Part shown: piece after piece, positions 1 through 64,000 of the stretch
Layout: the number at the start of each line of letters is the position of its first letter
Position numbering within the stretch: position 1 is the stretch's first letter
Virus record (IMG/VR): IMGVR_UViG_3300025151_000017
Location: 52,942-116,941 of that record
DNA: 64,000 nt
Origin: a virus
Direction: 5' to 3' (one strand)
Position numbers and translations under genes: made by a program
The notes under the pieces: model-generated
What the model saw: only the letters and a program-made list of their open reading frames with translations
Database searches by the model: none
Told to the model about the DNA's origin: nothing

Positions 1-1151
1 TGTTCCCTAGTATTATGGAGGACTTCTATAACCAGAGGAAAGTTGCCAAGAAAGAAATGCTTCAGGCACAACAGTTGTATGAAAATGAAAACGATCCTCG
101 CCAACTAAAAGTAATATCAAGCAAGAACAATTATCAGATGGGTATGAAGATTGCTCTTAACTCTGCTTATGGTGCACTTGGTAATCAATACTTTAGATAC
201 TTTGATTTAAAAATGGCTGAAGCTATTACCACCTCTGGTCAACTATCTATCCGATGGATACATGATAGAATGAATGATTATCTAAACAAAATAATTGGTA
301 CAGATAATGAAGACTATATTATTGCTGTTGATACAGATTCTATTTATGTCACATTTGAGAAACTTGTTGATAAGGTTATGGGAGAAAAACAATCTGACAT
401 AAATAAAACTATTAAGTTCCTAGACACCATTTGTAATGAAAAGTTTATGCCATATATAAATCAACAGTATGAAGAACTTGCTAAAAGGCAGAATGCTTTT
501 GCTAACAAGATGGTAATGGAAAGAGAAGTTCTAGCTGATAAAGGTTTATGGACAGCTAAGAAAAGATATGTTCTTTCAGTATATAATTCAGAAGGTGTAT
601 CTTATAAAAAACCTAAGATGAAGATTATGGGTTTAGAGATGATTAAATCATCTACTCCCCATTCTGTTCGTGAGTTGTTGAAAGAAGCTATACCAACGAT
701 TCTTCATGGTGGTCAAAATGATTTGTATAAATTTATTGAGGATGCTAGAACACAATTTAACTCTCTTCCTGTTGAAGAGATTGCTTTTCCTAGATCGGTA
801 AATGGTTTGAAAAACTATCGTGACAGCATGAGCATATATCGCAAAGCAACTCCTATTCATGTAAGAGGTGCCTTGCTCTACAATCATTACTTGAAGGAAA
901 AGAACATTACTCTCAGATATAATGATATTAAAGAGGGTGAAAAAATCAAGTTTGTATATCTTAAAAAACCTAATGTCATCAGGGAGAATGTTATATCCTT
1001 CCTAGATGTCGTGCCTAAAGAGTTCGGTATTCATGAATATGTGGACTATGACCTGATGTTTGAGAAGGTGTTTTTAGATCCCATTGAGATTATGGTACAG
1101 AGTCTAGGCTGGAAAGTAAGTCAAACAGCGAGTCTTGAGGACTTCTTCTAG
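1..1151 (+). CDS. 43: Family B DNA polymerase (T4 gp43-like), 5'-partial
   Basis: Motifs KIALNSAYGALGN, IIAVDTDSIY, KKRY and KIMGLE. The frame stays open to the window start (FPSIMEDFY). C-terminus is SLEDFF. Confidence 0.97.
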   Translation, partial: FPSIMEDFYNQRKVAKKEMLQAQQLYENENDPRQLKVISSKNNYQMGMKIALNSAYGALGNQYFRYFDLKMAEAITTSGQLSIRWIHDRMNDYLNKIIGTDNEDYIIAVDTDSIYVTFEKLVDKVMGEKQSDINKTIKFLDTICNEKFMPYINQQYEELAKRQNAFANKMVMEREVLADKGLWTAKKRYVLSVYNSEGVSYKKPKMKIMGLEMIKSSTPHSVRELLKEAIPTILHGGQNDLYKFIEDARTQFNSLPVEEIAFPRSVNGLKNYRDSMSIYRKATPIHVRGALLYNHYLKEKNITLRYNDIKEGEKIKFVYLKKPNVIRENVISFLDVVPKEFGIHEYVDYDLMFEKVFLDPIEIMVQSLGWKVSQTASLEDFF

Positions 1152-1154
1152 ACC

Positions 1155-1183
1155 TTTACTTTTAAGTTTTTTTAGGGTAGAAT
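1155..1183 (+). promoter_or_regulatory. sigma70-like phage promoter TTTACT-N17-TAGAAT
   Basis: TTTACT 1155-1160 and TAGAAT 1178-1183. 1154-1190 is identical to 45995-46031. Confidence 0.8.
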
Positions 1184-1190
1184 GATAATA

Positions 1191-1484
1191 ATGAAAAAAT
1201 TAATTGCTATATCGATGATGCTCGGAGTGACTATGTGTGCTCCACCAGCTTATTCTGCACCGATGACTAAGGTATATGGTCCAAACTGTACGACTGAGAC
1301 TACTTCTATTGTACAGAATGGTATTATTGTATCGGAGATCGTCACAACTAAATGTAAAGAAGAAACTCAACAGGGTCGTCAAAAGTTTGACCCAGAGAAT
1401 AATCCTTCTGACGCATTACTAAATGAAGCAGCAAAGCTGGGTATGTACACCATCTTTATTAAATTAATTACTGAAATGAACTAG
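1191..1484 (+). CDS. Hypothetical secreted protein
   Basis: MKKLIAISMMLG...AYSA looks like a signal peptide. ATG lies 7 nt after the -10 box. Confidence 0.6.
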   Translation: MKKLIAISMMLGVTMCAPPAYSAPMTKVYGPNCTTETTSIVQNGIIVSEIVTTKCKEETQQGRQKFDPENNPSDALLNEAAKLGMYTIFIKLITEMN

Positions 1485-1494
1485 AGGATATATT

Positions 1495-1614
1495 ATGAAA
1501 ATAATTATTGGGATTGCTATTGGGATTGGTATTACTTACTTCTATCCTGAAATGGCAAATAATATAATTGAAATCGTGAAGGAGGTTAGTGATGTCATCA
1601 TTTCAAAAGTATAA
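1495..1614 (+). CDS. Small membrane protein (39 aa, not in ORF track)
   Basis: AGAGGA RBS. Sequence MKIIIGIAIGIGITYFYPEMANNIIEIVKEVSDVIISKV. Confidence 0.55.
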   Translation: MKIIIGIAIGIGITYFYPEMANNIIEIVKEVSDVIISKV

Positions 1615-2146
1615 AATCATACCAGTTCTTGGTATGTTAGTATTTCTTGCAGCATGCTCGACTACTAAAATTGCAACTGAAGCGAATCGTGATGGGGTAC
1701 TTAATAAAGTTCCTACATGGTATCTTGAAGCTGAAGTTGAAAAAGGACTAATTAGAAACAGGGATGCCGAAGACTTTATTTATGGTGTCGGTTCTTCAGT
1801 TTCTTATGACTTACAGTTCGCTCTTGATAAAGCTACTACTATTGCGAAGTCTGATTTGGCTGACCAAGTAAATGGTAGAATCACTCAAAATGAAAGTATA
1901 TATAAAGAGGAAGGATCTGGAGAAGGTGAAGACTTAATGGTTGAAAGATCTACAAGTCAAACAAATAATATCATTACTCCTACTTCACTTCCTGGATATG
2001 AAGAGTGGAACAAAGATGTATTCATTACTGCCGATGGTTTGTATCGAGTATATGTTGGTCTAAAGTGGTCTGAGAAAAACAATCGTTTAGCACCGAAAGT
2101 TGAATTGAAAACTATCAACCCAACTGAAGCTGTTCCATCTATTTAA
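1589..2146 (+). CDS. Lipoprotein, LPP20-like
   Basis: Lipobox LAAC, followed by VPTWY, IYGVG and A..KA..IAK..LA patterns. Confidence 0.65.
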   Translation: MMSSFQKYKIIPVLGMLVFLAACSTTKIATEANRDGVLNKVPTWYLEAEVEKGLIRNRDAEDFIYGVGSSVSYDLQFALDKATTIAKSDLADQVNGRITQNESIYKEEGSGEGEDLMVERSTSQTNNIITPTSLPGYEEWNKDVFITADGLYRVYVGLKWSEKNNRLAPKVELKTINPTEAVPSI

Positions 2147-2164
2147 ACTAAAGGAGATTAATTT

Positions 2165-3205
2165 ATGGTCGGATATTTAAATGACCTTATAGATAATCTC
2201 GGCAACGAGTACGCAGGTGTTGCGGAAAATGCACTAGACTCTGATGTTAATTTTGTAGACACAGGGTCTTATGCATTTAATGCGTTGTTGAGTGGATCTA
2301 TTTATGGAGGACTGCCAGGGAACAAGGTCACTGCCCTTGCTGGAGAAAGTTCTACAGGTAAAACTTTTTTCGCTCTAGGAGTTGCTAAAAACTTCCTGGA
2401 TATGGATAAAGAAGCAGGTGTAATATATTTTGAAACAGAGGGTGCACTTACTAAGCAGATCCTTGAAGACAGAGATATTGACACAAACAGATTTGTTATT
2501 GTACCAGTGACAACTATTCAAGAGTTTCGTACTCAAGCTGTGCGTATTCTTGAAAATCATAAATCAGTCCCTGAACCAGCTAGGAAACCAATCCTATTTT
2601 GTTTAGACTCTTTGGGTATGCTATCAACTGAAAAAGAAGTAGCAGATGTAGCAGAGGGTAAGGATACTCGTGATATGACGAGAGCACAATTAGTAAGAGG
2701 TGCTTTCAGAGTATTGAGTCTAAAACTCGCACAGCTTGATGTACCAATGATTGTGACCAATCATACTTACGATGTAATCGGATCTTATGTGCCTATGAAA
2801 GACATGGGTGGTGGAGGTGGCTTAAAGTATGCTGCATCTACAATCGTGTTCTTGGGTAAAAGTAAAGATCGTGATGGTACAGAAGTTGTAGGTAATATCA
2901 TAAAAGCTACTACACAAAAATCTAGGTTTACTAAAGAGCAAATGAAAGTTGAATGTAAACTTAATTTTGAAACAGGTTTATCTAGATACCATGGACTAAT
3001 TGACCTCGCAGTCGAAGCAGGTATCTGGGAAAGTGCTGGTGGTCGTATTACTGTAGATGGTAAAAAAGTATTTGGTAAAGCTATTATGAAAGAGCCAGAA
3101 AAGTTTTTTACTGAAGATGTATTGAAACAGATTGACGAACACTGTAAATCTAAATTTATGTATGGATCTGATGAGCAAGAAACCGATAACGATACAGGGG
3201 AATAA
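2165..3205 (+). CDS. uvsX: UvsX RecA-like recombinase
   Basis: Walker A GESSTGKT, DSLGML, DMTRAQ and MGGGGG; T4 synteny before gp41. Confidence 0.95.
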   Translation: MVGYLNDLIDNLGNEYAGVAENALDSDVNFVDTGSYAFNALLSGSIYGGLPGNKVTALAGESSTGKTFFALGVAKNFLDMDKEAGVIYFETEGALTKQILEDRDIDTNRFVIVPVTTIQEFRTQAVRILENHKSVPEPARKPILFCLDSLGMLSTEKEVADVAEGKDTRDMTRAQLVRGAFRVLSLKLAQLDVPMIVTNHTYDVIGSYVPMKDMGGGGGLKYAASTIVFLGKSKDRDGTEVVGNIIKATTQKSRFTKEQMKVECKLNFETGLSRYHGLIDLAVEAGIWESAGGRITVDGKKVFGKAIMKEPEKFFTEDVLKQIDEHCKSKFMYGSDEQETDNDTGE

Positions 3206-3668
3206 TCCCGAACAGTACGAACCAATCCACACAGCTGAAGATTATGTGTCTGAGGAGGATTACCTTACAGCGAAAGAAGAGTGGGAAAAAGAAAATTACC
3301 ACACTGATAAATTAAGGGATACCTCTCAGGCACAGCTACCACACGAAATCCTAGAAGAAACCAACGAACAAGGATTTATGAAACTTAGGATACTACAAGG
3401 TGTCCTAGAGGGTAAGGTTGTGTCTTTTGGTAAAGTATCATTTCAACCTACAGAAGATGAAACTATCAAACTTGATTACAGTTATGAGATAGAAGGTCCA
3501 GATAAATTTAGACCTGTACCAAAGGTTGAAGTGGAGAAAATACTTGGCGACTTTTTAATGGCTATGATTAAGGAGCAAATGGAACAAAAGAATATTCTCT
3601 TCAAAGGTGGAGAGGATGAAATGAAAAAGGCAGTAGAGCCAGAAACCTTTGAATATAAGGAAACTTGA
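3132..3668 (+). CDS. Hypothetical protein at the gp40 (head assembly chaperone) position
   Basis: Lies between uvsX and 41 as in T4. Start codon uncertain (possibly 3171). Confidence 0.5.
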   Translation: MTNTVNLNLCMDLMSKKPITIQGNNPEQYEPIHTAEDYVSEEDYLTAKEEWEKENYHTDKLRDTSQAQLPHEILEETNEQGFMKLRILQGVLEGKVVSFGKVSFQPTEDETIKLDYSYEIEGPDKFRPVPKVEVEKILGDFLMAMIKEQMEQKNILFKGGEDEMKKAVEPETFEYKET

Positions 3669-3693
3669 TTTTTAACTTTATTTTAAGTAGAAT
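3665..3693 (+). promoter_or_regulatory. Promoter TTGATT-N17-TAGAAT for the helicase
   Basis: -10 box at 3688-3693 and ATG at 3700 with no SD. Confidence 0.7.
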
Positions 3694-3699
3694 GTAATT

Positions 3700-5088
3700 A
3701 TGCGTATTGAAGAAACTATACTTTCCAATCTATTTCAAAATGATGAGTTTACTCGTAAAGCAATCCCCTTTATTAAAGGTGAGTATTTTTCTGAGCGAGG
3801 TGAACGAATTATATTTGAAGAGTTTGAAAAACTTTTCATGCAATATAATAATGTTCCTAGTCCTGAGATGATTGCTAATGAAGTCTTTGCTCGTAAAGAT
3901 TTATTTGAAGACGAACATAAAAACATGCAAGAGATGCTTGAGGATATAAAAGATATCCAGGCAGTAAATGAAAACTGGTTGTATGATAAAGCTGAAGAGT
4001 GGTGTAAAGAACGAGCAGTACATAATACTATTATGGACTCTATCAAGATTATTGATGGTAGAGATAAAAATCGTGACAAGGGTGCGATTCCTAAAATGAT
4101 GCAGGATGCTCTTGGTGTATGTTTTGATAATAGTGTTGGTCATGATTATCTTGAAGATTCTGATGACAGGTATGAATACTATCACAAGGTTGAAGAAAAG
4201 ATTAAGTTTGATATTGATTTATTGAATACCATTACTCGTGGTGGCTTGAGTAAAAAAACTCTTAACATAGCTATGGCTGGTACAGGTGTTGGTAAATCTT
4301 TGTTTATGTGTCATCATGCTTCATCAGTTTTGGCTGAAGGTATGAATGTTCTTTATATTACTATGGAGATGGCTGAAGAAAAAATCTCTGAAAGGATTGA
4401 TGCTAACTTATTGAACTTGGGTATGGACGAAATTAAAGTTGTCGACCATGATATCTTTAGTAAAAGAATTAACAAAATTAAAGACCATAATAATGGTAAG
4501 CTAATTGTAAAAGAGTATCCGACAGGTGGTGCCCATGCTGGGCACTTCCGTGCTTTACTTGAAGAACTAAAAGTAAAAAAAGGATTTACACCTGATATTA
4601 TTTTTATTGATTATCTAAACATCTGTGCTTCTCAAAGATTGAGGATGGGTGCAAATGTGAATACATATTCATATATTAAATCTATTGCTGAAGAACTAAG
4701 AGGATTGGCAGTTGAATATAACTGTCCTATCGTATCAGCAACTCAAACTACCAGAGGTGGATATAATAATACTGATGTCGGACTTGAAGATACTTCTGAA
4801 AGTTTTGGTTTACCAGCAACTGCTGATTTAATGTTTGCGATTATTGCTAGTGAAGAACTAGATAACATGGGACAGTGGATGATTAAGCAGTTGAAAAACA
4901 GATACTCCGATCCAAACTATTACAAAAGGTTTGTAGTTGGTGTTGATAAAAACAAGATGAGACTGTATAATGTAGAAGCATCTGCTCAGACTAATATCAT
5001 GGACTCTGGTCAGGATAATGATATCGGAGCAGTGTTTGATAAAAGTGAAGCAGGTGAACGATTAAATATGGAAGGGTTTAAGGTATGA
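3700..5088 (+). CDS. 41: Replicative DNA helicase gp41 (DnaB-like)
   Basis: AGTGVGKS, YITMEMAEE, IDYLNI, AEELRGLAVE, SESFGLPATAD and KQLKNRY. Confidence 0.97.
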   Translation: MRIEETILSNLFQNDEFTRKAIPFIKGEYFSERGERIIFEEFEKLFMQYNNVPSPEMIANEVFARKDLFEDEHKNMQEMLEDIKDIQAVNENWLYDKAEEWCKERAVHNTIMDSIKIIDGRDKNRDKGAIPKMMQDALGVCFDNSVGHDYLEDSDDRYEYYHKVEEKIKFDIDLLNTITRGGLSKKTLNIAMAGTGVGKSLFMCHHASSVLAEGMNVLYITMEMAEEKISERIDANLLNLGMDEIKVVDHDIFSKRINKIKDHNNGKLIVKEYPTGGAHAGHFRALLEELKVKKGFTPDIIFIDYLNICASQRLRMGANVNTYSYIKSIAEELRGLAVEYNCPIVSATQTTRGGYNNTDVGLEDTSESFGLPATADLMFAIIASEELDNMGQWMIKQLKNRYSDPNYYKRFVVGVDKNKMRLYNVEASAQTNIMDSGQDNDIGAVFDKSEAGERLNMEGFKV

Positions 5089-6386
5089 CAAAAATAATAA
5101 CTGCACCTAAAAAATTCGACTGTGAAGATAAACTTGGTTTTTTTGGTGATGAAAAAGATTACGAATTACTAGTTGATTGGGATTGTGATTTTTATGCTCC
5201 TACACCTATGGGTGAAGAAAACAGTGAAGCTAACATTATCTTCAAGTTTCGTAAAAATTGGTTTACTCAAGAACAACAAGACGAAGCATATGCAGGTTTG
5301 CGTGAAGCAGCAGGTGCCACAGAGAATCGTGGTCTGGCAGCAGGTACTGAAAAAACAGTTGCTCTAGGAAGTAGAGATTGGGTCACTAATTATCATAATG
5401 CTTTACTACAATACTTTATGTCTCCATCAGCTACACTTGATGGCTCGGATCCTGTAGAAGCTATACGACAAGAATATAAAGGCAGGGAAAAGATTGCTGA
5501 TGACAGTCGTGGTAAAGTATGGTTGGCACAAAAAGTTGCTGAAGAAGATTTCGTATTTGAAAACTGGGTTGAAGAAGTAAGAGTATTGCCACGAGATGAA
5601 ATGATTGCTGAAGCAACAAGAGTAAATGATAAACTAACATCTACAACTTCTTATGCTAACTCAGTGTTCTCTGGTATCGCAGGATACTTTGATAGATATC
5701 CTCGTATTCCTTTTGGTCGTCCTACCACTTATACTAGGGATAATTATGATAAGTTTGAGAGAGCATTCCCTTTCCTACAAAGATTATCAAATGGTTTTGA
5801 AGAACTGTTGCCTGTAAGACATGGTAAACAGATGGATGCTTGTAATAAACTAGATCCTAAATTTGTTATTCCTGGCACTGTTTTTACTACTGCTACTGTG
5901 AATAAAACTTTTAGAACAGCTTATCACAGAGATGCTGGTGATTTAAATGAAGGATTCTCTAATCTTACAGTCGTATCTAATAATGGTAAATACTCAGGTG
6001 GGTATCTAATACTTCCTGAATATAAAGTGGCTGTGAATATCCGTCCTGGAGATTTGCTATTGATTAACAATCACGATGGTATTCATGGTAATACACCAAT
6101 GGTACTAGAAGATGAAGAAGCTGAAAGAATATCTTTTGTATGTTATTTCAGAGAAAAAATGTTAGAACTTGGCTCTTGGGATTACGAACAAACTAGAGAA
6201 GAATATGTCACTGCTCGTAGAACTAATAAAGAACACCCTTTACAAAGACCACTATGGAATGGTATTAGTCCTGGCATGTGGGATGAAAAAGAGTGGTATG
6301 ATTTTCTTGAAAACAAATTAGGAACTGATGTATTGGTACAGTATCATCCTGACAGTCAAGCCAGTTCCCTGGAGAGTTTCTTTTAA
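5085..6386 (+). CDS. TET/JBP-family 2OG-Fe(II) dioxygenase (5-methylpyrimidine oxidase-like)
   Basis: VFTTATVNKTFRTAYHRDAGD (HxD), GGYLILPEY, PGDLLL, IHGNT (H) and ERISFVCYFRE (R). C-terminus is SSLESFF. Confidence 0.85.
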   Translation: MTKIITAPKKFDCEDKLGFFGDEKDYELLVDWDCDFYAPTPMGEENSEANIIFKFRKNWFTQEQQDEAYAGLREAAGATENRGLAAGTEKTVALGSRDWVTNYHNALLQYFMSPSATLDGSDPVEAIRQEYKGREKIADDSRGKVWLAQKVAEEDFVFENWVEEVRVLPRDEMIAEATRVNDKLTSTTSYANSVFSGIAGYFDRYPRIPFGRPTTYTRDNYDKFERAFPFLQRLSNGFEELLPVRHGKQMDACNKLDPKFVIPGTVFTTATVNKTFRTAYHRDAGDLNEGFSNLTVVSNNGKYSGGYLILPEYKVAVNIRPGDLLLINNHDGIHGNTPMVLEDEEAERISFVCYFREKMLELGSWDYEQTREEYVTARRTNKEHPLQRPLWNGISPGMWDEKEWYDFLENKLGTDVLVQYHPDSQASSLESFF

Positions 6387-7117
6387 TGGATTATAGATTA
6401 TTTAAAAATACTTATGTTCGTGAGATAGATGGTAAAGCATTACAAGTCGATAAAGATATGGTAAATGACTGTCTAGCTCATTACTCACAGTTTGACGATC
6501 TTGAGGATGCCATAGTTATGGACTGGGGTGCCAACATTGGTGGCTTCGGAAGAATGTTAATGGACAAACCAATAAAAAGATATATTGGTGTAGAGTGTCA
6601 TCCTGAAAACTTTGAGGTGATGGAAAAGAATCTAGGGGACGACCTGAGATTTGCTTTAATAGAAGCAGCAGTGACTAATCAAGATGCTGGTAATATAGAT
6701 TTATATATGACAGGCAGTAAACAAGAGTTCTGTTCAGGCACAACTAATCCTAAAAGTAATGCTGCGAAAAATATGAGAAAAAAGAAAGTTTCTGTGGCAA
6801 CTGTAAATGGGTATAGATTACTTGAAAAATATAAACCTACACATTTAAAATGCGATATCGAAGGAGAAGAATATCGTATGTTCGACCCAGACTGGCTCAT
6901 ACCTGATTCTGTAAAACAATTATCATTAGAGTTTCATTGGGCAGATAGAATACTGTCAGACTATGAAAGTACAGTTAGAGAGTCTCTCATCAGGCAAGGA
7001 TTTACACCTGTACAAGAAAAACTTAATTATGTCAAAGGGGATAAAAGAGTTATGTTCTTAGGTGAAGATATTTCTTACCGAAATGTATGGGGATTGGATA
7101 CACTGTACAAACGATGA
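6386..7117 (+). CDS. FkbM-family SAM-dependent methyltransferase
   Basis: DWGANIGGF, GVECHPENF, EAAV, LKCDIEGEE and LEFH. Confidence 0.85.
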   Translation: MDYRLFKNTYVREIDGKALQVDKDMVNDCLAHYSQFDDLEDAIVMDWGANIGGFGRMLMDKPIKRYIGVECHPENFEVMEKNLGDDLRFALIEAAVTNQDAGNIDLYMTGSKQEFCSGTTNPKSNAAKNMRKKKVSVATVNGYRLLEKYKPTHLKCDIEGEEYRMFDPDWLIPDSVKQLSLEFHWADRILSDYESTVRESLIRQGFTPVQEKLNYVKGDKRVMFLGEDISYRNVWGLDTLYKR

Positions 7118-8259
7118 AATATCTACACCCAGATAATATAGATAAACCTTACAAAGATTGGAGACTCCCTGAGAACAGGGTACAGATGTGTCTTCGGTCA
7201 TATGCTTGGCGAATGAAACATCGTGATGTTGACCATTACACTTATAATGAAGCATACATGACACGAGGTGCTATGACTGATGAGCAGAGGATTTATTTTT
7301 CCATGCTGTTTGGTATCACATACCAATCATCAATGGCTTGGGTTATCTGGTCACACTTTCCTGATATAGAAAAAATAAACTGGGAATATCTAGAAGAATG
7401 GAATAATGAAAATTATGCCAGACAACATTTTGCTAAAGACACAAAATATAACAAGGGAAAGTTTATCCCTATCCTAAAAGATATTCACGAAAAAGTCTTA
7501 CAACAATATGGCTCTCTTAGAGCATGGTTAGATACCTTTCAAGATTTCGACCATGCCTTAGAAGAGGTTATGTCAATTTATAGAATAGGTCGTATGTCTG
7601 GTTGGTTGACAACTCAAGCATTTTATGAGTTATGTGATGGGATGCGTCATATAAAACCAGAGAGTATGTTAGCGACAGATCCTTCTAATTGGTCAGTAAG
7701 ATCTGGACTGGTTTACATTTATAATAAACCAGAACTGATGGACTTAGATAGCAAAACCAAGTACAGCAGTGATGATATAAAATGGATTGAAAGAAAAGAA
7801 CAAGAATTTATAGAGAGTTGTAATGAGCATGTGAGTGATTATTTTAATAGTCCATTTACAATGGAAACCCACCTATGTCAATATAAGAAAATGATTAAGA
7901 CTGGTGGCGATGCTCCTGGGACTCCAACTCAAGATGCTTACACTCGTTGGTACAAATTAAAACAGGCATGGTCAGAGTTAGATTGGGATTTTTTTGAAGA
8001 TGTATCAAAGCATGCTGCACCTTGTGTACAGAAAACATTTCAGAATAAGATCCTAATGAAAACAGGTGCCATGACAGGTCAAATGATTAACATGCATGAC
8101 GATAATGATGACTTGCCTAATATGTACAAAGAGTTTGGTATAGAACAATCATGGCTTACTGACTTTGATGATTATACCAGACTAGAAATAAAGAATAATT
8201 TTAATAATTACTTGACAAAGATGTCAGGAGAAAAAGTCGGTCTAGAGGTTTACTTTTAA
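7114..8259 (+). CDS. aGPT-Pplase / amino acid:DNA transferase-like protein (HhH glycosylase fold)
   Basis: KDTKYNKG, IGRMSGW, SVRSGL and FTMETHLCQYKK, the ETxLCxxK motif typical of this family. ATGA overlap with the upstream gene at 7114. Confidence 0.72.
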   Translation: MKYLHPDNIDKPYKDWRLPENRVQMCLRSYAWRMKHRDVDHYTYNEAYMTRGAMTDEQRIYFSMLFGITYQSSMAWVIWSHFPDIEKINWEYLEEWNNENYARQHFAKDTKYNKGKFIPILKDIHEKVLQQYGSLRAWLDTFQDFDHALEEVMSIYRIGRMSGWLTTQAFYELCDGMRHIKPESMLATDPSNWSVRSGLVYIYNKPELMDLDSKTKYSSDDIKWIERKEQEFIESCNEHVSDYFNSPFTMETHLCQYKKMIKTGGDAPGTPTQDAYTRWYKLKQAWSELDWDFFEDVSKHAAPCVQKTFQNKILMKTGAMTGQMINMHDDNDDLPNMYKEFGIEQSWLTDFDDYTRLEIKNNFNNYLTKMSGEKVGLEVYF

Positions 8260-8277
8260 GAAATTCTAATATAGAAT
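8249..8277 (+). promoter_or_regulatory. Promoter TTTACT-N17-TAGAAT upstream of the inositol-1-phosphate synthase
   Basis: TTTACT 8249-8254 and TAGAAT 8272-8277. Confidence 0.75.
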
Positions 8278-8357
8278 TCTTATATATATGTTGATAGTGT
8301 GCTACTCTGATCCAGTCAAATATCACACTCTAATAAACTGATATAAAGGAGAAATAT

Positions 8358-9641
8358 ATGTCAAAAATAAATGTCGCCATTATTGGTGTCGGTAATTGTG
8401 CCAAGTCTTTAGTAGAGGGTGTACAATACTATATTCAAAATCCCGAAGATAAAGTTGGTTTAATGTATCCAGATATTGGAGGATACACTGTAAATGATAT
8501 CGAGTTCGTTTGTGGCTTCGATATTGACCCACGAAAAGTCGGAACTCACTTAATTAATGCATTACGATCCAGACCTAACTGTGCTATGGACCATGTCGAC
8601 TCGCTAGATTTTACTTGTGTAAATTCTCTAGCAGAAGTTTATTCAGGTCCAGTACTAGATGGTGTTGCTGACCACATGCTTGATTATCCAGAAGAAATAT
8701 CATTTAGAACAGGTGCAGATACTGCCCTATCTAAAAAACAAGTTGCTGAAAAACTTAACTTTCATAAAGTAGATGTGGTAATTAATTATTTACCAGTTGG
8801 TTCTGAGAAAGCTACAGAGTTCTATATGGCAGCATGTCTAGAAGCTGGTTGTCATTTCGTAAACTGTATTCCTACATTAATCGAAACTAACAAATCTAAA
8901 TTAGTAGAGCAATCATTTATTGATAAAGGACTTACTATTGTTGGTTCTGATATGAGATCTGCTTGGGGTGCTTCTAGATTATCTGAGGTATTACAAGGAG
9001 CAATGATAGACTCTGGTTTACAAGTGACGCAACATATTCAAATGAATATGGCAGCAGGGTCTACACAAGGTCAAGAAAATATTCGTACAGGTAGAACAGC
9101 AAATACTGACTTCTTAAATATGGCTTACAAAGAAAGATTACATAGTAAGCATGTATCTAAGGAGAATGTTTTGAAAGGTCAAAATGTTGTTAGGGAAGAA
9201 CCAACAGCTGGTATGACTTTATATGCTGGACCAAGTCTTACAGTATTTCAAAAACCAGGAGGGGATTATGTTGGCTCCGATAATAAAATTGCCAACCTAG
9301 ATATTGTTGCTTATGGTTTTGGTGGGGCAAGGTATGAAATGTCAGCTAGACTTTCAGTACAAGATTCGCCAAACTCAGGAGGAGTGGTGGTATCGGCTAT
9401 TCGTTTCTGTAAGGTTGCTTCTGAGATGGGTATAGTTGGTTTCCTAAGAGGTCCAAGTGCTTGGACACAAAAGACACCTCCTGTACAATTAAAAACTGAG
9501 GATGCTAAGTTTGAATGTGACGCACTTGCTCGCAGAGAACTTACTAAAATGACAGAGCCACAGTTAAAGAAAAATAATCCTAAAGCATTAGACTTGCCTT
9601 ATACATATCAAGCTGGTCATACTGATTATGAAAACAATTAA
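8358..9641 (+). CDS. ino1: Myo-inositol-1-phosphate synthase
   Basis: VAIIGVGNCAKSLVEG, DVVINYLPVGS, FVNCIP, GSDMRS.WGAS, NTDFLNM, SDNK, DSPNSGGVV and KTPP. Confidence 0.92.
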   Translation: MSKINVAIIGVGNCAKSLVEGVQYYIQNPEDKVGLMYPDIGGYTVNDIEFVCGFDIDPRKVGTHLINALRSRPNCAMDHVDSLDFTCVNSLAEVYSGPVLDGVADHMLDYPEEISFRTGADTALSKKQVAEKLNFHKVDVVINYLPVGSEKATEFYMAACLEAGCHFVNCIPTLIETNKSKLVEQSFIDKGLTIVGSDMRSAWGASRLSEVLQGAMIDSGLQVTQHIQMNMAAGSTQGQENIRTGRTANTDFLNMAYKERLHSKHVSKENVLKGQNVVREEPTAGMTLYAGPSLTVFQKPGGDYVGSDNKIANLDIVAYGFGGARYEMSARLSVQDSPNSGGVVVSAIRFCKVASEMGIVGFLRGPSAWTQKTPPVQLKTEDAKFECDALARRELTKMTEPQLKKNNPKALDLPYTYQAGHTDYENN

Positions 9642-10017
9642 CACATTTGATATCGATGGTGTCATCTTTATGGGTGATTACAATGGAGTGTATCCGAGTA
9701 AGGATGACATCATCATCACAGGTAGATCTATTGAAGAGTGGGATGAAACTTCTGCTATGCTAAAATCAAAAGGTATAGACAACGAAGTGTTTATGAACCC
9801 AACAAACTTTGCTCAAAAAACTAGGGAAGGATCTGGGGTACATAAAGCAACCATAATTAAATGGCTTGAACAAGATAGAGGAGTAAAAGTTGGAATACAT
9901 TTTGAAGACGATCCTATACAAATCAGAGAAATATCTAAAAGATGTCCTGAGGTAAAAATTGTTCATCTTGTACATACATTGGTAGAAAAAGAAAATAAAA
10001 GGAGACCATTCAAATGA
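9628..10017 (+). CDS. Small capless HAD-family phosphatase
   Basis: FDIDGV (motif I), ITGRS (II), K (III) and FEDD (IV). Confidence 0.8.
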   Translation: MKTINTFDIDGVIFMGDYNGVYPSKDDIIITGRSIEEWDETSAMLKSKGIDNEVFMNPTNFAQKTREGSGVHKATIIKWLEQDRGVKVGIHFEDDPIQIREISKRCPEVKIVHLVHTLVEKENKRRPFK

Positions 10018-10586
10018 TTATTGCGATAGGTGGAGAACCAGCTACTGGTAAATCTACATTAATGAAACAGTGGATGAAACCATATAAGTGGGAAGATGTA
10101 AAACTTACTGACTTGCTATATGGTATGTGGTGTAAAGACCTGAATACGATTGTTCTCGGAAAAGATTATTTCGATGAGAGCCAGATGTTTTCAGGTACTG
10201 ATAGACTATCAATGGCAGTACAACCCAAAGCAATAGAGTGGATGAGGGACTCATACAAGCCATCTGGAGTGAATATAGTGTTTGAGGGAGATAGGTTATT
10301 TACTGCTTCTTTCCTATCTGAGATCGTCGCTATGGGGCACGATTTAGAGTGTATTTACATAAAAGCAGACCAAAGTATCCTAGATGAAAGACATGTCTCT
10401 AGGAAGGATAATCAGGACGACAAGTTCCTAAATTCAAGGAAAACGAAGCTATCTAACATATTATCTAACTTTGAACTCATGCCTTTTATTACCGAGTTCC
10501 CTAATAATAATGAAGATGACCAGCTGTTATTGGTCAACCATCTTCTAGGAAAGTTAGATATTGGCACGATAGTTTTCGAAAACTAA
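10014..10586 (+). CDS. P-loop kinase, 5-hydroxymethyluridine DNA kinase-like
   Basis: IAIGGEPATGKST, FSGTDRLSMAVQP and VFEGDRLF, the pattern of P-loop kinases in base-hypermodification clusters. Confidence 0.78.
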   Translation: MIIAIGGEPATGKSTLMKQWMKPYKWEDVKLTDLLYGMWCKDLNTIVLGKDYFDESQMFSGTDRLSMAVQPKAIEWMRDSYKPSGVNIVFEGDRLFTASFLSEIVAMGHDLECIYIKADQSILDERHVSRKDNQDDKFLNSRKTKLSNILSNFELMPFITEFPNNNEDDQLLLVNHLLGKLDIGTIVFEN

Positions 10587-10595
10587 ATATCGTTG

Positions 10596-11141
10596 ATGGC
10601 AAAGTGGTATCGAGATAAGGCAATTATCAATGTGCGTGGTGGAGACGCAGAGACAAGGAAACTTGTCCGATCCATTGCCCACTGGGTATCACGAAAAACC
10701 ATGGATGTTCGACTCCGAACATCTGTCACTGTAAATATAGTAATACAAAAAAACTTATATCTTAAGGAAAAAGTCCAAGGATTATCTTGGATTGATGATG
10801 AGGAATATAAACCTCGTAAATTTAAGATACAGGTTGAAGAACAATCTAGATTACGACCCATGCTAGAAACTATCGCTCACGAAATGATACATATCAAGCA
10901 GTGGGCATCTGGTGAAATGTACGAATATTCAGATGGGTTTCGTACACGATATCAGAAGAAAGCATTTAACACCAAGAAGATGGATTACTGGGATGCTCCT
11001 TGGGAGATAGAAGCACATGGTAAAGAAGTCGGTATGTTTGTTAGATGGGCAGAAGAGGAAGGATATAACAAACTTCCTTGGGCAAGGGTTGACTTCCTGA
11101 AACCTGATTATGCTAAGAAAATCAAGCACTTAATAAAATAA
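10596..11141 (+). CDS. HEXXH metallopeptidase-like protein
   Basis: TIAHEMIHIKQ and PWEIEAH. Preceded by CTAAATA at 10583-10589. Confidence 0.65.
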   Translation: MAKWYRDKAIINVRGGDAETRKLVRSIAHWVSRKTMDVRLRTSVTVNIVIQKNLYLKEKVQGLSWIDDEEYKPRKFKIQVEEQSRLRPMLETIAHEMIHIKQWASGEMYEYSDGFRTRYQKKAFNTKKMDYWDAPWEIEAHGKEVGMFVRWAEEEGYNKLPWARVDFLKPDYAKKIKHLIK

Positions 11142-11144
11142 TTA

Positions 11145-11212
11145 ATTTTATATAACAAAATAATATAAAAAATACTTTACTTTTGGTTCAAAATCAGGTA
11201 GAATACCTGTAT
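11145..11212 (+). repeat. 68-bp promoter-containing repeat, copy 1
   Basis: Matches 55429-55496 with one mismatch. Contains TTTACT 11176-11181 and TAGAAT 11199-11204. Confidence 0.9.
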
Positions 11213-11234
11213 TAAATCAATTGAGAGGTAAATT

Positions 11235-11408
11235 ATGTATAAAACTAAACTTGAAAATCCTGAGTATATGATACTCGTTGATGAGTTTAAAGCTATTAAA
11301 AGTGTGAAAAATAAAATCGCTTGGCTTGAAACTAATCGTGAAATGCTTGAAAAAAATTGGGGTACTAAAGTTGATGCCCTAATAAAAGGCTGGTCTAAAA
11401 AGCTATAA
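11235..11408 (+). CDS. Small early protein (57 aa, not in ORF track)
   Basis: GAGAGG RBS after the promoter. Sequence MYKTKLENPEY...GWSKKL. Confidence 0.7.
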   Translation: MYKTKLENPEYMILVDEFKAIKSVKNKIAWLETNREMLEKNWGTKVDALIKGWSKKL

Positions 11409-11435
11409 AAATTTTATAGCTTTAAAGCTATAAAA
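11399..11435. repeat. Three alternating copies of AAAGCTATAAAA (+,-,+) forming overlapping palindromes
   Basis: Copies at 11399-11410, 11412-11423 (reverse complement) and 11424-11435. 11412-11435 is a perfect 24-bp palindrome. Confidence 0.85.
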
Positions 11436-11456
11436 AGTTGACTAATAAATAGTGTT

Positions 11457-12797
11457 ATGGCTACGATTGTAAATAATAAACAAAATTATGGAGAAGGACA
11501 CTCAGTGGTCTTTACTTCAGCAATCAAAACACAAAAAACAATACAAGAAATTCTTGCTCTAAAAATCAAGCTGGAACAAGATGTCTTTCAAATAACTCTC
11601 AAAAATTATAAACCTGATATGGAACTAGACCTAGGAAATGGTAGAGATTCCATTCAGTTGTTAGATAAAAAGAAAAAGGTTCTACTCGTAAAAGGTAAAG
11701 CCGACACAATTAATAAGTTGTTTAAACATTACTCAGCTAATGCTAAAGGAACTAAAGCAAATACAAATTTACTTACAGAAATAAAAGAACTTTACTCTAT
11801 GGAAGTATTTCGTGCCTTTACTAATTCTAGACAAACACTAAAAGAAGATGAAGTTATTAAATTAGTACAAGCACAACAAAGAGAAACCAAAAATAATTTA
11901 GATGATGTATTTTATACTTCAGCTATAAAACAACTAGAAGTATTTAAAACTCTACAACTAAAAGGTCAGTTTGACTTTGAACGACAAGGTGGTCCAAGAA
12001 CGAAAGAGTTATATAAACATGCTAGAGCATTAACAGGCAAATCTAATGACAACTGGAACCCTGCTGATGTTTGGATTATTAATAGAAAATGTGATATGAG
12101 TTATCTTTTAGATACTAGGAGTCCTACAGAATTAAATACAAAGTTGGCAGAAAAAGTTAAGAAAAAAGAAATTATTCCTGTATCACTAAAACAAGTAGAA
12201 GGTCCAAAAGCAAGATTAGAACTTGTAGATCCAGCATCAGCTTTTAAAGAAAACTTAGATATGAATTTTACTCTTGATAGAATAGATTTATCTGGTAAAG
12301 ATAAAGATGGGCAGTATTTTAAAAACTGCATAATATACACAAGATCTGGCTACGCAACTCGTGTTGCTTTTAAAGCATCATCTACCACATTAAATGTTTC
12401 ATTAGAGGGAAGGTTTGTAGGCGAAAAAGCACAGATTGGTGGTATAGACGCAAAAGAATATAGGTTGAAAGTAAAAAGAGATTTTAATTATGACCTGAGA
12501 GGTTCTTCGGTAAATCCAGGCATGAGGAAAATTGCTGATGCTGAGTTGAAAGAAATGTTTGGTAAATATGGCAGACTTTCTAATACTATCAAAAATTTTG
12601 CTGAAGTAGAAAAGATATTGAACGACAAGAACACCATGCAACTGACTAAAGATAGATATGTAAATATGGTATCCTATATGTATTCGATATTGATAATCCC
12701 CAACTCTCAAAAGAAGTTTGAAGAACACATGAAATTCCAATATTTGACTGCTAAAAAGTTATCCGAAGATTCTTCTTTATATTACTTGATAAAATAG
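11457..12797 (+). CDS. Putative PD-(D/E)xK-type endonuclease-like protein
   Basis: Basic protein with E..S, WNPADVW and IPVSLKQ motifs. Late-type ATAAATA at 11445-11451. Confidence 0.5.
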   Translation: MATIVNNKQNYGEGHSVVFTSAIKTQKTIQEILALKIKLEQDVFQITLKNYKPDMELDLGNGRDSIQLLDKKKKVLLVKGKADTINKLFKHYSANAKGTKANTNLLTEIKELYSMEVFRAFTNSRQTLKEDEVIKLVQAQQRETKNNLDDVFYTSAIKQLEVFKTLQLKGQFDFERQGGPRTKELYKHARALTGKSNDNWNPADVWIINRKCDMSYLLDTRSPTELNTKLAEKVKKKEIIPVSLKQVEGPKARLELVDPASAFKENLDMNFTLDRIDLSGKDKDGQYFKNCIIYTRSGYATRVAFKASSTTLNVSLEGRFVGEKAQIGGIDAKEYRLKVKRDFNYDLRGSSVNPGMRKIADAELKEMFGKYGRLSNTIKNFAEVEKILNDKNTMQLTKDRYVNMVSYMYSILIIPNSQKKFEEHMKFQYLTAKKLSEDSSLYYLIK

Positions 12798-12852
12798 GTT
12801 ATAAGTACCTGATTTTTAATAGCAAAATAGTTTAAAAAAAGTAAAAAAAACC

Positions 12853-12881
12853 TTTACTTTTGGGTCAAAATTTAGTAGAAT
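12853..12881 (+). promoter_or_regulatory. Promoter TTTACT-N17-TAGAAT with A-rich UP region
   Basis: TTTACT 12853-12858 and TAGAAT 12876-12881. Shares TTTACTTTTGGGTCAAAAT with the 55460 copy. Confidence 0.8.
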
Positions 12882-12913
12882 ATGTATATAAATTGATAAA
12901 AAGAGAGGTAAAT

Positions 12914-13300
12914 ATGACTACAATTTTACAAATAGCTGAATCGCAAGGTACTTTTTCTAAAGTAATGCATTCATTAGAGAACCAATTAGTTGGTATTAAC
13001 GAAATCAGAATCGCTGGTAGAGAGTATAAAAGACAATCTGACTGGTTTGATAACCAGTGGTCAACTACTCAAAACTCTGTAGAGTTTGCTAAGAATGGTG
13101 GTGGTTTCTATATTGACCAAGATGATATCGTTAGATGGCATTCAAATGGAAGAGCACCATTCGGTGATATGCTTCTTGACTTACATGAAGCTGGTCTTAT
13201 TACTTTGAACCAAGTTGAACAAACTTGTACTTACACAGAAATCAGAACTGAAGAGTTCTGGGATGAACAATTTAAAAACATAAATATGGAGGATAAATAA
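12914..13300 (+). CDS. Hypothetical early protein
   Basis: GAGAGG RBS before ATG 12914, in frame with the tracked ORF. Confidence 0.7.
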   Translation: MTTILQIAESQGTFSKVMHSLENQLVGINEIRIAGREYKRQSDWFDNQWSTTQNSVEFAKNGGGFYIDQDDIVRWHSNGRAPFGDMLLDLHEAGLITLNQVEQTCTYTEIRTEEFWDEQFKNINMEDK

Positions 13301-13482
13301 TGTCACACCCTGTAAATGATATGATAATGGACCAAATTATCGATAAAGTCGCAGAAATGTCTGGTCATGAGAAACACATGTATCTCTTCAAAAATAAGCT
13401 ACAAGCTGCATATCGAGAAGATTGGAATGATGTAATCGCAGATGACATGTTCCAGAAAAAAATGGAAGAGAGTCCTTACTAA
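13300..13482 (+). CDS. Hypothetical protein
   Basis: GGAGG RBS and TAATG coupling. Confidence 0.65.
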   Translation: MSHPVNDMIMDQIIDKVAEMSGHEKHMYLFKNKLQAAYREDWNDVIADDMFQKKMEESPY

Positions 13483-13823
13483 TGGCTCAAGTCCACGAAA
13501 TGCTGTTTATGAAGATGTCTAATGGCGAATACATTTATGGTTCTAATTTAGACATCGGCAGATATTCAGTAAAATTTGAACCAGCACTTGAATGTGTTCA
13601 TGAGTTTGACCATGTGCCACCTATGAAGCTAGAAGGTCAAGGTGGCTACTCGGAAGGATCTAGAGCATTCAAGTATGTTGGTGAAGACCACGATCCTATG
13701 ACAGTTTCTCATCCACCTAGTCAAGAAATGATGAGAGTGACTGCTCGAGGTGAAAAAGAATTCTATCAAACTAATGGCTGGGATTATAAAACAGGGGAGT
13801 ATATATACAACGAAAAATGGTAA
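13482..13823 (+). CDS. Hypothetical protein
   Basis: TAATG coupling; 113 aa ORF. Confidence 0.65.
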   Translation: MAQVHEMLFMKMSNGEYIYGSNLDIGRYSVKFEPALECVHEFDHVPPMKLEGQGGYSEGSRAFKYVGEDHDPMTVSHPPSQEMMRVTARGEKEFYQTNGWDYKTGEYIYNEKW

Positions 13824-15052
13824 AATCACTCAAGACATTAATTACTGAGCAAAAGAATGTTCACATGGAGCACATCGAAGATCTTCTTTTTGATGAAGGT
13901 GTCGCTGGTGCTCGTCGTTCTATAAACTTCATGCAGAATATGCGTGATATGTTAGCTGGTAAATCTACTAGCAAAATAAATGCTACAGTAAAATGGGATG
14001 GTGCACCTGCGATCTTTGCTGGTACAGATCCTAGAAATGGCAAAAAGTTTATTGCTAAAAAAGGTATCTTCAACAAGAATCCTAAAGTTTATTATACACC
14101 TGCCGATATTAAGAAAGACACATCTGGCGACCTACAGAAAAAACTATTAATCTGTATGACATATTTACCTAAAGTGTTGCCAGATCGTGGTATCTTCCAA
14201 GGAGACTTAATGTGGGCAGGTCGTACCGATCTAAAAGTTAAAACCATAGATGGTGGTAAGTATGTGACATTCCAACCTAACACTATCGTGTATGCTGTTC
14301 CTGCAGTGTCAGCTTTATCTAATCAGATTAGTCGTGCTCATATGGGTATCGTATGGCATACTTCTTATACAGGTAATACCTTTGAGACTCTTAGAGCATC
14401 TTTTGGTAAAGGTATCAATAAGAAGATGAAAGTAAATGCTGATGTATGGTCAGACGATGCTACTTATAAAGATCTGTCTGGTCAGGGTGCAATGACTGCT
14501 AAAGAGACTGCCGAGTTTACTAAGCAACTATCTGCTATTGGTTCTCAGTTTAGAAAAGTAAATGCTAATGTATTGAACAGCATTAAGGATAATAAAGATT
14601 TACTGCTACAAGTAAAAACATTTAACAATACTAAGATACGAGCAGGGAAAAGAATTACTAATCCTAGTCAACATGTCACTCAGATGTTTCATTATATTGC
14701 CGATAAGTATAAGAAAGAAATAGATAGTAAGAAAACAGAGAAGGGTAAAGCTACATGGAAAGCTAAGAAGAACGAGGTAATGAAGTTCTTTATAAATGAT
14801 AAACAAAAAATCGTTGAGATATTTAAGTTGATGAATTTAATGGTGGATGCCAAGCAGACACTTATTACTAAGATGAACCAAATAGGATCTATGAAGACTT
14901 TTGTCAGGACTCGCAATGGGTTTAAAGTGACTGGAGTAGAAGGTTTCGTGGCTATTGACAGAATGTCAGGTAGTGCTGTGAAGCTGGTAGATAGATTAGA
15001 GTTCTCTAGACTCAATTTTTCTCCCGAAATTTTGAAAGGCTGGGATAAGTAA
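13817..15052 (+). CDS. Conserved T4-like protein (DUF6267-like) with ligase/nucleotidyltransferase-type motifs
   Basis: HMEHIED, TVKWDGAPA (KxDG), FQGDLM, FQPNTIVY, EGFVA and VKLVDRLEFS. Confidence 0.65.
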   Translation: MVKSLKTLITEQKNVHMEHIEDLLFDEGVAGARRSINFMQNMRDMLAGKSTSKINATVKWDGAPAIFAGTDPRNGKKFIAKKGIFNKNPKVYYTPADIKKDTSGDLQKKLLICMTYLPKVLPDRGIFQGDLMWAGRTDLKVKTIDGGKYVTFQPNTIVYAVPAVSALSNQISRAHMGIVWHTSYTGNTFETLRASFGKGINKKMKVNADVWSDDATYKDLSGQGAMTAKETAEFTKQLSAIGSQFRKVNANVLNSIKDNKDLLLQVKTFNNTKIRAGKRITNPSQHVTQMFHYIADKYKKEIDSKKTEKGKATWKAKKNEVMKFFINDKQKIVEIFKLMNLMVDAKQTLITKMNQIGSMKTFVRTRNGFKVTGVEGFVAIDRMSGSAVKLVDRLEFSRLNFSPEILKGWDK

Positions 15053-15112
15053 GATACTAAATATAGGTATTGCGAGCAATATGCTCTTTGTTAATCGATG
15101 GGAAAACTATAA

Positions 15113-18100
15113 ATGAAAGATTTTAAAACACTTCTTAACGAAGTACCAAGCAAAAAGATGGTCATAGGATTCGGAAGATTTAATCCTCCGACGACTGGTC
15201 ACGAGTTGCTTATTAACAAAGTCACGCAATATGCTCGTTCAAAAGGCAGTCCTGCCAAAATATATGTCACAGCTACTGAAGACAAGAAAAAGAATCCACT
15301 AAAACAAGAACGCAAGATCTATTATATGAAAAGGATGTTCGGTCAGAACACACCTCTCGTACCAACGAAGTCGCCAAATCAAAGAACAATTATAGAAGTT
15401 GCGAAGTATCTAAACGAAAAAGAAAAGATTACTGAACTAACATTGATTGCTGGTAGTGATAGGATTAATGAATATAAAAGATTACTCAACCAATATAATG
15501 GTAAAGATTACAACTTCGACAAGATAACTGTATTATCTTCTGGTCGCAGAGACCCTGACTCAGATATGGCTGAGGGTATGTCTGCTACTAAAATGAGAAC
15601 TGCTGCATCTTCAGGTAAATTTAATGACTTCAAACGAGGTATCCCTCGTAGAATGACTGTAGCTGACAGTAAAAGATTATTCAACGAAGTACGCAAAGGC
15701 ATGGGTCTGCCACCAATTAGAGAAGAAGTAATTCTACCAACATCTCAACTAAGAGAAGATTATGTAGCCAAGAAGATATTTAATATCGGAGCAGTAGTTG
15801 AAGATGATAAAGGTGTCTACGAAGTAATGGATCGTGGAGCAAATTATATTTCCGTGTCTGACGAAGATGGCAATGTATCTAAAAAATGGCTACACGAAGT
15901 TCGTCAGATATCGGAAAAGAATACTGTAAATGATTATCACTACAATGATGAGATTGTATATAAAGGATATACCACAGAACACTTTAGAAACTATTATGAA
16001 ATAAAAGATAAGTTTTTAGATTTGTTTGAAAGTGATAAAGATCCTGTTGCTATTCTTACTTGCTTAAAATTAGTTGACCAAACACTAAAGATTTTATCTG
16101 AAGCAGAGTCTAGAGGATACGCATTAATAGAAGAAGCTGGTGCCGATTCTATTATAAAAATGAAACTTGCAGATAGTCTAAATAGTATTGGCGAACTCGG
16201 AAATCATGATTACTTAGATAAAATTAATGCCGACTTGGCTGACTTATTAGCAAGAGAACCAAACATGAAAAAAGACTTAGAAGAACAAAAGAACTTAAAA
16301 ATTGACCCACAGAATAAATTTAGATTTACTTCTGCGGATAGAATTAAAGTGGCTAGAATTATTGCTGGTTCATTAGGTATAGACAATCCTGAGAAGATGT
16401 CTAACCCAACACAACTTATTAACTTCGGTCTTAGGAAACTAAGAACTAAAAGAGTCACTCCTGAGTTTGCTGAAATCGTAAAGAAAATGCTACAAACTGC
16501 AAACACAGCAGGCATTGATTACGATCGTCAGTATCTACCAGCCATTATGAGAACAGGTAAATTTAAAGTAGAACAAAAATCATTTAAAGACTTCGTGAAC
16601 GAAGTATCTGGCTCAGGTGTAGATCCTATTGTTGTACAGCTTAGAAAGAACATTAATCTAAAAGGTAATTATACATTCGAGTTTACTGATGGCTCTAAAG
16701 GTAAGATGTCTCCTGGAGCATCAGAAGGTATCCTGAAAAAATACGAAGGACTTCGTACTCCGAAACAAAAATTAAATGTATCAAGAGGTATGGGTAAATC
16801 CATGAAGTCTCTAAAAGATACATTATCAAACTTTGATGCGATAGCTAATAAAGAAGATCCTAGAGATAAAAAGTCAGGTAGAGAAGAGCCAACTCGTGGG
16901 TTGGTAAATCCTATGGATAAAAAGCCAATCAAAAAAGAAGAAGTACAGGAAGCTAAGAAAGAAAAGAAAAAAGATCCTGAAAAAGATTACAAGCCACACA
17001 TGATGTACGATCCTAAAACAGGCAAAGGTGTTATGGCTAAGAAATATGCTGACCACGAAAAGCTGAAGAAGTTAGGATATGACCACGACGATCCTTCCAC
17101 TAAACAGATAGAAGAAGATCCTCTTACACTAACTAAAGATAGAATTAAAAAAGAAAAAGAAGCTGATAAAATTAAGCATGATAAAATGATGGATCGTGCT
17201 AGAACTCAAAGTGCTTTGAAAAAGAATCGTGAAACTAAACCGATGAAGAAAGAAGAGTCGGAAGGTAAGAAAGGCATTATGGGTGTTGGCTCAGATGTCA
17301 CTCGTAAAGTAAGACAAGGTCTAAGAGCCGAACTTATGATGCGTATGGCTATGACCAAGAAAAAAATGGCAAAAACTAAAAAGGGAACTAAAGAGTTTGA
17401 CGAACTTTATGCTGAGTATAAAAAGTGTAAAGATAAAATGAGAAACCTGCCAGGCAAAGAGGGTGTAAACGAAGAGAAAAAGAAAGGCACTCATAAGTAT
17501 TATAAAGGTGTTTCTAATAAAGATAAGAAGGCAAGAAGGGATGAGTTTGAAAGGGATGCTAAAAAAGATGATAGCGATCCTACCAAATACGATCCTGCTG
17601 CTGGAGATCTAGATAAAAAAGGCGACTTCAAGAAAACTAAAAAATCTAAACACACACTTAAATACCACAAGAAGTATGGCGACCCAGCAAAAGAAAAAAC
17701 TAATGAAGAGAAAAAGCCAAGTGTTGACGAAGTAGATCCTTCAACTAATTTTAATATCGCTAAGTCTATTATGTCTTACAAAGATTATAAGAAGATGCTA
17801 AAACTAGCAGGTGGTATAGTAAAAAGAAATGAAAAGGGTGAAGTAGAATCTAAAGCAACTCGTGATGAAAAAATCATGAAGCAAGTTGTCGACGAACAAA
17901 AGAAAAACTGTGGGTGTGGTAAAGACCCATGCGAAACTTATGGTAATCTCCCTGAAGATAAAGAGATGACCGATGCCCAAATGAAAAAACGAGAAGACAT
18001 CGTTAAGGGTATGAAAGATAAAACTGCTGATTTTAAAAAGCGATATGGCAAAGATTATAAAAATGTAATGTATGCTACAGCCACTAAGATGGCTATGAAA

Positions 18101-18982
18101 GAAGATGTAGAACAATCTCCAGGAGATCCGATGGTAAAGATAAACATCGAGAAACCTGTAGAAACTGAAGATAAACCCAAAGCTGATAAAATTAAAAAAA
18201 AATCTGGGACACCAAAGTCTGACGACCCATATGATTTAGAAGTATTCGTAGCAGATCCAAAATATGATGCGATGCTGGACGACCTAAGTGCTGATGAAAT
18301 CGATAGTGTCGTCAATATGTTTGACCCAGAACAAGATCCGATAAATGGTAAGCTAGACATCTTTGACTTATATGATGATGACGAACTAGCAATAGAAGTT
18401 GAAGATGAAGATGGCGAAGTTTCTATGGAAGCATTCGAGTATCTTGAGGATGATGTAGAACAACAGCTGAACGAAGTATTATCTAGAACTGAAAGAATTA
18501 AAAACCGAGTAAGAGTTAGAAGGACAAAAGCAAGGAGAGCAAGAAGTTTACGAATCGCTCTTAGACGACACTCTTCTCAGAAGATAATAAATAGTAGAGC
18601 AAGAAGATTAGCAGTAAAACTGCTGAAAAGAAGATTCTTTAAAAAGCCACCAACTCAATTATCTGTGGGTGAGCGAGAAAGAGCTGAAGCAAGAATTGCT
18701 AAGATGCGTCATGTGGTAAAAAGGATTGCTCTAAAACTAGCACCTCGTGTTAGACAGATGGAGAAGAAAAGACTACATAGTAGGAAAAGCACTAAGTCTG
18801 GAGCACTAGGTAGAAAACTTAAAGGTCATTTTAGATCGGCACTGGCTGGTGGTAGAATTAGAACTGCTAGAAAACAAACAGGTCGTAAATATAAAGGCAA
18901 CACTGTTGGACAAAGGTCTAGACCAGGAAAAGGATATGGTGGTGCCACAGGTAAAAGATATGGGGGAGTAAAAAGACGATGA
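15113..18982 (+). CDS. Large protein with N-terminal HIGH-family (cytidylyltransferase-like) domain and charged mosaic tail
   Basis: FGRFNPPTTGH, AGSDR and RDPD...MSATKMR, followed by about 1000 K/E-rich residues and an R-rich C-terminus. Confidence 0.8.
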   Translation: MKDFKTLLNEVPSKKMVIGFGRFNPPTTGHELLINKVTQYARSKGSPAKIYVTATEDKKKNPLKQERKIYYMKRMFGQNTPLVPTKSPNQRTIIEVAKYLNEKEKITELTLIAGSDRINEYKRLLNQYNGKDYNFDKITVLSSGRRDPDSDMAEGMSATKMRTAASSGKFNDFKRGIPRRMTVADSKRLFNEVRKGMGLPPIREEVILPTSQLREDYVAKKIFNIGAVVEDDKGVYEVMDRGANYISVSDEDGNVSKKWLHEVRQISEKNTVNDYHYNDEIVYKGYTTEHFRNYYEIKDKFLDLFESDKDPVAILTCLKLVDQTLKILSEAESRGYALIEEAGADSIIKMKLADSLNSIGELGNHDYLDKINADLADLLAREPNMKKDLEEQKNLKIDPQNKFRFTSADRIKVARIIAGSLGIDNPEKMSNPTQLINFGLRKLRTKRVTPEFAEIVKKMLQTANTAGIDYDRQYLPAIMRTGKFKVEQKSFKDFVNEVSGSGVDPIVVQLRKNINLKGNYTFEFTDGSKGKMSPGASEGILKKYEGLRTPKQKLNVSRGMGKSMKSLKDTLSNFDAIANKEDPRDKKSGREEPTRGLVNPMDKKPIKKEEVQEAKKEKKKDPEKDYKPHMMYDPKTGKGVMAKKYADHEKLKKLGYDHDDPSTKQIEEDPLTLTKDRIKKEKEADKIKHDKMMDRARTQSALKKNRETKPMKKEESEGKKGIMGVGSDVTRKVRQGLRAELMMRMAMTKKKMAKTKKGTKEFDELYAEYKKCKDKMRNLPGKEGVNEEKKKGTHKYYKGVSNKDKKARRDEFERDAKKDDSDPTKYDPAAGDLDKKGDFKKTKKSKHTLKYHKKYGDPAKEKTNEEKKPSVDEVDPSTNFNIAKSIMSYKDYKKMLKLAGGIVKRNEKGEVESKATRDEKIMKQVVDEQKKNCGCGKDPCETYGNLPEDKEMTDAQMKKREDIVKGMKDKTADFKKRYGKDYKNVMYATATKMAMKEDVEQSPGDPMVKINIEKPVETEDKPKADKIKKKSGTPKSDDPYDLEVFVADPKYDAMLDDLSADEIDSVVNMFDPEQDPINGKLDIFDLYDDDELAIEVEDEDGEVSMEAFEYLEDDVEQQLNEVLSRTERIKNRVRVRRTKARRARSLRIALRRHSSQKIINSRARRLAVKLLKRRFFKKPPTQLSVGERERAEARIAKMRHVVKRIALKLAPRVRQMEKKRLHSRKSTKSGALGRKLKGHFRSALAGGRIRTARKQTGRKYKGNTVGQRSRPGKGYGGATGKRYGGVKRR

Positions 18983-19326
18983 AATCATTTAGAGAACATA
19001 GGGAAGATGCGATAGATTGTGCTTGTGATAAACTAGAACTTCCTACACTTGAGGAAGCTAAGTATCAAGGCAAGACTGTCACACTTAACGACCCTATTCG
19101 TACTTCTGAAAATCCTAACAAAAAATTTAAAGTATATGTAAAAGGTCCAAAAGGTAATGTCGTTGTGGTTCGCTTTGGAGATCCGAACCTAAGTATTAAA
19201 AGAGACGACCCTAAAAGGAGAAAAAGTTTCAGAGCAAGACATGGGTGCGATAATCCAGGTCCGAAATGGAAAGCGAAATATTGGTCATGCTATCAATGGA
19301 GAGCAGGCTCAAAAGTAGACAACTAA
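18979..19326 (+). CDS. Conserved basic phage protein (DUF6321-like)
   Basis: KKFKVYVK, VRFGDP, RRKSFRARHGC and YWSC. Confidence 0.65.
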   Translation: MKSFREHREDAIDCACDKLELPTLEEAKYQGKTVTLNDPIRTSENPNKKFKVYVKGPKGNVVVVRFGDPNLSIKRDDPKRRKSFRARHGCDNPGPKWKAKYWSCYQWRAGSKVDN

Positions 19327-19350
19327 AATCATTAATTAAGTGGAGATAAT

Positions 19351-20331
19351 ATGAGTAGTGGTAATAATGGTCCAGTGGACATTCCCCAAACTGATGAAGA
19401 ATGGGATAAATTAATCGCTGAAGGACAGCGAAATGCAGAAGAGTTAGAACAGCAAATGGGTCAAGACCCATATGTTTCTGGCTTGACAAAACCTACAGAA
19501 CCAAATCCTAGTGTAAACCCATACAGCTCAGATCCTAATGCACCTTTACCAGAAGGTGTAAAGAAAAAAGTTATGGGTATGATGATTCCTACAAGGGAGA
19601 AACAGCTTGAGGATTATGAGAAGTATAAGGAAGCAACTGCTAAAACTACTGACCAAGAAAAAGTAAGTTGGGCGATTGAACAAATCAATGCAAGTAGTTT
19701 TGAAAGCGACCTAGATGGTGCTCAAGAATGGCTAAAAGAAAACAAGCAGGAAATGGATGAGACAAAAAGACTTACCATTACTGAAGGACAAGCTGTTCAG
19801 GTACACTTTGTTAAACAAATATCTGAAGAAGAGTTTGAGAAAAAAATTATTGAAGGACTTGCTGAGATTAAACAGCTAGAAGTATCTGAGATTATGGAAG
19901 CTGGTGGTATGGATGCCCACCTCGTAAGAGATCTAGATATTGACTCACTTGATGCAATCGAACTGATTATGGATGCTGAGGATATGCTTGGTGCCCAGAT
20001 CGAAAATACTGAGATTATGTGGGTCAAAACTCTTAGAGATATCTTCGAAGTAATTAAGTATAAAATCGAGAATGATAATATGCCTTATCCTATCCCTGAT
20101 TTTGACGAAGAAGATATTATCTTTAGACCACAAACTAATAATGTTGATGGTGTAGAGGTACATCAAGGCAACTCTGCTTATAAACAATTTATGGCAGGTG
20201 CTGGGGAAAGGAAAGAAATCGAAGGAGATATCGATGCTTTCCTTGAAGAAGAGGAAGAAAGGGAACGCAAAATGCGTGAACTTTTAGATGAAGACGACGA
20301 TGACCTATCTGTAGGGCATAATAAGTCTTAA
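19351..20331 (+). CDS. Acidic protein with an internal acyl carrier protein domain
   Basis: LVRDLDIDSLDAIELIMDAEDMLGAQI...VKTLRDIFEVI. The phosphopantetheine-site Ser codon is at 19945-19947. Confidence 0.8.
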   Translation: MSSGNNGPVDIPQTDEEWDKLIAEGQRNAEELEQQMGQDPYVSGLTKPTEPNPSVNPYSSDPNAPLPEGVKKKVMGMMIPTREKQLEDYEKYKEATAKTTDQEKVSWAIEQINASSFESDLDGAQEWLKENKQEMDETKRLTITEGQAVQVHFVKQISEEEFEKKIIEGLAEIKQLEVSEIMEAGGMDAHLVRDLDIDSLDAIELIMDAEDMLGAQIENTEIMWVKTLRDIFEVIKYKIENDNMPYPIPDFDEEDIIFRPQTNNVDGVEVHQGNSAYKQFMAGAGERKEIEGDIDAFLEEEEERERKMRELLDEDDDDLSVGHNKS

Positions 20332-20386
20332 ATAGAAGTTAAAAACTAACTAAATAATAGTAAATTAATCAATGAAGGAGATTAAA

Positions 20387-20647
20387 ATGACTAATGAAAA
20401 TGAAGAAGTGGCTGTAGAGAATGAAACTCCAGAAGCTACTCAGGAAACTGAAGCACCTGTAGAACAAGAAGCTCAAGCTGAAGTACCAGCTGAAGCACCT
20501 GCCGAAGCACCTGCTGAAGAAGCACCAGAAGCAGAAGCAAAAGCTGAGGAAACTCCTGCAGAGGAGACTCCAGCAGAAGAGCCGAAAAGTTATACAGATA
20601 GACTAAGAGATGCTGCAGTAAATGAGTTAGACCAACTTATTAAGTAA
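20387..20647 (+). CDS. Low-complexity E/A/P-rich protein
   Basis: AAGGAG RBS and EAPA repeats. CTAAATA late-type motif near 20350. Confidence 0.7.
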   Translation: MTNENEEVAVENETPEATQETEAPVEQEAQAEVPAEAPAEAPAEEAPEAEAKAEETPAEETPAEEPKSYTDRLRDAAVNELDQLIK

Positions 20648-20658
20648 AGGGTACTACC

Positions 20659-22617
20659 ATGTCAGAAGTTTTAGGTTATCAAGAATTTATGGAAGCTATG
20701 GATGCAGTAAATCCAAAAGCTGTGAAGAAAAAATTCAAAGATAGAAAAGATAAAGATATCGACAACGATGGCGATGTCGATGCTTCTGACAAGTATCTTC
20801 ATAAAAGACGCAAAGCTGTTTCTAAAGCTGTGAAGTCTGATGAGTCTTATGGCTCAACAGGTAATTTTAGCAGACCTATGTCCTCTGCTGAAAGAGCAAA
20901 AGAAATGCAAAAAAAAGCTGACCAAATAAAAAAGAAAGCACAATCTGCAGTTAAAAAAGCCAAAGGTCTCACAATGGGTGAAGACATGGAAGAGGGTGCA
21001 TTTTATGGTCGTGACGACCTAGTTAAAAAGTTTAAAACTAAAAACCCAAAAGACTTTATAAGATTAAGTAAAACAGTCATGACTAAAGATGGCAAACCTG
21101 GAGGAACAGAAACTGTCAGCATGAAAAGGAAAGGCAACGAGGATAAGATTGCCAAGTACAAAAAGGATGGATATAAAGAAGTACCTATGGAATCGTACGA
21201 AGTAGAGTTCCATTCTATGCTAGACGAAAACACAGGTGTAGCAAACAAAGCTAAGAAGTCTGGTATTCCTAAAGGTATATTAATGCAGGTTTATAGAAGA
21301 GGAATGGCTGCATATGGTACAGGGCATCGTCCTGGTGCGTCACAAGCACAATGGGCAATGGCTCGTGTAAATTCTTTTATTGGTAAAGGTAAAGGAACTT
21401 GGGGTGGTGCTGATAAAGATCTCGCAGCAAAAGCAAGAGAATCTATGAAGAAAGAATCGCTTGATGAAGAAATGCCAGCATCATTTAAAGCCATGCTTAT
21501 CCAAAGAGATAAAATGAAAAAATTAGGTCAGAATATTGATGCTATTAATGCTAAAATTAAAAAAGCCAGAGCAGATGCTATGAGAATGACCTTCAATAAA
21601 GAAGAAGTAGTGATATTTGAAGATGCAAAAGATGTATTAAAAAGAATGCGTCAAACAAGAGACAACTTGAAAAGACAAGGAAACTCTGCTGGACTTGCTG
21701 CAATCGAGTTAAGAATTAAAAAGTTTAAAGACTCTATGAGTAAAGAATCAATTGATGAGAAGGGTCCTGGACTGTATGCAAATATAAATGCTAAAAGAAA
21801 ACGAGGAGAAAAAATGCGTAAAAAAGGAGAGAAGGGTGCACCTTCAGCACAAGATTTCGAAAATGCCAAAAAGACTGCTCGTGAAGAAAGAGAACTATGT
21901 CACTCTAAAGACCACGACTGTGCTACTGTCGTAGAACACATCGTATGGGGATTCGGAAAGCCAGTATATGAAAGTCACGCAATACCAACTGACGATGGCT
22001 ATGTATCATGGTATGATGTAGAATTCGAACATGGTATTGAAAGAGAAGTACCAACAGAAGATTTAAAAATTTATACTACTGAAGCACATGATATGAAAAC
22101 TTTAAACAAAGGTAAAAAGAAACCTAAGTCTAAAGATAAAGCTGAGCCAGTAAAAGAAGAAGATAAAGAACCAGCATATGTAAGAAATAAAAATCATTAC
22201 AAAGATAGTGCAAGAGTTAAATCTAATCTTGCTAAAGCTAAAGATAAAATGGCTCAATTTGGACGAGGAAGTAAGTATTCAGACTCTGAAATATCAAGAG
22301 CAGTAGATATTGCTAAGAAAATGGCAGGTGGTAATTACACAGGTGCTTACAAAAAAATCGAAGGAATTAAAAAAGGATTAGCACAACAAGGTAAAGTAAA
22401 ATATGCCTTGAAGAAAGCTGCAGAAAGTTTTGAGACCTGGAAAGGTCTATCTATATCAGAAGTAAATGATGTCCTAGTTGACATGGTTTCTTCTGCCCAA
22501 GACTACATTAAGCTGGTGGAAGATGGAGACTTAAAGTCCGTCGACGAGCCAGAAGTTGAGATAGCCAAAGGGATGCCCTTATCATTTAAACAATTTCAAT
22601 CTAAAATAGGAGACTAA
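20659..22617 (+). CDS. Charged mosaic protein, putative head internal protein
   Basis: DIDNDGDVDASD, VYRRGMAAY..GHRPGASQAQWAMARVNSF, GLYANINAKRKRG and WYDVEFEHGIE modules. Confidence 0.65.
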   Translation: MSEVLGYQEFMEAMDAVNPKAVKKKFKDRKDKDIDNDGDVDASDKYLHKRRKAVSKAVKSDESYGSTGNFSRPMSSAERAKEMQKKADQIKKKAQSAVKKAKGLTMGEDMEEGAFYGRDDLVKKFKTKNPKDFIRLSKTVMTKDGKPGGTETVSMKRKGNEDKIAKYKKDGYKEVPMESYEVEFHSMLDENTGVANKAKKSGIPKGILMQVYRRGMAAYGTGHRPGASQAQWAMARVNSFIGKGKGTWGGADKDLAAKARESMKKESLDEEMPASFKAMLIQRDKMKKLGQNIDAINAKIKKARADAMRMTFNKEEVVIFEDAKDVLKRMRQTRDNLKRQGNSAGLAAIELRIKKFKDSMSKESIDEKGPGLYANINAKRKRGEKMRKKGEKGAPSAQDFENAKKTAREERELCHSKDHDCATVVEHIVWGFGKPVYESHAIPTDDGYVSWYDVEFEHGIEREVPTEDLKIYTTEAHDMKTLNKGKKKPKSKDKAEPVKEEDKEPAYVRNKNHYKDSARVKSNLAKAKDKMAQFGRGSKYSDSEISRAVDIAKKMAGGNYTGAYKKIEGIKKGLAQQGKVKYALKKAAESFETWKGLSISEVNDVLVDMVSSAQDYIKLVEDGDLKSVDEPEVEIAKGMPLSFKQFQSKIGD

Positions 22618-22618
22618 T

Positions 22619-23734
22619 ATGGCAATGTGGGGAGACTCTGATTCACATGTGAATCGACCAAACTGGCTAGAAGTTGGGCAAATCAAAAAAGTTAATATAA
22701 CTACTTTAGGAAGTGGATATGGTTCCGCTCCTTCAGTCACGATTGCTGCTCCAGCATCTGGTACTCAAGCTACAGGAACTGGTGTATTATCTGGTTCAAC
22801 TTTAGCTTCCGTGACTATTACCGATCCTGGTGATGGATATGTAGCAGGAGATGCTGCTGGTGTGACTATTGCTGCACCAACATCTAATACTGTTGCTACT
22901 TCTGCTGTCACAGTAGGAACTGACACAGTCACAACTGGAACGCACAACTTAAATACTGGCGATCCAGTAATCTATGCTAATGGTGGTGGTACTGATATCA
23001 CTGGATTAACTGGTGGTACTACTTATTATGCAATTAAAGTAGATGCTACAAACATCAAATTAGCAACTAACATTACTAATGCCGAAGCTGGTACTGCAAT
23101 CGATCTTACTGGCACAGGTAATAACTCACAAACCTTCTCTGGTGTACAAGCTGTAGGAAGTGTTGTAAAAGCTGCAAACAAATATGCTGCTGCGGACATT
23201 ATGTTCGTTGACACTGACGAAGCACAACTTGCTCAAAACAAAGCAAGAGGTATCACTGGTGCTGGTTGGTGGACTCTGAAATCTGGTAGACAGGATTCAG
23301 ATGGGAATACAAGATACGAAGCTGAATGTATCGTAGCTATGGCTCGTACTGCTGCTCAAGCTGGTGACGATGCTGCCGATGACGCAATGGTGTCTGATGC
23401 TGCAAACTCATTTGCTATTACAGTACAACCTGCTGCTGCAACTACATCAAGTGGAAACGCAACATTTACTTTAACAACTGGTTCAGTAGTTGGAACTATC
23501 GGAGCACTTAACTATAAGTGGCAAAGACAAACTGCTAACGGAACTCGTTGGACTGACATCAGTGGTTCTACCGATGGTGGTATCTACTCAGACTTCGCTA
23601 CTGCGACTCTAGCAGTTGCTGGTGTGACTGACACTACTCATGATGGTAAGAAGTACCGAGTCAAAGTAAACAGTGCTAATGGTGCACCAGAGCAAGTCTC
23701 TGATGGTGTAGCTACACTTACTTTCGGATCTTAA
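22619..23734 (+). CDS. Virion structural/decoration protein with C-terminal Ig-like domain
   Basis: MAMWG start, G/T/A-rich beta content, and ITVQP...YKWQ...W..I.G....TL.V...DGKKYRV. Confidence 0.7.
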   Translation: MAMWGDSDSHVNRPNWLEVGQIKKVNITTLGSGYGSAPSVTIAAPASGTQATGTGVLSGSTLASVTITDPGDGYVAGDAAGVTIAAPTSNTVATSAVTVGTDTVTTGTHNLNTGDPVIYANGGGTDITGLTGGTTYYAIKVDATNIKLATNITNAEAGTAIDLTGTGNNSQTFSGVQAVGSVVKAANKYAAADIMFVDTDEAQLAQNKARGITGAGWWTLKSGRQDSDGNTRYEAECIVAMARTAAQAGDDAADDAMVSDAANSFAITVQPAAATTSSGNATFTLTTGSVVGTIGALNYKWQRQTANGTRWTDISGSTDGGIYSDFATATLAVAGVTDTTHDGKKYRVKVNSANGAPEQVSDGVATLTFGS

Positions 23735-23762
23735 TAACCGAATAACATAAACCTAGAACTGT

Positions 23763-23790
23763 GGGAGGGTTGTAACAAACCCTCCCTATT
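23763..23790 (+). terminator. Rho-independent terminator-like hairpin
   Basis: GGGAGGGTT-gtaaca-AACCCTCCC followed by TATT. Confidence 0.65.
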
Positions 23791-23817
23791 CTGCAAATAT
23801 AAAATAGGAGTAAAATT

Positions 23818-24414
23818 ATGGCAGACCAAAAAATATCAGAACTAGTCGCAGCAACCTCTGCTGCAGGTGCCGACCTTTTAAACATCGTACAAGGTGGCTC
23901 CAACAAAAAACTTACAGTCGCAAATCTATTCGCAAACTTAGACACTCCAGTTATTATTAACGAATCTGGTGGTGACCAAGATACTCGTATCGAAGGATTA
24001 AACGACAACAATCTATTATATGTAGACGCATCTACCGACAGAGTTGGTGTAGGTGTTGCTACTCCTTCCCAAAAGCTAGATGTAAATGGTGATGTAGCTA
24101 TTAGTGGTGGTTCTTTATACCTATCACAAACTGCTCAGTCATCAACTGGTACATCTACTGCTGACTTAACCAAAGCTGTGACAGAACTTACTTTATCATC
24201 TGGTTCAGATGCTGCGTCACTTGCTAATGGTACAGTGGGACAAATTAAAATTTTTGTAGTAGTTGGTGGTTCAGGATCTTGTGTCCTTACACCTACAACA
24301 CTAAATGGTGGAACTACTATTACATTTAATGCAGTTGGTGACGCAGTCACTTTACTGTATGTTGCAACTGTAGGATGGACTGTTATAGGTTCAAACTCTG
24401 TAGTTGTAGCTTAA
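23818..24414 (+). CDS. Fibre-like virion protein
   Basis: MADQKISEL start and RVGVGVATPSQKLDVNG repeat typical of phage fibres. Confidence 0.7.
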   Translation: MADQKISELVAATSAAGADLLNIVQGGSNKKLTVANLFANLDTPVIINESGGDQDTRIEGLNDNNLLYVDASTDRVGVGVATPSQKLDVNGDVAISGGSLYLSQTAQSSTGTSTADLTKAVTELTLSSGSDAASLANGTVGQIKIFVVVGGSGSCVLTPTTLNGGTTITFNAVGDAVTLLYVATVGWTVIGSNSVVVA

Positions 24415-24436
24415 TATATTATTTTAGGAGATAATT

Positions 24437-24646
24437 ATGGCAGATTATGATGTTAATGCGAAACTTGATGCGTATAGACAATCTATGAAAAAGAAAGAAG
24501 AGATTCTATCGCAATTACAACAAGGTGTAGTTAATACACAGGCTGAGATACATATGCTTACTGGAGCAATACAAGCACTAGAAGATATTGTAAATACACC
24601 TGTAGAAACTAAGAAGAGTAATGATAAAAAAGCTGACAGAAAATAA
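24437..24646 (+). CDS. Small coiled-coil protein (fibre-chaperone-like)
   Basis: AGGAG RBS; L.GAIQALE. Confidence 0.55.
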   Translation: MADYDVNAKLDAYRQSMKKKEEILSQLQQGVVNTQAEIHMLTGAIQALEDIVNTPVETKKSNDKKADRK

Positions 24647-24998
24647 TTTTCTTCAGTTCGCTCTTAATAATTATGATAACCCTTCTTGTGCTACACTAGA
24701 AGAGTTTGAGGATGATTTAAAAAAGTTTTTATATCTTAACAAATTATTGCAAAGATATACTAAAAACAAAGATCTTAGAGAAAGGTTAATTTTAAATCAT
24801 ATAATTGTAATTTATAATTTATGGGGAGATGCTGCAACTGAAATGCTCTTCCATAAGGTGGACGAAGAACACTGGAGTGCACTTATTGTATTCCTGACTT
24901 ATCTAGGAAGACTACCAGTCTACATTCCTGGGACAACGACTCGTTCCACAAGTTTAGAACATGATGAAAAGATCGTGGAGATACTAAGAGAAATATGA
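24621..24998 (+). CDS. Conserved T4-like hypothetical protein
   Basis: YDNPSC...EF.DDL and RLILNHII..YN. Confidence 0.7.
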   Translation: MIKKLTENNFLQFALNNYDNPSCATLEEFEDDLKKFLYLNKLLQRYTKNKDLRERLILNHIIVIYNLWGDAATEMLFHKVDEEHWSALIVFLTYLGRLPVYIPGTTTRSTSLEHDEKIVEILREI

Positions 24999-25870
24999 GT
25001 AGAACAGTAGATAACATTATTGCTTATAGAATTATTTCTATGTTAGTAAAACCTTTTAAAGATACTGATGCTTTTAAGGAAGGTATCATTGATGAGAAAG
25101 GTAAAATTTTAAAGAAGGCAACTAAGCTGACTACAACTAAAGAGAAGAATGCTTATACCTTTTTACATAGATTAGTTTTTAAATTAAAGCAATTCGTAGA
25201 AAAGGTGCCAGGAGGTAAATCTCGACTTGGCTCACTTGCTGCTGCATATTATCTTATCAGGGAAGCATATGAAGGACAAGAGTCTGTACATATACTAGAA
25301 GAAAAGTATAACGATCTCATGGCTAAAGATATCTCCTTACTCGAAGAAGAATTACTAGTAGAAGAAGTCATAGAACATCTCTACTGGAATATGTTTAATA
25401 TAGAAGCAAAGTCGCCTGCACAACAGGCAGCAATCGCTATATCTATGAAGAAAGCTGGTAAGAAACCTAAAAACCAGAAGGATGAAGCAGTTGCTGCAAA
25501 CTCAGTTGCAGGTGGGGGAGTGGATTTATCCCCAACAGTTAGAATGAAAAAGGGCAGAAAGTTTGCTACATTTAATGTTAGCGATGATGTTCTTAAGAAG
25601 TTTAAATCAGGGAAAAAGAAATATTCTAAATGGAAAGAGTATTTGAATATGGAAGATGACGCAGAACAAGCCATATACAACTATGCTCGTAAAAATCCTA
25701 GAGGTGTTATCATCTTACAAAACAAAGCTGGTGACACTAAAGCAATTAGATTCAACAGAAATGGTGGAGGAAGTTGGAGACATATCAAGAGACCAGTAAG
25801 CAGGTCGGTTGGTAAAAGTACCATGCCTGGAATGGCTCAAGATATTGTAGTCTCAACTACAACAATATAA
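24995..25870 (+). CDS. Conserved T4-like hypothetical protein
   Basis: AF..GIIDEKG, YT.LHRLVF.LK and ARKNP...IILQ. Confidence 0.65.
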   Translation: MSRTVDNIIAYRIISMLVKPFKDTDAFKEGIIDEKGKILKKATKLTTTKEKNAYTFLHRLVFKLKQFVEKVPGGKSRLGSLAAAYYLIREAYEGQESVHILEEKYNDLMAKDISLLEEELLVEEVIEHLYWNMFNIEAKSPAQQAAIAISMKKAGKKPKNQKDEAVAANSVAGGGVDLSPTVRMKKGRKFATFNVSDDVLKKFKSGKKKYSKWKEYLNMEDDAEQAIYNYARKNPRGVIILQNKAGDTKAIRFNRNGGGSWRHIKRPVSRSVGKSTMPGMAQDIVVSTTTI

Positions 25871-26487
25871 TGTTTTCATTAATTACTATACTTGGGTGGA
25901 TACCCACTTCAATTTATTTTGGTATAACAGCAGTTGGTTTGATAGGACTCGTTGTAGTTTCTATTTTACCACTAGTTCCTAAAAGCTGGGGATTAGTATT
26001 TGGTTTGTTATTTGGACTAGGATCGTTCCTATTAGGTGCTGTCTGGACAAGTGGTCCAATCATCGAAGAACTAAATAATATGAAAGAAGAAATGAAACTT
26101 ATTGAAGCTGAAGCCGAGAAAGTTTCTAATGAAATAGCGACTGAGTTTGAATCAGATAGCAACAGAATAACCAGTAATGGAAATAAAATTAGTGAGAAGG
26201 TCAATGAATTACTTAATGAAAATGATGATGCTCAGTGTAGCCTGCCTGACAGTGTTAGCTTGCTCCACGACAGTGCCATTAAAAATGAAGTTCCCGACAC
26301 CACCAGAAGTGTTGATGGAGGAGGGAGCCAAGATGGAGACGATAGAGGAGAGGAAAAACTCAGACTCTCAGAATTAACAACTATAACTGTAGATAACTAC
26401 ACCTCTTGTAATGAAGTAAGAAGACAATTACAACAATTACAAAGATGGGTCGGAGAAATGCAAAGAGTACACAACTATGGCGAGTGA
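25870..26487 (+). CDS. Inner-membrane spanin (Rz-like)
   Basis: N-terminal TM segments, coiled coil and QCSLPDS..LLHD.A. Contains an embedded lipoprotein ORF. Confidence 0.65.
   Translation: MFSLITILGWIPTSIYFGITAVGLIGLVVVSILPLVPKSWGLVFGLLFGLGSFLLGAVWTSGPIIEELNNMKEEMKLIEAEAEKVSNEIATEFESDSNRITSNGNKISEKVNELLNENDDAQCSLPDSVSLLHDSAIKNEVPDTTRSVDGGGSQDGDDRGEEKLRLSELTTITVDNYTSCNEVRRQLQQLQRWVGEMQRVHNYGE
26222..26377 (+). CDS. Embedded outer-membrane spanin lipoprotein (Rz1-like)
   Basis: +1 frame inside the Rz-like gene. Lipobox VLAC is followed by Pro-rich STTVPLKMKFPTPPEVLME. Start uncertain. Confidence 0.6.
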   Translation: MMMLSVACLTVLACSTTVPLKMKFPTPPEVLMEEGAKMETIEERKNSDSQN

Positions 26488-26893
26488 AGTCGAAATAGCT
26501 AAGAACCAAGTAGAGATATCTAATCTGAAGAGCGATATTCAGAAGATTGATACCTCTATAGAAAAGATAGGGGAAGCAACTTCTCAGATATCTAAGTTGT
26601 TAGCTGTACACGATAATCGTCTAGATGCTGGTGAACAGGCTGACGAAGAAATAAAGAAAGATATTAAAGTCCTACACCAGAGAATTACCGAAGGAGCCAA
26701 AGAAGTAGTTAGTGCTATTCATGCTACTGAGAAATCTATTAATGAAACAGCTTCTATACAGCATGCCCAGATGAACGAAGAGATGGGTAAGATAGGCGAT
26801 AGGGTAGCTGGTTTAGAGAAATATAAGTGGTATGTGATGGGCATAATTGCTACAATAGCAGGAGTTGCAGGAGTTCTTGGCTATTTCATGTAG
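26477..26893 (+). CDS. Coiled-coil protein with C-terminal TM (possible holin/lysis-associated)
   Basis: LAVHDNRL and LEKYKWYVMG, then a TM segment. Follows the spanins. Confidence 0.5.
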   Translation: MASEVEIAKNQVEISNLKSDIQKIDTSIEKIGEATSQISKLLAVHDNRLDAGEQADEEIKKDIKVLHQRITEGAKEVVSAIHATEKSINETASIQHAQMNEEMGKIGDRVAGLEKYKWYVMGIIATIAGVAGVLGYFM

Positions 26894-26895
26894 AC

Positions 26896-26924
26896 TTTAC
26901 TTTTAAGTTTTTTTTATATAGAAT
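26896..26924 (+). promoter_or_regulatory. Promoter TTTACT-N17-TAGAAT for the primase
   Basis: -10 box at 26919-26924 and ATG at 26931. Confidence 0.8.
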
Positions 26925-26930
26925 TATATT

Positions 26931-27938
26931 ATGATTTATGTGGATGCTAAATTTGCTAGTATGCTCGCACCTCGTGTGAGAAACTTTAAACAACAGAAAG
27001 ATTATCTGTGGAATTTCAGTTGCCCACTCTGTGGCGACTCCAAAAAGAATCAATCAAAAGCCAGAGGATATATTTATCGTAAAGAGAGTTCTCTCTTCTA
27101 CAAGTGCCACAACTGTCAAGCTGGTACAAGTCTCGGCAATCTACTAAAACAAGTTGACCAACGCATGTATAATGAGTACTCGCTAGAAAAGTTTGGCAGT
27201 ACTAATAATAAGCATGTGAATGACAAACCAGATCTAGAAATCTTCAAGACTGATACTATACCTGTGAAAAAATTAAATGCAAACCCAGTATCAGAACTTG
27301 CAGATAACCACCCAATAAAGCAGTTCTTGTTGCTTCGCCACATAAATCAAGAGCTTCATGAACATTTTTATTGGGTGGCACAGTTTAAACATTGGGTGAA
27401 TGAAAATATTGCAATGAACTTTCATAATATCAAAAAGGATGAGCCAAGACTTGTCATACCTTTTTATAATGAAGAGAAAGAATTAATTGCTATACAAGGT
27501 AGAGCATTCGGAAATGAAACACCTAAGTATTATACACTGAAAACAAATGAGAAGAACCATAAAGTATATGGTCTTGACCGAGTTGATGGTAGAAAATGGG
27601 TTTATGTGACAGAAGGTCCAATAGATTCTTTGTTCTTAGATAATGCTATCGCAGTTGCTGGTGCTGAGTTTCATTTACCACAAGTCAGACAGTTTAAAGA
27701 TAACTGTACTATCGTGTTTGATAACGAGCCAAGAAACCCTGCTCTCGTAAAACAGGTTGAGAAAATGATTAAACATGGTTTTCATGTTTGTTTATGGAAT
27801 GATAGTATAAAAGAAAAAGATATTAATGATATGATAATCGCTGGTAAAACTCCCCTGACAATACAAACATTAATAAGTCATAACACTGTACAGGGTGTAG
27901 ATGCCGAACTTAAATTTAATACATGGAGAAAATGCTAA
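26931..27938 (+). CDS. 61: DNA primase gp61
   Basis: CPLCGDS...YKCHNC zinc finger, RLVIPF, QGR, VTEGPIDS, FDNEPRN and KDIND. Confidence 0.95.
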   Translation: MIYVDAKFASMLAPRVRNFKQQKDYLWNFSCPLCGDSKKNQSKARGYIYRKESSLFYKCHNCQAGTSLGNLLKQVDQRMYNEYSLEKFGSTNNKHVNDKPDLEIFKTDTIPVKKLNANPVSELADNHPIKQFLLLRHINQELHEHFYWVAQFKHWVNENIAMNFHNIKKDEPRLVIPFYNEEKELIAIQGRAFGNETPKYYTLKTNEKNHKVYGLDRVDGRKWVYVTEGPIDSLFLDNAIAVAGAEFHLPQVRQFKDNCTIVFDNEPRNPALVKQVEKMIKHGFHVCLWNDSIKEKDINDMIIAGKTPLTIQTLISHNTVQGVDAELKFNTWRKC

Positions 27939-28462
27939 TGAGTGATGTACCAAAACTAGATCTTAGTGATGTGCCTTTTGATAGAGCCGACTTACTAAAA
28001 GACTATGTACATAATGTAGAGATTACTGAAGAACTAGTTAGAAACTTCTGTAAAATTATTCAAGACGATAACCCATTACACTTCGGAGATGAAGAAGGTA
28101 ATGTAATGCCAGGAGCATTGATGATATCATTGCTCTATTCTAATCCTGTTCCTGGATTTTTTATTAGAAATTTTAAAATTAATTTCTTAGCACCAATACA
28201 CTTTCCTACAACAGTAAGAGTATATCGTAAAGTATGGAAAGCTACTGACCGAAAAGCAGGTGAACTCGGAGATGGTATCTTCGCTATCAAAGATCTAAGC
28301 GATGGTATTATAAAAGCCAAAGGCAGTGGGCAAGTATTTAGACCGACCAAAAGATTAATGGAAACATTTGAACAAGGTGTTGACAGAAACTTTTTTAAAC
28401 AAAGCGACCCAAACTTTGAAAGGAAGCACTGGGTCAATCCCGAAGGGAAGGAGATAAAATGA
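27938..28462 (+). CDS. MaoC-like hot-dog (R)-hydratase/dehydratase
   Basis: F..I..DDNPLH...PGAL and F.API.F. Confidence 0.7.
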   Translation: MSDVPKLDLSDVPFDRADLLKDYVHNVEITEELVRNFCKIIQDDNPLHFGDEEGNVMPGALMISLLYSNPVPGFFIRNFKINFLAPIHFPTTVRVYRKVWKATDRKAGELGDGIFAIKDLSDGIIKAKGSGQVFRPTKRLMETFEQGVDRNFFKQSDPNFERKHWVNPEGKEIK

Positions 28463-28908
28463 GTGATGATATAAAAGAAGGCATGGAAAATGATGAAGAG
28501 CCAAAGATCGTAGATCTGAATGAGTATGCTGCCAAGAAATGGGATGAAGCAAGAGAAGAAGATCTGCGTAAGATGCAAGAGTATGAACAGAATTATATTC
28601 TTACTCCTTTATGGGAAGCACTAACAAACATTAAATCATCTCGTCAGGCAATCAATGCTGCGATGGGTATGCTAATTACTGCGAAAGATATTCTTGTACT
28701 CGAACTAGGTAAAGAAGATGCAAGGCGAACAGTCGGCTCAATGAACTATGATGTTATTGACTTAGTAAGTATTGAAAAGAGGGATGGTAATGCTCAAGGC
28801 ACTGGATATGATTTACAGCCAGTCGATGAGTCCTATCCAGCACCAGATAATGATAATGTGACACCACTAAAGTCAGTAGAGGATGATGATGAAAAAGACA
28901 AGGATTGA
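28459..28908 (+). CDS. Hypothetical protein
   Basis: AAGGAG RBS and ATGA coupling. Confidence 0.65.
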   Translation: MSDDIKEGMENDEEPKIVDLNEYAAKKWDEAREEDLRKMQEYEQNYILTPLWEALTNIKSSRQAINAAMGMLITAKDILVLELGKEDARRTVGSMNYDVIDLVSIEKRDGNAQGTGYDLQPVDESYPAPDNDNVTPLKSVEDDDEKDKD

Positions 28909-29245
28909 GGAAATATGGGACGAACAGGAGTCCTTTGAACCGAAGAAGCCACATAGGTGTATCACTAACTTTATAAATGGTGAGTGGATAGATCGTGTAT
29001 ATGGAGATCTCGGTAAGAAGAGACTCTTACAGGGTGAGTTCGGGAAAGAATATAAAGGTAAACTTGAGGAAAAGAAATATCGCAGATACAAAACAGACTT
29101 TTTAGGAAAAGCTGTAAGTGTTTATTACCAAAGATATACCCATACTGCTGATGGTAGATGGTTTGATAATAGTGGTATGCCTTGTGCAAAACCACATCAC
29201 GACCCAAAACCAAAGAATGCTGATGACTTGGAGGATGATGAGTAG
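28883..29245 (+). CDS. Hypothetical protein
   Basis: GAGG RBS; TADGRWFDNSGMP. Confidence 0.6.
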   Translation: MMMKKTRIEEIWDEQESFEPKKPHRCITNFINGEWIDRVYGDLGKKRLLQGEFGKEYKGKLEEKKYRRYKTDFLGKAVSVYYQRYTHTADGRWFDNSGMPCAKPHHDPKPKNADDLEDDE

Positions 29246-29799
29246 TGGTAGAAGAACGACTCAGAAAAATAGATGGTAAATCTTTATGGTATTTTGACGA
29301 TATCTTTAGTTTCGAAGAACGAGAAAGACTATATAGTTATTGCTTAAACAAAAAGTATTCGCTCTCTGGCTCAGATGTACAAAGACTAGAGACTAAAGGC
29401 GATTATAATTTGTATTGTAATCTCTCTCCCACTGATGTGGATGATATGGGGATAGAGAAATTAGAAAACTATTCCCACATCAAACATCACCTAGATGACT
29501 ATACTATAACTCAGGCAAGAATTAATCTGAGCACAATCCAGGATAAAAATCGTTTTCATTGCGATACTGGAGCCGAGCATAATTTAACAATGCTATATTA
29601 TCCCAACATGGAATGGGAAAAGTCTTGGGGTGGTCAAACACTTTTTACAAACTTAACCAACGATACTCTCGAATGGGTGTCGTTCTACATTCCAGGGAGG
29701 ATAATTTTATTCGATGGCTCAATACCCCACTCAATCAACCCACCAACAATCCACAGCCCAACGCACAGATTTTCAGTCGTCATTCAATATGGAAAGTAA
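29245..29799 (+). CDS. 2OG-Fe(II) oxygenase (prolyl-4-hydroxylase-like)
   Basis: FHCD, LYYPN.EW...WGG.T, PGRIILFDGSIPH and R.S. Confidence 0.85.
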   Translation: MVEERLRKIDGKSLWYFDDIFSFEERERLYSYCLNKKYSLSGSDVQRLETKGDYNLYCNLSPTDVDDMGIEKLENYSHIKHHLDDYTITQARINLSTIQDKNRFHCDTGAEHNLTMLYYPNMEWEKSWGGQTLFTNLTNDTLEWVSFYIPGRIILFDGSIPHSINPPTIHSPTHRFSVVIQYGK

Positions 29800-31606
29800 A
29801 GTGGAAGATAAACTAATTTCAGAGATACATGGTATCACGATAGACTATACTAGAGATTCGCTACTTGACGATGCTGGTAAAATACGATTAAAAGAATCGT
29901 ATATGAAAGATGATGAAACTTCTCCGCAAGAGAGGTTTGCTTTTGTATCTAAAACTTTTTCATCAAATCCTGAGCATGCTCAAAGATTGTATGATTACTC
30001 ATCACAACATTGGCTGAGTTATGCTACACCTATTTTATCTTTCGGTAGAAGCCGAAGAGGGTTGCCTATTAGTTGCTTCTTAAATTATATAGAAGATACT
30101 TCTGAAGGATTAGTACAAAACCTATCAGAAACTAATTGGTTATCTATGTCAGGTGGAGGAGTTGGTATTGGGTTTGGTATTCGTAGTGCCGATGATAAAT
30201 CTACAGGTGTTATGCCACATATGAAAATGTATGACGCATCTTCATTAGCATATCGTCAAGGTCGTACAAGACGAGGTAGTTATGCTGCATACTTAAATAT
30301 AGACCATCCTGATATTAAAGAATTTATTGAAATGAGAAAGCCGACAGGCGATCCTAACATGAGAGCATTAAACATGCATCATGGTATTAATATCCCACAC
30401 AGCTTTATGCAGATTATTGAAAACTGTATGAAGAATGAAAACTGTGATGACAAGTGGGCACTCAAGGATCCACATAATGGAAAAGTAAAAGAGTATGTAT
30501 CGGCAAGAGAACTTTGGCAAAGTATTTTAGAAACTCGTATGATGACAGGTGAGCCATATCTTCACTTTATTGATACAAGTAATGAACAGTTGCCAGAGTT
30601 TTTAAAAGAAAAGGGACTACAAATTAATCAAAGTAATTTATGTTCAGAGATTATACTTCCTACAAATGAAGAACGAACTGCTGTATGTTGTTTATCATCT
30701 TTGAACCTAGAACATTTTGACGAGTGGTCAAAGAATAAAACATTCCTGAGAGATGTTGCTGAAATGCTAGATAATGTTCTACAGTATTTTATTGATAATG
30801 CTAGACCAGAGTTGGCAAGAGCAGTGTATTCTGCCAAGCAAGAAAGATCTATTGGGATCGGTGCTTTAGGTTTTCATGCTTATTTACAAAAGCATGGTAT
30901 TCCTTTTGAAAGTGCCATAGCTGGAAATAGAAATGAAAAGATATTTAAACACATTAGAACTGGACTCGATAAAGCAAACAATGAGTTGGGCACTGAGCGA
31001 GGGGAAGCACCTGATGCTGTTGGTACTAATAGGAGGTTCAGCCATATGCTTGCTATTGCTCCTAATGCTTCTAGTAGCATTATCATGGGTAATACTTCTC
31101 CTTCTGTGGAGCCTTTTCGAGCTAACGCATATCGTCAAGACACACTTAGTGGATCCCATACTAATAAAAATAAGTTCCTTCAAAAACTTCTTGAGAAGAA
31201 AGCTAAAGAACACAAACTAAATTTAGATGAGGAATGGTCAAGTATTATTGCAAATGATGGTTCAGTACAACACCTAAAATACTTGAGCGACTTAGAAAAA
31301 GATGTATATAAAACATCTATGGAGATTAACCAACAATGGATTATCAATCATGCTTCTGAACGACAAAAGTATATTGACCAAGCACAGTCAATTAATTTAT
31401 TCTTTAGACCTGACGCAGATATTAAGTATCTTCATGCTGTTCACTTCTTGGCATGGAAAACTGGTCTAAAAACATTATATTACTGTAGAAGTGAAAAGAT
31501 CGGTAAAGCCGATAAAATTAGTAAACGAATACAAAGGGAGATTATTAAAGAGTTAGACATATCAGCGATAGCTGATGGTGATGTCTGTCTCGCTTGTGAA
31601 GGATAA
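29789..31606 (+). CDS. nrdA: Ribonucleotide reductase class Ia alpha subunit
   Basis: PISCF, GGGVG, QGRTRRG, SNLCSE, APNASS, IDQAQS, KTLYY and C-terminal CLACEG. Confidence 0.95.
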   Translation: MESKVEDKLISEIHGITIDYTRDSLLDDAGKIRLKESYMKDDETSPQERFAFVSKTFSSNPEHAQRLYDYSSQHWLSYATPILSFGRSRRGLPISCFLNYIEDTSEGLVQNLSETNWLSMSGGGVGIGFGIRSADDKSTGVMPHMKMYDASSLAYRQGRTRRGSYAAYLNIDHPDIKEFIEMRKPTGDPNMRALNMHHGINIPHSFMQIIENCMKNENCDDKWALKDPHNGKVKEYVSARELWQSILETRMMTGEPYLHFIDTSNEQLPEFLKEKGLQINQSNLCSEIILPTNEERTAVCCLSSLNLEHFDEWSKNKTFLRDVAEMLDNVLQYFIDNARPELARAVYSAKQERSIGIGALGFHAYLQKHGIPFESAIAGNRNEKIFKHIRTGLDKANNELGTERGEAPDAVGTNRRFSHMLAIAPNASSSIIMGNTSPSVEPFRANAYRQDTLSGSHTNKNKFLQKLLEKKAKEHKLNLDEEWSSIIANDGSVQHLKYLSDLEKDVYKTSMEINQQWIINHASERQKYIDQAQSINLFFRPDADIKYLHAVHFLAWKTGLKTLYYCRSEKIGKADKISKRIQREIIKELDISAIADGDVCLACEG

Positions 31607-31610
31607 AAAA

Positions 31611-32528
31611 ATGCCAGAATTGAAATTACCAGAACATCTGAGTTATGATAAAGAAACTATAAAGAAGTTAAAAACTCAAAAGATATTTCGTTATGGGGAT
31701 GTAGAAAGGTTTGACAGAGAGTTGGACTTTCTTATGTCGTTTAAAGATGACTTGATAAAAGATTTTCTAACAGAGTATAAAGATATTGAAGACTGTTTAG
31801 AAACAGGTACGACCTCTGCAATGGAAGCAATATATAGTCGTCTTAACAGAGCTGTGGTTGGTGGTGTCACCAAGATGGTTAGAGGAAAAGCAGGTGTCAG
31901 CGATGACTCTTTTTTAAAAGGACAGTCGACTAAAGGTAAATATAATAATGATGCTTGGCGAGTGTTAGTTATGAAATATCATAACCCAAATCTTGCTGGT
32001 GTTGCTGCTTCACATGAAATACAAAAAAGAGCACTAAGTATTAAACAAAAAAAAGATGGGTATAATCCTGAAGCATTCCCAACTATGCAAAAGATTGCTG
32101 CACATTATGGGGATTTATGTCCGATACTTGAATATAGTATCTTACCTGCTCAAAGTATTATTGAAAGACACATAGGTATAGAAAATAAAGTAGGGGAAAA
32201 CATTAGAATACACATTCCTCTTATAGTACCTGAAGGAGATTTATTTTTAGAAGCACAAGGTGAGGAAGTTGATTGGCAAAACCCATGGGGATTTAATAAT
32301 CAGTATATGCACAGTGCCCATAATAATACTGATGAGCATAGATTAATTATGCTGATTGATTTAAAAAGAACTTATGTTGGTATTCCACCAGCAAAGCACT
32401 TTAAGGATATGACTCTCGAAGAGATTGGAGATGTTCATTTTAGATATGGTAGAGATAATAAAAGAGAGCAACCTAAAATCTCGTCATCTCTATCTAACAA
32501 ATTTAGGAAACCAGAGGATTATATATAA
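31611..32528 (+). CDS. Aspartyl/asparaginyl beta-hydroxylase-family 2OG oxygenase
   Basis: YSIL...I.RH.G, IRIHIPLIVP, HSAHN.T...RLIMLID. Confidence 0.8.
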   Translation: MPELKLPEHLSYDKETIKKLKTQKIFRYGDVERFDRELDFLMSFKDDLIKDFLTEYKDIEDCLETGTTSAMEAIYSRLNRAVVGGVTKMVRGKAGVSDDSFLKGQSTKGKYNNDAWRVLVMKYHNPNLAGVAASHEIQKRALSIKQKKDGYNPEAFPTMQKIAAHYGDLCPILEYSILPAQSIIERHIGIENKVGENIRIHIPLIVPEGDLFLEAQGEEVDWQNPWGFNNQYMHSAHNNTDEHRLIMLIDLKRTYVGIPPAKHFKDMTLEEIGDVHFRYGRDNKREQPKISSSLSNKFRKPEDYI

Positions 32529-32743
32529 TGCCTGTAAAATATAAAGCAGACGAAATTCAAATTAAAAGAGGTCGTGATGGTACTCAAACTAAAACGATTA
32601 AAAGATTTTACATGAAGAATGTATCTACTGAGTTTTTGATTGAACTTCTTAATGATGAAAAAACTAAACCAAAACTTAAAAGTAAAATTAGAAACTTTCT
32701 TTACCTTGCTAGAGGTGTTAAACTAGAGAAGAAGGTATCATGA
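32528..32743 (+). CDS. Small basic hypothetical protein
   Basis: GAGG RBS; KPKLKSK. Confidence 0.6.
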   Translation: MPVKYKADEIQIKRGRDGTQTKTIKRFYMKNVSTEFLIELLNDEKTKPKLKSKIRNFLYLARGVKLEKKVS

Positions 32744-33144
32744 CTTGGCTTCGCAATACTGCCTATGTTCTGATAGCAGTTGTTGCTTTATCAGGATGTG
32801 CTAGTTTAAAAGGGTTAATCCCATCTGGCTGGGACAGTAATGAAATGTTATGGATTGCAGAGATGCAATATGACATTCGTAATATCGAATGCGAAGGCGA
32901 TAATAAACTCGCTAGTGTAGAAAAGGTATGGCGAACCAAAGAGATTTTATGGTGGTATGCTCAAGCAAACCGACATGCTGATGTTGTTGAGTTAATACGA
33001 CCATTTAGTGAAAGTATGGAAGGTATATATAGATCTGCAAAGGCAGATAGATTGCGCAAACCATACTGTGTAAATAAGGTTATCATATTGACCATACAGG
33101 TTGATGAGATAGCAGAAGCATTAGCATCTAGGAGGAAAAGATGA
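32740..33144 (+). CDS. Lipoprotein
   Basis: Lipobox LSGC. Confidence 0.7.
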   Translation: MTWLRNTAYVLIAVVALSGCASLKGLIPSGWDSNEMLWIAEMQYDIRNIECEGDNKLASVEKVWRTKEILWWYAQANRHADVVELIRPFSESMEGIYRSAKADRLRKPYCVNKVIILTIQVDEIAEALASRRKR

Positions 33145-33395
33145 TATTAACAATTATGGGTAAAAATAATTGCCCTTACTGCGATTTGGCGAAGAGACAT
33201 CTAGATGAACATAACATTCCATATGAGTATATCAAAGTTGATGAAGATATGGAAGCATATGAAAAATTTAGAGAGCTCGGTGTTCGCTCAGTCCCACAAA
33301 TTATGCAAGAAGGTAAGATCGTTATAGAAGGTGGTTGGGAAGGACTAAAGAAGACACCAATCAATCACTTACAACAAATGGTCGGAGGAGAATAA
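33141..33395 (+). CDS. Glutaredoxin (NrdC-like)
   Basis: CPYC, SVPQI and GG. Confidence 0.9.
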   Translation: MILTIMGKNNCPYCDLAKRHLDEHNIPYEYIKVDEDMEAYEKFRELGVRSVPQIMQEGKIVIEGGWEGLKKTPINHLQQMVGGE

Positions 33396-33622
33396 TGACA
33401 GATGCATTTAAAGATCTTCGTAATGAAGAATGGGCAAACAAAAAGATTGAACTTGCCGATAAATTTAATAAACAGTTAGAATCTGGTGAACTCAACGAGT
33501 GGGAATATAAAGACTTGATGCAAGATCTTACTCGTACTGATGAAATAATGGACAAAGCAAACGCAATGAAAATGAAAGCAGCAGTAGAGAAAGCAATTTC
33601 ATTGGCATTGAAGTTTGTATAA
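33395..33622 (+). CDS. Hypothetical protein
   Basis: GGAGGAG RBS and TAATG coupling. Confidence 0.6.
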   Translation: MTDAFKDLRNEEWANKKIELADKFNKQLESGELNEWEYKDLMQDLTRTDEIMDKANAMKMKAAVEKAISLALKFV

Positions 33623-34301
33623 GTTTCTATTTAAAGACTCAGCAGAGGTATTTAACCCAATCGCTCGTCAGAAGATAGCTGAAAAAATCTATTTTCATCA
33701 GAAGCATTGGAAACCTCTGACTGAATACTTTGGCAATACTCTATTCGCACAGCCAGGGATGGAACATATGTATCTATTCGGCGATGGATTATATGTATTG
33801 CAAGATAGAAATGATATAAACCAAGAAGTACAGGAGATATTAGATACTGAATTTTCAGAACTTATATATACTCCTGTCCTTGAAACTATCAAGGAAATGT
33901 TTGGTATTGGTGTAAACGAAGTAAGCTATTATGAAGACTTACCTCTGCCTGGATTTCATATCTATAGAGGATCTCTAAGAGGTAATGATATAGGACTTAC
34001 TACAACTAGACCATATCATACAGATGACAATCTAAGATTTTATAAACCTGAAGCAGACAGAAATAATATATATTCGTTTGCTATACCAATCATCTTGCCA
34101 GAATGTGGGGCATGTTTAGATTGGTTAGGGGATGCTCCTGATTACTTTAGTCATAACTATGAACTCGGTGTAATGTCTATGTGGCATGGGATGGTAAAGC
34201 ATCGTCTCGGTGCAAAACCTCCAGCTGAAGGAGATAGGATTACCTTACAAGGTCATGTATATGTAAATGCTAATGATGGAATTTTAAAAGTATATTTCTA
34301 G
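33615..34301 (+). CDS. Putative 2OG-Fe(II) oxygenase
   Basis: PGFHIY, YHTD, KHR and RITLQGH. Confidence 0.65.
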   Translation: MYKFLFKDSAEVFNPIARQKIAEKIYFHQKHWKPLTEYFGNTLFAQPGMEHMYLFGDGLYVLQDRNDINQEVQEILDTEFSELIYTPVLETIKEMFGIGVNEVSYYEDLPLPGFHIYRGSLRGNDIGLTTTRPYHTDDNLRFYKPEADRNNIYSFAIPIILPECGACLDWLGDAPDYFSHNYELGVMSMWHGMVKHRLGAKPPAEGDRITLQGHVYVNANDGILKVYF

Positions 34302-34312
34302 GAGGAAATAAA

Positions 34313-34438
34313 ATGGATCTAAGTTTTTTAAACGCAGAACTACTTAATAATGTAAGCTGGGAAGATGGTTTAATTTATATTGGACTCGGACTGGCTGTTT
34401 ACGCAATAATCAGATTAATTAACAAATACACACGATAG
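34313..34438 (+). CDS. Small membrane protein (41 aa, not in ORF track)
   Basis: GGAGG RBS. Sequence MDLSFLNAELLNNVSWEDGLIYIGLGLAVYAIIRLINKYTR. Confidence 0.65.
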   Translation: MDLSFLNAELLNNVSWEDGLIYIGLGLAVYAIIRLINKYTR

Positions 34439-34447
34439 GAAATAACG

Positions 34448-35440
34448 ATGGCAAAGAAGCAACTTAAACTAACTGACGAAAGAACTTTCTTCAAACCTTT
34501 TAACTACCCATGGGCATATGAAGCATGGTTGAAACATGAACAATCACATTGGCTTCATACTGAAGTGCCTATGATTGAAGATGTTAAAGATTGGAAAACA
34601 AAGATTACTGCTGAGCAGAAATACTTTTTAACTAATATCTTTAGATTCTTTACTCAGGGAGACATCGATGTTGCTGGTGGTTATGTAAATAACTACTTGC
34701 CATATTTTCCACAACCTGAAATTAGAATGATGTTAAGTGGGTTTGCAGCAAGGGAAGCATTACACATTGCTGCATACTCACACTTGATTGAAACTTTGGG
34801 CATGCCTGAAAATACATATCAAGAGTTTGCTGAATATCAAGAGATGTCAGACAAACACGAATACTTTATAAAGCTATCAGAATCTAATGGAAACAAAAGA
34901 TCGGTAGCTACAAACATTGCTGCATTCTCAGCTTTCACTGAGGGTATGCAGTTGTTCTCATCTTTCATCATGCTCTTGAACTTCCCAAGACATGGTCTTA
35001 TGAAAGGTATGGGTCAAATCGTGACTTGGTCAATCGTTGATGAAACTCAACATGCTGAGAATATGATTAAACTTTTTAGAACTTATGTTGAAGAAAACCA
35101 GTCTATCTGGAATGATAAAACCAAATCTGAGATTTATACTATCGCTACTAAGATGACTGAACTAGAAGATAAATTTATTGACTTATCATTCGCTATGGGT
35201 GAGATGCCTGACCTTACAGCTGAAGATGTTAAAAAATATATTAGATATATCTGCGATCGTAGATTGATTAGTCTAGGATTGAAAGGTATCTGGAAAGTAA
35301 AAACTAATCCACTCCCATGGGTTGAAGAGATGATTAATGCTCCGACTCACGGAAACTTCTTTGAAAATAGAGTCACTGATTATGCTAAAGGTGCAATCAC
35401 TGGTGACTGGCAAGAAGTATGGGGTGTTGGTGCTGCCTAA
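34448..35440 (+). CDS. nrdB: Ribonucleotide reductase class Ia beta subunit
   Basis: FFTQGD, EALHIAAYS, EGMQLFSSF, DETQH and NFFENRVTDY. Confidence 0.96.
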   Translation: MAKKQLKLTDERTFFKPFNYPWAYEAWLKHEQSHWLHTEVPMIEDVKDWKTKITAEQKYFLTNIFRFFTQGDIDVAGGYVNNYLPYFPQPEIRMMLSGFAAREALHIAAYSHLIETLGMPENTYQEFAEYQEMSDKHEYFIKLSESNGNKRSVATNIAAFSAFTEGMQLFSSFIMLLNFPRHGLMKGMGQIVTWSIVDETQHAENMIKLFRTYVEENQSIWNDKTKSEIYTIATKMTELEDKFIDLSFAMGEMPDLTAEDVKKYIRYICDRRLISLGLKGIWKVKTNPLPWVEEMINAPTHGNFFENRVTDYAKGAITGDWQEVWGVGAA

Positions 35441-35442
35441 AT

Positions 35443-35613
35443 ATGAATAAGAAATTTAATTTTGAATGTGCTTCTTGTGGTGCTGAATACACCATCTCCT
35501 TTGAGGAAGATGAAGATAATTTCATGGGGCAAGATATAATCTGTTGCCCATTCTGTGGAGATGATTGTGAAAGACCTGAACAAGAGGAGGATTTAGATAA
35601 GGATCCAATATAA
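35443..35613 (+). CDS. Small zinc-ribbon protein
   Basis: CASC...CPFCG. Confidence 0.7.
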   Translation: MNKKFNFECASCGAEYTISFEEDEDNFMGQDIICCPFCGDDCERPEQEEDLDKDPI

Positions 35614-36404
35614 TGAAAAAAATCGTTGTTCAAATAATATCTCTTGACATAGCTCCTGACGAAGTTAGAGAGTACTGTGATGAGAGTTTAGAAGAGTTTG
35701 ATGTTGATACTTACCATGTTATCAAAAAGTTTGGTCCTGCACTGGCTCAGATGGGTGTCCAACAAAACCATGAAAAGAAACTATTCTTAACCCAAACTGA
35801 GAATGATTTTTGTATTCCCCACCCTGTACATTCTACACCTCTTAGAGATTTCCATACACTTGTAGATGCAGTAAATAAAGAAGATATAGATTTGGTTCTT
35901 TTAGCTGGTAAAGAATCCACATATGTAGATGATACTATGTATGAAACCAACGAAGGTTTGGCAAGGGCAGTCTTGGAAGAATACTGTGTAAACCACCCTG
36001 AGTCTGCAAGAATGTATAAGTATCCTGTTGAGTATATTCAAAATATCATGTTATCTTCTGCACCATACATAGCACAATATGTACCTTATGTTAATGAACA
36101 AGGTGCATTTAATAACATCATAGGATACTCTAGAAAGTTTGCCGAACTATTTGACTTTAGAGAAGATATAAATCCTAACGAAATTATAAACTGTCATGAC
36201 GCACTTATGTGTGCTCATCGTAATAACTTAACTGTAAGATATCTAAAATCTCAAAACTTTAGAGAGAAGTATTACTCTATGTCAGACATGATTTATCCTA
36301 GTTTGTGGGAACAACAAAACGATGCATGGAGAGATAGCATGCGTAAAGCCATTCCTAAATTTTCAAAAAATATCCTAAAACGCAAAATCACATTCCTAGA
36401 ATAA
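35613..36404 (+). CDS. Hypothetical protein
   Basis: 263 aa ORF with TAATG coupling. Confidence 0.65.
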   Translation: MKKIVVQIISLDIAPDEVREYCDESLEEFDVDTYHVIKKFGPALAQMGVQQNHEKKLFLTQTENDFCIPHPVHSTPLRDFHTLVDAVNKEDIDLVLLAGKESTYVDDTMYETNEGLARAVLEEYCVNHPESARMYKYPVEYIQNIMLSSAPYIAQYVPYVNEQGAFNNIIGYSRKFAELFDFREDINPNEIINCHDALMCAHRNNLTVRYLKSQNFREKYYSMSDMIYPSLWEQQNDAWRDSMRKAIPKFSKNILKRKITFLE

Positions 36405-36419
36405 CCTAAATATAATACA

Positions 36420-36839
36420 ATGACTTGGTTATACGAAGGGAAACCCTTCCATTCATGTGAAGGTTATTATGGTTTCATTTATGAGATCACCTGTAAAAAG
36501 ACAGGTCGGTCTTACATTGGTCGCAAGTATTTTACAAAAGCGAAAACTCTACAGCCACTAAAAGGCAGAGTCAATAAACGACGAAGTAGAGTTGAGAGTG
36601 ATTGGCAAAATTATTGGGGATCATCAACAATCCTAACTGAAGATGTACTACGACAAGGCGAGCAGAACTTTCGCAGAGAGATTCTTCGTCTTTGTAAAAC
36701 TCGTGGGGAAGTAAATTACTGGGAAGTTAAAATAATGTTTGAAAAAGATGTGTTGAGTGCTAAACTTCCTAATGGTGATTACAGATATTATAACGAGAAT
36801 ATTATGATGAAATTTACTAGATCTAATATAGGAGGATAA
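36420..36839 (+). CDS. GIY-YIG-family nuclease-like protein
   Basis: GFIYEIT...RSYIGRK, YWGSS, FRREIL and YYN.NI. CTAAATA at 36406-36412. Confidence 0.75.
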   Translation: MTWLYEGKPFHSCEGYYGFIYEITCKKTGRSYIGRKYFTKAKTLQPLKGRVNKRRSRVESDWQNYWGSSTILTEDVLRQGEQNFRREILRLCKTRGEVNYWEVKIMFEKDVLSAKLPNGDYRYYNENIMMKFTRSNIGG

Positions 36840-36842
36840 TAT

Positions 36843-36983
36843 ATGTGGAATCTAACAGATATTAAAGAATGGATAGTCGATACTAAGGACACGATTGTGT
36901 TCGGTTATAAAAATATGGACTATAAGAAAAAAATTATGGCAGTTGTATTGATTGCAATTGGCATAGGGATTATATTATTATAA
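36843..36983 (+). CDS. Small membrane protein (46 aa, not in ORF track)
   Basis: GGAGG RBS and a C-terminal hydrophobic segment. Confidence 0.6.
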   Translation: MWNLTDIKEWIVDTKDTIVFGYKNMDYKKKIMAVVLIAIGIGIILL

Positions 36984-36988
36984 TTCAA

Positions 36989-37010
36989 AGTGGGGACTTC
37001 GGTCCCCACT
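36989..37010 (+). promoter_or_regulatory. cUUCGg tetraloop hairpin
   Basis: AGTGGGGAC-TTCG-GTCCCCACT just before an AAGGAGG RBS, with no U-tract. Confidence 0.7.
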
Positions 37011-37026
37011 ACAAAGGAGGACAATT

Positions 37027-38271
37027 ATGTTCATGAAGATATTAATGTTGGGGACAGCATTAACTATTTCAGCTATCGCTGCATACTACTCAATTATTGG
37101 GTTGGCAACTATATTTGCTGCAGCAGTGATACCAGTAATAGTAATGGGGTCTGCCATGGAAGTAGGAAAGCTGGTCACAGTAGTCTATCTACATAGATAC
37201 TGGGATGAATGTAAGATCCTGCTCAAATCATATTTAATGTTCGCAGTGTTTTTCCTTATGTTTATTACAAGTATGGGGATCTTTGGTTTTTTATCAAAGG
37301 CACATATTGAGCAAACTGCTTTATCAGAAGAGCAGATAGCACTCGCCGAAAGTATAGACGATAAACTTGTTCGTTCACAAGTTAAAATCGACAGGTGGGA
37401 TAGCGAAATAGATAGGTTGCTAAAACCTAATAATGAACGAGTTGATGTACAAATAGGAAACGAACAAGAAACACTTAATGGTATATACGATCGTATAGCT
37501 GATGAAAAGAAAGCAGTAAACGATGCGTATAATCAAAAACTAAAAACAATTAATGAAACTATTACTGGCTTCGGATCTAATGCTAGAAAGCAAGAAGAAG
37601 TAGATAAAGCCAATACTCAACTACAAAAAGAACTTACTGATATTGATAACAAGTATGCTAGTCAGATAAAAGACTTGACTGATGTTATTAAATCATATCG
37701 TGTACAGTCAGAACAAAAGACTGATGATATTGATGGTAAGATTGCTATACTTGAAGCAAATGTAGAAAAAGAACAAGTAATAGTTGATGGACTAATAGAA
37801 GAAAAAATGGTTTATGAAAAAGAGTTTCGTAAACTTGAAGCTGAAGTTGGTCCAGTTAAATATATTGCAGAGTTAGTTTATGGGGAAGCTGATAAATCGG
37901 TACTCGAAGATGCTGTAAGATGGGTAATCATTATTCTATGTATTGTATTTGACCCACTTGCTGTGGCTTTACTTATCGCTTGGAATGGTATGATTGACCA
38001 ACCAAGACGAAAAAAGATACCTGAGAATATACTCAATGTCAGTGATGATGCGAAATACTATTGGAAAAAAATACAACAGGATAGAGAGAAAGATCTAGAG
38101 ACTCTAAGTAAACAGTTTGATACACCATCTGTGGTTAAGAAACCTGTGGCACCTGTTGAAAAGCCAAAAGAAGTAGATCCAGACAACGAACCATACAACC
38201 CTGACGCATATGAATTAAGATCTGATATTAAGGAAATTATAGCTAAGAAAGATAGCGAAAAACCTAAATAG
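37027..38271 (+). CDS. Membrane protein with long coiled coil
   Basis: Three N-terminal TMs (AYYSI.GL, E.GK, TSMGIFGFLSKAH), coiled coil, EVGP.KY and FDPLA TM. Confidence 0.75.
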   Translation: MFMKILMLGTALTISAIAAYYSIIGLATIFAAAVIPVIVMGSAMEVGKLVTVVYLHRYWDECKILLKSYLMFAVFFLMFITSMGIFGFLSKAHIEQTALSEEQIALAESIDDKLVRSQVKIDRWDSEIDRLLKPNNERVDVQIGNEQETLNGIYDRIADEKKAVNDAYNQKLKTINETITGFGSNARKQEEVDKANTQLQKELTDIDNKYASQIKDLTDVIKSYRVQSEQKTDDIDGKIAILEANVEKEQVIVDGLIEEKMVYEKEFRKLEAEVGPVKYIAELVYGEADKSVLEDAVRWVIIILCIVFDPLAVALLIAWNGMIDQPRRKKIPENILNVSDDAKYYWKKIQQDREKDLETLSKQFDTPSVVKKPVAPVEKPKEVDPDNEPYNPDAYELRSDIKEIIAKKDSEKPK

Positions 38272-38330
38272 TCATCGTAGGGTGAACTTTTCGTAATGAT
38301 GTGTTTAACATATTACAGGTGCACTAAAAG

Positions 38331-38624
38331 ATGGCAAAAAAAGATTTTGATTTAGATGGCGATGGAGTCACTTCGAAAGAAGAGATTGAAGCTGCAAAAT
38401 TACTCAAAGAAGCAGAAGCTGCTGAAGAAAAAGCAGATACGCAGAAAGCTATGGCATGGGTAGCAATGATATCCATGCTTGGCTTCACATTCTTTTTATT
38501 CCTTCCCTTTATGTCCAACGAACGAGTAGAAGCACTCGGCGATTTGCTTGGTCTATTTTACATAGCACAAGCTGGTGTAGTTGGAGCATACATGGGAATG
38601 TCTGCTTACATGAGTAGAAAATAA
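38331..38624 (+). CDS. Small 2-TM protein with EF-hand-like loop
   Basis: DLDGDGVTSKEE plus two hydrophobic segments. Confidence 0.65.
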   Translation: MAKKDFDLDGDGVTSKEEIEAAKLLKEAEAAEEKADTQKAMAWVAMISMLGFTFFLFLPFMSNERVEALGDLLGLFYIAQAGVVGAYMGMSAYMSRK

Positions 38625-38631
38625 AATAATT

Positions 38632-38913
38632 ATGGATGATATATTTTTATTAGTCGGCGAGTTGGGTCTTCCCATCGCAGGATGTATCCTGCTTGGTGGG
38701 TTTATCTACATCATTTTAAAATACATTCTTGCAGGAGTGACTGACCAAGTTTCTACCATGCACGGAATAATTACAATGCTCGATAATCGTATCAAAAACA
38801 TGAACAATGATATGATTAAACTTGACTTATTAATCTCACATTCATTAGATTTAAAACCTGACGAGGAAAGAATATCTCGTGCAGATGGTAAGGAGGATGC
38901 TCGTCGTGATTGA
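38632..38913 (+). CDS. Small membrane/coiled-coil protein
   Basis: GLPI TM and LDNRIKNMNNDMIKLD. Resembles 39034-39297. Confidence 0.65.
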   Translation: MDDIFLLVGELGLPIAGCILLGGFIYIILKYILAGVTDQVSTMHGIITMLDNRIKNMNNDMIKLDLLISHSLDLKPDEERISRADGKEDARRD

Positions 38914-39037
38914 GCCAAAGAATAAAGGGATACCACTAAGCAAGTATAAAACAAAATACACATATACTGGTGCTGATGTGGTTATCGCATCTTGTATATC
39001 ATTCTTTATAGCATTCCTTCTAGGAGCAATGCTGTGA
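38906..39037 (+). CDS. Small membrane protein (43 aa, not in ORF track)
   Basis: AGGAGG RBS before GTG, and a C-terminal hydrophobic segment. Confidence 0.5.
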   Translation: MIEPKNKGIPLSKYKTKYTYTGADVVIASCISFFIAFLLGAML

Positions 39038-39297
39038 TAGAAATTATACAGGAGTATGGCTTTCCTGTGGTAGCTGTTATAGGAATGGGATGGTTTATCT
39101 GGTTTATCTATAACTACATCACAGAAGAAATAGATGGTAAACTAGCAGAAGCAAATACAGTATTGATTGCTCTGATAGATAGGATTCGTATGTTAGATAA
39201 CGATATCATACGATTGAAAAGTAAAGTCAACACAGTCATAGAATTAAAAGAGAATGCTGAAAAAAAAGACTCAAAAGAGGAAGAAAATGCTAAATAA
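39034..39297 (+). CDS. Small membrane/coiled-coil protein
   Basis: AGGAG RBS before GTG. YGFPV TM and LIDRIRMLDNDIIRL. Confidence 0.65.
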   Translation: MIEIIQEYGFPVVAVIGMGWFIWFIYNYITEEIDGKLAEANTVLIALIDRIRMLDNDIIRLKSKVNTVIELKENAEKKDSKEEENAK

Positions 39298-39760
39298 TTA
39301 TATGAGATTTCTAGTTCTTTTGCTGTTGCCAACCATGGCAATGGCTGACCAATTATCATTTGAGTTTGGTAATCCTGCCTTTTCTAAGCAAGGTTATAGC
39401 TCTCATGTCTTGAGTGTTGAACAATTATCATACTCAAGGAAACAAGATGTGATAGAAGACGCAAAGAGTGAAGCTGCAAGAGCAGAAAGAGATGCAGAAA
39501 ACACTACAGTTGCGAAGTTTATTAAGAATGTAGAATCTAGAATTTATGCTAACTTGTCGAAGCAGTTAGTTGATAACATGTTCGGTGAAAGTTGTGATAG
39601 TACAACTACGAACTGTCCGACGAGTGGTACTTCAGAAGTTGAGGGTGCTACTATTTACTGGGTTAAAGATACAACCACGGAGATAATCACTCTCACTATT
39701 ACAGACGAGAATGGTTCTGTGACAAGCATGAGTGTACCTATCGGCGATTTTGTATTTTAA
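39287..39760 (+). CDS. csgF: Curli assembly protein CsgF-like
   Basis: Signal peptide, L.FEF.NPAF and F...VESRI...LS.QL. Lies directly upstream of csgG. Confidence 0.75.
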   Translation: MLNNYMRFLVLLLLPTMAMADQLSFEFGNPAFSKQGYSSHVLSVEQLSYSRKQDVIEDAKSEAARAERDAENTTVAKFIKNVESRIYANLSKQLVDNMFGESCDSTTTNCPTSGTSEVEGATIYWVKDTTTEIITLTITDENGSVTSMSVPIGDFVF

Positions 39761-39773
39761 AAGGAGTTGCCCA

Positions 39774-40601
39774 GTGCAAAAATTATGTAGGAGTATAGTA
39801 TTATTGTCTCTGCTTTTTGTAGTAGGATGTGCGACACCTCTGAAGTATAATGAATACAAAGAGATGGGTCCATTCCATCATGGTACTCCGACGAGTAAAT
39901 TATTAAAAGATTTACCACCATTAGATAATGATATAATGACCATAGCAGTTTATAACTTTATGGATAAAACTGGTCAGAGAAAACCAAGTGCCAAGTTTTC
40001 TCAACTATCAACTGCTGTGACGCAAGGACCAGAGGTGTGGGTAATACAAGCACTAAAAGAAGCTGGTAATGGCACATGGTTTAAAGTTGTAGAACGAGGT
40101 GGTTTAGAAAACCTCGTCAAAGAAAGGCAACTGATACGATCTACTAGAGAATCGTATGAGGGTGCTGAAGCAAATAAGAATTCTTTGAAACCTTTATTAT
40201 TTGCTGGATTGATATTAGAGGGTGGGATTGTATCCTATGACACTAATATTGATACAGGTGGTTTCGGAGTAAGGTACTTTGGTATCGGTGCATCGGAAGA
40301 GTACCGAGTTGACCAAGTCACTGTCTCAATGAGAGTTGTAGCAGTACAAACAGGAGAAGTAATCCTAGCTGTAAATGGTACAAAAACTATCGCATCTCAT
40401 AAGACAGGAGTTGATGCTTTTAGGTTTATAGATATGGGAACAAGAGCGATAGAGGTTGAAAGTGGGGTGAGTGCGAACGAACCTGTTAATTATGCTATAA
40501 GATCTGCAGTTGAATACTGTATTATAGAAATAATAAAACAGGGCGAGCAAAAGTCACTCTGGAAATTTAAGGAGAAAGAAACAGATGAAGGAATACATTA
40601 A
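39774..40601 (+). CDS. csgG: Curli secretion channel CsgG-like lipoprotein
   Basis: Lipobox VVGC, AVYNF.DKTGQRKP, STAVTQG, WFKVVER.GL.NL.KER and EGGIVSYDTN. Confidence 0.92.
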   Translation: MQKLCRSIVLLSLLFVVGCATPLKYNEYKEMGPFHHGTPTSKLLKDLPPLDNDIMTIAVYNFMDKTGQRKPSAKFSQLSTAVTQGPEVWVIQALKEAGNGTWFKVVERGGLENLVKERQLIRSTRESYEGAEANKNSLKPLLFAGLILEGGIVSYDTNIDTGGFGVRYFGIGASEEYRVDQVTVSMRVVAVQTGEVILAVNGTKTIASHKTGVDAFRFIDMGTRAIEVESGVSANEPVNYAIRSAVEYCIIEIIKQGEQKSLWKFKEKETDEGIH

Positions 40602-41283
40602 AAAAACTTTGTTATGTATTGTCCCTTTACTATTTGCTGGTAATTTTCTTCTGGCTAACGATGTCTATGTCACACAAAGTGGTGATTCACTTGACTTAGA
40701 TATTACTCAAGATGGTCAGAATAACACTATCGGTAATTCTACTACTGCTTCCAGTTCGACAGGTGCCACCACTACTTTGGATATTGACCAAGTCGGTAAT
40801 AGTAATGTGATTACTTATCAGATTAATGGTGCTACTTATACTGGCACAATTAATTTGGCTGGTAATTCAAACAATGTTGATTTGAACTGTGATAGCACAG
40901 GTAATAATAGTTCTTGTGGAACTGTTAATGCTGTAGTTAATTTTACAGGTAATTCAAACGACATCGACTTAGATATTGGTCAAACTGCAGCAGCAGGTAA
41001 TGCTGATGTGGATATAGTAGGTCAAAGTGGGTCCGACAGTAATGTCGTGGCTGCCACTATCGATGGTACAAGTGCCATCTTGACTATTACTGTGAATGGT
41101 GACACTAACAACTGGTTGATAGATGTAGATGGTAATGGTGATGTCAATGGACATACTTTGATACATACGCATACTGGTGGTATCGCTGATGTAGATATAA
41201 CTCAGTCTGGTATTAATGACCAAATGATAACCCTGACAACTTCGGGAGATAATCATGACATCGATATCAGTCAAACTGACTAA
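40585..41283 (+). CDS. Curlin-repeat (CsgA/B-like) secreted protein
   Basis: Signal peptide and repeated I.Q.G.NN / G..N.V.I units; rich in N, G, D and T. Confidence 0.7.
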   Translation: MKEYIKKTLLCIVPLLFAGNFLLANDVYVTQSGDSLDLDITQDGQNNTIGNSTTASSSTGATTTLDIDQVGNSNVITYQINGATYTGTINLAGNSNNVDLNCDSTGNNSSCGTVNAVVNFTGNSNDIDLDIGQTAAAGNADVDIVGQSGSDSNVVAATIDGTSAILTITVNGDTNNWLIDVDGNGDVNGHTLIHTHTGGIADVDITQSGINDQMITLTTSGDNHDIDISQTD

Positions 41284-41336
41284 TTTATTTACAGAAGATC
41301 CAAGCATTATGCTGTTTTTGATGATAACTTTTTAAT

Positions 41337-42440
41337 ATGTCTAGGTTTGTAATTATATTTCTGGTGCTGGCTATGACACAATTAAGTCATGCCAGCATCG
41401 GCAATGTAGAAATTCATGAAGGAAATGGTGTCATTGAGCGAAAAGCCAATGGCGAAGAAGTAAGTACCAAAGAAGATTTAGATGTCTTCAGTTATGATAC
41501 TGTGAAAACAGGTAAAGGTAAAACTTCTATTGACTTCGTAGATGATACAAGAGTAGATGTTACAGAACATTCTAAACTAATCATCGATGAGTTTGTTTAC
41601 GATCCTAATACTAAAAAAGGGAAGTTGTCCTTAAAAGCAAGTTTAGGAACCATAAGGTATGCTAGTGGACAGATTGCCAAGAATAGCAGGCAAGATGTAA
41701 ACATTACAACTCCTACAGCAACTATCGCTGTAAGGGGAACGGACTTTAGTATGACAGTAGATGAGATAGGATCCTCTACTATCATATTATTACCAAGTTG
41801 CGATGCTACTGGTGCTTGCTTTGTAGGTGAGATATCAGTAGAGTCAGATGTAGGTCAAGTAATACTTAACCAAGCATTTCAAGCAACAGTGGTCGGTACT
41901 GTGTCTTCACAACCCATGAAGCCAGTCCTCTTAGATTTAGAGGAAGATATGATAGGAAACTTACTTATTATATCAAAGCCACGAGAGATAGAAGAAGAGC
42001 AAGAGCGAAGTGAATATAATAAAGTAGCAAATGCTCTTGACATAGATTTTTTAGAGTTTGAGGATCTAGAGGTAGATTACTTAGAGGAAGAAGAAGACCA
42101 GTGGGTGACTGGATTAGATATAGATTTTTTAGAACAAAACTTTTTGGTCGATATCTTAAAACAAATTAATGAACAACTTGCTTTACAGATGAGAAGTGAG
42201 TTTGATAAAAAGAGAACTACAGGTGATGTAAAGTTAGGGAAAGATCCTGAGACTGGAGTAATAATTTTAGATGAAGATCCGAACTGGGTATATTCTAGAG
42301 AGGGAGCAGGAAACTTTTTTGAACTTAGATTAGATAAAGAATATGGTTATGTAATTTCATTCACACAGAATGATTTTTCAGTATTCGATTACGAACTAGG
42401 AGGAAACAATAATGTCATCAATATTCTACAGAATCAGTAG
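41337..42440 (+). CDS. FecR-domain secreted protein
   Basis: D.VKTG, I.FVDDT.V...S.L.ID and TPTATIAVRGTDF. Confidence 0.85.
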   Translation: MSRFVIIFLVLAMTQLSHASIGNVEIHEGNGVIERKANGEEVSTKEDLDVFSYDTVKTGKGKTSIDFVDDTRVDVTEHSKLIIDEFVYDPNTKKGKLSLKASLGTIRYASGQIAKNSRQDVNITTPTATIAVRGTDFSMTVDEIGSSTIILLPSCDATGACFVGEISVESDVGQVILNQAFQATVVGTVSSQPMKPVLLDLEEDMIGNLLIISKPREIEEEQERSEYNKVANALDIDFLEFEDLEVDYLEEEEDQWVTGLDIDFLEQNFLVDILKQINEQLALQMRSEFDKKRTTGDVKLGKDPETGVIILDEDPNWVYSREGAGNFFELRLDKEYGYVISFTQNDFSVFDYELGGNNNVINILQNQ

Positions 42441-43146
42441 CATCATAGTTATTGCCTGGATGTTCTTGTTTGCTTCTGAAGCATTCGGTAGTGAAATTTA
42501 TATCAACCAATCAGGAAATAATTTTACACTAGATGTAATTCAAGATGGTACTGGTAATAATATAATCAGAGGATATCATAATCAAACTGCTAGTATCTCT
42601 GGTAATAATAACTCCCTAAAGATTACACAAAAACAAACTGTTTCAACTTCTACCTTTTCAACAGCACATGTAGATATAGATGGTGATAGTAATGATATAT
42701 TCATGGGATTCGGAGTAGGCACATACTCAAACGATTACACAAATTATACAGCATATGATGGTCAAGAAGCTGGCAATCATAATCAAAAGTTATATCTACA
42801 AGGAGATAATAACGACATCTATATGAGTCAAAGAAATGGCTCACCCAATCAAGCATACAGTGCTCACTCAATAGATTTAAAAATATATAGTGACTATAAT
42901 GATGTTGGTATATTCCAAGGTCACGATGGGTCAAAAACTTTAGACCTAACTATTAATAATGACTATAACGATGTAGATATTAGACAACAAGGATATAATT
43001 CTGGACACAGTGCAACTATAACACTAGATGGTAATTATCCAACTACTTTGTTTCTCAACCAGAATAATGGATATAGCAATAGTTCTTATTCATTAAATCA
43101 ATTTTGTAATACTTCTGGTGGGTGTAGTTTAACAGTAAACGACTAA
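42412..43146 (+). CDS. Second curlin-repeat-like secreted protein
   Basis: Signal peptide, IYINQSGNN and repeated G..N.I.I.Q units. Confidence 0.65.
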   Translation: MSSIFYRISSIIVIAWMFLFASEAFGSEIYINQSGNNFTLDVIQDGTGNNIIRGYHNQTASISGNNNSLKITQKQTVSTSTFSTAHVDIDGDSNDIFMGFGVGTYSNDYTNYTAYDGQEAGNHNQKLYLQGDNNDIYMSQRNGSPNQAYSAHSIDLKIYSDYNDVGIFQGHDGSKTLDLTINNDYNDVDIRQQGYNSGHSATITLDGNYPTTLFLNQNNGYSNSSYSLNQFCNTSGGCSLTVND

Positions 43147-43268
43147 TGAATGAATTAGAAAAATTAATAGAAAGCATAAAAGACTTCAAAGAGATTGAAG
43201 ACTTAATAAAAGCTAAAGTCTATACAGATAAACTAATTAACGAACTACAAGCAAAAGTAAACGACTAA
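43146..43268 (+). CDS. Small hypothetical protein (40 aa, not in ORF track)
   Basis: TAATG coupling; fills the gap between neighbouring genes. Confidence 0.45.
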   Translation: MNELEKLIESIKDFKEIEDLIKAKVYTDKLINELQAKVND

Positions 43269-43276
43269 ATAATACT

Positions 43277-43708
43277 GTGGCTTATTCTAAAGAAGTCGTA
43301 GAAAGATTTGAAAGTGTTCTACGCAACCCAGCAAAACATTCGGTTGGTAAATTCAATCCGAAGGATGCTGATATAGCCACAGGTATGGTAGGAGCTCCAT
43401 CATGTGGTGATGTAATGAAACTCCAACTAAAACTTGACCAAGCTAACGATCCTGATAAAGCCAAGATATTAGATGTTAAGTTTAAAACTTATGGGTGTGG
43501 CTCTGCTATCGCATCCTCTACTATGTTCGTTGAAATGCTTACAGGTAAAACTATAGAAGAAGCAAAAAATATAACCAACGATGAAATAGCTGAAGCATTG
43601 GATTTACCACCAATTAAAATACACTGTTCAGTACTAGCAGAAGAAGGAATTAAAAAGGCGATACAAGATTGGTATGATAAAAAAAGTTCTAACACACTGG
43701 ACGAGTAG
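43277..43708 (+). CDS. iscU: Fe-S cluster scaffold IscU
   Basis: GAPSCGDVMKLQ, FKTYGCGSAIASS and LPPIKIHCSVLAE. CTAAATA at 43265-43271. Confidence 0.95.
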   Translation: MAYSKEVVERFESVLRNPAKHSVGKFNPKDADIATGMVGAPSCGDVMKLQLKLDQANDPDKAKILDVKFKTYGCGSAIASSTMFVEMLTGKTIEEAKNITNDEIAEALDLPPIKIHCSVLAEEGIKKAIQDWYDKKSSNTLDE

Positions 43709-45503
43709 TTTATTCACACTTGCCATTCTGGCAATCATAGGATTCTCAAATCCTAACTTCAAAGAAATAATTAAATTAAAGTCTTTTGACTTTTTACTTG
43801 CATCTGAAGAGCAAAGTTTTTCAGAAGAGATAGTAATAGTTGAGATAGACGAAGCCACCATAGATAAGTATGGGCAGTATCCTTTCAGTCGTACTCAGTA
43901 TGCTTTTCTTATAGAAAAGTTAAGAGAAGCTGGAGCAGGTGTAATAGTATTCCCTATATTATTCTCAGAAGAAGATAGAGAGGATGGCGACTGGGTATTT
44001 AAAGAAGCATTAAAAGCAGGAACTGTTATAGCACAGTTAGGAACTAATGATATTAATAAGAATGGTGTGCCTAGAGGTGTTGCTAAAATAGGAGACCCAT
44101 TACCATACTTGTTTGAGTGGGGTGGGATGCTTGGTCCAATACCAGAGCTTGGTCAGTCAGCGAATGGTGTAGGTGTAGTTAATACTGCTCCCGAAATAGA
44201 TGGTGTGGTTCGTAGAGTTCCTTTACTTATGAGGATAGGTGAAGATGTATATCCTAGCATAGCCATAGAAGTTATTAGAGTTGCAGTAGGCGATCCATCT
44301 TATCAGGTAAAAGCAGGTGAGGGTGGCATACAAGCTATGAGAGTCCCAGGATTTGCTACTATACAAACTGATGCGAATGCTAGAATATGGTTGCGTCATG
44401 ATAAAATATATCCGACCATATCTATGGTAGATGAAATAGATGACTTCGTATTCGGTAAAACTGTAATCGTATCGCCAACTGCTGCTGGTATATCAAATAT
44501 CATAGCAACTCCTAGAGGAGAACAATACTCACATTATATTACTGCTTCAACCTTACAAACAGTTTTATCAGATGGACAAATAACTCGAGTTGATTATCTA
44601 CCATTACTTGAAATGGTTTCAGTAATATTGTTTGCACTTATAACTATTATCGCTGTTAGATTTTTACCATATGCTTGGCTCGCATTATACTTGGGTGTGG
44701 TAATATCTGCTGCAATCGCAAAAGCATACTTCGCATTTACTTGGTATGGTTGGTTAATAGATGTATCTTGGTTTATTATAACAATTATTATAATAGGATT
44801 CCACGCAACCTTTACTAGATTTATCCTAGAGTTTAATTTAAAACAACAAATAAGAAAACAGTTTGAGAGATATCTAGATCCTAGACAAGTTGCTATCCTA
44901 CAAAAAGATCCTAGTAAATTAAAACTAGGTGGCGAGAAAAGAGAGATGAGTTTCTTGTTTATGGACATAGTTGGCTTTACACCTATATCTGAGTATTTTA
45001 AAAACAAAGACGACCCAGAAGGATTAGTAGAATTAATTAATGATTACTTAAATAGAATGACTAAGATCGTCTTGGCTAATGGTGGTTGTGTAGATAAATA
45101 CATGGGCGATTGTATTATGGCTTTCTGGAATGCTCCACTTGATTGCGATAATCACGCAGAGTTAGCAGTCAAGACAAGTATTGAATGTGCTAAAGAAACT
45201 GAAAAGCTGAAGAAAGAATATAAAGAAGCAGGATTACCTGAGATTAATATTGGCTCAGGTGTAAACACTGGTACATGTATCGTGGGTAATATGGGAAGTG
45301 AAATGAGGTTTGACTATTCTGTTATCGGAGATGCTGTAAACCTTGCTGCCAGACTAGAAGCACAAACCAGAAACTATCCAAACTGTCATACACTTTACTC
45401 TCAATATACCAAAGATTGCCTAAATAGTATTGAGTCCATTGAATTAGATAAAATCAAAGTCAAGGGCAAAGAAGAATTAATAACAATATATGAACCCAAA
45501 TGA
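43674..45503 (+). CDS. CHASE2-domain class III adenylate/guanylate cyclase
   Basis: IVEIDE....YGQYPF.R and DGVVRRVPL, three TMs, then FMDIVGFT, DKYMGDCIMAFWNAP, GNMGS..RFDYSVIGDAVNLAARLE and VKGK. Confidence 0.93.
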   Translation: MIKKVLTHWTSSLFTLAILAIIGFSNPNFKEIIKLKSFDFLLASEEQSFSEEIVIVEIDEATIDKYGQYPFSRTQYAFLIEKLREAGAGVIVFPILFSEEDREDGDWVFKEALKAGTVIAQLGTNDINKNGVPRGVAKIGDPLPYLFEWGGMLGPIPELGQSANGVGVVNTAPEIDGVVRRVPLLMRIGEDVYPSIAIEVIRVAVGDPSYQVKAGEGGIQAMRVPGFATIQTDANARIWLRHDKIYPTISMVDEIDDFVFGKTVIVSPTAAGISNIIATPRGEQYSHYITASTLQTVLSDGQITRVDYLPLLEMVSVILFALITIIAVRFLPYAWLALYLGVVISAAIAKAYFAFTWYGWLIDVSWFIITIIIIGFHATFTRFILEFNLKQQIRKQFERYLDPRQVAILQKDPSKLKLGGEKREMSFLFMDIVGFTPISEYFKNKDDPEGLVELINDYLNRMTKIVLANGGCVDKYMGDCIMAFWNAPLDCDNHAELAVKTSIECAKETEKLKKEYKEAGLPEINIGSGVNTGTCIVGNMGSEMRFDYSVIGDAVNLAARLEAQTRNYPNCHTLYSQYTKDCLNSIESIELDKIKVKGKEELITIYEPK

Positions 45504-45802
45504 TGCCTGATATTTTCATAAACACTGTATGGTACATTGTACTCACTGCATTTACTGCCAGTGGTGAAACTTTACATTCCAACTGGAGCATACCATTCGA
45601 GAATCCAAACATCTGTGGTTATTATCTAAAGAACATGGATACTGATGCAGAGTCCTTACCATTCAAAAAAGATGAGATGGGCAACTATGTTATCTATCAT
45701 GGAGAGAAGGTTTATGAGGTAGAGTTCTGGTCACACTCCTGTGTACAGTTTTACTATGATGAAAAGGCAGAAAAGTTCCTACAAGTCCCAAATAGTATCT
45801 AA
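45500..45802 (+). CDS. Hypothetical protein
   Basis: ATGA coupling; 100 aa ORF. Confidence 0.55.
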   Translation: MMPDIFINTVWYIVLTAFTASGETLHSNWSIPFENPNICGYYLKNMDTDAESLPFKKDEMGNYVIYHGEKVYEVEFWSHSCVQFYYDEKAEKFLQVPNSI

Positions 45803-45995
45803 AACCCTTAAAAACAGGGTAAAATCAAGCCATATCAAATAACAGCCTATTTTAAGGACCACTGAGAGTATCGGATATCAGGGGGATATAATACCATTAC
45901 CCCATGCCTTTTTGCGTCTCAGTGAGGATATATGGAGTCCGTTTTTCACAAACTATGGCTTTTTTTCCTTATTTTAGACTATTTTACGATTTTTC

Positions 45996-46024
45996 TTTAC
46001 TTTTAAGTTTTTTTAGGGTAGAAT
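45996..46024 (+). promoter_or_regulatory. Promoter TTTACT-N17-TAGAAT
   Basis: 37-bp identity with 1154-1190. Confidence 0.8.
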
Positions 46025-46079
46025 GATAATACTGTGAAAGTCACAGGTAATTAACCATAGAAATATCTAAGGAGGATAT

Positions 46080-46340
46080 ATGGCTAATCGTAAAATGACG
46101 CAGGAAGCGAAGTTGCTTCGTGCTTTACAAAATGGCAGTGAGTTTACTGCTAATCAAATCGTGTCTAGATTCGGTATTAAGAATCCATATGCGGTTGTGC
46201 AAAACCTTAAATTGAAAGGTTATGCAATCTATCTGAACAAAAGAACTAATTCTGTTGGTCAGACCTATATGAAGTATCGTCTTGGTACTCCAACTAGGGC
46301 AGTTGTTGCTGCTGGATACAGAGCACTCATTGGTGCGTAA
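46080..46340 (+). CDS. Small winged-helix DNA-binding protein
   Basis: T..QI..RFGI.NP.A....L...GY.IY and YRLGTP. AAGGAGG RBS. Confidence 0.7.
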   Translation: MANRKMTQEAKLLRALQNGSEFTANQIVSRFGIKNPYAVVQNLKLKGYAIYLNKRTNSVGQTYMKYRLGTPTRAVVAAGYRALIGA

Positions 46341-46363
46341 TCATTTCGTCCTGATATGATTAT

Positions 46364-46403
46364 AAAGGGGAGTCGGTCATCAGCACCACTCCCCTTTACT
46401 TTT
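46364..46403 (+). terminator. Rho-independent terminator overlapping the next promoter's -35 box
   Basis: AAAGGGGAGT...ACTCCCCTTT followed by ACTTTT. Confidence 0.75.
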
Positions 46404-46423
46404 AAGTTTTTTTGTAATAGAAT
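46395..46423 (+). promoter_or_regulatory. Promoter TTTACT-N17-TAGAAT
   Basis: -10 box at 46418-46423 and ATG at 46430. Confidence 0.8.
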
Positions 46424-46429
46424 ATAAAT

Positions 46430-46612
46430 ATGGCGATATTTTTGACCCAGTATGATGTAAAGCTGAGTGATGGCACTAGAAAGAGTTTCGCAGGTCCTGA
46501 CATTGATTGTTTGGACTTAGATGAAGCTAAAGACATTGCCAAGGACATGAGTCCTACACTATATGTTTGCGGAGAGTGGGTAGAAAATGTTATGCCTTAC
46601 CGAAACCAATAA
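46430..46612 (+). CDS. Hypothetical protein
   Basis: 60 aa ORF immediately after a promoter. Confidence 0.6.
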   Translation: MAIFLTQYDVKLSDGTRKSFAGPDIDCLDLDEAKDIAKDMSPTLYVCGEWVENVMPYRNQ

Positions 46613-46622
46613 TGAGGACGAT

Positions 46623-46949
46623 ATGACTGATGATTATGATGACAGAAAGTTTGATGATGCATTGATTACTCAGTGGAGAAACCAGTTGAGTGATGCTATA
46701 TGTACTGTCAAATTTACTAAAGCTGACGACTCCGAAAGGGAAATGAAATGTACTACTAATATAAGGTACATCCCTGAAGAGAAAATGCCTAAGAGTAGTG
46801 ATGAAGGAAATAATGACCGAAAGTTGTTTATTGTTTTTGATACTGAAAAGGGTGAGTGGAGATCTTTCAGGTTTGAAAGAGTTTTAACTTTTATGTATCC
46901 AGGCAACGCACCTTCTAACTATCCACCATCAACTAGAGTGTTCCCATGA
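46623..46949 (+). CDS. WYL_2/Sm-like SH3-barrel protein
   Basis: V.FTK.D...R.M.CT and VFD.EK.EWRSFR. GAGG RBS. Confidence 0.75.
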   Translation: MTDDYDDRKFDDALITQWRNQLSDAICTVKFTKADDSEREMKCTTNIRYIPEEKMPKSSDEGNNDRKLFIVFDTEKGEWRSFRFERVLTFMYPGNAPSNYPPSTRVFP

Positions 46950-47836
46950 TTTTAATTGATTATAGTCAAGTCGCAATCTCTAATATCATGTCTTTCAAAC
47001 AAGACCTGATACAAGCTGAGATGTCTGGCGACAGTAAAGGTGCTGAAGATATTATTCGCCACTGTATTTTATCAAGTCTTAAGATGTATAAGAAAAGATT
47101 CGGTAAAGAGTATGGCGACCTTGTCGTATGTTGTGACAGCTATAATTACTGGAGAAAAGATTATCATCCCTTCTATAAATCCAAACGAGCAGGGTCTCGT
47201 GAAGAAGATGATATGCCTTGGGATGTTCTATTTACCATAATGAGTAATGTAAGAGATGAGATTGCTGAGCACTCTCCTTACAAAGTTATGCGTGTCGAAA
47301 GATGTGAAGCTGATGATGTTATAGGTGTATTATGTGAACACACCAATGAGTTTGGTAATCACGAACCTGTAATGATTGTTTCAAGTGATAAAGATTTTAA
47401 ACAGCTTCAAAAATTTGACAATGTAAAACAGTTCTCTCCTATGCAGAAGAAGTTTGTCACTTTTGCTAAAGGAGAAACTGTTAAAGAGTTTACTACTATG
47501 CACATCGTAAAAGGTGATACTGGCGATGGTGTACCAAATATATTTTCCCCTGATGATATATTTCATCAGGATGGTGTAAGGCAGAAACCTGTCACCAAGA
47601 AAATACTCGAGGAGTTTTATACCTATGGCAGAGATGCTTGTAAAACTGACCAAGAAAGAGAACGATGGGATCGTAATGAAACTTGTATATCCTTATCGCA
47701 TATACCAGAAGAATATAAAAAAGCGATCTCAGATGAATACCTAAATAATAAAGCGAATGGCGATAAGATGTCACTGTATAATTACTTGATGGAGAATCGC
47801 TGTAATTTATTATTAGAAGAAATAGAGGATTTTTAA
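46946..47836 (+). CDS. rnh: T4-type RNase H / 5'-3' exonuclease
   Basis: MILIDYSQ, YWRK...YK..R, EADD, SSDKDF.QL and GD.GDGVPN. Confidence 0.93.
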   Translation: MILIDYSQVAISNIMSFKQDLIQAEMSGDSKGAEDIIRHCILSSLKMYKKRFGKEYGDLVVCCDSYNYWRKDYHPFYKSKRAGSREEDDMPWDVLFTIMSNVRDEIAEHSPYKVMRVERCEADDVIGVLCEHTNEFGNHEPVMIVSSDKDFKQLQKFDNVKQFSPMQKKFVTFAKGETVKEFTTMHIVKGDTGDGVPNIFSPDDIFHQDGVRQKPVTKKILEEFYTYGRDACKTDQERERWDRNETCISLSHIPEEYKKAISDEYLNNKANGDKMSLYNYLMENRCNLLLEEIEDF

Positions 47837-47837
47837 T

Positions 47838-48353
47838 ATGGCTGTGAAGTATATCGATAAGATTCTTCAGGATATAAATGACACTGGAGATGTTGAAAAA
47901 TATAAAGATGATGCACTAGTAAAAATTATTTTTGAAAACGCATTTAATCCTGCTAACAAGTGGATATTGCCAGAGGGCAACCCTCCTTATAAGCCAAGCG
48001 AGGAAGACGATATGGCACCCACTAATATGTATCTTGAAGCAAGACGAATAGGATATATTTTCAAGCGAGAAGATCTTACTCCTGTAAAAAGAGAAGGTTT
48101 ATTTATTGAGATGCTTGAAAGTGTATCACATGCAGAAGCAAAGATTCTTTTAGCTATCAAAGACCAAAGGCTGGATAAGATCTATCCCAAGATTACTCCA
48201 GAACTTGCCAGCAAGGTAGCTGATATTGATACAAAAGAAGCTGATAAGATGATTGCTGAAGCAAAGATTGCTGAAGAGAAAGCTAAAAAACCACACCAGA
48301 GTAAAACGCAAAAGCGAGATTCGTCTGGTAAATTTACTAAGAAGGCAAAGTAA
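47838..48353 (+). CDS. Conserved T4-like hypothetical protein
   Basis: LPEG.PPY, RE.LFI.MLE...EA..L...KD. Confidence 0.7.
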   Translation: MAVKYIDKILQDINDTGDVEKYKDDALVKIIFENAFNPANKWILPEGNPPYKPSEEDDMAPTNMYLEARRIGYIFKREDLTPVKREGLFIEMLESVSHAEAKILLAIKDQRLDKIYPKITPELASKVADIDTKEADKMIAEAKIAEEKAKKPHQSKTQKRDSSGKFTKKAK

Positions 48354-48619
48354 TGACAAAACCACTAGAAGAAAGATTGGTGACTCTAAAAGATCTAGAG
48401 AATAATATTGAGTATGCTGGTGAAGTTCGTGTATGTACTGAAGATAGATTAGTTGTAGCATATAGAGATGCAACTACTGCTGAAAAGAAAGAGGTACAGT
48501 TTGATGTATATGATGTTCTAAATGACAAATGGTCTAGAGAAGATTGGGAGTGTACTTACCCAAACATAAATAAACTAAACGCAACTGATGTCACTGTTCG
48601 AGTAAATAATCATAGATGA
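48353..48619 (+). CDS. Hypothetical protein
   Basis: TAATG coupling. Confidence 0.6.
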   Translation: MTKPLEERLVTLKDLENNIEYAGEVRVCTEDRLVVAYRDATTAEKKEVQFDVYDVLNDKWSREDWECTYPNINKLNATDVTVRVNNHR

Positions 48620-49377
48620 AAATAGCTGTCGTTATGGGAGTGGCGAATAATCGCTCCATCGCATGGGGTATCGCCAACAAGTTGATAGATGAAGGATACA
48701 CTTGTGTCTTTACCTATCCAAACGATTCCATAAAAAAGAAAATTACTAGACTATCACCTATGGCTCATGTCATCAAGTGTGATGTATCCGATCCTATGGA
48801 AGTTAGAAATGCTTTCATACAAATTAAACAACATTATCCTAAGATAGATTATGTTGTACATGCTATGAGTATGACAGACTTTCGTGAGTTAGATGGTAAG
48901 ATGAAGGATATAAGTAGAGAAAACTTTTTAGAAAGTTTAAATGTTGGTTGCTACTCACTGATTGATATAGTAAGAAACAGTTTACCTATGATGAATAAAG
49001 GTGGTGCATATTTGACACTTAGTTATGATGGCTCTCGTAGAGTTTACGACAACTATAATGTAATGGGTCTAGTAAAAGCTAGTTTAGAAAGTGCTACTAG
49101 ATACTTGGCTAGAGACTGTGCCGAAGTTGGTGTACGAATAAATTGTATATCGGCAGGAGTAATTAAAACATCAAGTGCTATGGCAGTAAAAGGTAGCAAG
49201 GGTATGTTAAAATGGGCAGAGGGAGTGAACCCAATGAAAAGAAATATCACTCTAGAAGATATAGCAGGGAGTGCTTATTACTTCCTATCTGATTTATCAT
49301 CAGGTGTGACAGGTGAAACACACTATGTAGATTGCGGATATAATATAATTGGAGCACCGAGTATAGATGACATCTAA
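48616..49377 (+). CDS. fabI: Enoyl-ACP reductase
   Basis: GVANNRSIAWGIA, CDV, YNVMGLVKASLES (YxxMxxxK), RIN.ISAG.IKT and VTGE.HYVD.G. Confidence 0.93.
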   Translation: MKIAVVMGVANNRSIAWGIANKLIDEGYTCVFTYPNDSIKKKITRLSPMAHVIKCDVSDPMEVRNAFIQIKQHYPKIDYVVHAMSMTDFRELDGKMKDISRENFLESLNVGCYSLIDIVRNSLPMMNKGGAYLTLSYDGSRRVYDNYNVMGLVKASLESATRYLARDCAEVGVRINCISAGVIKTSSAMAVKGSKGMLKWAEGVNPMKRNITLEDIAGSAYYFLSDLSSGVTGETHYVDCGYNIIGAPSIDDI

Positions 49378-49795
49378 AGTAATTAATCGCAAGTTTGCGA
49401 CAATGGACAATAAGAAAATTAAAATGCAACTCAATGGGTTTGTATTGAATACTCATATCGACCATGTTGATGAACTATTTGACGAAGGGATTGTAAGATA
49501 CTTTGTTAATCATGTACTATATCAACTTGATGTACAAAGACAGATACACTTCGAAGAACAACTAAAAAATCCTGATAACCGACCTATCCCAGATGGGCAT
49601 GCTAACCAAGCAAGTATTGAAGAGCATAAAGTATATTGTGAAGTGGTATTGCAAGATCCTTCTAAACCTGATTGGTGGGAAGCTGATACTCGAGGAATCG
49701 CTTGGACTGTACATGAAGCTGGTCAAATGAACTTAAAAGACATAGACAACATCAGGTATGATATATATAGTATAGAGGACAAAAAAAATGATTAA
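49367..49795 (+). CDS. Hypothetical protein
   Basis: Overlapping ORF within the operon. Confidence 0.6.
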   Translation: MTSKVINRKFATMDNKKIKMQLNGFVLNTHIDHVDELFDEGIVRYFVNHVLYQLDVQRQIHFEEQLKNPDNRPIPDGHANQASIEEHKVYCEVVLQDPSKPDWWEADTRGIAWTVHEAGQMNLKDIDNIRYDIYSIEDKKND

Positions 49796-50015
49796 AAGAT
49801 ACAATAGGACTGAAAGATCTGAACTAATTGTAGAATCTGTAATTAAAAAATATGATGGTGAGATTGCTGAAGCAAATGCAAACTTACAGATTTATATTTC
49901 TAATTCAGTAGGTATCGGTGAACACGCAGAAGTGATAGCTGAAATCGATAAACTATTAGAGAAGATTGCATCTGCCGAAGAAAAAAAAGCAATGATAAAG
50001 AAATATACAGCATGA
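49788..50015 (+). CDS. Small conserved helical protein
   Basis: A.ANL..Y..NSVGIGEH. Confidence 0.65.
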   Translation: MIKRYNRTERSELIVESVIKKYDGEIAEANANLQIYISNSVGIGEHAEVIAEIDKLLEKIASAEEKKAMIKKYTA

Positions 50016-50380
50016 CACCAAGAGCATCGATTATAGGACATGGTATTGATATGGTTCTCGAGTCTCGTTTTGAGAGACGAAGAGAGAAGTGGTCAGAAAC
50101 TATCCTGTCCCCAAAAGAGAAAGAGATTTATAATGGACTGCTAGATAGGCAGAAGTGTAATTATCTAGCAAAGGTATGGGTGTTAAAAGAAGCATTTGTG
50201 AAAGCAAGGCAACACCCAATCGTTGGTATGAAAGAAGCTAGAATGTTTTCTTATATCTCACCGAACTTAGTACCGAGTAAAGAGATAGCAGAAAAATTAA
50301 AAGGAGTAAACATACATTGTTCGCTGTCGGATTTCAAGGGTTGCGTAATTGGCTCAGTAATTTTAGAGAAAGCCATCTAA
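50012..50380 (+). CDS. acpS: Holo-ACP synthase (4'-phosphopantetheinyl transferase)
   Basis: GHGIDMV...RF, LS..E, LA..W..KEAFVKA and H.SLS. Confidence 0.85.
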   Translation: MTPRASIIGHGIDMVLESRFERRREKWSETILSPKEKEIYNGLLDRQKCNYLAKVWVLKEAFVKARQHPIVGMKEARMFSYISPNLVPSKEIAEKLKGVNIHCSLSDFKGCVIGSVILEKAI

Positions 50381-51261
50381 CAACCTATAAAATTAATTTT
50401 CGTATCAGGTATTGGTGGTGGACCCAGCTTTGCCTGTTAGGAATAATTGTATTTGGTCGCTGGGACTTGATACCCTATGTTCTCGCATGGTGGTTTTTTG
50501 GAGCGATGGCTATAACAATATATGCTCATAGAGGATTATCACATAATAGTATAACAGTAAAATGGAAATGGCTCGAACACTTATTCTGCTCTCTTTGTAT
50601 AGTAAGCAACATCGGAAGTCCACTCGCTTGGGCAGTAATACACCGAATGCATCACGCATATCTAGACGAGGAGAGAGATCCACACAGTCCACATCAAATT
50701 GGTTTCTTAAGATCCTTAACCCATAGATGGGATGTACCTTTTGAAAATGTGCCACTAAGATTTACAAGAGGATTACTTAGAAACGAAACTGCTAGATGGT
50801 ATCACGATAATAGTTTTAAATCTATGTGTATTACTATCTTTGGTGCATACTTACTAATGTTATTATGGGGTATTATTGTAGAGACTTATACTAATGGAAT
50901 ATTCGTAATGCTTCCAGAACTATGGTATTATCTGACTAACTTCTATTGGTACGATGGTCCATATCTTTATATTCAAGAGTGGGGACTTAACTTTGCATGG
51001 GCAGCATTTGCTGGAGCAGGTCTTGGGCAATGGTCTATGGGTATTACTAACGCATGGCAACATAGTGATAAACGAGGTAAACAATACATTCGTAATGTTC
51101 CATGGTATCTAAGTTTTATAAACTGGGGAGAAGGCAGTCATGATTATCATCATACAAACCCTAGAGATTACAGTTTCGGAAAAGGATTAAACGATCCTAC
51201 ACAATATTTTATACTTTTTTTGGAAAAGATTGGAGCAGTGAGTATAAATAGAAATATATAA
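50317..51261 (+). CDS. Membrane fatty acid desaturase (delta-9/DesC-like)
   Basis: His boxes HRGLSH, HRMHH and GEGSHDYHH, plus DPHSP. Start codon uncertain. Confidence 0.9.
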   Translation: MFAVGFQGLRNWLSNFRESHLTTYKINFRIRYWWWTQLCLLGIIVFGRWDLIPYVLAWWFFGAMAITIYAHRGLSHNSITVKWKWLEHLFCSLCIVSNIGSPLAWAVIHRMHHAYLDEERDPHSPHQIGFLRSLTHRWDVPFENVPLRFTRGLLRNETARWYHDNSFKSMCITIFGAYLLMLLWGIIVETYTNGIFVMLPELWYYLTNFYWYDGPYLYIQEWGLNFAWAAFAGAGLGQWSMGITNAWQHSDKRGKQYIRNVPWYLSFINWGEGSHDYHHTNPRDYSFGKGLNDPTQYFILFLEKIGAVSINRNI

Positions 51262-51430
51262 TGTTCCAGTTTACGAAGTGGATGATGGTACACAGAAGAG
51301 AGAGCAAGCAAGTACCCCAATCATCTGAGTTGGTATCTTTCGGTACTAAACTCCCCAATCCGATGGGTCACTTCGATGCAGTTTTGGTAGTTTCTGCTCA
51401 ACAAAAAACTACCACTTGATTGTAAACTTC
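51261..51430 (+). ncRNA. Candidate structured RNA under a late promoter
   Basis: TATAAATA 51243-51250. Pairings 51268-74/51422-28, 51274-80/51369-75, 51327-53 (hairpin) and 51385-93/51406-14. Confidence 0.45.
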
Positions 51431-51446
51431 CAACTTGAAAGGAAAT

Positions 51447-51725
51447 ATGATGGAAGATATGGTTTTGGAAATGAATACTGATTTGGTTGATTATATTATT
51501 ACCCTTACATTCTCATTTCTATTTTTTGTAGTAGGTTGGGCAATGCCACGAGGTAATGCCCTGAAAAAAATTCAAGGTAAAATCTTTAAAAGGATTTACA
51601 ACTGGACAGGTGTGTTTATGGTGAAGCTACATAACTTCTTTGCGGATAGTGAGTTTCATCTAGAGCATGTCTGGCAGGATACTAAGGACTATGTCAGAAA
51701 GAAATATGGCTATAAGAAAAAATAA
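51447..51725 (+). CDS. Small membrane protein
   Basis: AAAGGA RBS and one TM. Confidence 0.6.
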   Translation: MMEDMVLEMNTDLVDYIITLTFSFLFFVVGWAMPRGNALKKIQGKIFKRIYNWTGVFMVKLHNFFADSEFHLEHVWQDTKDYVRKKYGYKKK

Positions 51726-52516
51726 TGTTTAGACCACCTTATCATGTAGAGTTAAAAGATGTACCATTTCCTTTATCTAAGAAGGAACTGGAGAAACAGA
51801 TTGCACGATACGATAAGGAGCATGGTGATTGGGCAAAGCGAAAAGAAGAAACTATACCTGAGATATGGCATACTGATAAAACATCAGCAGCATATGGTGC
51901 GTATGGTTTTGTAGCAAATCTTTGGATAAATCATGAAAGATTTACACCTGAGTTTCAGCTATGGTTAGATAAACATTTAATAAAGCCAGCACTGGTCGGA
52001 ACTATATTCGTTTCCCCACCTGGATATTCACTGCGTCCACACATAGACCATACTGATTATAGTCATAGATATTATTGGCGACTTAACTTTCCTGTTGGTT
52101 TAGAAGACAACGAAGATAAGTGTATGACTTTCTGGGATCCTCGTGATTGTGTAATGGAAAGACGAAATAAAATTAACCACCCAAAGATGCCACATACAAA
52201 CTCAATGAGTTTGATTGAGTTTGATGATGCTACACGACCAAAGGTTAAAAAACATTTTGATACACAACTAGGTGCATGTTCAATTGTATGTGTAGGTGGA
52301 CCTGACTGTGCTCATAGTATGATATATGATGGCGAAAAAGAATCCTACACTATTTCTATAGCAATTGTAGATAAATTAACTAATCATAATTTTGAAAAAT
52401 GGGAAGCTATAGAAAAAAGATTAGGGCAATATTTTGTAAAAGAAGATAAACCATCTCCCATAAAAGCATGGGTGAAAGAGGATGGAGAATTTGGATGGAG
52501 TAGAGATGTTACATGA
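51725..52516 (+). CDS. Putative cupin/2OG-Fe(II) oxygenase
   Basis: PPGY.L.PHID, RLNFP, MTFWD and VG....HS. Paralogue of the next gene. Confidence 0.55.
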   Translation: MFRPPYHVELKDVPFPLSKKELEKQIARYDKEHGDWAKRKEETIPEIWHTDKTSAAYGAYGFVANLWINHERFTPEFQLWLDKHLIKPALVGTIFVSPPGYSLRPHIDHTDYSHRYYWRLNFPVGLEDNEDKCMTFWDPRDCVMERRNKINHPKMPHTNSMSLIEFDDATRPKVKKHFDTQLGACSIVCVGGPDCAHSMIYDGEKESYTISIAIVDKLTNHNFEKWEAIEKRLGQYFVKEDKPSPIKAWVKEDGEFGWSRDVT

Positions 52517-53534
52517 ACCATATTACATGTCTTTGAAAGACACACTCGAACGACCTATTACTAATGAAGACTTACATGAGATATTAACACCACTAAGAGA
52601 GAATCTTAATCGTGGCAATATATGTGTTAGGAATAGTTATTTTCGTATTGAAATGATGAAGCAGTGGAGGGACATGATGCTTATGCCTTATGGTTGTAGT
52701 ATCTTTCGTGCCTTACCACATTATAGAATGTCACCACATGTTGATAGTCCGAGTCGTCCTAACTGGGGCAGAGTGACTTGGGCATATGAAGAAGTAAGTC
52801 CTGGCATATATGAACCATGGCAACCAGATGAAAACGAGTCATCTATTATGACTTACTGGGATGCTAGTGAAGCAGAGGAATGGACTTCTGATATGTGTAA
52901 TGTATCAGGCGATCCTGATAGAGATCTAACTTATGTAATCCCTAGAGAAAAAAGATTGCCAGGATGGGGAACTGGGTTGAAAGAAGAACTAAGTTTTCAA
53001 ATGTCATATCCTGGATTAATTAATGTAGGACAACCACATTCAGTATGGCATACTTCTGACAAACCTCGTATCGCTATATCTATTGAGTTTATGAATAGGA
53101 AAGGTGAGTTTGAAGGATTTGACAAACTGGCTAAAACCTTACAAAGATTTGGTTATGCTGATTTAGAAAGGGATGACCGAACTAAAAAATATGGCAGTAG
53201 AATGACGAATAGATTTACTTGCCTATATAATAAAGAGACAAATGAAGATGTTCCTGAAACTGTTTTTGATGAGAAAGCACTCAAAGAAAAAATAGAAAAA
53301 CATCTAGGTAGTAATGCTGCTGGTATGTCTTGGGAAGAAGCTGAAGAAGTTTATCTCAAGGAGAGATTACTCGAGAAGGGTGCACCTCCTGGGAAAATGT
53401 TAGAAGCACAAGGTCTAGATTATGACCAGTTCTTAGAAAAGAAAGGTGTCGGATTTAGATATGTTATAGGCAATGTTATGCAGAGCCTAGTGAACATCGA
53501 GGATGAATATAGGGCAAAATACCCTAACAAATAA
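52506..53534 (+). CDS. Putative cupin/2OG-Fe(II) oxygenase
   Basis: PHY.M.PHVD, MTYWD, LINVGQPHSV and RIAIS. Confidence 0.6.
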   Translation: MLHEPYYMSLKDTLERPITNEDLHEILTPLRENLNRGNICVRNSYFRIEMMKQWRDMMLMPYGCSIFRALPHYRMSPHVDSPSRPNWGRVTWAYEEVSPGIYEPWQPDENESSIMTYWDASEAEEWTSDMCNVSGDPDRDLTYVIPREKRLPGWGTGLKEELSFQMSYPGLINVGQPHSVWHTSDKPRIAISIEFMNRKGEFEGFDKLAKTLQRFGYADLERDDRTKKYGSRMTNRFTCLYNKETNEDVPETVFDEKALKEKIEKHLGSNAAGMSWEEAEEVYLKERLLEKGAPPGKMLEAQGLDYDQFLEKKGVGFRYVIGNVMQSLVNIEDEYRAKYPNK

Positions 53535-53546
53535 ATGGAGTAGATT

Positions 53547-54770
53547 ATGAAACCTGTACATGTAGTTGGCTATGGTATGTCCGATGCTCTCGGCATAAAC
53601 CCCACCGAATGTTATCAAAAGATGCTAGATCCTAACGATTACTCTCGTGAGATCCCTGGCATGAAAAAACAATGCGAAGAGATATTTCACTTAATCATAC
53701 ATCGTGGTGCGATGCATGACGAAGATCGTATTATCATGCCTGATGGTTTTGATAAAAAGATGTGGCGAAGTATGACTAATGCTCAGAAGATGATGAGTAA
53801 TACCACAGAACAAGCTATGCAAATGGCAGGTATAGAACGCAGTCCTAATGTAGCAGTTCTTGCTAGTACAGTTTCAAATGATACTGAAGGAATCGATGTG
53901 TACTTTGAATATATTAAGTACATGAAAAGAGGTAATGCTCGTAGAGCAGTAAATAGGATTCCTGATATGGGATGTATGCATATTACATCTTACTATGGTT
54001 TCAAAGGTTTATCTACAGCTACTTTTGCATCTTGTGCTACAGGTATGGTCAATATTGATTATGCTATGCGACTTGTAGATGAATACGATTATGTTATTTG
54101 TACTGCTGGTGATTGTGCTAACTTCCCAATGGGCATTAAATACTTTGCTTGTTTAGGAGCATTAGCAAATTACTCTTTACCATTTGACGATAGGAGACAA
54201 GGTTTTCTTATGGGTGATGGTGGTGCTTGTATGATTTTACAATCAGAAGAAAAGATGAAAGAGTTTGGTAGTAAATCTTATGCTAAGTTGTATCAATGTG
54301 GTATGGCAAGTGACGCAGTAGATATGGTAAACCCAGAGGGAACTGGTACTCGTACTGCTATGCTTGATGCACTTGACCATTATGGTACTGGTGCTGTAGA
54401 TTATGTTTGTACTCATGGTACAAGTACAATAGCAGGAGATCCTATCGAGTATGAAGCAGTATCGGAAGTATTGCCAGGAACTAAAATGTGGGCACCGAAA
54501 AGTAAAATCGGTCACACACTTGCAGCATCTGGTATCCTAGAAGGTTGCTATGCTATTGAGAGTATGAGAAATGGTGTAGTACCACATATTCAAAACTTAA
54601 AAGAATGTTCACTTGATGTACATGGTACTTTAGTTCGAGAGAATGAAGAGTTTACTATGCATAACAGAAAGCGAAGTATGCTAAATAATTCATTCGGCTT
54701 TGGTGGTAAATGTATGTCACAAGTTATAGAAGTAGAATTGGAGCAACATGAAAGAGCAAACCCAGAATAA
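53547..54770 (+). CDS. Beta-ketoacyl-ACP synthase (FabF/FabB type)
   Basis: Cys-His-His triad: ASCATG, THGTST..GD..E and KSKIGHT. Also PFD.RR.GF.MG.G and NSFGFGG. Confidence 0.92.
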   Translation: MKPVHVVGYGMSDALGINPTECYQKMLDPNDYSREIPGMKKQCEEIFHLIIHRGAMHDEDRIIMPDGFDKKMWRSMTNAQKMMSNTTEQAMQMAGIERSPNVAVLASTVSNDTEGIDVYFEYIKYMKRGNARRAVNRIPDMGCMHITSYYGFKGLSTATFASCATGMVNIDYAMRLVDEYDYVICTAGDCANFPMGIKYFACLGALANYSLPFDDRRQGFLMGDGGACMILQSEEKMKEFGSKSYAKLYQCGMASDAVDMVNPEGTGTRTAMLDALDHYGTGAVDYVCTHGTSTIAGDPIEYEAVSEVLPGTKMWAPKSKIGHTLAASGILEGCYAIESMRNGVVPHIQNLKECSLDVHGTLVRENEEFTMHNRKRSMLNNSFGFGGKCMSQVIEVELEQHERANPE

Positions 54771-55044
54771 ACAATTAGAAATGTTTGGGGATCCTAACGC
54801 AGAAAAAAGGATCGCTGAACTTGAAGAAGAACTTAAAAACTTAAAAGCAGCATACGATCGTCTGGCTTTGATGTATCAACAAGAAACTACACCAACTATG
54901 ACAACGCATGCTAAACCAGGAGAAGCTCTTTACACTGACGAAGTATTAGAAAATGGTCAGAGAAGAAGAGTCCCTCGTAGAAAACTAGAAGATTGGGAGG
55001 AAGCAGGTGTCGCAAGAGAACATTTCACAGGCTGGGATAATTAA
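54748..55044 (+). CDS. Hypothetical coiled-coil protein
   Basis: GGAG RBS. Confidence 0.6.
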   Translation: MKEQTQNKQLEMFGDPNAEKRIAELEEELKNLKAAYDRLALMYQQETTPTMTTHAKPGEALYTDEVLENGQRRRVPRRKLEDWEEAGVAREHFTGWDN

Positions 55045-55072
55045 ATTATTCCAGAATAAAAAACCATTTGAC

Positions 55073-55429
55073 ATGGTAAAAGAATGGATGGAACTAGCAG
55101 GACAGCAAGTACCATCTGAAGAATTAGCAGATACAGGATATAACGAACAAGCAAACTTATATGCTGATTTGATTGATGAAGAATTTAACGAATTCATGGC
55201 AGCATTTGGAATGAAAGACGAAGTCGAGCAACTCGACGCAGTCTGTGATATTATTTGGGTATGTGCTGGCTATGCTCATTCAAAAGGGTGGGATCTAAAC
55301 AAAGCATTCGCTGAAGTGGGTCGTTCAAACTACTCTAAATTCCCTACAACAAAGGATCCAAAGACTGGAAAAGTCCTAAAGTCTAAGAATTTTTCTCCAC
55401 CTGATTTAAAAAAACTTATAAGTAATTGA
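55073..55429 (+). CDS. MazG-like all-alpha NTP pyrophosphohydrolase
   Basis: LIDEEFNEF, LDAVCDII, F.EV.RSN.SK and GKVLK. Start uncertain. Confidence 0.85.
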   Translation: MVKEWMELAGQQVPSEELADTGYNEQANLYADLIDEEFNEFMAAFGMKDEVEQLDAVCDIIWVCAGYAHSKGWDLNKAFAEVGRSNYSKFPTTKDPKTGKVLKSKNFSPPDLKKLISN

Positions 55430-55496
55430 TTTTATATAACAAAATAATATAAAAAATACTTTACTTTTGGGTCAAAATCAGGTAGAATACCTGTAT
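55429..55496 (+). repeat. 68-bp promoter-containing repeat, copy 2
   Basis: Matches 11145-11212. TTTACT 55460-65 and TAGAAT 55483-88. An IHF-consensus site at 55419-55431 overlaps its 5' end. Confidence 0.9.
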
Positions 55497-56010
55497 GAAT
55501 AAAAAAATATATCTAGATATGGACGGAGTTTTAGCTAACTTCGACGATTATTATTTTAGGAATGGCAGACATTCTTTTATCTATGAAGAGTTTAGACAAG
55601 AAGTCATGGATAATAAGTTGTTTGAAAATCTACCTAAGATGGTAAACATGGATGAGTTGGTCGACTCAGTAAGAGCGATCGCTGAAAAACATGATTATAA
55701 AATTGAAATCTTGTCAAGTGTTCATACACTATACGATGACCAATACACTGAGTCTTGCAGACAAAAAAGAAAGTGGTTAGTAAAAAATGGTATGGGCGAC
55801 TTACCAACTAACTTCGTAAAAGGTAGAACTGAAAAAGGAACTTATGGTTCTGATGGTGATATCTTAATCGATGACCAACTTACTTGTGTTCATTACTTTA
55901 ATGAAAATGGTGGTGTTGGTATTGGTCATAAAAATGTTATCGATACTCTTACATTACTTCAGAAGGTTATCGCTGACAGAAAATTACAAGAGGTGAGACT
56001 TGCTAGTTAA
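55495..56010 (+). CDS. 5'(3')-deoxyribonucleotidase-like HAD protein
   Basis: YLDMDGVLANF, ILSS, K..WL, ILIDD and GG.GI.H. Confidence 0.85.
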   Translation: MNKKIYLDMDGVLANFDDYYFRNGRHSFIYEEFRQEVMDNKLFENLPKMVNMDELVDSVRAIAEKHDYKIEILSSVHTLYDDQYTESCRQKRKWLVKNGMGDLPTNFVKGRTEKGTYGSDGDILIDDQLTCVHYFNENGGVGIGHKNVIDTLTLLQKVIADRKLQEVRLAS

Positions 56011-56017
56011 GAAAGAT

Positions 56018-56545
56018 ATGAATATGTTTAAGGGACAGTTCTCTCAGAGAATATCCCTTGCTGGTGCATACGCAAAGAATGCTCATGTCGGACAGAAAAG
56101 AAAGTACACAGGTGAGCCATACATCGTTCATCCTGCTGCTGTAGCAGAATTACTTCGACTAAATTATAAAGACTGCACTGAGGATATGTACATGGCAGCA
56201 CTTCTACATGATACTGTAGAAGATACTGACGCAACACATGAAGAGATAGCACGATTCTTTGGCGACAAAGTCAGCGAACTGGTTAAAGGTTTGACTGATG
56301 TATCAAAGCCAGAAGATGGGAATCGTGCTACTCGAAAAGCAATAGATCGTGACCATCTTGCTCAAGGTAGTAAAGAGGTGCAGACGATAAAGGTTTTTGA
56401 CTTGATACATAACACAGAATCTATTAGGGAACACGATCCTAAATTCTGGGAAGTATATAAGTTAGAAAAGCAAGATCTACTTAATGTGATGACTAAAGTA
56501 GATCCCGAAATTAAACAACTCGCATGGGAGAGTATAAAAGACTAA
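56018..56545 (+). CDS. Stand-alone RelA/SpoT-type HD hydrolase (Mesh1-like)
   Basis: AH.GQKRKY.GEPYIVHP, ALLHDTVEDT and K..D..HN. Confidence 0.85.
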   Translation: MNMFKGQFSQRISLAGAYAKNAHVGQKRKYTGEPYIVHPAAVAELLRLNYKDCTEDMYMAALLHDTVEDTDATHEEIARFFGDKVSELVKGLTDVSKPEDGNRATRKAIDRDHLAQGSKEVQTIKVFDLIHNTESIREHDPKFWEVYKLEKQDLLNVMTKVDPEIKQLAWESIKD

Positions 56546-56550
56546 AATAA

Positions 56551-56988
56551 ATGAAAACAACTTTAATAGCAATCTTTGGTATTTGCCTTGGTACAACAGC
56601 CATAATTTCTATGGCATATGCTAATGCTGATGTCAAAGGTTATACTGATGTTCATGGTTGTTGGGGTGAATGTTATGAAGAACATGTTAAAAAGTTCGGT
56701 ACATTCAGCGAACAGCTTGAAGCAAAAAGGGTTGCAATGCAACAAGAAACACCAGCCGATAGAGGTGGTAAGTTATATGTAAATTGCAACATGTGTCATG
56801 GTATGAAAGGAGAAGGTGGTATCGGACCGAAACTATCTGGTTCTACCTCTATTGTAGCAATGCTAGAAGCATATAAAGCAGGAGAAACTAGAGGTGCTCA
56901 GTCAGCATTAATGTGGGGACAGGCAGCAAATCTATCTACTCAGGATATGGAAGATATCCAAGCATATATTTCATCGCTTGACATTTAA
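56551..56988 (+). CDS. Secreted c-type cytochrome (c553-like)
   Basis: Signal peptide, CNMCHG.KGEG..GPKL and distal Met (ALMWGQA..LS). Confidence 0.85.
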   Translation: MKTTLIAIFGICLGTTAIISMAYANADVKGYTDVHGCWGECYEEHVKKFGTFSEQLEAKRVAMQQETPADRGGKLYVNCNMCHGMKGEGGIGPKLSGSTSIVAMLEAYKAGETRGAQSALMWGQAANLSTQDMEDIQAYISSLDI

Positions 56989-57006
56989 GTTTTTTTAACT
57001 TAGAAT
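56978..57006 (+). promoter_or_regulatory. Promoter TTGACA-N17-TAGAAT
   Basis: Near-consensus sigma70 with the same spacer as the family. ATG at 57013. Confidence 0.8.
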
Positions 57007-57012
57007 TATATT

Positions 57013-57174
57013 ATGTTTATAACTATACTTGATTATTTACTCATCTTCGGATGTATTTTTATCTGCTGTGGAATAGTATGGACAGATGCCAAGTTTCGTA
57101 TTGAAAAACGCAGAGAAAAAGCGAAGCAACTGAGAGAAGAGTTTTTGGAAAGAATGGAGTTAGGTGATGATTGA
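57013..57174 (+). CDS. Small membrane protein (53 aa, not in ORF track)
   Basis: N-terminal TM and charged tail. ATG lies 6 nt after the -10 box. Confidence 0.55.
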   Translation: MFITILDYLLIFGCIFICCGIVWTDAKFRIEKRREKAKQLREEFLERMELGDD

Positions 57175-57373
57175 GATGAATGAATTCTATCAGGGATATT
57201 TACTCGGAGCATGCATCGTATCCTTCGTTCTTATATTATGTACGATCTTATCACTACAAGATAAAAGGATTAAAACTTATAGATTGGGTGAGATAGTAAA
57301 GGATCGTAAGAAACCAGCGAAATACTTTGACCATCAGGGTATGGTAAAGTACACGGAAGGAGATAATACATGA
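57164..57373 (+). CDS. Small membrane protein
   Basis: One TM. Confidence 0.55.
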   Translation: MMIEMNEFYQGYLLGACIVSFVLILCTILSLQDKRIKTYRLGEIVKDRKKPAKYFDHQGMVKYTEGDNT

Positions 57374-57942
57374 ATGTTTTTGCATTACATCAGCATCCTA
57401 TTGCTGCAGCAAAGATGCATTGTGACAAGCATGTCGTTAAGATGATACTAGAAACTGCTCAACTACTATCTACTGCTCATCGTATGTTAGATGGTAAACT
57501 TGAGAAGAGAGATTCGGTATCAGGTAAAACTAAAACCAAGTATTGGGTACTCGAAGAAAGTAATATGGAACAGGTGTTATATCGTGCTACCATGATGAAC
57601 CATCCTTGTGCTATATGGATTCGTGAAACCGATGCTAATTACATGTGGGCATATAATCTATTCGTAGGACTCTGCGATGAATACACACATCGCTATGGTA
57701 AAGTACACAAGACCGATGCTTTACTGCGTGATGCTTTGATGTTTACCCCACACAATATAAAACGAGCAGGACTTACTAAGTTTCCCCAAGCTATGCCTGA
57801 CGATGTGAAACACGAAGATAGTATCGTGGCTTATCGACAATACTATCTCAAATACAAATCAGACTTTGCTAAATGGACAAAGAGGGAAGTTCCACTATGG
57901 TACGATGAAGTACATGGGACTAATGCTTGTTATGCCAGCTAA
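57370..57942 (+). CDS. Pyrimidine-dimer glycosylase / DenV-like protein
   Basis: HCDKHVVKMILETAQLLSTAH, NHPC.IW, EYT.RYGK.H and AYRQYY. Confidence 0.8.
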   Translation: MNVFALHQHPIAAAKMHCDKHVVKMILETAQLLSTAHRMLDGKLEKRDSVSGKTKTKYWVLEESNMEQVLYRATMMNHPCAIWIRETDANYMWAYNLFVGLCDEYTHRYGKVHKTDALLRDALMFTPHNIKRAGLTKFPQAMPDDVKHEDSIVAYRQYYLKYKSDFAKWTKREVPLWYDEVHGTNACYAS

Positions 57943-58582
57943 AATAATTAATCATTCAAAAGGATCGTACTCCGATCTATTAAACGAGATTGCATACTGT
58001 GCTAGAGTATCCAATCCTGGCAACCAACACAACGAAGAAACCAGTGAAAAATTACTTCGATATTTAATTAAACATAAACACTGGTCGCCTTTTGAAATGG
58101 TATCGGTGTGTTTAGAAATTAAAACTACTCGAGATATTGCTCGTCAGATATTAAGGCATAGAAGTTTCAGCTTTCAAGAATTTAGTCAAAGGTATGCCCA
58201 AGCTGATGTATTTATGCATAGAGAAGCAAGGAAGCAAGATTTAAAGAACAGACAAAACTCTACACAGTTTGAAGACCATGATATTATTAATTGGTTTCAT
58301 TATCAACAAGAACAAGTGTTAGGTAAAGTAAAAGATATTTACCAAACAGCACTTGATAAAGGTATCGCAAAAGAACAAGCGAGGGCGATTTTACCAGAGG
58401 GTCTAACTGAAAGTACCCTATATATGAATGGTACTTTAAGATCTTGGATGCATTATATAGATCTAAGAACTGCTAATGGTACACAAAGGGAACATATGGA
58501 AATAGCAGGTGAGTGTGCGAAAGCTATCGAACCAATCTTTCCAATGATTAAGGAATTTAACCATCTTGAGGGAACTGATTAA
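57932..58582 (+). CDS. thyX: Flavin-dependent thymidylate synthase
   Basis: ARVS, HWSPFE, RQILRHRSFSFQEFSQRY, EQAR.ILP and Q.EH. Confidence 0.95.
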   Translation: MPAKIINHSKGSYSDLLNEIAYCARVSNPGNQHNEETSEKLLRYLIKHKHWSPFEMVSVCLEIKTTRDIARQILRHRSFSFQEFSQRYAQADVFMHREARKQDLKNRQNSTQFEDHDIINWFHYQQEQVLGKVKDIYQTALDKGIAKEQARAILPEGLTESTLYMNGTLRSWMHYIDLRTANGTQREHMEIAGECAKAIEPIFPMIKEFNHLEGTD

Positions 58583-59159
58583 AGATAAATTTGCTAAAAG
58601 CATGACGATGTTTTTTCGGTTTATAGCCGATACATTCTTCGCCAAGCGATATGGTCATAGGGCAGTAGTATTAGAAACTGTCGCAGCAGTGCCAGGAATG
58701 GTAGCTGGTGTATGGCTACATATGAAATCTCTTCGTAAGATGAAGACTGGTCTTGGTCCGAAGATTCGTGAGATGATGGAAGAAGCTGAAAACGAAAGAA
58801 TGCATCTAATGATTTTTATTGACATTGCCCAACCTACATGGCTTGAGCGATGGATAGTTTTATTTGCACAATTTATTTTTATAATTTTTTATTCACTACT
58901 TTACATCTTCTTTCCTAAAACTGCTCATCGTATGACGCATTACTTTGAAGAAGAAGCTGTAAAAAGTTATACGCAATATTTACATATGGTAGAGTCTGGG
59001 CAAGCAGATAATGTAGATGCACCACAGATAGCCATTGATTATTATGGTTTAGACCAAGATGCAAAACTAACTGATGTAATTAAGAAGGTAAGAGCAGATG
59101 AAGAAAAACACTCACTCGTCAATCTCCACTACTCGCACGAAGAGTACGAATTACAATAG
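58566..59159 (+). CDS. Alternative oxidase (AOX)
   Basis: LETVAAVPGMV, EAENERMHL, FEEEA..SY and VRADE..H. Confidence 0.93.
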   Translation: MRELIKDKFAKSMTMFFRFIADTFFAKRYGHRAVVLETVAAVPGMVAGVWLHMKSLRKMKTGLGPKIREMMEEAENERMHLMIFIDIAQPTWLERWIVLFAQFIFIIFYSLLYIFFPKTAHRMTHYFEEEAVKSYTQYLHMVESGQADNVDAPQIAIDYYGLDQDAKLTDVIKKVRADEEKHSLVNLHYSHEEYELQ

Positions 59160-59271
59160 AAGGAGTAAAAAATGGAAAGACCCTGTTGCTAAAGATTTAA
59201 GGACTCCCAAGTATAAGATGCGTGTAGTGCCGAACAAGAAAAAGCACTTACCACCTATCGAAGAGTTATAA
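59098..59271 (+). CDS. Small basic protein overlapping the AOX 3' end (57 aa, not in ORF track)
   Basis: MKKN...DPVAKDLRTPKYKMRVVPNKKK. Fills the gap up to the late promoter. Confidence 0.5.
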   Translation: MKKNTHSSISTTRTKSTNYNRRSKKWKDPVAKDLRTPKYKMRVVPNKKKHLPPIEEL

Positions 59272-59279
59272 ATATATAA

Positions 59280-60368
59280 ATGAAAATTAGAAAAGTAGAT
59301 AGAACACCATATAATGTGGAACTATTTGATGGAGAGTATCCTAAAGATAGATCTAAACTTGCGGAAGATGTGGTTGAGATATTTGAAACTCCACTAACTG
59401 GTTCATATAACTGGGACTATACAGTACAGGATAATCGCATTCGCAAACTGTATGAACTTGGTAAAAAACTGAACTGGAATGTAGAAGTCGATGTCGACTG
59501 GTCACCTGAGTATAAAGGTATGACCGAAGAAGAGTTTGAAATGGAAGATACTCAGTGGGATAAGCATCCAATATATAAAGGTTGGGATGCTAAAAAACGC
59601 ATGGAGTTTCTACACGATAATAATTCATGGGCACTATCCCAGTTTTTACATGGTGAGCAAGGTGCATTGTTAGTTGCTAGTCAGCTATGTTCCTGTGCTC
59701 CAACATTCAACGCAAAGTTGTATGCAGCAAGTCAGACCTTTGACGAAGCAAGACATGTAGAAGCATTTAACAAATACATACAAACAAGAATTAAAAAGTC
59801 ATGGCCAATCGGTAATGGCTTGAAAGGTTTACTTGATAAAATACTTACCGACCCAAGATGGGATCTTAAGTTTATCGGTATGCAAGTTATCATAGAAGGT
59901 CTTGCTCTGGCAGCATTCCAGGCATCCAAAGAGAGCAGTAGAGACCCAGTCTATAAAGAAATGATAGAATATATCATAAGAGATGAAGCAAGGCATGTGA
60001 CCTTTGGAATTAACTATTTACACGAGTATGTACAAACTTTGTCAGAAGAAGAACAACTAGATCGTGCTAAGTTTGCTCTTGAAGCATGTACTGTATCAAG
60101 ACATAGACTAAGACCTTTTGAAGTGTGGCGAAGATATGATTTAGATCTAGTAAAGACAGAAGAATATACCAAAGAGAATTTATTTCAGACACAGTTTCAA
60201 GATGTATTGTTCAGTAGAATAATGCCAAACTTAAAAAAGATCGGACTACTTCCTGACGAAGTTATTCCTGGATATGAAAAGTTGGGTGTATTAAAATACA
60301 CTGAAGCAGAAAGTGATTACGAATTAAACTGGGAAGAACTCAGTAAACCATTAAAGGAAGCTGTATAA
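59280..60368 (+). CDS. Ferritin-like diiron oxygenase (AurF-like)
   Basis: HGEQGAL, DEARH, IEGLAL and a second DEARH. TATAAATA at 59267-59274. Confidence 0.85.
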   Translation: MKIRKVDRTPYNVELFDGEYPKDRSKLAEDVVEIFETPLTGSYNWDYTVQDNRIRKLYELGKKLNWNVEVDVDWSPEYKGMTEEEFEMEDTQWDKHPIYKGWDAKKRMEFLHDNNSWALSQFLHGEQGALLVASQLCSCAPTFNAKLYAASQTFDEARHVEAFNKYIQTRIKKSWPIGNGLKGLLDKILTDPRWDLKFIGMQVIIEGLALAAFQASKESSRDPVYKEMIEYIIRDEARHVTFGINYLHEYVQTLSEEEQLDRAKFALEACTVSRHRLRPFEVWRRYDLDLVKTEEYTKENLFQTQFQDVLFSRIMPNLKKIGLLPDEVIPGYEKLGVLKYTEAESDYELNWEELSKPLKEAV

Positions 60369-60616
60369 TGCCACTATATAATATAAAACATAAAAAGACT
60401 GGTGAAGTAAAAGAATTATTTTGTAGTTATGATGACAAAGTAAAACACTTGAAAGATAATCCTGATTGGGAGTCTTGTATCTCAGCACCAAACATTGGAC
60501 AAGCTGGTGTGTTAGCTGGTACAAATACTAGAAAACATGCTACAGGTTTTAGAGATGTGCTTGAAAGAGTAAAGACCAAGAATGCAGGAAGTACGATAAA
60601 CACAGAAGTATTTTAA
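60368..60616 (+). CDS. Conserved small T4-like protein
   Basis: MPLY....TGE and GF.DVL.R. Confidence 0.65.
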   Translation: MPLYNIKHKKTGEVKELFCSYDDKVKHLKDNPDWESCISAPNIGQAGVLAGTNTRKHATGFRDVLERVKTKNAGSTINTEVF

Positions 60617-60619
60617 ATT

Positions 60620-61378
60620 ATGCCAAGAGCGAAAAAAGTAGAGGGGACTCCTTCTACTAAAGCCAAACTGAAGATCGGCGATCTAAGAAAAGTCGATCCT
60701 CTCAACGAAAGTCAGAAGAAGTTTTTTGACTTCTACAATGACTCATCTAAGCAAATCATCATGGCTCATGGTGTAGCTGGTACAGGTAAAACTTATATTG
60801 CTATGTATAAAGCATTAGAGTCTGTACTGAACAAAGAGTTTGAAAAAGTTTTGATTATTCGATCTGCTGTACAAAGTAGAGAGATTGGTCATCTGCCAGG
60901 AGATCTGGAAGAAAAGTTAGAGCAGTATCAGTTGCCATATAAACATATAGCATCTGCTCTGTTCACTAAGAAAGCAGATAACTTGGTATATCCCGACCCA
61001 TACGATAGGTTGATGTCGCAAGGTAATTTAGATTTTGCTTCTACATCTTTCGTAAGGGGATTGACATTTGACAACACTATTGTTATTGTTGATGAATGTC
61101 AAAATTTAAACTGGGAAGAACTTGACACAATTATTACTAGAGTGGGTGACCATTCTCGTATTGTGTTTTGTGGGGACTATCGCCAAACTGATTTAAGAAA
61201 AGGCACAGAAAGAGAAGGTCTTTTCAACTTCATGGAGATAGTCAGACATATGAATAGTTATGCTCGTGTCGAGTTTACTGTAAACGATATCGTCAGAAGT
61301 GACTTAGTAAAAGAATATATCATTGCTAAGATTACTGCTGAAGATACTAAACCTAAACAAAAAAGGAGTAAACGATAA
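60620..61378 (+). CDS. phoH: PhoH-family ATPase
   Basis: GVAGTGKT, IGHLPG, RGLTF, VDECQN, TRVG, GD..QTD and DIVRS. Confidence 0.95.
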   Translation: MPRAKKVEGTPSTKAKLKIGDLRKVDPLNESQKKFFDFYNDSSKQIIMAHGVAGTGKTYIAMYKALESVLNKEFEKVLIIRSAVQSREIGHLPGDLEEKLEQYQLPYKHIASALFTKKADNLVYPDPYDRLMSQGNLDFASTSFVRGLTFDNTIVIVDECQNLNWEELDTIITRVGDHSRIVFCGDYRQTDLRKGTEREGLFNFMEIVRHMNSYARVEFTVNDIVRSDLVKEYIIAKITAEDTKPKQKRSKR

Positions 61379-61506
61379 TGTTAGATATTCTATTCTGGTT
61401 GGCAGTCGGTGCTTTTATTGGTTGGAACTTTCCACAGCCTATCTGGGCAAGTTGGATTGAGTCAACTGTAAAAGGTTGGATTGCTAAAATTAATACTAAA
61501 AAATAA
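61378..61506 (+). CDS. Small membrane protein (42 aa, not in ORF track)
   Basis: AGGAG RBS; GAFIGWNFPQP.WA. Confidence 0.65.
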   Translation: MLDILFWLAVGAFIGWNFPQPIWASWIESTVKGWIAKINTKK

Positions 61507-61519
61507 TTAAGGAGATATT

Positions 61520-61750
61520 ATGCAAAAGATTATTGATTGGTTAAAATGTGCTGCAGCGAAAATCTTTCCTGCTCTTGATACAAATAAAGATGGTGTTATT
61601 AATGCCGATGACTTTAAGTATCTTGAAAAGAAAACGAAAGATGAACTTGAAGCACTAGGTCGTAAGATTGGTATTGAACTAGACAAGCGACAAACTAAAG
61701 CCAAGTTGATTGCTGCTTTGAAAAAAGCAAAAAAGAAATTAAAGGTGTAA
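61520..61750 (+). CDS. Small protein with EF-hand-like loop
   Basis: DTNKDGVINADD and TK.ELE..GR..GIELD.R.TK. Confidence 0.7.
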   Translation: MQKIIDWLKCAAAKIFPALDTNKDGVINADDFKYLEKKTKDELEALGRKIGIELDKRQTKAKLIAALKKAKKKLKV

Positions 61751-61852
61751 GTGGAGCAGTAAATGGTAAACAACCTCTTCGGTTTCGTAGGAGGAATGCG
61801 AAAGTTGTGCCATTCCACCCTTGGCACCTTTATAAATTTAAGGAGTAAATCT

Positions 61853-62299
61853 ATGTCATTTGACAGAGAAAAACTAAGAGAAGAACTCATTCGTGATGAA
61901 GGAGTTAAATTTGAAATCTACAATGACCATCTAGGTTATCCTACATTTGGTATCGGACACCTTGTCACAGAAGATGACGAGGAGTATGGTAAACCTGTAG
62001 GAACACCTGTATCAGAAGATCGTTGCTGGGAAGTATTCGACGAGGATGTAGAAAAGTTCGTGACGGAAGTCAAGAAAGTATATCCAGATATCGATAGCTA
62101 TCCTGATGTGGTTCAAAGAGTACTCATCAACATGTGTTTCAACATGGGAGCTCCCAGACTTGGGAAGTTTAAGAACATGAAGAAAGCTGTTGAAGAGGGC
62201 AACTGGGCACAGGCAGCAATTGAAGGAAGGGATAGTCGTTGGCATAAACAGGTACCAAATCGTGCTGAAAGACTTATGGTCGCTCTTGAAGAAGTTTAA
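61853..62299 (+). CDS. Lysozyme/endolysin (T4 e-like, GH24)
   Basis: DEG....Y.D.LGYPTFGIGHL, NM.FNMG and DSRW.KQVP.RA.RL. AAGGAG RBS. Confidence 0.9.
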   Translation: MSFDREKLREELIRDEGVKFEIYNDHLGYPTFGIGHLVTEDDEEYGKPVGTPVSEDRCWEVFDEDVEKFVTEVKKVYPDIDSYPDVVQRVLINMCFNMGAPRLGKFKNMKKAVEEGNWAQAAIEGRDSRWHKQVPNRAERLMVALEEV

Positions 62300-62303
62300 G
62301 GAC

Positions 62304-62332
62304 TTTACTTTTAAGAAAATAAAGAGTATCAT
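62304..62332 (+). promoter_or_regulatory. Promoter TTTACT-N17-TATCAT
   Basis: Same TTTACTTTTAAG start as the promoter family. Confidence 0.6.
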
Positions 62333-62419
62333 ATACAAGTACCGAAAAAGTACATCCAAGTGGGACGAGCAGTTCCACAAGGATAAAAATGGAAAGCCGA
62401 TTAATATTGAGAAATAGTT

Positions 62420-63070
62420 ATGTTTAATCATGTGCCTGTTGAAATAGGCAAACTTGTGCAGGTGAATGCCAGAGGTGGGAGATACTATGAAACTCCCACT
62501 GGGGCAAAATATCCATCAGTCACATCAGTCACTCGACTTCACAACCAAGAATCTATTCAAGCATGGAAAGATAAGGTTGGTGAAGAAGAAGCTAATAAAA
62601 TTTCAAGACGAGCACTCGCTCGTGGTAATACCATACATTCACTCGCAGAAAAATATCTTCTGAACGAGGGTGATAAGTCTGACGATTTTACTCGAAGTGA
62701 CTTCGGACAGATGATACCTTACTTGAACAAGATAAACAACATTCACTGTTTAGAAACTCAATTATATTCTGACCACTTACAAACAGCAGGAACTGTTGAC
62801 TGTATTGGCGAGTATGATGGTAAGCTGACTGTAATTGACTTCAAGACCTCTGCTAAACTAAAGAAGAGGGAATGGGTTAAAGATTATTTCATGCAATGTT
62901 CAGCCTATGCTGTTATGTATGAAGAAAGGACAGGAACACCTATTGAAAGGTTGCTCCTGATAATTAATGTTGAAGATGAAGGAGTCCAACTTATGGATGG
63001 TAAAAGGGATGACTACATCGGAGACTTTCTCGACTTGAGAGAAACATTTAGAAAAATGAAGGAGAAGTAA
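62420..63070 (+). CDS. PD-(D/E)xK exonuclease (Cas4-like phage exonuclease)
   Basis: YPSVT, RG..IH...E, AGTVDC, IDFKTS and Q..AY. Confidence 0.88.
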   Translation: MFNHVPVEIGKLVQVNARGGRYYETPTGAKYPSVTSVTRLHNQESIQAWKDKVGEEEANKISRRALARGNTIHSLAEKYLLNEGDKSDDFTRSDFGQMIPYLNKINNIHCLETQLYSDHLQTAGTVDCIGEYDGKLTVIDFKTSAKLKKREWVKDYFMQCSAYAVMYEERTGTPIERLLLIINVEDEGVQLMDGKRDDYIGDFLDLRETFRKMKEK

Positions 63071-63580
63071 ATGGTAAATCGTTTGACTGACCAAGTCTTC
63101 TACATTCGTGAGAATGACGACTGGGTCTTAAAAAGAACACAGGATCTGTTTAATGATAAGCAGGTAGTTGTGTTTGGATTGCCAGGAGCATTTACACCAA
63201 CTTGCTCGGCATTCCAGTTGCCTAAGTTTGAAGAGTTGTATGACAGCTTCAAAGACTTGGGTGTTGATGAAGTTTACTGTACATCAGTAAACGATTCTTT
63301 TGTTATGAATGCTTGGTTTGAACAACAAGGCATTACAAAAGTAAAAGCATTGCCAGATGGTAATGGTGACTTCGCAAGAAGTGTAAACATGATAAATGAC
63401 TTTACGAATCGTGGCTTCGGTATGCGATCGTGGAGATACTGCATGTTTGTTGAAAATGCTGAAATTAAAGTAAGATACACTGAATGGGGTGAGCCAGAAG
63501 CATGCCCAATCCAAGATCCATTCGAAGTATCTAGTGCTGAAAAAATGCTTGACGCACTTAAACATATGAAGGCAAACTAA
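63071..63580 (+). CDS. Peroxiredoxin (Prx5 type)
   Basis: LPGAFTPTCS, SVND.FVM.AW, DGNG.F and RSWRY. Confidence 0.92.
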   Translation: MVNRLTDQVFYIRENDDWVLKRTQDLFNDKQVVVFGLPGAFTPTCSAFQLPKFEELYDSFKDLGVDEVYCTSVNDSFVMNAWFEQQGITKVKALPDGNGDFARSVNMINDFTNRGFGMRSWRYCMFVENAEIKVRYTEWGEPEACPIQDPFEVSSAEKMLDALKHMKAN

Positions 63581-63750
63581 TGGAGTATGGATATCTACAA
63601 GCAGGTCTAGTCGACTTTGCAATGGTATTATTACTCCTTATCTTTTTGTTTAACACCAGCTGGTTTACTCTCTGGGGTATCTCAGGTGGGTTTAAAAAAT
63701 TCTTTTCTCGTAAGAAAAAGGATAAAGCAATGGATGATGGTGGATGGTAA
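63580..63750 (+). CDS. Small membrane protein (56 aa, not in ORF track)
   Basis: TAATG coupling and one TM. Confidence 0.55.
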   Translation: MEYGYLQAGLVDFAMVLLLLIFLFNTSWFTLWGISGGFKKFFSRKKKDKAMDDGGW

Positions 63751-64000
63751 ACGAATATGAAGATCCCCAAGTTTGGGGACAACCTGAAGAGATTGACGAA
63801 TGGTTTGTCAACTATGCCGAAGGTTGCCCTAACTTTGCACCAGATGTAAAGGCAGATCTATTAGCACTCAAAGATGAAACAAGAGTGTTAAGAGATGCTT
63901 ACTGCCTTGCTGCTGCATTGACAATTAACTCTAGAGAACTGGTACATGATATTACGCAAAGTATGATGTTTTTTCAGAAAGATCTATTCGTTAATTATGA
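63744..64000 (+). CDS. 3'-partial ORF, possibly AhpD-like
   Basis: Open to the window end. P.FA.D.K..L and LAAAL, near the peroxiredoxin gene. Confidence 0.35.
   Translation, partial: MVNEYEDPQVWGQPEEIDEWFVNYAEGCPNFAPDVKADLLALKDETRVLRDAYCLAAALTINSRELVHDITQSMMFFQKDLFVNY

Follow-up and report, generated by a model that had tools for sequence, protein, structure and literature searches.

Directly after the gene of a DnaB/gp41-type replicative helicase, an uncultured T4-like phage carries six co-directional open reading frames that appear to form an operon for the post-replicative hypermodification of thymidine. Judging by the protein families encoded, the group added would be a cyclitol made by the phage itself, most likely myo-inositol, and we give this reading a probability of about 0.55. 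The operon likely follows the known logic of thymidine hypermodification in a new variant form. If the reading is correct, the product would be an inositol-bearing DNA base, chemically new, made by a two-gene kit of a myo-inositol-1-phosphate synthase (MIPS) and a HAD phosphatase; a literature search found no paper describing an inositol-modified DNA base. What the sequence comparisons support are the family memberships; which group is added, to which base and in what sequence of steps, we infer from them.

The operon and its protein families

All positions refer to the window, the whole stretch of 64,000 nucleotides that was analysed. The genes are as follows.

3700..5088, + strand: DnaB/gp41-type replicative helicase (Pfam DnaB_C 2.5e-18; phrog_19 1.6e-125)
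5085..6386, + strand: TET/JBP-family Fe(II)/2-oxoglutarate 5-methylpyrimidine dioxygenase (433 aa; PF12851 9.6e-20)
6386..7117, + strand: FkbM-family SAM methyltransferase (243 aa; PF05050 8e-7)
7087..8259, + strand: relative of the amino-acid:DNA-transferases (AADT), formerly aGPT-Pplase clade 2 (390 aa; PF18724 via homologues)
8358..9641, + strand: MIPS family enzyme, phage clade I (427 aa; TIGR03450 1.3e-61)
9628..10017, + strand: small capless HAD-type phosphatase (129 aa; phrog_415 2.8e-8)
10014..10586, + strand: P-loop kinase, clade Ploopntkinase3 (190 aa; PF18751 6.4e-9)
10593..11141, + strand: HExxH-motif protein (182 aa; phrog_10499 7.7e-26)

The sequence-only reading had described six consecutive, mostly overlapping genes after the helicase, and the same six reading frames were recovered with identical coordinates. 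The helicase is context and lies outside the pathway; its stop overlaps the TET/JBP start by 4 nt. Four of the five junctions among the six genes are overlaps: 1 nt between the TET/JBP and FkbM genes, an ATGA at 7114 that covers the FkbM stop, 14 nt between MIPS and HAD, and 4 nt between HAD and kinase. At the fifth, 98 nt separate transferase and MIPS, and an AAGGAG ribosome site precedes the MIPS start. The transferase probably starts at the ATG at 7114, in agreement with MKY as the consensus start of its family and with homologue P0001 (381 aa). The HExxH protein, with a weak SprT-like match (0.092), was present in 8 loci, all close relatives; it is operon-adjacent only in these and probably lies outside the operon core.

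The six family assignments made earlier were confirmed, the TET/JBP and P-loop kinase families by direct profile matches and the transferase and HAD families only indirectly, the transferase by way of its homologues. The TET/JBP protein scored 70.9 bits against PF12851 (cut-off 34.9) and 9.9e-162 against phrog_24024, and its H-R-D, H-G-N-T and R-x-S-x-V motifs are kept across 36 unique relatives. The FkbM protein reached 44.1 bits against TIGR01444 (2.6e-11; cut-off 37.7). The kinase matched PF18751 at 36.1 bits (cut-off 27) and has the Walker A motif GEPATGKS found in all ten family members examined, with conserved G-T-D and E-G-D-R motifs. Its earlier description as 5-hmdU-kinase-like is qualified by its membership of clade Ploopntkinase3 and by a tblastn search (E up to 1e-3) that matched no characterised 5-hmdU DNA kinase.

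The transferase itself gave no direct match in Pfam, NCBIfam or PDB searches. PF18724 (ADDT) was matched by five of six rescanned homologues (4e-12 to 6e-20) and is precomputed on 34 of 44. Glu260 and Cys264 are invariant in the homologue alignment (A1) and reach at least 90% conservation across 43 unique relatives, in an E-T-x-x-C pattern that resembles Glu243/Thr244/Cys247 of PaMx11 gp46 (PMC11472151). The cysteine and its neighbouring glutamate are reported to be essential in M6 gp51 and ViI gp247 (PMC8989533); their counterparts in the gp46 structure are Cys247 and Glu243 (PMC11472151).

The MIPS protein matched TIGR03450 over its full length at 208.7 bits, far under the equivalog cut-off of 638, and PF01658 at 1.4e-9. 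The PDB matches were 1gr0 (M. tuberculosis Ino1, 3.2e-53) and 6k96 (1.1e-29), a solved MIPS relative that makes a five-membered cyclitol phosphate instead. Residues N230, N249, D251, K264, K268, K310, D336, S337, N339 and K372 are invariant in an alignment of 9 phage sequences (A2), and the catalytic Lys/Asp/Asn columns agree with canonical MIPS. Phage clade I has a 15-residue clade-specific insert in the N-x-G-G-N-x-D active-site loop. For the HAD protein a Pfam search gave nothing above noise, while its four motifs (D8-x-D10-G-V, T31, K73 and E93-D-D) are each at least 90% conserved in 78 unique sequences. Among Atlas clusters it comes closest to viral Acid_phosphat_B and HAD_PNKP (score 0.91), which points to nucleic-acid or nucleotide phosphatases as its closest relatives.

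Predicted pathway and comparison with known systems

In the proposed pathway, the TET/JBP dioxygenase would turn thymine in phage DNA into 5-hydroxymethyluracil (5hmU), which the P-loop kinase would phosphorylate in DNA to 5-phosphomethyl-dU. MIPS would cyclise host glucose-6-phosphate to inositol monophosphate. The HAD protein would strip that phosphate, either before transfer, giving free inositol, or afterwards; given its apparent kinship with nucleic-acid and nucleotide phosphatases, it could act on inositol phosphate that is already attached to DNA. The transferase is predicted to swap the phosphate of 5-phosphomethyl-dU for the incoming nucleophile: the conserved cysteine would attack C6, the phosphate would be expelled, and a ring hydroxyl would add to the exocyclic methylene to give 5-(inosityloxymethyl)-dU, comparable to the serine hydroxyl with ViI gp247, a reported serine:DNA transferase that sets a precedent for a hydroxyl nucleophile (PMC8989533). 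As a guess, the FkbM protein is a candidate tailoring enzyme that may O-methylate one free hydroxyl of the adduct. The modification would likely serve to shield phage DNA from host nucleases.

Base J of kinetoplastids is made by JBP1/2 and a glucosyltransferase, which forms a glycosidic bond from UDP-glucose. The predicted pathway shares with it the oxidation of thymine in DNA by a TET/JBP enzyme and a C6H11O5 polyol-type group on the hydroxymethyl oxygen, and the predicted inositol nucleoside would be isobaric with the base J nucleoside. In place of a glycosyltransferase, however, the window is predicted to use kinase activation and a substitution of the AADT type, so that a carbocycle would be joined through an ether.

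The 5-NeOmdU pathway of Salmonella phage ViI comprises the 5-hmdU DNA kinases gp67 and gp243, the serine:DNA transferase gp247 and the PLP decarboxylase gp226, as reported in PMC8989533. [quoted passage not shown] The differences are that ViI obtains 5-hmdU before replication from a dUMP hydroxymethylase, whereas the window encodes a TET/JBP dioxygenase; that ViI takes its nucleophile from the amino acids of the host, whereas the operon has its own MIPS and phosphatase; and that the operon is without a PLP decarboxylase and its Ploopntkinase3 kinase has no tblastn match to the ViI kinases. The glycine:DNA transferases PaMx11 gp46 (PUGT) and M6 gp51, as described in PMC11472151 and PMC8989533, share PF18724 with the window's homologues as well as the E-T-x-x-C pattern. 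Unlike the window transferase (381-390 aa), gp46 has 291 aa, and it was not detected in PDB searches with the single transferase sequence or the A1 profile.

Phage 5mYOX clades interpreted as T-dioxygenases are linked to P-loop kinases and AADTs without a neighbouring C5-MT (PMC13229309). The window resembles the clade C1 pathways in all these respects but differs in the ParB activator: the 117-kb contig, whose estimated 65% completeness makes gene absences weak evidence, gave no match to ParB, C5 DNA methylase (PF00145) or the thymidylate-synthase family (PF00303). The words inositol and cyclitol are absent from the main text of PMC13229309.

Linkage of MIPS and transferase across viral loci

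The sequence-only reading had made its proposal depend on a link between MIPS and transferase in related genomes, and a strong link was found. MIPS was present in 48 of 51 viral loci encoding transferase relatives (27-98% identity), and its start lies at most 1.5 kb from the transferase start in 35 of those 48; as the loci come from related phages, these raw counts do not equal independent events. When the transferases were clustered at 70% identity, 20 of the 21 clusters included MIPS-linked members, as did all 5 at 50%. In two loci (L090, L091) the transferase shares 84% identity with that of the window, yet their MIPS is only 48% and their TET 40% identical; conversely, in L011-L015 MIPS is 85% and TET about 91% identical, yet the transferase only 43%. 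The linkage outlasts gene swaps and recombination. Seen from the synthase, HAD follows MIPS in 82 of 83 MIPS loci, and 71 of the 83 encode at least one of four protein types (AADT, PF18723 protein, Ploopntkinase3 kinase, TET) within 5 kb.

This linkage agrees with the earlier suggestion that inositol is the nucleophile; against it, MIPS-HAD is also found outside clusters that combine transferase and kinase. Moby-type Stenotrophomonas phages have it among the 7-deazaguanine genes FolE, QueC, DpdA and QueE, with neither a PF18724 transferase nor a P-loop kinase, and Moby itself gave no PF18723, PF18724 or PF00303 match. It also occurs in PF18723/thymidylate-synthase-like clusters without PF18724, and the commonest marine arrangement, again with neither a PF18724 transferase nor a P-loop kinase, places it beside PF18723 proteins that lack Walker A. 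Two loci (L113, L130) keep a distant FkbM-like gene, transferase, HAD and kinase without MIPS, and have a radical-SAM gene in place of TET.

Two cultured phages carry the same module with extra small genes interspersed. Caulobacter phage Cr30 has, within 9 kb, a TET (44% identity), a PF18724 transferase (2.4e-54), MIPS (41%), HAD (53%) and, in this equivalent cluster, a kinase (34%). In Ralstonia phage RP13, MIPS (60%), HAD (38%) and a PF18723 protein are encoded within 4 kb; the phage also has a protein of 590 aa that matches the transferase at 24% identity, and a divergent thymidylate-synthase-like gene but no TET. The same module is combined with two routes to 5hmU: TET in the window and Cr30, and a thymidylate-synthase-like gene with dCMP deaminase in other loci. 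Among the 51 transferase loci only 20 gave an FkbM match, and neither Cr30 nor RP13 gave one. RP13 DNA is reported to be heavily modified, the nature of the modification being unidentified in these accounts (PMC13697223, PMC12686479), and a literature search found no identification of the Cr30 or RP13 DNA adducts.

Acceptor base and added group

An acceptor other than 5hmU, namely 5-hydroxymethylcytosine, seems very improbable. Some phage TETs are reported to oxidise 5mC (PMC8256090), and alternative MIPS clusters contain genes that resemble a C5 methylase and a thymidylate synthase, the latter possibly a dCMP hydroxymethylase; but the contig has neither a PF00145 nor a PF00303 match, Cr30, which shares the cluster, encodes a thymidylate synthase of the canonical kind (372.9 bits), and the kinase/AADT-linked 5mYOX clade is interpreted as T-dioxygenases (PMC13229309). 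It is unlikely, though conceivable enough to deserve weight, that the pathway is as proposed and the adduct differs. Inositol monophosphate could be coupled by way of a ring hydroxyl and lose its phosphate to HAD once it is on the DNA, or be coupled through its phosphate to give a phosphodiester; alternatively the MIPS-family enzyme could make another cyclitol phosphate. The HAD protein is capless and near polynucleotide-kinase phosphatase domains, and it is kept with transferase and kinase in the MIPS-less loci; SP-15-like phages are reported to have phosphate-containing thymidine adducts (PMC12686479). The active-site-loop insert and the product of 6k96 would fit another cyclitol. Yet 84%-identical transferases are paired with MIPS of both clades, the one that has the insert and the one that lacks it, which favours a single shared product; the catalytic columns are those of canonical MIPS, and the translational coupling of HAD to MIPS in 82 of 83 loci is most simply read as the mark of a synthase paired with its phosphatase.

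Attachment of a host amino acid or polyamine, as in M6, PaMx11, ViI and PhiW-14, with MIPS-HAD serving another step or target, we regard as improbable. All characterised AADTs are reported to use glycine, serine or putrescine (PMC8989533), and the occurrence of MIPS-HAD beside 7-deazaguanine genes and in clusters without PF18724 means that the pair has other partners besides this transferase. However, the operon core has no PLP decarboxylase, radical-SAM isomerase, FAD lyase or acetyltransferase typical of amino-acid adducts, and the frequency of MIPS in transferase loci contrasts with a base rate of 19 in 50,697 phage records, among which M6, ViI, PaMx11 and PhiW-14 do not figure. MIPS-HAD could also be an auxiliary metabolic module, supplying inositol as osmolyte, lipid head group or signal, that merely shares a hyperplastic replication-gene region; this we hold to be still less probable. 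The polymerase/UvsX/helicase region is a known hot spot for accessory genes, and all these phages carry the pair there. Moby-type phages have it without thymidine-modification genes, and the Ps15 gene is treated as a bacterial acquisition in the account of PMC9025141. Against this, the adjacency holds down to 27% identity in the transferase and 41% in MIPS, and through gene swaps; it recurs in RP13, reportedly grouped with SP-15-like phages (PMC12686479); and in 79 of the 83 MIPS loci one or more genes of a pyrimidine-modification type lie within 5 kb, the flank being truncated in three of the other four.

Layout of the operon and its protein families

The window takes up the final 64 kb of an IMG/VR virus contig of 116,941 bases with an estimated completeness of 65%, and 145 of its 149 script-called ORFs lie on the + strand. 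The clamp loader, DNA polymerase, UvsX and gp41-type helicase follow a T4-like phage gene order. As the sequence-only reading had described, six consecutive + strand ORFs were found directly 3' of the helicase gene, each at exactly the coordinates it had assigned.

The helicase gene and the six-gene operon
3700-5088, +, gp41-type helicase, directly 5' of the six-gene operon
5085-6386, +, TET/JBP dioxygenase
6386-7117, +, FkbM methyltransferase
7087-8259, +, transferase related to the amino-acid:DNA-transferases (AADTs)
8358-9641, +, myo-inositol-1-phosphate synthase (MIPS) homologue
9628-10017, +, small capless HAD-type phosphatase
10014-10586, +, P-loop kinase

The genes had also been said to be mostly joined by overlaps, which is true of the helicase/TET, TET/FkbM, FkbM/transferase, MIPS/HAD and HAD/kinase junctions. 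The sole gapped junction, of 98 nt, lies between the transferase and MIPS, and an AAGGAG site precedes the MIPS start. The transferase start at 7087, which is that of the longest ORF, is probably wrong; the true start is probably the ATG at 7114, which overlaps the FkbM stop as ATGA, yields a 381-aa protein and agrees with both the family consensus N-terminus and the 96%-identical homologue P0001 (381 aa). Consensus scans gave 31 promoter-like sites (34.0 expected from shuffling, hence no excess) and 5 terminator-like sites (3.5 expected, not above expectation). The T4 late-promoter word TATAAATA was not enriched and was absent from the operon, no tRNA genes were found, and megablast of the region against cultured phages returned no match. 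Directly 3' of the kinase, positions 10593-11141 encode a 182-aa HExxH protein with a weak SprT-like match that is kept only in close relatives.

The hallmark of TET/JBP enzymes is an HxD...H iron triad with a 2-oxoglutarate-binding Arg. The protein encoded at 5085-6386 matches TET_JBP (PF12851) over residues 212-357 with 70.9 bits (E 9.6e-20), above the curated cut-off of 34.9, and has the motifs H-R-D, I-H-G-N-T and R-x-S-x-V-x-Y-F-R, in agreement with the family first proposed for it. Among 36 unique relatives, some of the motif residues are at least 90% conserved and others 60-90%. The FkbM assignment was likewise borne out, since the curated cut-offs of both PF05050 (29.8 bits; cut-off 22.7) and TIGR01444 (44.1 bits; cut-off 37.7) were passed; the founding member of the family O-methylates a cyclohexane-ring hydroxyl. 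Neither a C5-MT nor a ParB gene was found on the whole contig, nor any gene of the thymidylate-synthase family. The TET clade linked to kinase and AADT genes is interpreted as T-dioxygenases in the article text of PMC13229309.

Hallmarks of AADTs include a two-helix-bundle fold with the base flipped into a groove, and the company of a base kinase. The window transferase gave no match in Pfam (to E 10), in NCBIfam or in PDB by phmmer, nor did the profile of its 41-sequence alignment (A1) match anything in PDB. PF18724, now named 'Amino acid:DNA transferase' by Pfam (formerly aGPT-Pplase2), is carried by 34 of the 44 homologues, at 33-53% identity, and five of six rescanned homologues match it at 46.7-72.5 bits (cut-off 26.2). 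Family membership is transitive, reached only via homologues: the proposed aGPT-Pplase/AADT relationship lacks a direct PF18724 match but is retained through homologues that have PF18724. The conserved Glu and Cys, E260 and C264, are invariant in A1 and at least 90% conserved among 43 unique relatives, and they sit in an E-T-x-x-C arrangement as do Glu243/Thr244/Cys247 in the solved structure of gp46 of phage PaMx11, an equivalence by motif pattern with the residues named in the PMC11472151 text. The text of PMC8989533 describes a Cys and a neighbouring Glu as essential in the AADTs M6 gp51 and ViI gp247.

TIGR03450 aligns to the window MIPS over positions 1-349 of 355 (E 1.3e-61; 208.7 bits, under the equivalog cut-off of 638), and PF01658 passes its cut-off of 27 with 38.5 bits; the MIPS claim is thus supported by the domain match and the full-length alignment but not by an equivalog-level score. 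The protein also aligns along its whole length with Mycobacterium tuberculosis Ino1 (1gr0, 3.2e-53), and it matches 6k96, the synthase of a five-membered cyclitol phosphate. The MIPS active site comprises the motifs N-x-G-G-N-x-D, S-K-x-x-S-K and D-S-P-N-S and a C-terminal Lys. All nine phage sequences compared share the N, N, D, K, K, D, S, N and K residues, which align to 1gr0, and in the clade of the window MIPS the two motif glycines are replaced by Ala and separated by a 15-residue insert. Phage MIPS form two clades, I (the window and Ralstonia phage RP13) and II (Caulobacter phage Cr30 and Stenotrophomonas phage Moby). The clade I insert lies at the Gly-Gly of the N-x-G-G-N-x-D loop (residues ~232-247), a second one of 6-7 residues follows at residues ~319-325, and both are common to the window, RP13 and the commonest marine loci; clade II is canonical, and neither insert is present in the MIPS of Cr30, of Moby or of many other phages. 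To judge from the sequences, both clades probably yield the same product, because near-identical transferases are found with MIPS of either clade.

The HAD superfamily is defined by four motifs, DxDx(T/V), S/T, K and (E/D)DD, and 78 unique sequences related to the window protein keep all of them at 90% conservation or more; the HAD alignment (A3) shows no variation at D8, D10, G11, V12, K73, D94 or D95 and 90% or higher conservation at T31 and E93. The four motifs sustain the claim of a HAD phosphatase; by profile, the 129-aa protein matches phrog_415 (2.8e-8) and has no Pfam match. Acid_phosphat_B is touched by three of 15 relatives (best E 0.0013), the viral families Acid_phosphat_B and HAD_PNKP are the closest clusters in the Atlas (score 0.91), and a PDB profile search with the alignment was empty.

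The kinase gene, 1.8 kb downstream of the transferase, encodes a Ploopntkinase3 protein (PF18751; 36.1 bits, cut-off 27) with a Walker A motif. It had been called a 5hmdU-kinase-like P-loop protein, and the P-loop part of this claim held but the similarity to characterised 5-hmdU kinases did not: in a tblastn search of 50,697 phage records (E ≤ 1e-3) M6 gp54, PaMx11 gp49, ViI gp67 and gp243, SP10 gp186 and PhiW-14 gp37 were not matched. The 340 records matched came only from Mycobacterium, Microbacterium, Methylophilales, Caulobacter and Arthrobacter phages. The homologue is labelled 'terminase small subunit' in many Mycobacterium phage records. A TET-like gene adjoins a Ploopntkinase3-like one near the genome start in the Microbacterium phages Cinna and Matzah and the Methylophilales phage Melnitz, under the annotations oxidoreductase, queuine tRNA-ribosyltransferase or adenylate kinase.

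Linkage of MIPS and the transferase

An IMG/VR scan with the transferase alignment gave 51 loci whose relatives are 27-98% identical. MIPS proved to be tied to the transferase in related genomes, as the sequence-only reading required: it was detected by tblastn in 48 of the 51 loci, the others being L113, L130 and L119, the last of which stops at the transferase. Transferase and MIPS starts are no more than 1.5 kb apart in 35 of these 48 loci, which makes MIPS the next gene there. When the transferases were clustered at 70% identity, 20 of 21 clusters had MIPS, and at 50% all five clusters included MIPS-linked members. A P-loop kinase (tblastn) and TET are present in most of the 51 loci, and an FkbM match in 20.

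The linkage is more than shared ancestry. In L090 and L091 the transferase is 84% identical to that of the window, but MIPS (48%), TET (40%) and HAD (49%) are far less so; in L011-L015, MIPS (85%) and TET (~91%) are close to the window and the transferase is 43% identical.

From the MIPS side, 83 loci were compared, namely the best 80 of 170 viral stretches and three cultured-phage loci. Within this set the small HAD comes after MIPS in 82, the exception (L029) ending at MIPS, and 71 have an AADT, PF18723 protein, kinase or TET gene within 5 kb of MIPS. The number rises to 79 of the 83 when thymidylate-synthase-like, dCMP-deaminase, C5-methylase-like and f3-family genes are added; the remaining four comprise Moby (L002) and three loci whose flank is cut short. 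The proposed company of MIPS and HAD with the transferase and kinase in other phages was seen in most transferase loci, but not in the Moby-type clusters or the commonest marine PF18723 clusters.

Among the 50,697 cultured-phage records, MIPS occurs in 19 and the transferase subfamily in two, both of them Cr30. This phage has the full TET/transferase/MIPS/HAD/kinase set and a canonical thymidylate synthase, a gene set that fits post-replication oxidation of thymine. A search of 185,579 species genomes with two peptide patterns found no relatives of the transferase subfamily.

Candidate route to a cyclitol-modified base

Reading each step from family membership and context, the TET enzyme would convert T in DNA to 5hmU and the kinase would convert 5hmU to 5-phosphomethyl-dU. 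MIPS and HAD would be the source of a cyclitol, which the transferase would join as an ether, much as the PMC8989533 text describes for ViI gp247 with the serine hydroxyl, and FkbM could O-methylate the adduct. We put at about even odds (roughly 0.5) the proposal that the marine T4-like phages, Cr30 and probably RP13 turn part of their thymine into 5-(inosityloxymethyl)uracil, by an AADT subfamily switched from amino acids to a phage-made cyclitol, with lineage-specific O-methylation (FkbM) or glycosylation (GT4, in L109 and L118) to follow. The predicted cyclitol-type variant of thymidine hypermodification is well supported by comparative genomics. Counting against it are the Moby-type MIPS-HAD clusters among 7-deazaguanine genes, the operons of L113 and L130, which have a radical-SAM gene and no MIPS, and the failure of the kinase to match any characterised 5-hmdU DNA kinase by tblastn.

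TET, P-loop kinase and AADT neighbourhoods of phage T-dioxygenases are already known from PMC13229309, in whose article text the words 'inositol' and 'cyclitol' do not occur. A literature search of article texts found no paper describing an inositol-modified DNA base; in papers on hypermodification, hydroxymethyluracil or 5hmdU, 'inositol' appeared only within glycosyltransferase structure names, and pelagimyophage together with inositol gave no match. The text of the DLP6 paper (PMC5349666) offered no usable statement on restriction resistance.

If the proposal is true, DNA would have its first carbocyclic-polyol base, and the cyclitol ether would be a new chemical class of natural DNA modification. 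AADT enzymes would also be able to use a nucleophile that the phage must make for itself, which would explain the conservation of MIPS, otherwise rare in phages. The lineage is abundant, with more than 100 near-identical protein clusters from metagenomes and contigs of up to 152 kb, and therefore such a base, if real, would be widespread in nature, with possible consequences for restriction and CRISPR and for the sequencing of these phages. The predicted nucleoside has the same mass as the glucosylated nucleoside of base J, so mass-only surveys could have taken it for a hexose. The idea lends itself to a direct test, since Cr30, which has the same gene set, can be grown on Caulobacter crescentus.

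Variant clusters and cultured phages

The commonest marine MIPS-HAD order is thymidylate-synthase-like, dCMP deaminase, DUF6552, MIPS, HAD, PF18723 protein, f3 and C5-methylase-like. It is carried by L062 (8458-14875) and about 50 similar loci, in which the protein at the f3 position has 326 aa and a G-D-S-H-S motif. Clusters of this type yielded neither a kinase nor a PF18724 transferase. Hhalign of the neighbour families f3, f49 and f11 against the transferase family gave probabilities of at most 0.6%, so the clusters without PF18724 are left without an identified transferase. Pfam currently names PF18723 ('HMUDK_hel') '5-hmdU DNA kinase, helical domain'; we rejected these proteins as kinases, Walker A being present in none of 52 f2 proteins, two f162 proteins and RP13 ORF120. 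RP13 combines MIPS and HAD with a divergent thymidylate-synthase-like gene and a PF18723 protein (1.7e-48), and its DNA is described in the texts of PMC13697223 and PMC12686479 as heavily modified, of unknown nature.

In Moby-type Stenotrophomonas phages MIPS-HAD lies between FolE (GTP cyclohydrolase I) and QueC/DpdA/QueE, within a 7-deazaguanine DNA-modification cluster (L002, 7207-12621), and PF18723, PF18724 and PF00303 had no match in Moby. The Moby record labels HAD 'hypothetical protein'.

L113 (7835-12585) and L130 encode a radical-SAM protein (480 aa), an FkbM-like protein, the transferase, HAD, a DUF2284 metal-binding protein and a P-loop kinase, without MIPS, and such operons may use a transferase of this family to build another adduct. 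In other lineages the tailoring position is held by GT4 glycosyltransferases (L109, 8856-10004; L118, 10564-13179), and one transferase-MIPS cluster of this group carries a cytidylyltransferase-cupin fusion; these genes suggest further decoration of the adduct there. In L033 a PF18723 gene separates the transferase from MIPS; it is missing in L034 and replaced in L037 by small ORFs on both strands, and its loss in these two could be gene decay or an assembly error.

Follow-up and report, generated by a model that had tools for sequence, protein, structure and literature searches.

The question raised by this locus is whether a phage that carries an acyl carrier protein (ACP) domain, a dehydratase-like protein, an enoyl reductase, a holo-ACP synthase, a desaturase and a ketosynthase possesses a fatty-acid pathway of its own, as a preliminary description of the sequence had proposed, or whether these genes act within the metabolism of the host. 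The window analysed is a stretch of 64,000 bases from the IMG/VR record IMGVR_UViG_3300025151_000017, a contig of 116,941 bases (~117 kb) judged 65% complete.

Source phage and integrity of the contig

The source is an uncultured marine T4-like phage, with relatives among the phages that infect SAR11 and OM43 bacteria. A comparison of primases, in which the nearest cultured phages were Melnitz (46.9%), Mosig (41.5%) and HTVC008M (41.2%), suggests a placement close to the pelagimyophage/Melnitz group. Replication genes of T4 type (primase at 26931, RNR at 29714 and 34448, and RNase H at 46946) lie in between the lipid genes, and all genes are carried on one strand, close-packed amid these T4-type genes. 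Misassembly is unlikely, given that GC content stays at 0.33-0.40 over the whole stretch with no step at the FabI-ketosynthase cluster, that the cluster is syntenic across nine close viral contigs with identical gene order, and that at least 0.92 of its sampled words were present in 14 DNA runs from seven studies, although eight of these runs may be the DNA's own sources. An artefact in which host DNA was misjoined to phage DNA, or a cellular contig was filed as viral, would account for the Pelagibacteraceae-like relatives of the FabI, but those relatives reach at most 49% identity and the cluster is flanked by a phage promoter motif; taken with the evidence above, this explanation has a negligible probability and is effectively refuted.

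Organization of the lipid genes

All six genes named in the preliminary description were found as intact open reading frames on the + strand, beginning where it had placed them, and the last four do lie within 6.2 kb, at 6,155 bases from the start of FabI to the end of the ketosynthase gene. Five of the six (the ACP domain, FabI, AcpS, membrane desaturase and ketosynthase) passed Pfam's own thresholds. The cluster additionally contains two paralogous Fe(II)/2-oxoglutarate (2OG)-oxygenase-like genes absent from that description. The promoter-like motifs and smaller genes associated with the arrays are as follows.

26896..26924, + strand: promoter-like motif TTTACT-N17-TAGAAT, preceding the primase gene, with the hot-dog gene further on in the same array
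46395..46423, + strand: promoter-like motif of the same class, heading the gene array 46430-55429
49367..49795, + strand: 142-aa protein of the conserved backbone
49788..50015, + strand: 75-aa helical protein directly 5' of acpS
51435..51725, + strand: 96-aa protein with one hydrophobic stretch

The motif TTTACT-N17-TAGAAT is present in eight exact + strand copies, and with at most one mismatch there were 11 matches against 1.34 expected, a number reached in 0 of 100 shuffles. The array 46430-55429 comprises RNase H, FabI, AcpS, the desaturase, the oxygenase pair, the ketosynthase and a MazG-like gene, with the following motif copy at 55460, such that one motif class precedes both the lipid-cluster array and the primase/hot-dog array. 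The 142-aa protein had no match in Pfam, NCBIfam or PHROG, and its homologues (36-63% identical) occur in both the marine group and a freshwater group lacking FabI and AcpS. The 96-aa protein is conserved along with the cluster, at 62-74% identity in eight of the nine close loci. The 75-aa protein, conserved in six of the nine, is not an ACP, having neither an Asp-Ser-Leu motif nor a PP-binding match.

Carrier protein and enzymes acting on thioesters

19351..20331, + strand: 326-aa protein with a central ACP domain (residues ~159-239, nucleotides ~19825-20067)
27923..28462, + strand: MaoC-like hot-dog protein, 179 aa, overlapping the end of the primase gene
48616..49377, + strand: FabI-type enoyl-ACP reductase, 253 aa (Pfam adh_short_C2, 240.5 bits)
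50012..50380, + strand: AcpS-type holo-ACP synthase (4'-phosphopantetheinyl transferase), 122 aa (Pfam ACPS, 41.9 bits)
53547..54770, + strand: FabF/FabB-like elongating beta-ketoacyl-ACP synthase, 407 aa, with a Cys163-His290-His323 triad

The ACP domain matched Pfam PP-binding over residues 186-231 (24.1 bits, threshold 20.8), and the ten NCBIfam ACP models that matched the fusion protein were every one under cut-off. Residues 159-239 align over their full length with an ACP of solved structure, placing Ser199 within an Asp-Ser-Leu motif, and this serine and both of its flanks are invariant among five orthologues of the fusion. The protein has conserved N- and C-terminal extensions and an acidic tail, and belongs to a narrow family of 36 members, none less than 73% identical. 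Its gene lies 30 kb from the cluster enzymes, among large late-type/structural genes and adjoining a head-protein-like gene, and the nearby motifs indicate another promoter class than that of the cluster. AcpS scored 44.8 bits against TIGR00556 (cut-off 45.35), and an alignment with a solved AcpS matches its N-terminal Gly-x-Asp and Lys-Glu-Ala motifs. The ACP fusion and AcpS occurred together in all four records spanning both sites.

For the phage FabI, the top 12 NCBIfam rows were all FabI, the best reaching 261.5 bits where the equivalog cut-off is 446, and the alignment to a solved FabI (E 9.5e-67) includes the Tyr-x6-Lys stretch. The closest cellular relatives are 42-49% identical and mostly from Pelagibacteraceae, and in a phylogenetic tree the phage gene grouped with 37 Pelagibacter-type rows as against 43 further rows, of which 41 are labelled Alphaproteobacteria (SH-aLRT 99). 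This grouping suggests that the gene came from a SAR11-like source, although the tree was a quick one with a very long phage branch (3.67) and the donor is thus not firm.

The ketosynthase matched both Pfam domains (ketoacyl-synt, 82.8 bits; Ketoacyl-synt_C, 74.5 bits), and the intact Cys-His-His triad reported previously was upheld, as Cys163, His290 and His323, together with Lys318, are invariant across 25 family members and the catalytic residues align with E. coli FabF. The protein is a member of a large metagenomic, phage-borne clade. Among the 50 viral records of at least 20 kb that bear this ketosynthase, PP-binding was found in three and ACPS in four, neither domain was present in any of the three clade records at least 90% complete, and an ACP lay within 10 kb of the ketosynthase at one of 81 loci. 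Phages of the clade therefore mostly have no carrier of their own, and the enzyme must normally use host ACP. Its commonest neighbour is a desaturase, at 35 of the 81 loci.

The hot-dog protein, previously named a MaoC dehydratase, is probably a (R)-3-hydroxyacyl-thioester dehydratase/hydratase, although it has no direct Pfam match at E<=0.01, 4HBT alone coming near with E=0.021, and a six-frame search for PF01575 gave none. All 10 relatives compared keep the Asp-x4-His motif unchanged, and a phage protein that does pass PF01575 shares 28% identity with the hot-dog protein (E 1e-12). Comparison by hhalign with five cellular PF01575 proteins gave P 5.8e-4, whereas controls gave 0.16 and 0.38. 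Most Atlas rows retrieved by features and by structure were MaoC-type, and the best Foldseek matches were dehydratases of the HTD2, PhaJ and HadB types, from a poor predicted model (pLDDT 49.5).

Desaturase and oxygenase pair

50317..51261, + strand: three-His-box membrane fatty-acid desaturase, acyl-CoA/acyl-lipid (delta-9-like) type (FA_desaturase, 34.0 bits; threshold 29.7)
51725..52516, + strand: 263-aa Fe(II)/2OG-oxygenase-like protein with a double-stranded beta-helix and a His106-x-Asp108...His197 triad
52482..53534, + strand: 350-aa distant paralogue of the 263-aa protein, with the same triad, the family Arg kept and a ~130-aa C-terminal extension

All three His boxes of the desaturase can be read in its translation, and a weak match to acyl-CoA desaturase 1 aligns the first two and the third. 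The longest open reading frame has a TTG start and a 64-nt overlap with acpS, and the true start is unsure. The protein is 92-94% identical in six of the nine close loci and 63-68% identical in two more. Desaturases of this family take lipids or CoA esters as substrates, not ACP-bound chains, so that the phage enzyme is not a step of a carrier-bound cycle, as had been supposed.

The 263-aa oxygenase had no Pfam match, and has Ser in place of the family's nearly invariant Arg; its triad is invariant in 91 sequences. With its AF2 model (pLDDT 83.7, pTM 0.84), almost every top match in Foldseek and VIA-align was a 2OG oxygenase, with a best Z of 9.7. The family numbers 701 representatives, most of them ~190 aa long, and is found near the ketosynthase at only 26 of 81 loci. 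The window also holds 2OG-FeII_Oxy_3 (29245-29799) and Asp_Arg_Hydrox (31575-32528) genes, both unrelated to lipids, and many further unrelated auxiliary metabolic genes (AMGs).

Steps absent from the elongation cycle

The absence of a ketoreductase and malonyl transacylase noted for the window extends to the whole 116,941-base contig (65% complete), in which no ketoreductase, malonyl transacylase/FabD, FabA/Z or PlsC-type acyltransferase was found, and no short-chain dehydrogenase/reductase (SDR) besides FabI. Six records of relatives reaching beyond both contig ends held no FabD and no second SDR, their only SDR being FabI, seen in four of the six; these records and the contig were estimated from coordinates to cover ~150 of ~180 kb. 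The complete freshwater genome belongs to the group lacking FabI and AcpS, and the part of the marine lineage's genome beyond this coverage may hold a ketoreductase or transacylase. With the ketosynthase and enoyl reductase firm, the dehydratase probable and these other activities missing, the genes do not amount to the near-complete private cycle that had been described, and the term polyketide is unsupported, there being a single ketosynthase and no chain-length-factor partner. The genes do co-occur, with FabI, AcpS, ACP-domain and hot-dog proteins present wherever a close relative's contig covers the site.

Interpretation of the gene set

The explanation that appears best, to which we give a probability of about 0.5, is that these are AMGs that would reinforce and retune type II fatty-acid synthesis and the membrane lipids of the host during infection. 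Acyl-ACP would be the substrate of the phage ketosynthase and FabI, and probably of the hot-dog dehydratase, acting alongside host FabD, FabG, FabH and acyltransferases and so sustaining or raising chain elongation after host shut-off. AcpS would keep the carrier in its holo form, whether the phage ACP-domain protein or perhaps host ACP too, while the desaturase would form cis double bonds, with oxygen, in membrane lipids already made or in acyl-CoA, and the two oxygenases may hydroxylate a lipid or another substrate. This explanation leaves the need for a private ACP fusion and AcpS unaccounted for, and it sits uneasily with the distance of the ACP-domain gene from the enzymes and with the divergence of the ketosynthase from those of SAR11. 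All the named enzymes also score far under NCBIfam equivalog cut-offs, so their substrates may differ from housekeeping ones.

A tentative alternative, to which we give rather little weight, is a private carrier-bound pathway whose product would be a special acyl group, destined for a lipid, lipopolysaccharide-type molecule, protein or small molecule, instead of bulk membrane lipid. AcpS would prime Ser199 of the fusion, the ketosynthase, hot-dog dehydratase and FabI would extend the chain there with borrowed host ketoreductase and malonyl supply, and the oxygenases and desaturase would tailor it. The consistent pairing of the fusion with AcpS fits such a pathway better than support of host synthesis, as does the presence together here of the ACP fusion, AcpS, FabI and hot-dog protein, which are jointly missing in the freshwater group; however, this co-occurrence comes from two related lineages and is close to a single observation. 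The full-length conservation of the narrow fusion family, extensions included, suggests a specialized partner surface, and the divergence of every enzyme from housekeeping equivalogs and the oxygenases retained between desaturase and ketosynthase in two groups point the same way. Against this, no ketoreductase, transacylase, thioesterase or acyltransferase for loading or release was found in the contig, nor a FabD or second SDR in the six relatives' records, the ACP gene stands outside the cluster beside motifs of a different promoter class, the desaturase type is inactive on ACP-bound chains, and most phages with this ketosynthase clade are without an ACP. The dedicated acyl product proposed in the preliminary description is possible but less likely in view of the scarcity of carriers and AcpS across the clade. 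It is unlikely, in turn, that the genes share no pathway and are separate AMGs collected in a variable region, with FabI, ketosynthase and desaturase each acting alone on host metabolism, the oxygenases being of the marine-phage 2OG type with non-lipid substrates and the ACP-domain protein non-carrier or structural. The lipid-unrelated oxygenases and AMGs elsewhere in the window, the infrequent association of the oxygenase family with the ketosynthase, the head-protein-like and large proteins around the ACP gene, and the entry of FabI and AcpS at different points are in keeping with this, but the separately placed additions of FabI, AcpS, hot-dog protein and ACP fusion all belong to one biochemical pathway, an AcpS is pointless without a carrier, Ser199 is invariant in the aligned orthologues, and an unrelated phage likewise sets a MaoC protein, a hydroxylase and a desaturase beside its ketosynthase.

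Comparison with related and published systems

The freshwater group has the same order of RNase H, DUF6433, 142-aa gene, desaturase, oxygenase paralogues and ketosynthase, but no FabI or AcpS, which are inserted at two separate points of this conserved order. Of FabI, AcpS, the hot-dog protein and the 326-aa ACP fusion, none was found outside this marine lineage, and in the freshwater group all four are missing even from the complete genome. Oxygenase genes lie between desaturase and ketosynthase in both groups even though the ketosynthases are just 57% identical, and the gene set appears to have grown by accretion on this shared desaturase-oxygenases-ketosynthase core. In a more distant phage (ketosynthase 40% identical), a ketosynthase, PF01575 MaoC protein, PF05118 hydroxylase and desaturase lie within 4 kb. 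Compared with FabF and FabB of Pelagibacteraceae (SAR11) genomes, the phage ketosynthase is just 30-34% identical. Single fatty-acid genes of this kind are already known in phages, with fabF and a stearoyl-CoA desaturase published for freshwater pelagimyophages (PMC7029224), and fabF, fabG, fabZ and desC among the viral AMGs listed for marine viromes (PMC10653327).

Lipid-related genes and the phage that carries them

The six lipid-related genes named in the preliminary description are all present, five of them scoring over Pfam cut-offs with residue checks and the sixth, 'MaoC', being recognised only through a motif, an intermediate homologue, hhalign and Atlas. Between the desaturase and ketosynthase genes lie two further genes that had been missed, encoding distant paralogues of 263 and 350 aa that belong to no Pfam family and are referred to here as the oxygenase pair.

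19351-20331, ACP fusion
27923-28462, hot-dog protein ('MaoC')
48616-49377, + strand, FabI
50012-50380, + strand, AcpS
50317-51261, + strand, membrane desaturase
51725-52516, + strand, 263-aa member of the oxygenase pair
52482-53534, + strand, 350-aa member of the oxygenase pair
53547-54770, + strand, ketosynthase

The source record of 116,941 bases is 65% complete by CheckV, and the window forms its final 64 kb. Nearly all long ORFs in the window lie on the + strand, GC content ranges from 0.33 to 0.40 without a step anywhere, and the T4-type genes include ThyX, PhoH and lysozyme together with the following:

26931, T4-type primase
29714 and 34448, T4-type ribonucleotide reductase
46946, T4-type RNase H

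By primase, the closest cultured phages were Methylophilales phage Melnitz (46.9%) and the Pelagibacter phages Mosig (41.5%) and HTVC008M (41.2%), a likeness that indicates a marine myovirus, as yet uncultured, of pelagimyophage/Melnitz type. The window also holds curli csgF/csgG genes, and a curli operon is mentioned for pelagimyophages in the available text of PMC7029224. The region 39254-45503 carries in a row csgF, csgG, a curlin-repeat protein, a FecR-domain protein, IscU (NifU_N) and a CHASE2 nucleotide cyclase. The ribonucleotide reductase large-subunit gene is flanked by oxygenase genes at 29245-29799 (2OG-FeII_Oxy_3) and 31575-32528 (Asp_Arg_Hydrox), the latter overlapping the end of the 630-aa large-subunit ORF, whose best barrel-domain stretch corresponds to profile positions 2-337 of 523. 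Approximately 1 kb 3' of the small-subunit gene, beyond one intervening 263-aa ORF, is a gene for a SegE-type GIY-YIG homing endonuclease (36420-36839, 133.1 bits).

No match to positions 48000-55000 was found by megablast against 50,697 GenBank phage records. Among DNA runs, 14 from seven studies (2014-2025) contained 0.92 or more of the words sampled from the cluster, 8 of the 14 runs being possible sources of this DNA; with almost identical DNA present in the marine metagenomes of seven or more studies, the lineage is not rare. Contigs from RNA libraries (four runs, three studies) align, for the most part with 95-100% identity, to pieces of FabI, acpS/desaturase, the two oxygenase genes and the ketosynthase, which is a weak hint of cluster transcription given that such libraries can contain DNA; bins without cover carry no meaning. 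The depth of these contigs, which cannot rank genes, was 20-80 (two to four runs) at 46091-46370 and 55846-56343, compared with approximately 1-10 elsewhere, and the two peaks correspond to a small 86-aa ORF (46080-46340) and an HD-domain gene (56000-56545).

Ketosynthase, FabI and AcpS

Both ketosynthase domains are present in the ketosynthase (PF00109, 82.8 bits; PF02801, 74.5 bits; cut-offs 20.8), and the Cys163/His290/His323 triad, along with Lys318 before the second His, is invariant across 25 family members and aligned with E. coli FabF. The FabF equivalog TIGR03150 was not reached (177.3 bits versus a cut-off of 493.75), and identity to the two ketosynthases (FabF/FabB) in each of four Pelagibacteraceae genomes was only 30-34%, which marks it as an old phage lineage rather than a recent capture. 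The protein is an elongating beta-ketoacyl-ACP synthase of the FabF/FabB type and belongs to a separate, phage-borne clade. At least 811 metagenomic proteins fall in this clade at E<=1e-20, the best 120 being 46-95% identical and located on contigs of up to 328 kb, and clade members are carried by 129 viral stretches. In tblastn searches of the 50,697 GenBank phage records with the ketosynthase and FabI, all matches were below 60% identity and none was a pelagimyophage; many of the records appeared, by eye, to be host-derived or fragmentary.

The FabI protein scored 240.5 bits against PF13561 (adh_short_C2), and its Tyr-x6-Lys stretch aligned with the solved FabI 4nk4 (E 9.5e-67). It fell below the NCBIfam FabI equivalog (best 261.5 bits versus 446), with FabI models occupying all of the top 12 rows. 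The closest cellular FabI proteins, most of which come from Pelagibacteraceae, share 42-49% identity with it. A quick maximum-likelihood tree grouped three phage FabI rows with 37 Pelagibacter-type rows, 34 of which are labelled Pelagibacteraceae or Pelagibacterales. This group split with an SH-aLRT of 99 from the remaining 43 rows, 41 of which carry Alphaproteobacteria labels, and the phage FabI branch was very long (3.67).

For AcpS, a protein of approximately 120 aa, PF01648 was matched at 41.9 bits (cut-off 25) and TIGR00556 at 44.8, just short of its cut-off of 45.35, and the N-terminal Gly-x-Asp and the Lys-Glu-Ala-x2-Lys blocks both align with the solved AcpS 1fte. The 75-aa ORF that precedes acpS is not a hidden ACP, since it contains no Asp-Ser-Leu motif and gave no PP-binding match at E<=10. 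The ketosynthase, FabI, AcpS, desaturase and ACP domain all score under the NCBIfam equivalog cut-offs, and the five Pfam-passing lipid proteins are divergent family members, not copies of housekeeping genes.

ACP fusion and probable MaoC-like hot-dog protein

The 326-aa protein matched PP-binding at 24.1 bits (cut-off 20.8), its ACP domain spanning residues 159-239 in an end-to-end alignment with a solved ACP that places Ser199 at the attachment site; this Ser (Asp-Ser-Leu, start of helix II) is invariant in five orthologues. It is larger than a free-standing type II ACP (approximately 75-100 aa), with conserved extensions of approximately 158 aa at the N-terminus and 87 aa at the C-terminus. 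The protein is a predicted acyl carrier protein with its phosphopantetheine site at Ser199. Its gene adjoins those for a 1,289-aa protein and a head-protein-like product. Very large proteins are encoded on both sides, of 1,289 aa (15113-18982) and 652 aa (20659-22617); the N-terminal 275 residues of the former match PHROG families labelled cytidyltransferase, a piece of the latter matches the same PHROG, and DUF5824 is the sole significant Pfam domain in the pair.

The 179-aa hot-dog protein had no Pfam match at E<=0.01, the only one being to 4HBT at E 0.021, and PF01575 gave no six-frame match there at E<=10. Its Asp-x4-His motif, the Asp and His of which we take, from PhaJ, to be the catalytic pair, is invariant in 10 of 10 relatives and aligned with the motif of cellular PF01575 members. 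A homologue on L099, the viral contig of a distant phage, lies next to a ketosynthase gene and passes PF01575 (28.6 bits versus 27); the two proteins are 28% identical (E 1e-12; HMM E 1e-9). When the family was compared by hhalign with five cellular PF01575 proteins, P was 5.8e-4, against 0.16 and 0.38 for two controls, and Atlas cluster matches were mostly MaoC-type (features 0.92, structure TM 0.59-0.65). Only six close relatives were obtained from the word-index search, so the alignment behind the AF2 model was shallow and the model poor (pLDDT 49.5); Foldseek on this low-confidence model returned mostly MaoC-type proteins at the top, with hot-dog thioesterases among them, 3ir3 (24% identity) being first, followed by 5cpg, 1iq6 and 8pwz. 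The family profile found nothing under E 0.87 among PDB sequences. Taken together, the motif, the L099 homologue, hhalign and the Atlas matches make it likely that the product of the 27923 gene is a 'MaoC-like hot-dog protein'; the Foldseek matches add little by themselves. Neither this protein nor the ACP fusion had a match among the 50,697 GenBank phage records.

Desaturase and oxygenase pair

The desaturase scored 34.0 bits against FA_desaturase (PF00487; cut-off 29.7), and its translation contains three His boxes, the first two and the third of which align with acyl-CoA desaturase 1. For the oxygenase pair, all 91 family members in the alignment have the same His-x-Asp...His triad. The AF2 model was good (pLDDT 83.7, pTM 0.84); its Foldseek matches were 2OG oxygenases (prob 0.96-1.0), and in VIA-align, which is independent of Foldseek, nearly all 50 listed entries were 2OG oxygenases by title. 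The best fold match, proline 3-hydroxylase 1e5r, had a Z of 9.7, which is little above the aligner's stated background of 7-8. The heterodimeric 2OG oxygenase 7vbq is also among the fold matches.

The family is large, with 701 representatives at E<=0.001, and has no name; ten sampled members gave no Pfam match, and its profile recovered from PDB sequences only chance matches to a glutamate receptor (E 0.035 and worse). Almost all members of the family have an Arg after the distal His, which we take to be the basic residue binding the C5 carboxylate of 2-oxoglutarate; the 350-aa paralogue keeps it, and the 263-aa paralogue has Ser. It is conceivable that the adjacent paralogues form a heterodimer with one altered (Ser) subunit. 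The 269-aa protein encoded beside the L099 ketosynthase is not counted as a further family member, the hhalign comparison being non-significant (prob 0.4).

Gene organisation

Eight exact + strand copies of TTTACT-N17-TAGAAT occur in the window, at 1155, 8249, 11176, 12853, 26896, 45996, 46395 and 55460, each positioned either shortly before a gene start or in a gap that separates long ORFs, and the left half of the motif is shared further. At one mismatch or fewer there were 11 matches compared with 1.34 expected, and none of 100 shuffles reached 11. The motif probably represents the phage's early or middle promoter class. Three of the copies bear on the genes considered here:

26896, + strand, motif copy heading the primase gene, with the hot-dog gene later in the same array
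46395, + strand, motif copy heading the tightly packed array 46430-55429
46430-55429, array of RNase H, DUF6433, FabI, 142-aa and 75-aa unknowns, AcpS, desaturase, two small ORFs, oxygenase pair, ketosynthase and MazG-like
55460, + strand, next motif copy after the array

Within the array, the desaturase ORF overlaps acpS by 64 nt. No copy of the motif lies close to the ACP-fusion gene, which sits between CTAAATA boxes at 15057 and 20350. As read from these motifs alone, the enzyme genes look to belong to the replication period and the ACP-fusion gene is perhaps late. A run of redox genes (56551-56988, 58566-59159, 59280-60368 and 63071-63580) encodes a secreted class I cytochrome c, an alternative oxidase (AOX, 223.8 bits), an AurF-like di-iron protein and a peroxiredoxin.

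Steps absent from the contig

The preliminary description had noted that no ketoreductase or malonyl transacylase was visible in the window and had called for the full genome to be searched for FabG, FabD and acyltransferases; in six-frame searches of the whole 116,941-base, 65% complete contig, FabD (PF00698), FabA/Z, a second SDR and a PlsC-type acyltransferase were not found, and Pfam scans of 60 window ORFs likewise found none of the four. No FabD (PF00698) was found in records of six relatives, which extend approximately 15 kb past one contig end and 20 kb past the other, and FabI was the only SDR in them, seen in four of the six. The lack of FabD and ketoreductase indicates that the phage cannot run an elongation cycle alone, within approximately 150 of an estimated 180 kb. 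The description of a near-complete elongation cycle is therefore not upheld, as no FabD, FabA/Z, second SDR or acyltransferase was found in the contig, and neither is that of a polyketide pathway: a type II PKS, which would have a ketosynthase and chain-length-factor pair, was rejected because there is a single PF00109 match in the 116,941 bases.

Distribution among relatives

Co-occurrence across relatives, also proposed as a check, was borne out in close relatives. In nine close viral contigs (ketosynthase 87-89% identical) the cluster order is kept wherever the contig reaches; tblastn found FabI in 5/9, AcpS in 6/9, and the desaturase and both oxygenases in 8/9, the absences coinciding with contig ends. 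The ACP fusion and AcpS, approximately 31 kb apart, are both present in all four records that span both positions. A more distant, freshwater-type group of eight contigs (ketosynthase 57% identical), one of which is a complete genome of 144,834 bases bearing terminal repeats, retains RNase H, DUF6433, the 142-aa gene, the desaturase, three or four oxygenase paralogues and the ketosynthase; FabI, AcpS, ACP and the hot-dog protein were not found in this group, the complete genome included. At greater distance still (ketosynthase 40% identical), 4 kb of L099 (9992-13953) carry, in part on opposite strands, a ketosynthase, the 269-aa unknown, a PF01575 MaoC protein, a PF05118 Asp/Asn hydroxylase-like protein and a desaturase.

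Across the wider ketosynthase clade, carrier-related families were infrequent.

Pfam family counts in the 50 longest of 80 kept ketosynthase-bearing records.
PP-binding: 3 of 50
ACPS: 4 of 50
Strong FabI: 4 of 50
FA_desaturase: 14 of 50 (undercount)

The FA_desaturase figure is an undercount because the desaturases of the freshwater-type group were candidates yet did not score; by our own clustering a desaturase is near the ketosynthase at 35 of 81 loci. A recognisable ACP lies within 10 kb of the ketosynthase at only 1 of 81 loci, and ACP, AcpS and FabI were found in none of the three ketosynthase-bearing records that are at least 90% complete.

Interpretation

Ketosynthases with a Cys-His-His triad catalyse the condensation of acyl-ACP and malonyl-ACP, and FabI the reduction of enoyl-ACP. 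Hot-dog enzymes of the MaoC type remove water from (R)-3-hydroxyacyl thioesters, AcpS converts ACP to its holo form, and membrane desaturases with His boxes use acyl-lipid or acyl-CoA substrates together with oxygen and an electron donor. The reading preferred here, with a probability of about one half, is that the phage enzymes join the host type II synthase, which would supply malonyl-ACP, ketoreductase, initiation and acyl transfer, and that the phage desaturase, perhaps with the oxygenases, would alter finished lipids. This fits the observation that most ketosynthase phages have no carrier of their own. A private pathway on the phage's own carrier, as the preliminary description inferred, better explains the lineage's gain of AcpS and of a peculiar, strongly conserved ACP fusion, and it is nevertheless somewhat unlikely. 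Rather doubtful is its specific form, in which AcpS primes the 326-aa ACP fusion, the ketosynthase, MaoC-type dehydratase and FabI extend the chain, and the desaturase and oxygenase pair tailor it into an unsaturated or hydroxylated, non-host acyl product; on a private pathway the ACP fusion, being encoded among late or structural genes, might be virion-associated. That the genes are unrelated and happen to occupy a common variable region is improbable, and the probability of an artefact is negligible. The L099 locus is an independent case of this kind of gene association.

The surface waters of the ocean are dominated by bacteria of the SAR11 and OM43 types, whose phages account for much of the turnover of marine carbon. 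If enough enzymes to drive elongation, carrier priming, desaturation and oxygenation are encoded by a common phage lineage, infection may alter the amount and kind of lipid that lysed cells release. A private pathway, if true, would represent phage-encoded biosynthesis, in the most abundant bacteria of the ocean, of a dedicated lipid or an acylated protein. The system offers a test case for whether phage metabolic genes top up host pathways or build private ones, and its compact, divergent FabF, FabI and AcpS and odd ACP fusion are offered for biochemistry.

Comparison with known systems

Relative to the bacterial type II fatty-acid synthase, the phage ketosynthase, enoyl reductase, carrier domain and AcpS are of the same families with catalytic residues kept, whereas the dehydratase candidate is MaoC-type and not FabZ-type, the carrier is a 326-aa fusion, and no FabG, FabD, FabH-type or FabA/Z member was found in the phage contig. 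MaoC-type dehydratases act as the dehydratase in fatty-acid synthases without FabZ, and mitochondrial HTD2, PhaJ and mycobacterial HadAB/HadBD resemble the hot-dog protein as top structural matches (to the pLDDT 49.5 model) and in the Asp-x4-His motif; the phage protein differs in an extra C-terminal tail of approximately 40 aa and in the lack of a direct Pfam match. The oxygenase pair shares the double-stranded beta-helix and His-x-Asp...His triad of Fe(II)/2OG dioxygenases such as proline 3-hydroxylase 1e5r, KanJ and AspH, but has no Pfam family and 5-16% sequence identity to the solved enzymes, and one paralogue lacks the Arg. LpxO and OlsC are lipid hydroxylases of the AspH family; in contrast to such lipid-acting oxygenases, the phage pair is tied to lipid by gene position alone. 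The NodF/NodE type comprises a dedicated ACP and ketosynthase that borrow other steps from the housekeeping synthase, and is likened to the phage system by concept alone: the idea of a private carrier and ketosynthase is common to both, but the phage carrier is a long fusion that is not adjacent to the ketosynthase.

Phages that carry single lipid genes are already known. A membrane desaturase is an auxiliary gene of marine T4-like cyanophages in the available text of Roitman et al. (ISME J, PMC5776448), which concerns another host group and a desaturase that stands alone, whereas here the gene overlaps acpS in a ketosynthase cluster. In the available text, PMC10653327 counts fabF, fabG, fabZ and desC among marine viral AMGs, and PMC12783922 reports fabF, fabG and fabI, each on one viral OTU from lake sediment. 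No literature joining phosphopantetheinyl transferase and acyl carrier protein with bacteriophage auxiliary metabolic genes was found, and the present gene combination on one phage genome was not found in the accessible portions of that on fabF/fabI as auxiliary metabolic genes.

The closest precedent is the freshwater pelagimyophage group PMP-D, to which the available text of Zaragoza-Solas et al. 2020 (PMC7029224) assigns fabF, a stearoyl-CoA desaturase and speH; these lipid genes are there called unique to the freshwater group. The eight-contig freshwater-type group matches these published phages. The ketosynthase clade (57% identical) and desaturase family (38-39% identical) are common to PMP-D and the present phage, as are the order after RNase H and the oxygenase paralogues between desaturase and ketosynthase, and an adjoining unannotated 147-aa ORF was taken, by eye alone, for the speH of that account. 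The present phage differs in belonging to a marine, curli-bearing lineage with added FabI, AcpS, ACP fusion and MaoC-like protein. Compared with what the available text of PMC7029224 reports, the new elements are this marine lineage and its four added genes, the oxygenase fold, the accretion pattern, and the count by which the ketosynthase usually travels without a carrier.
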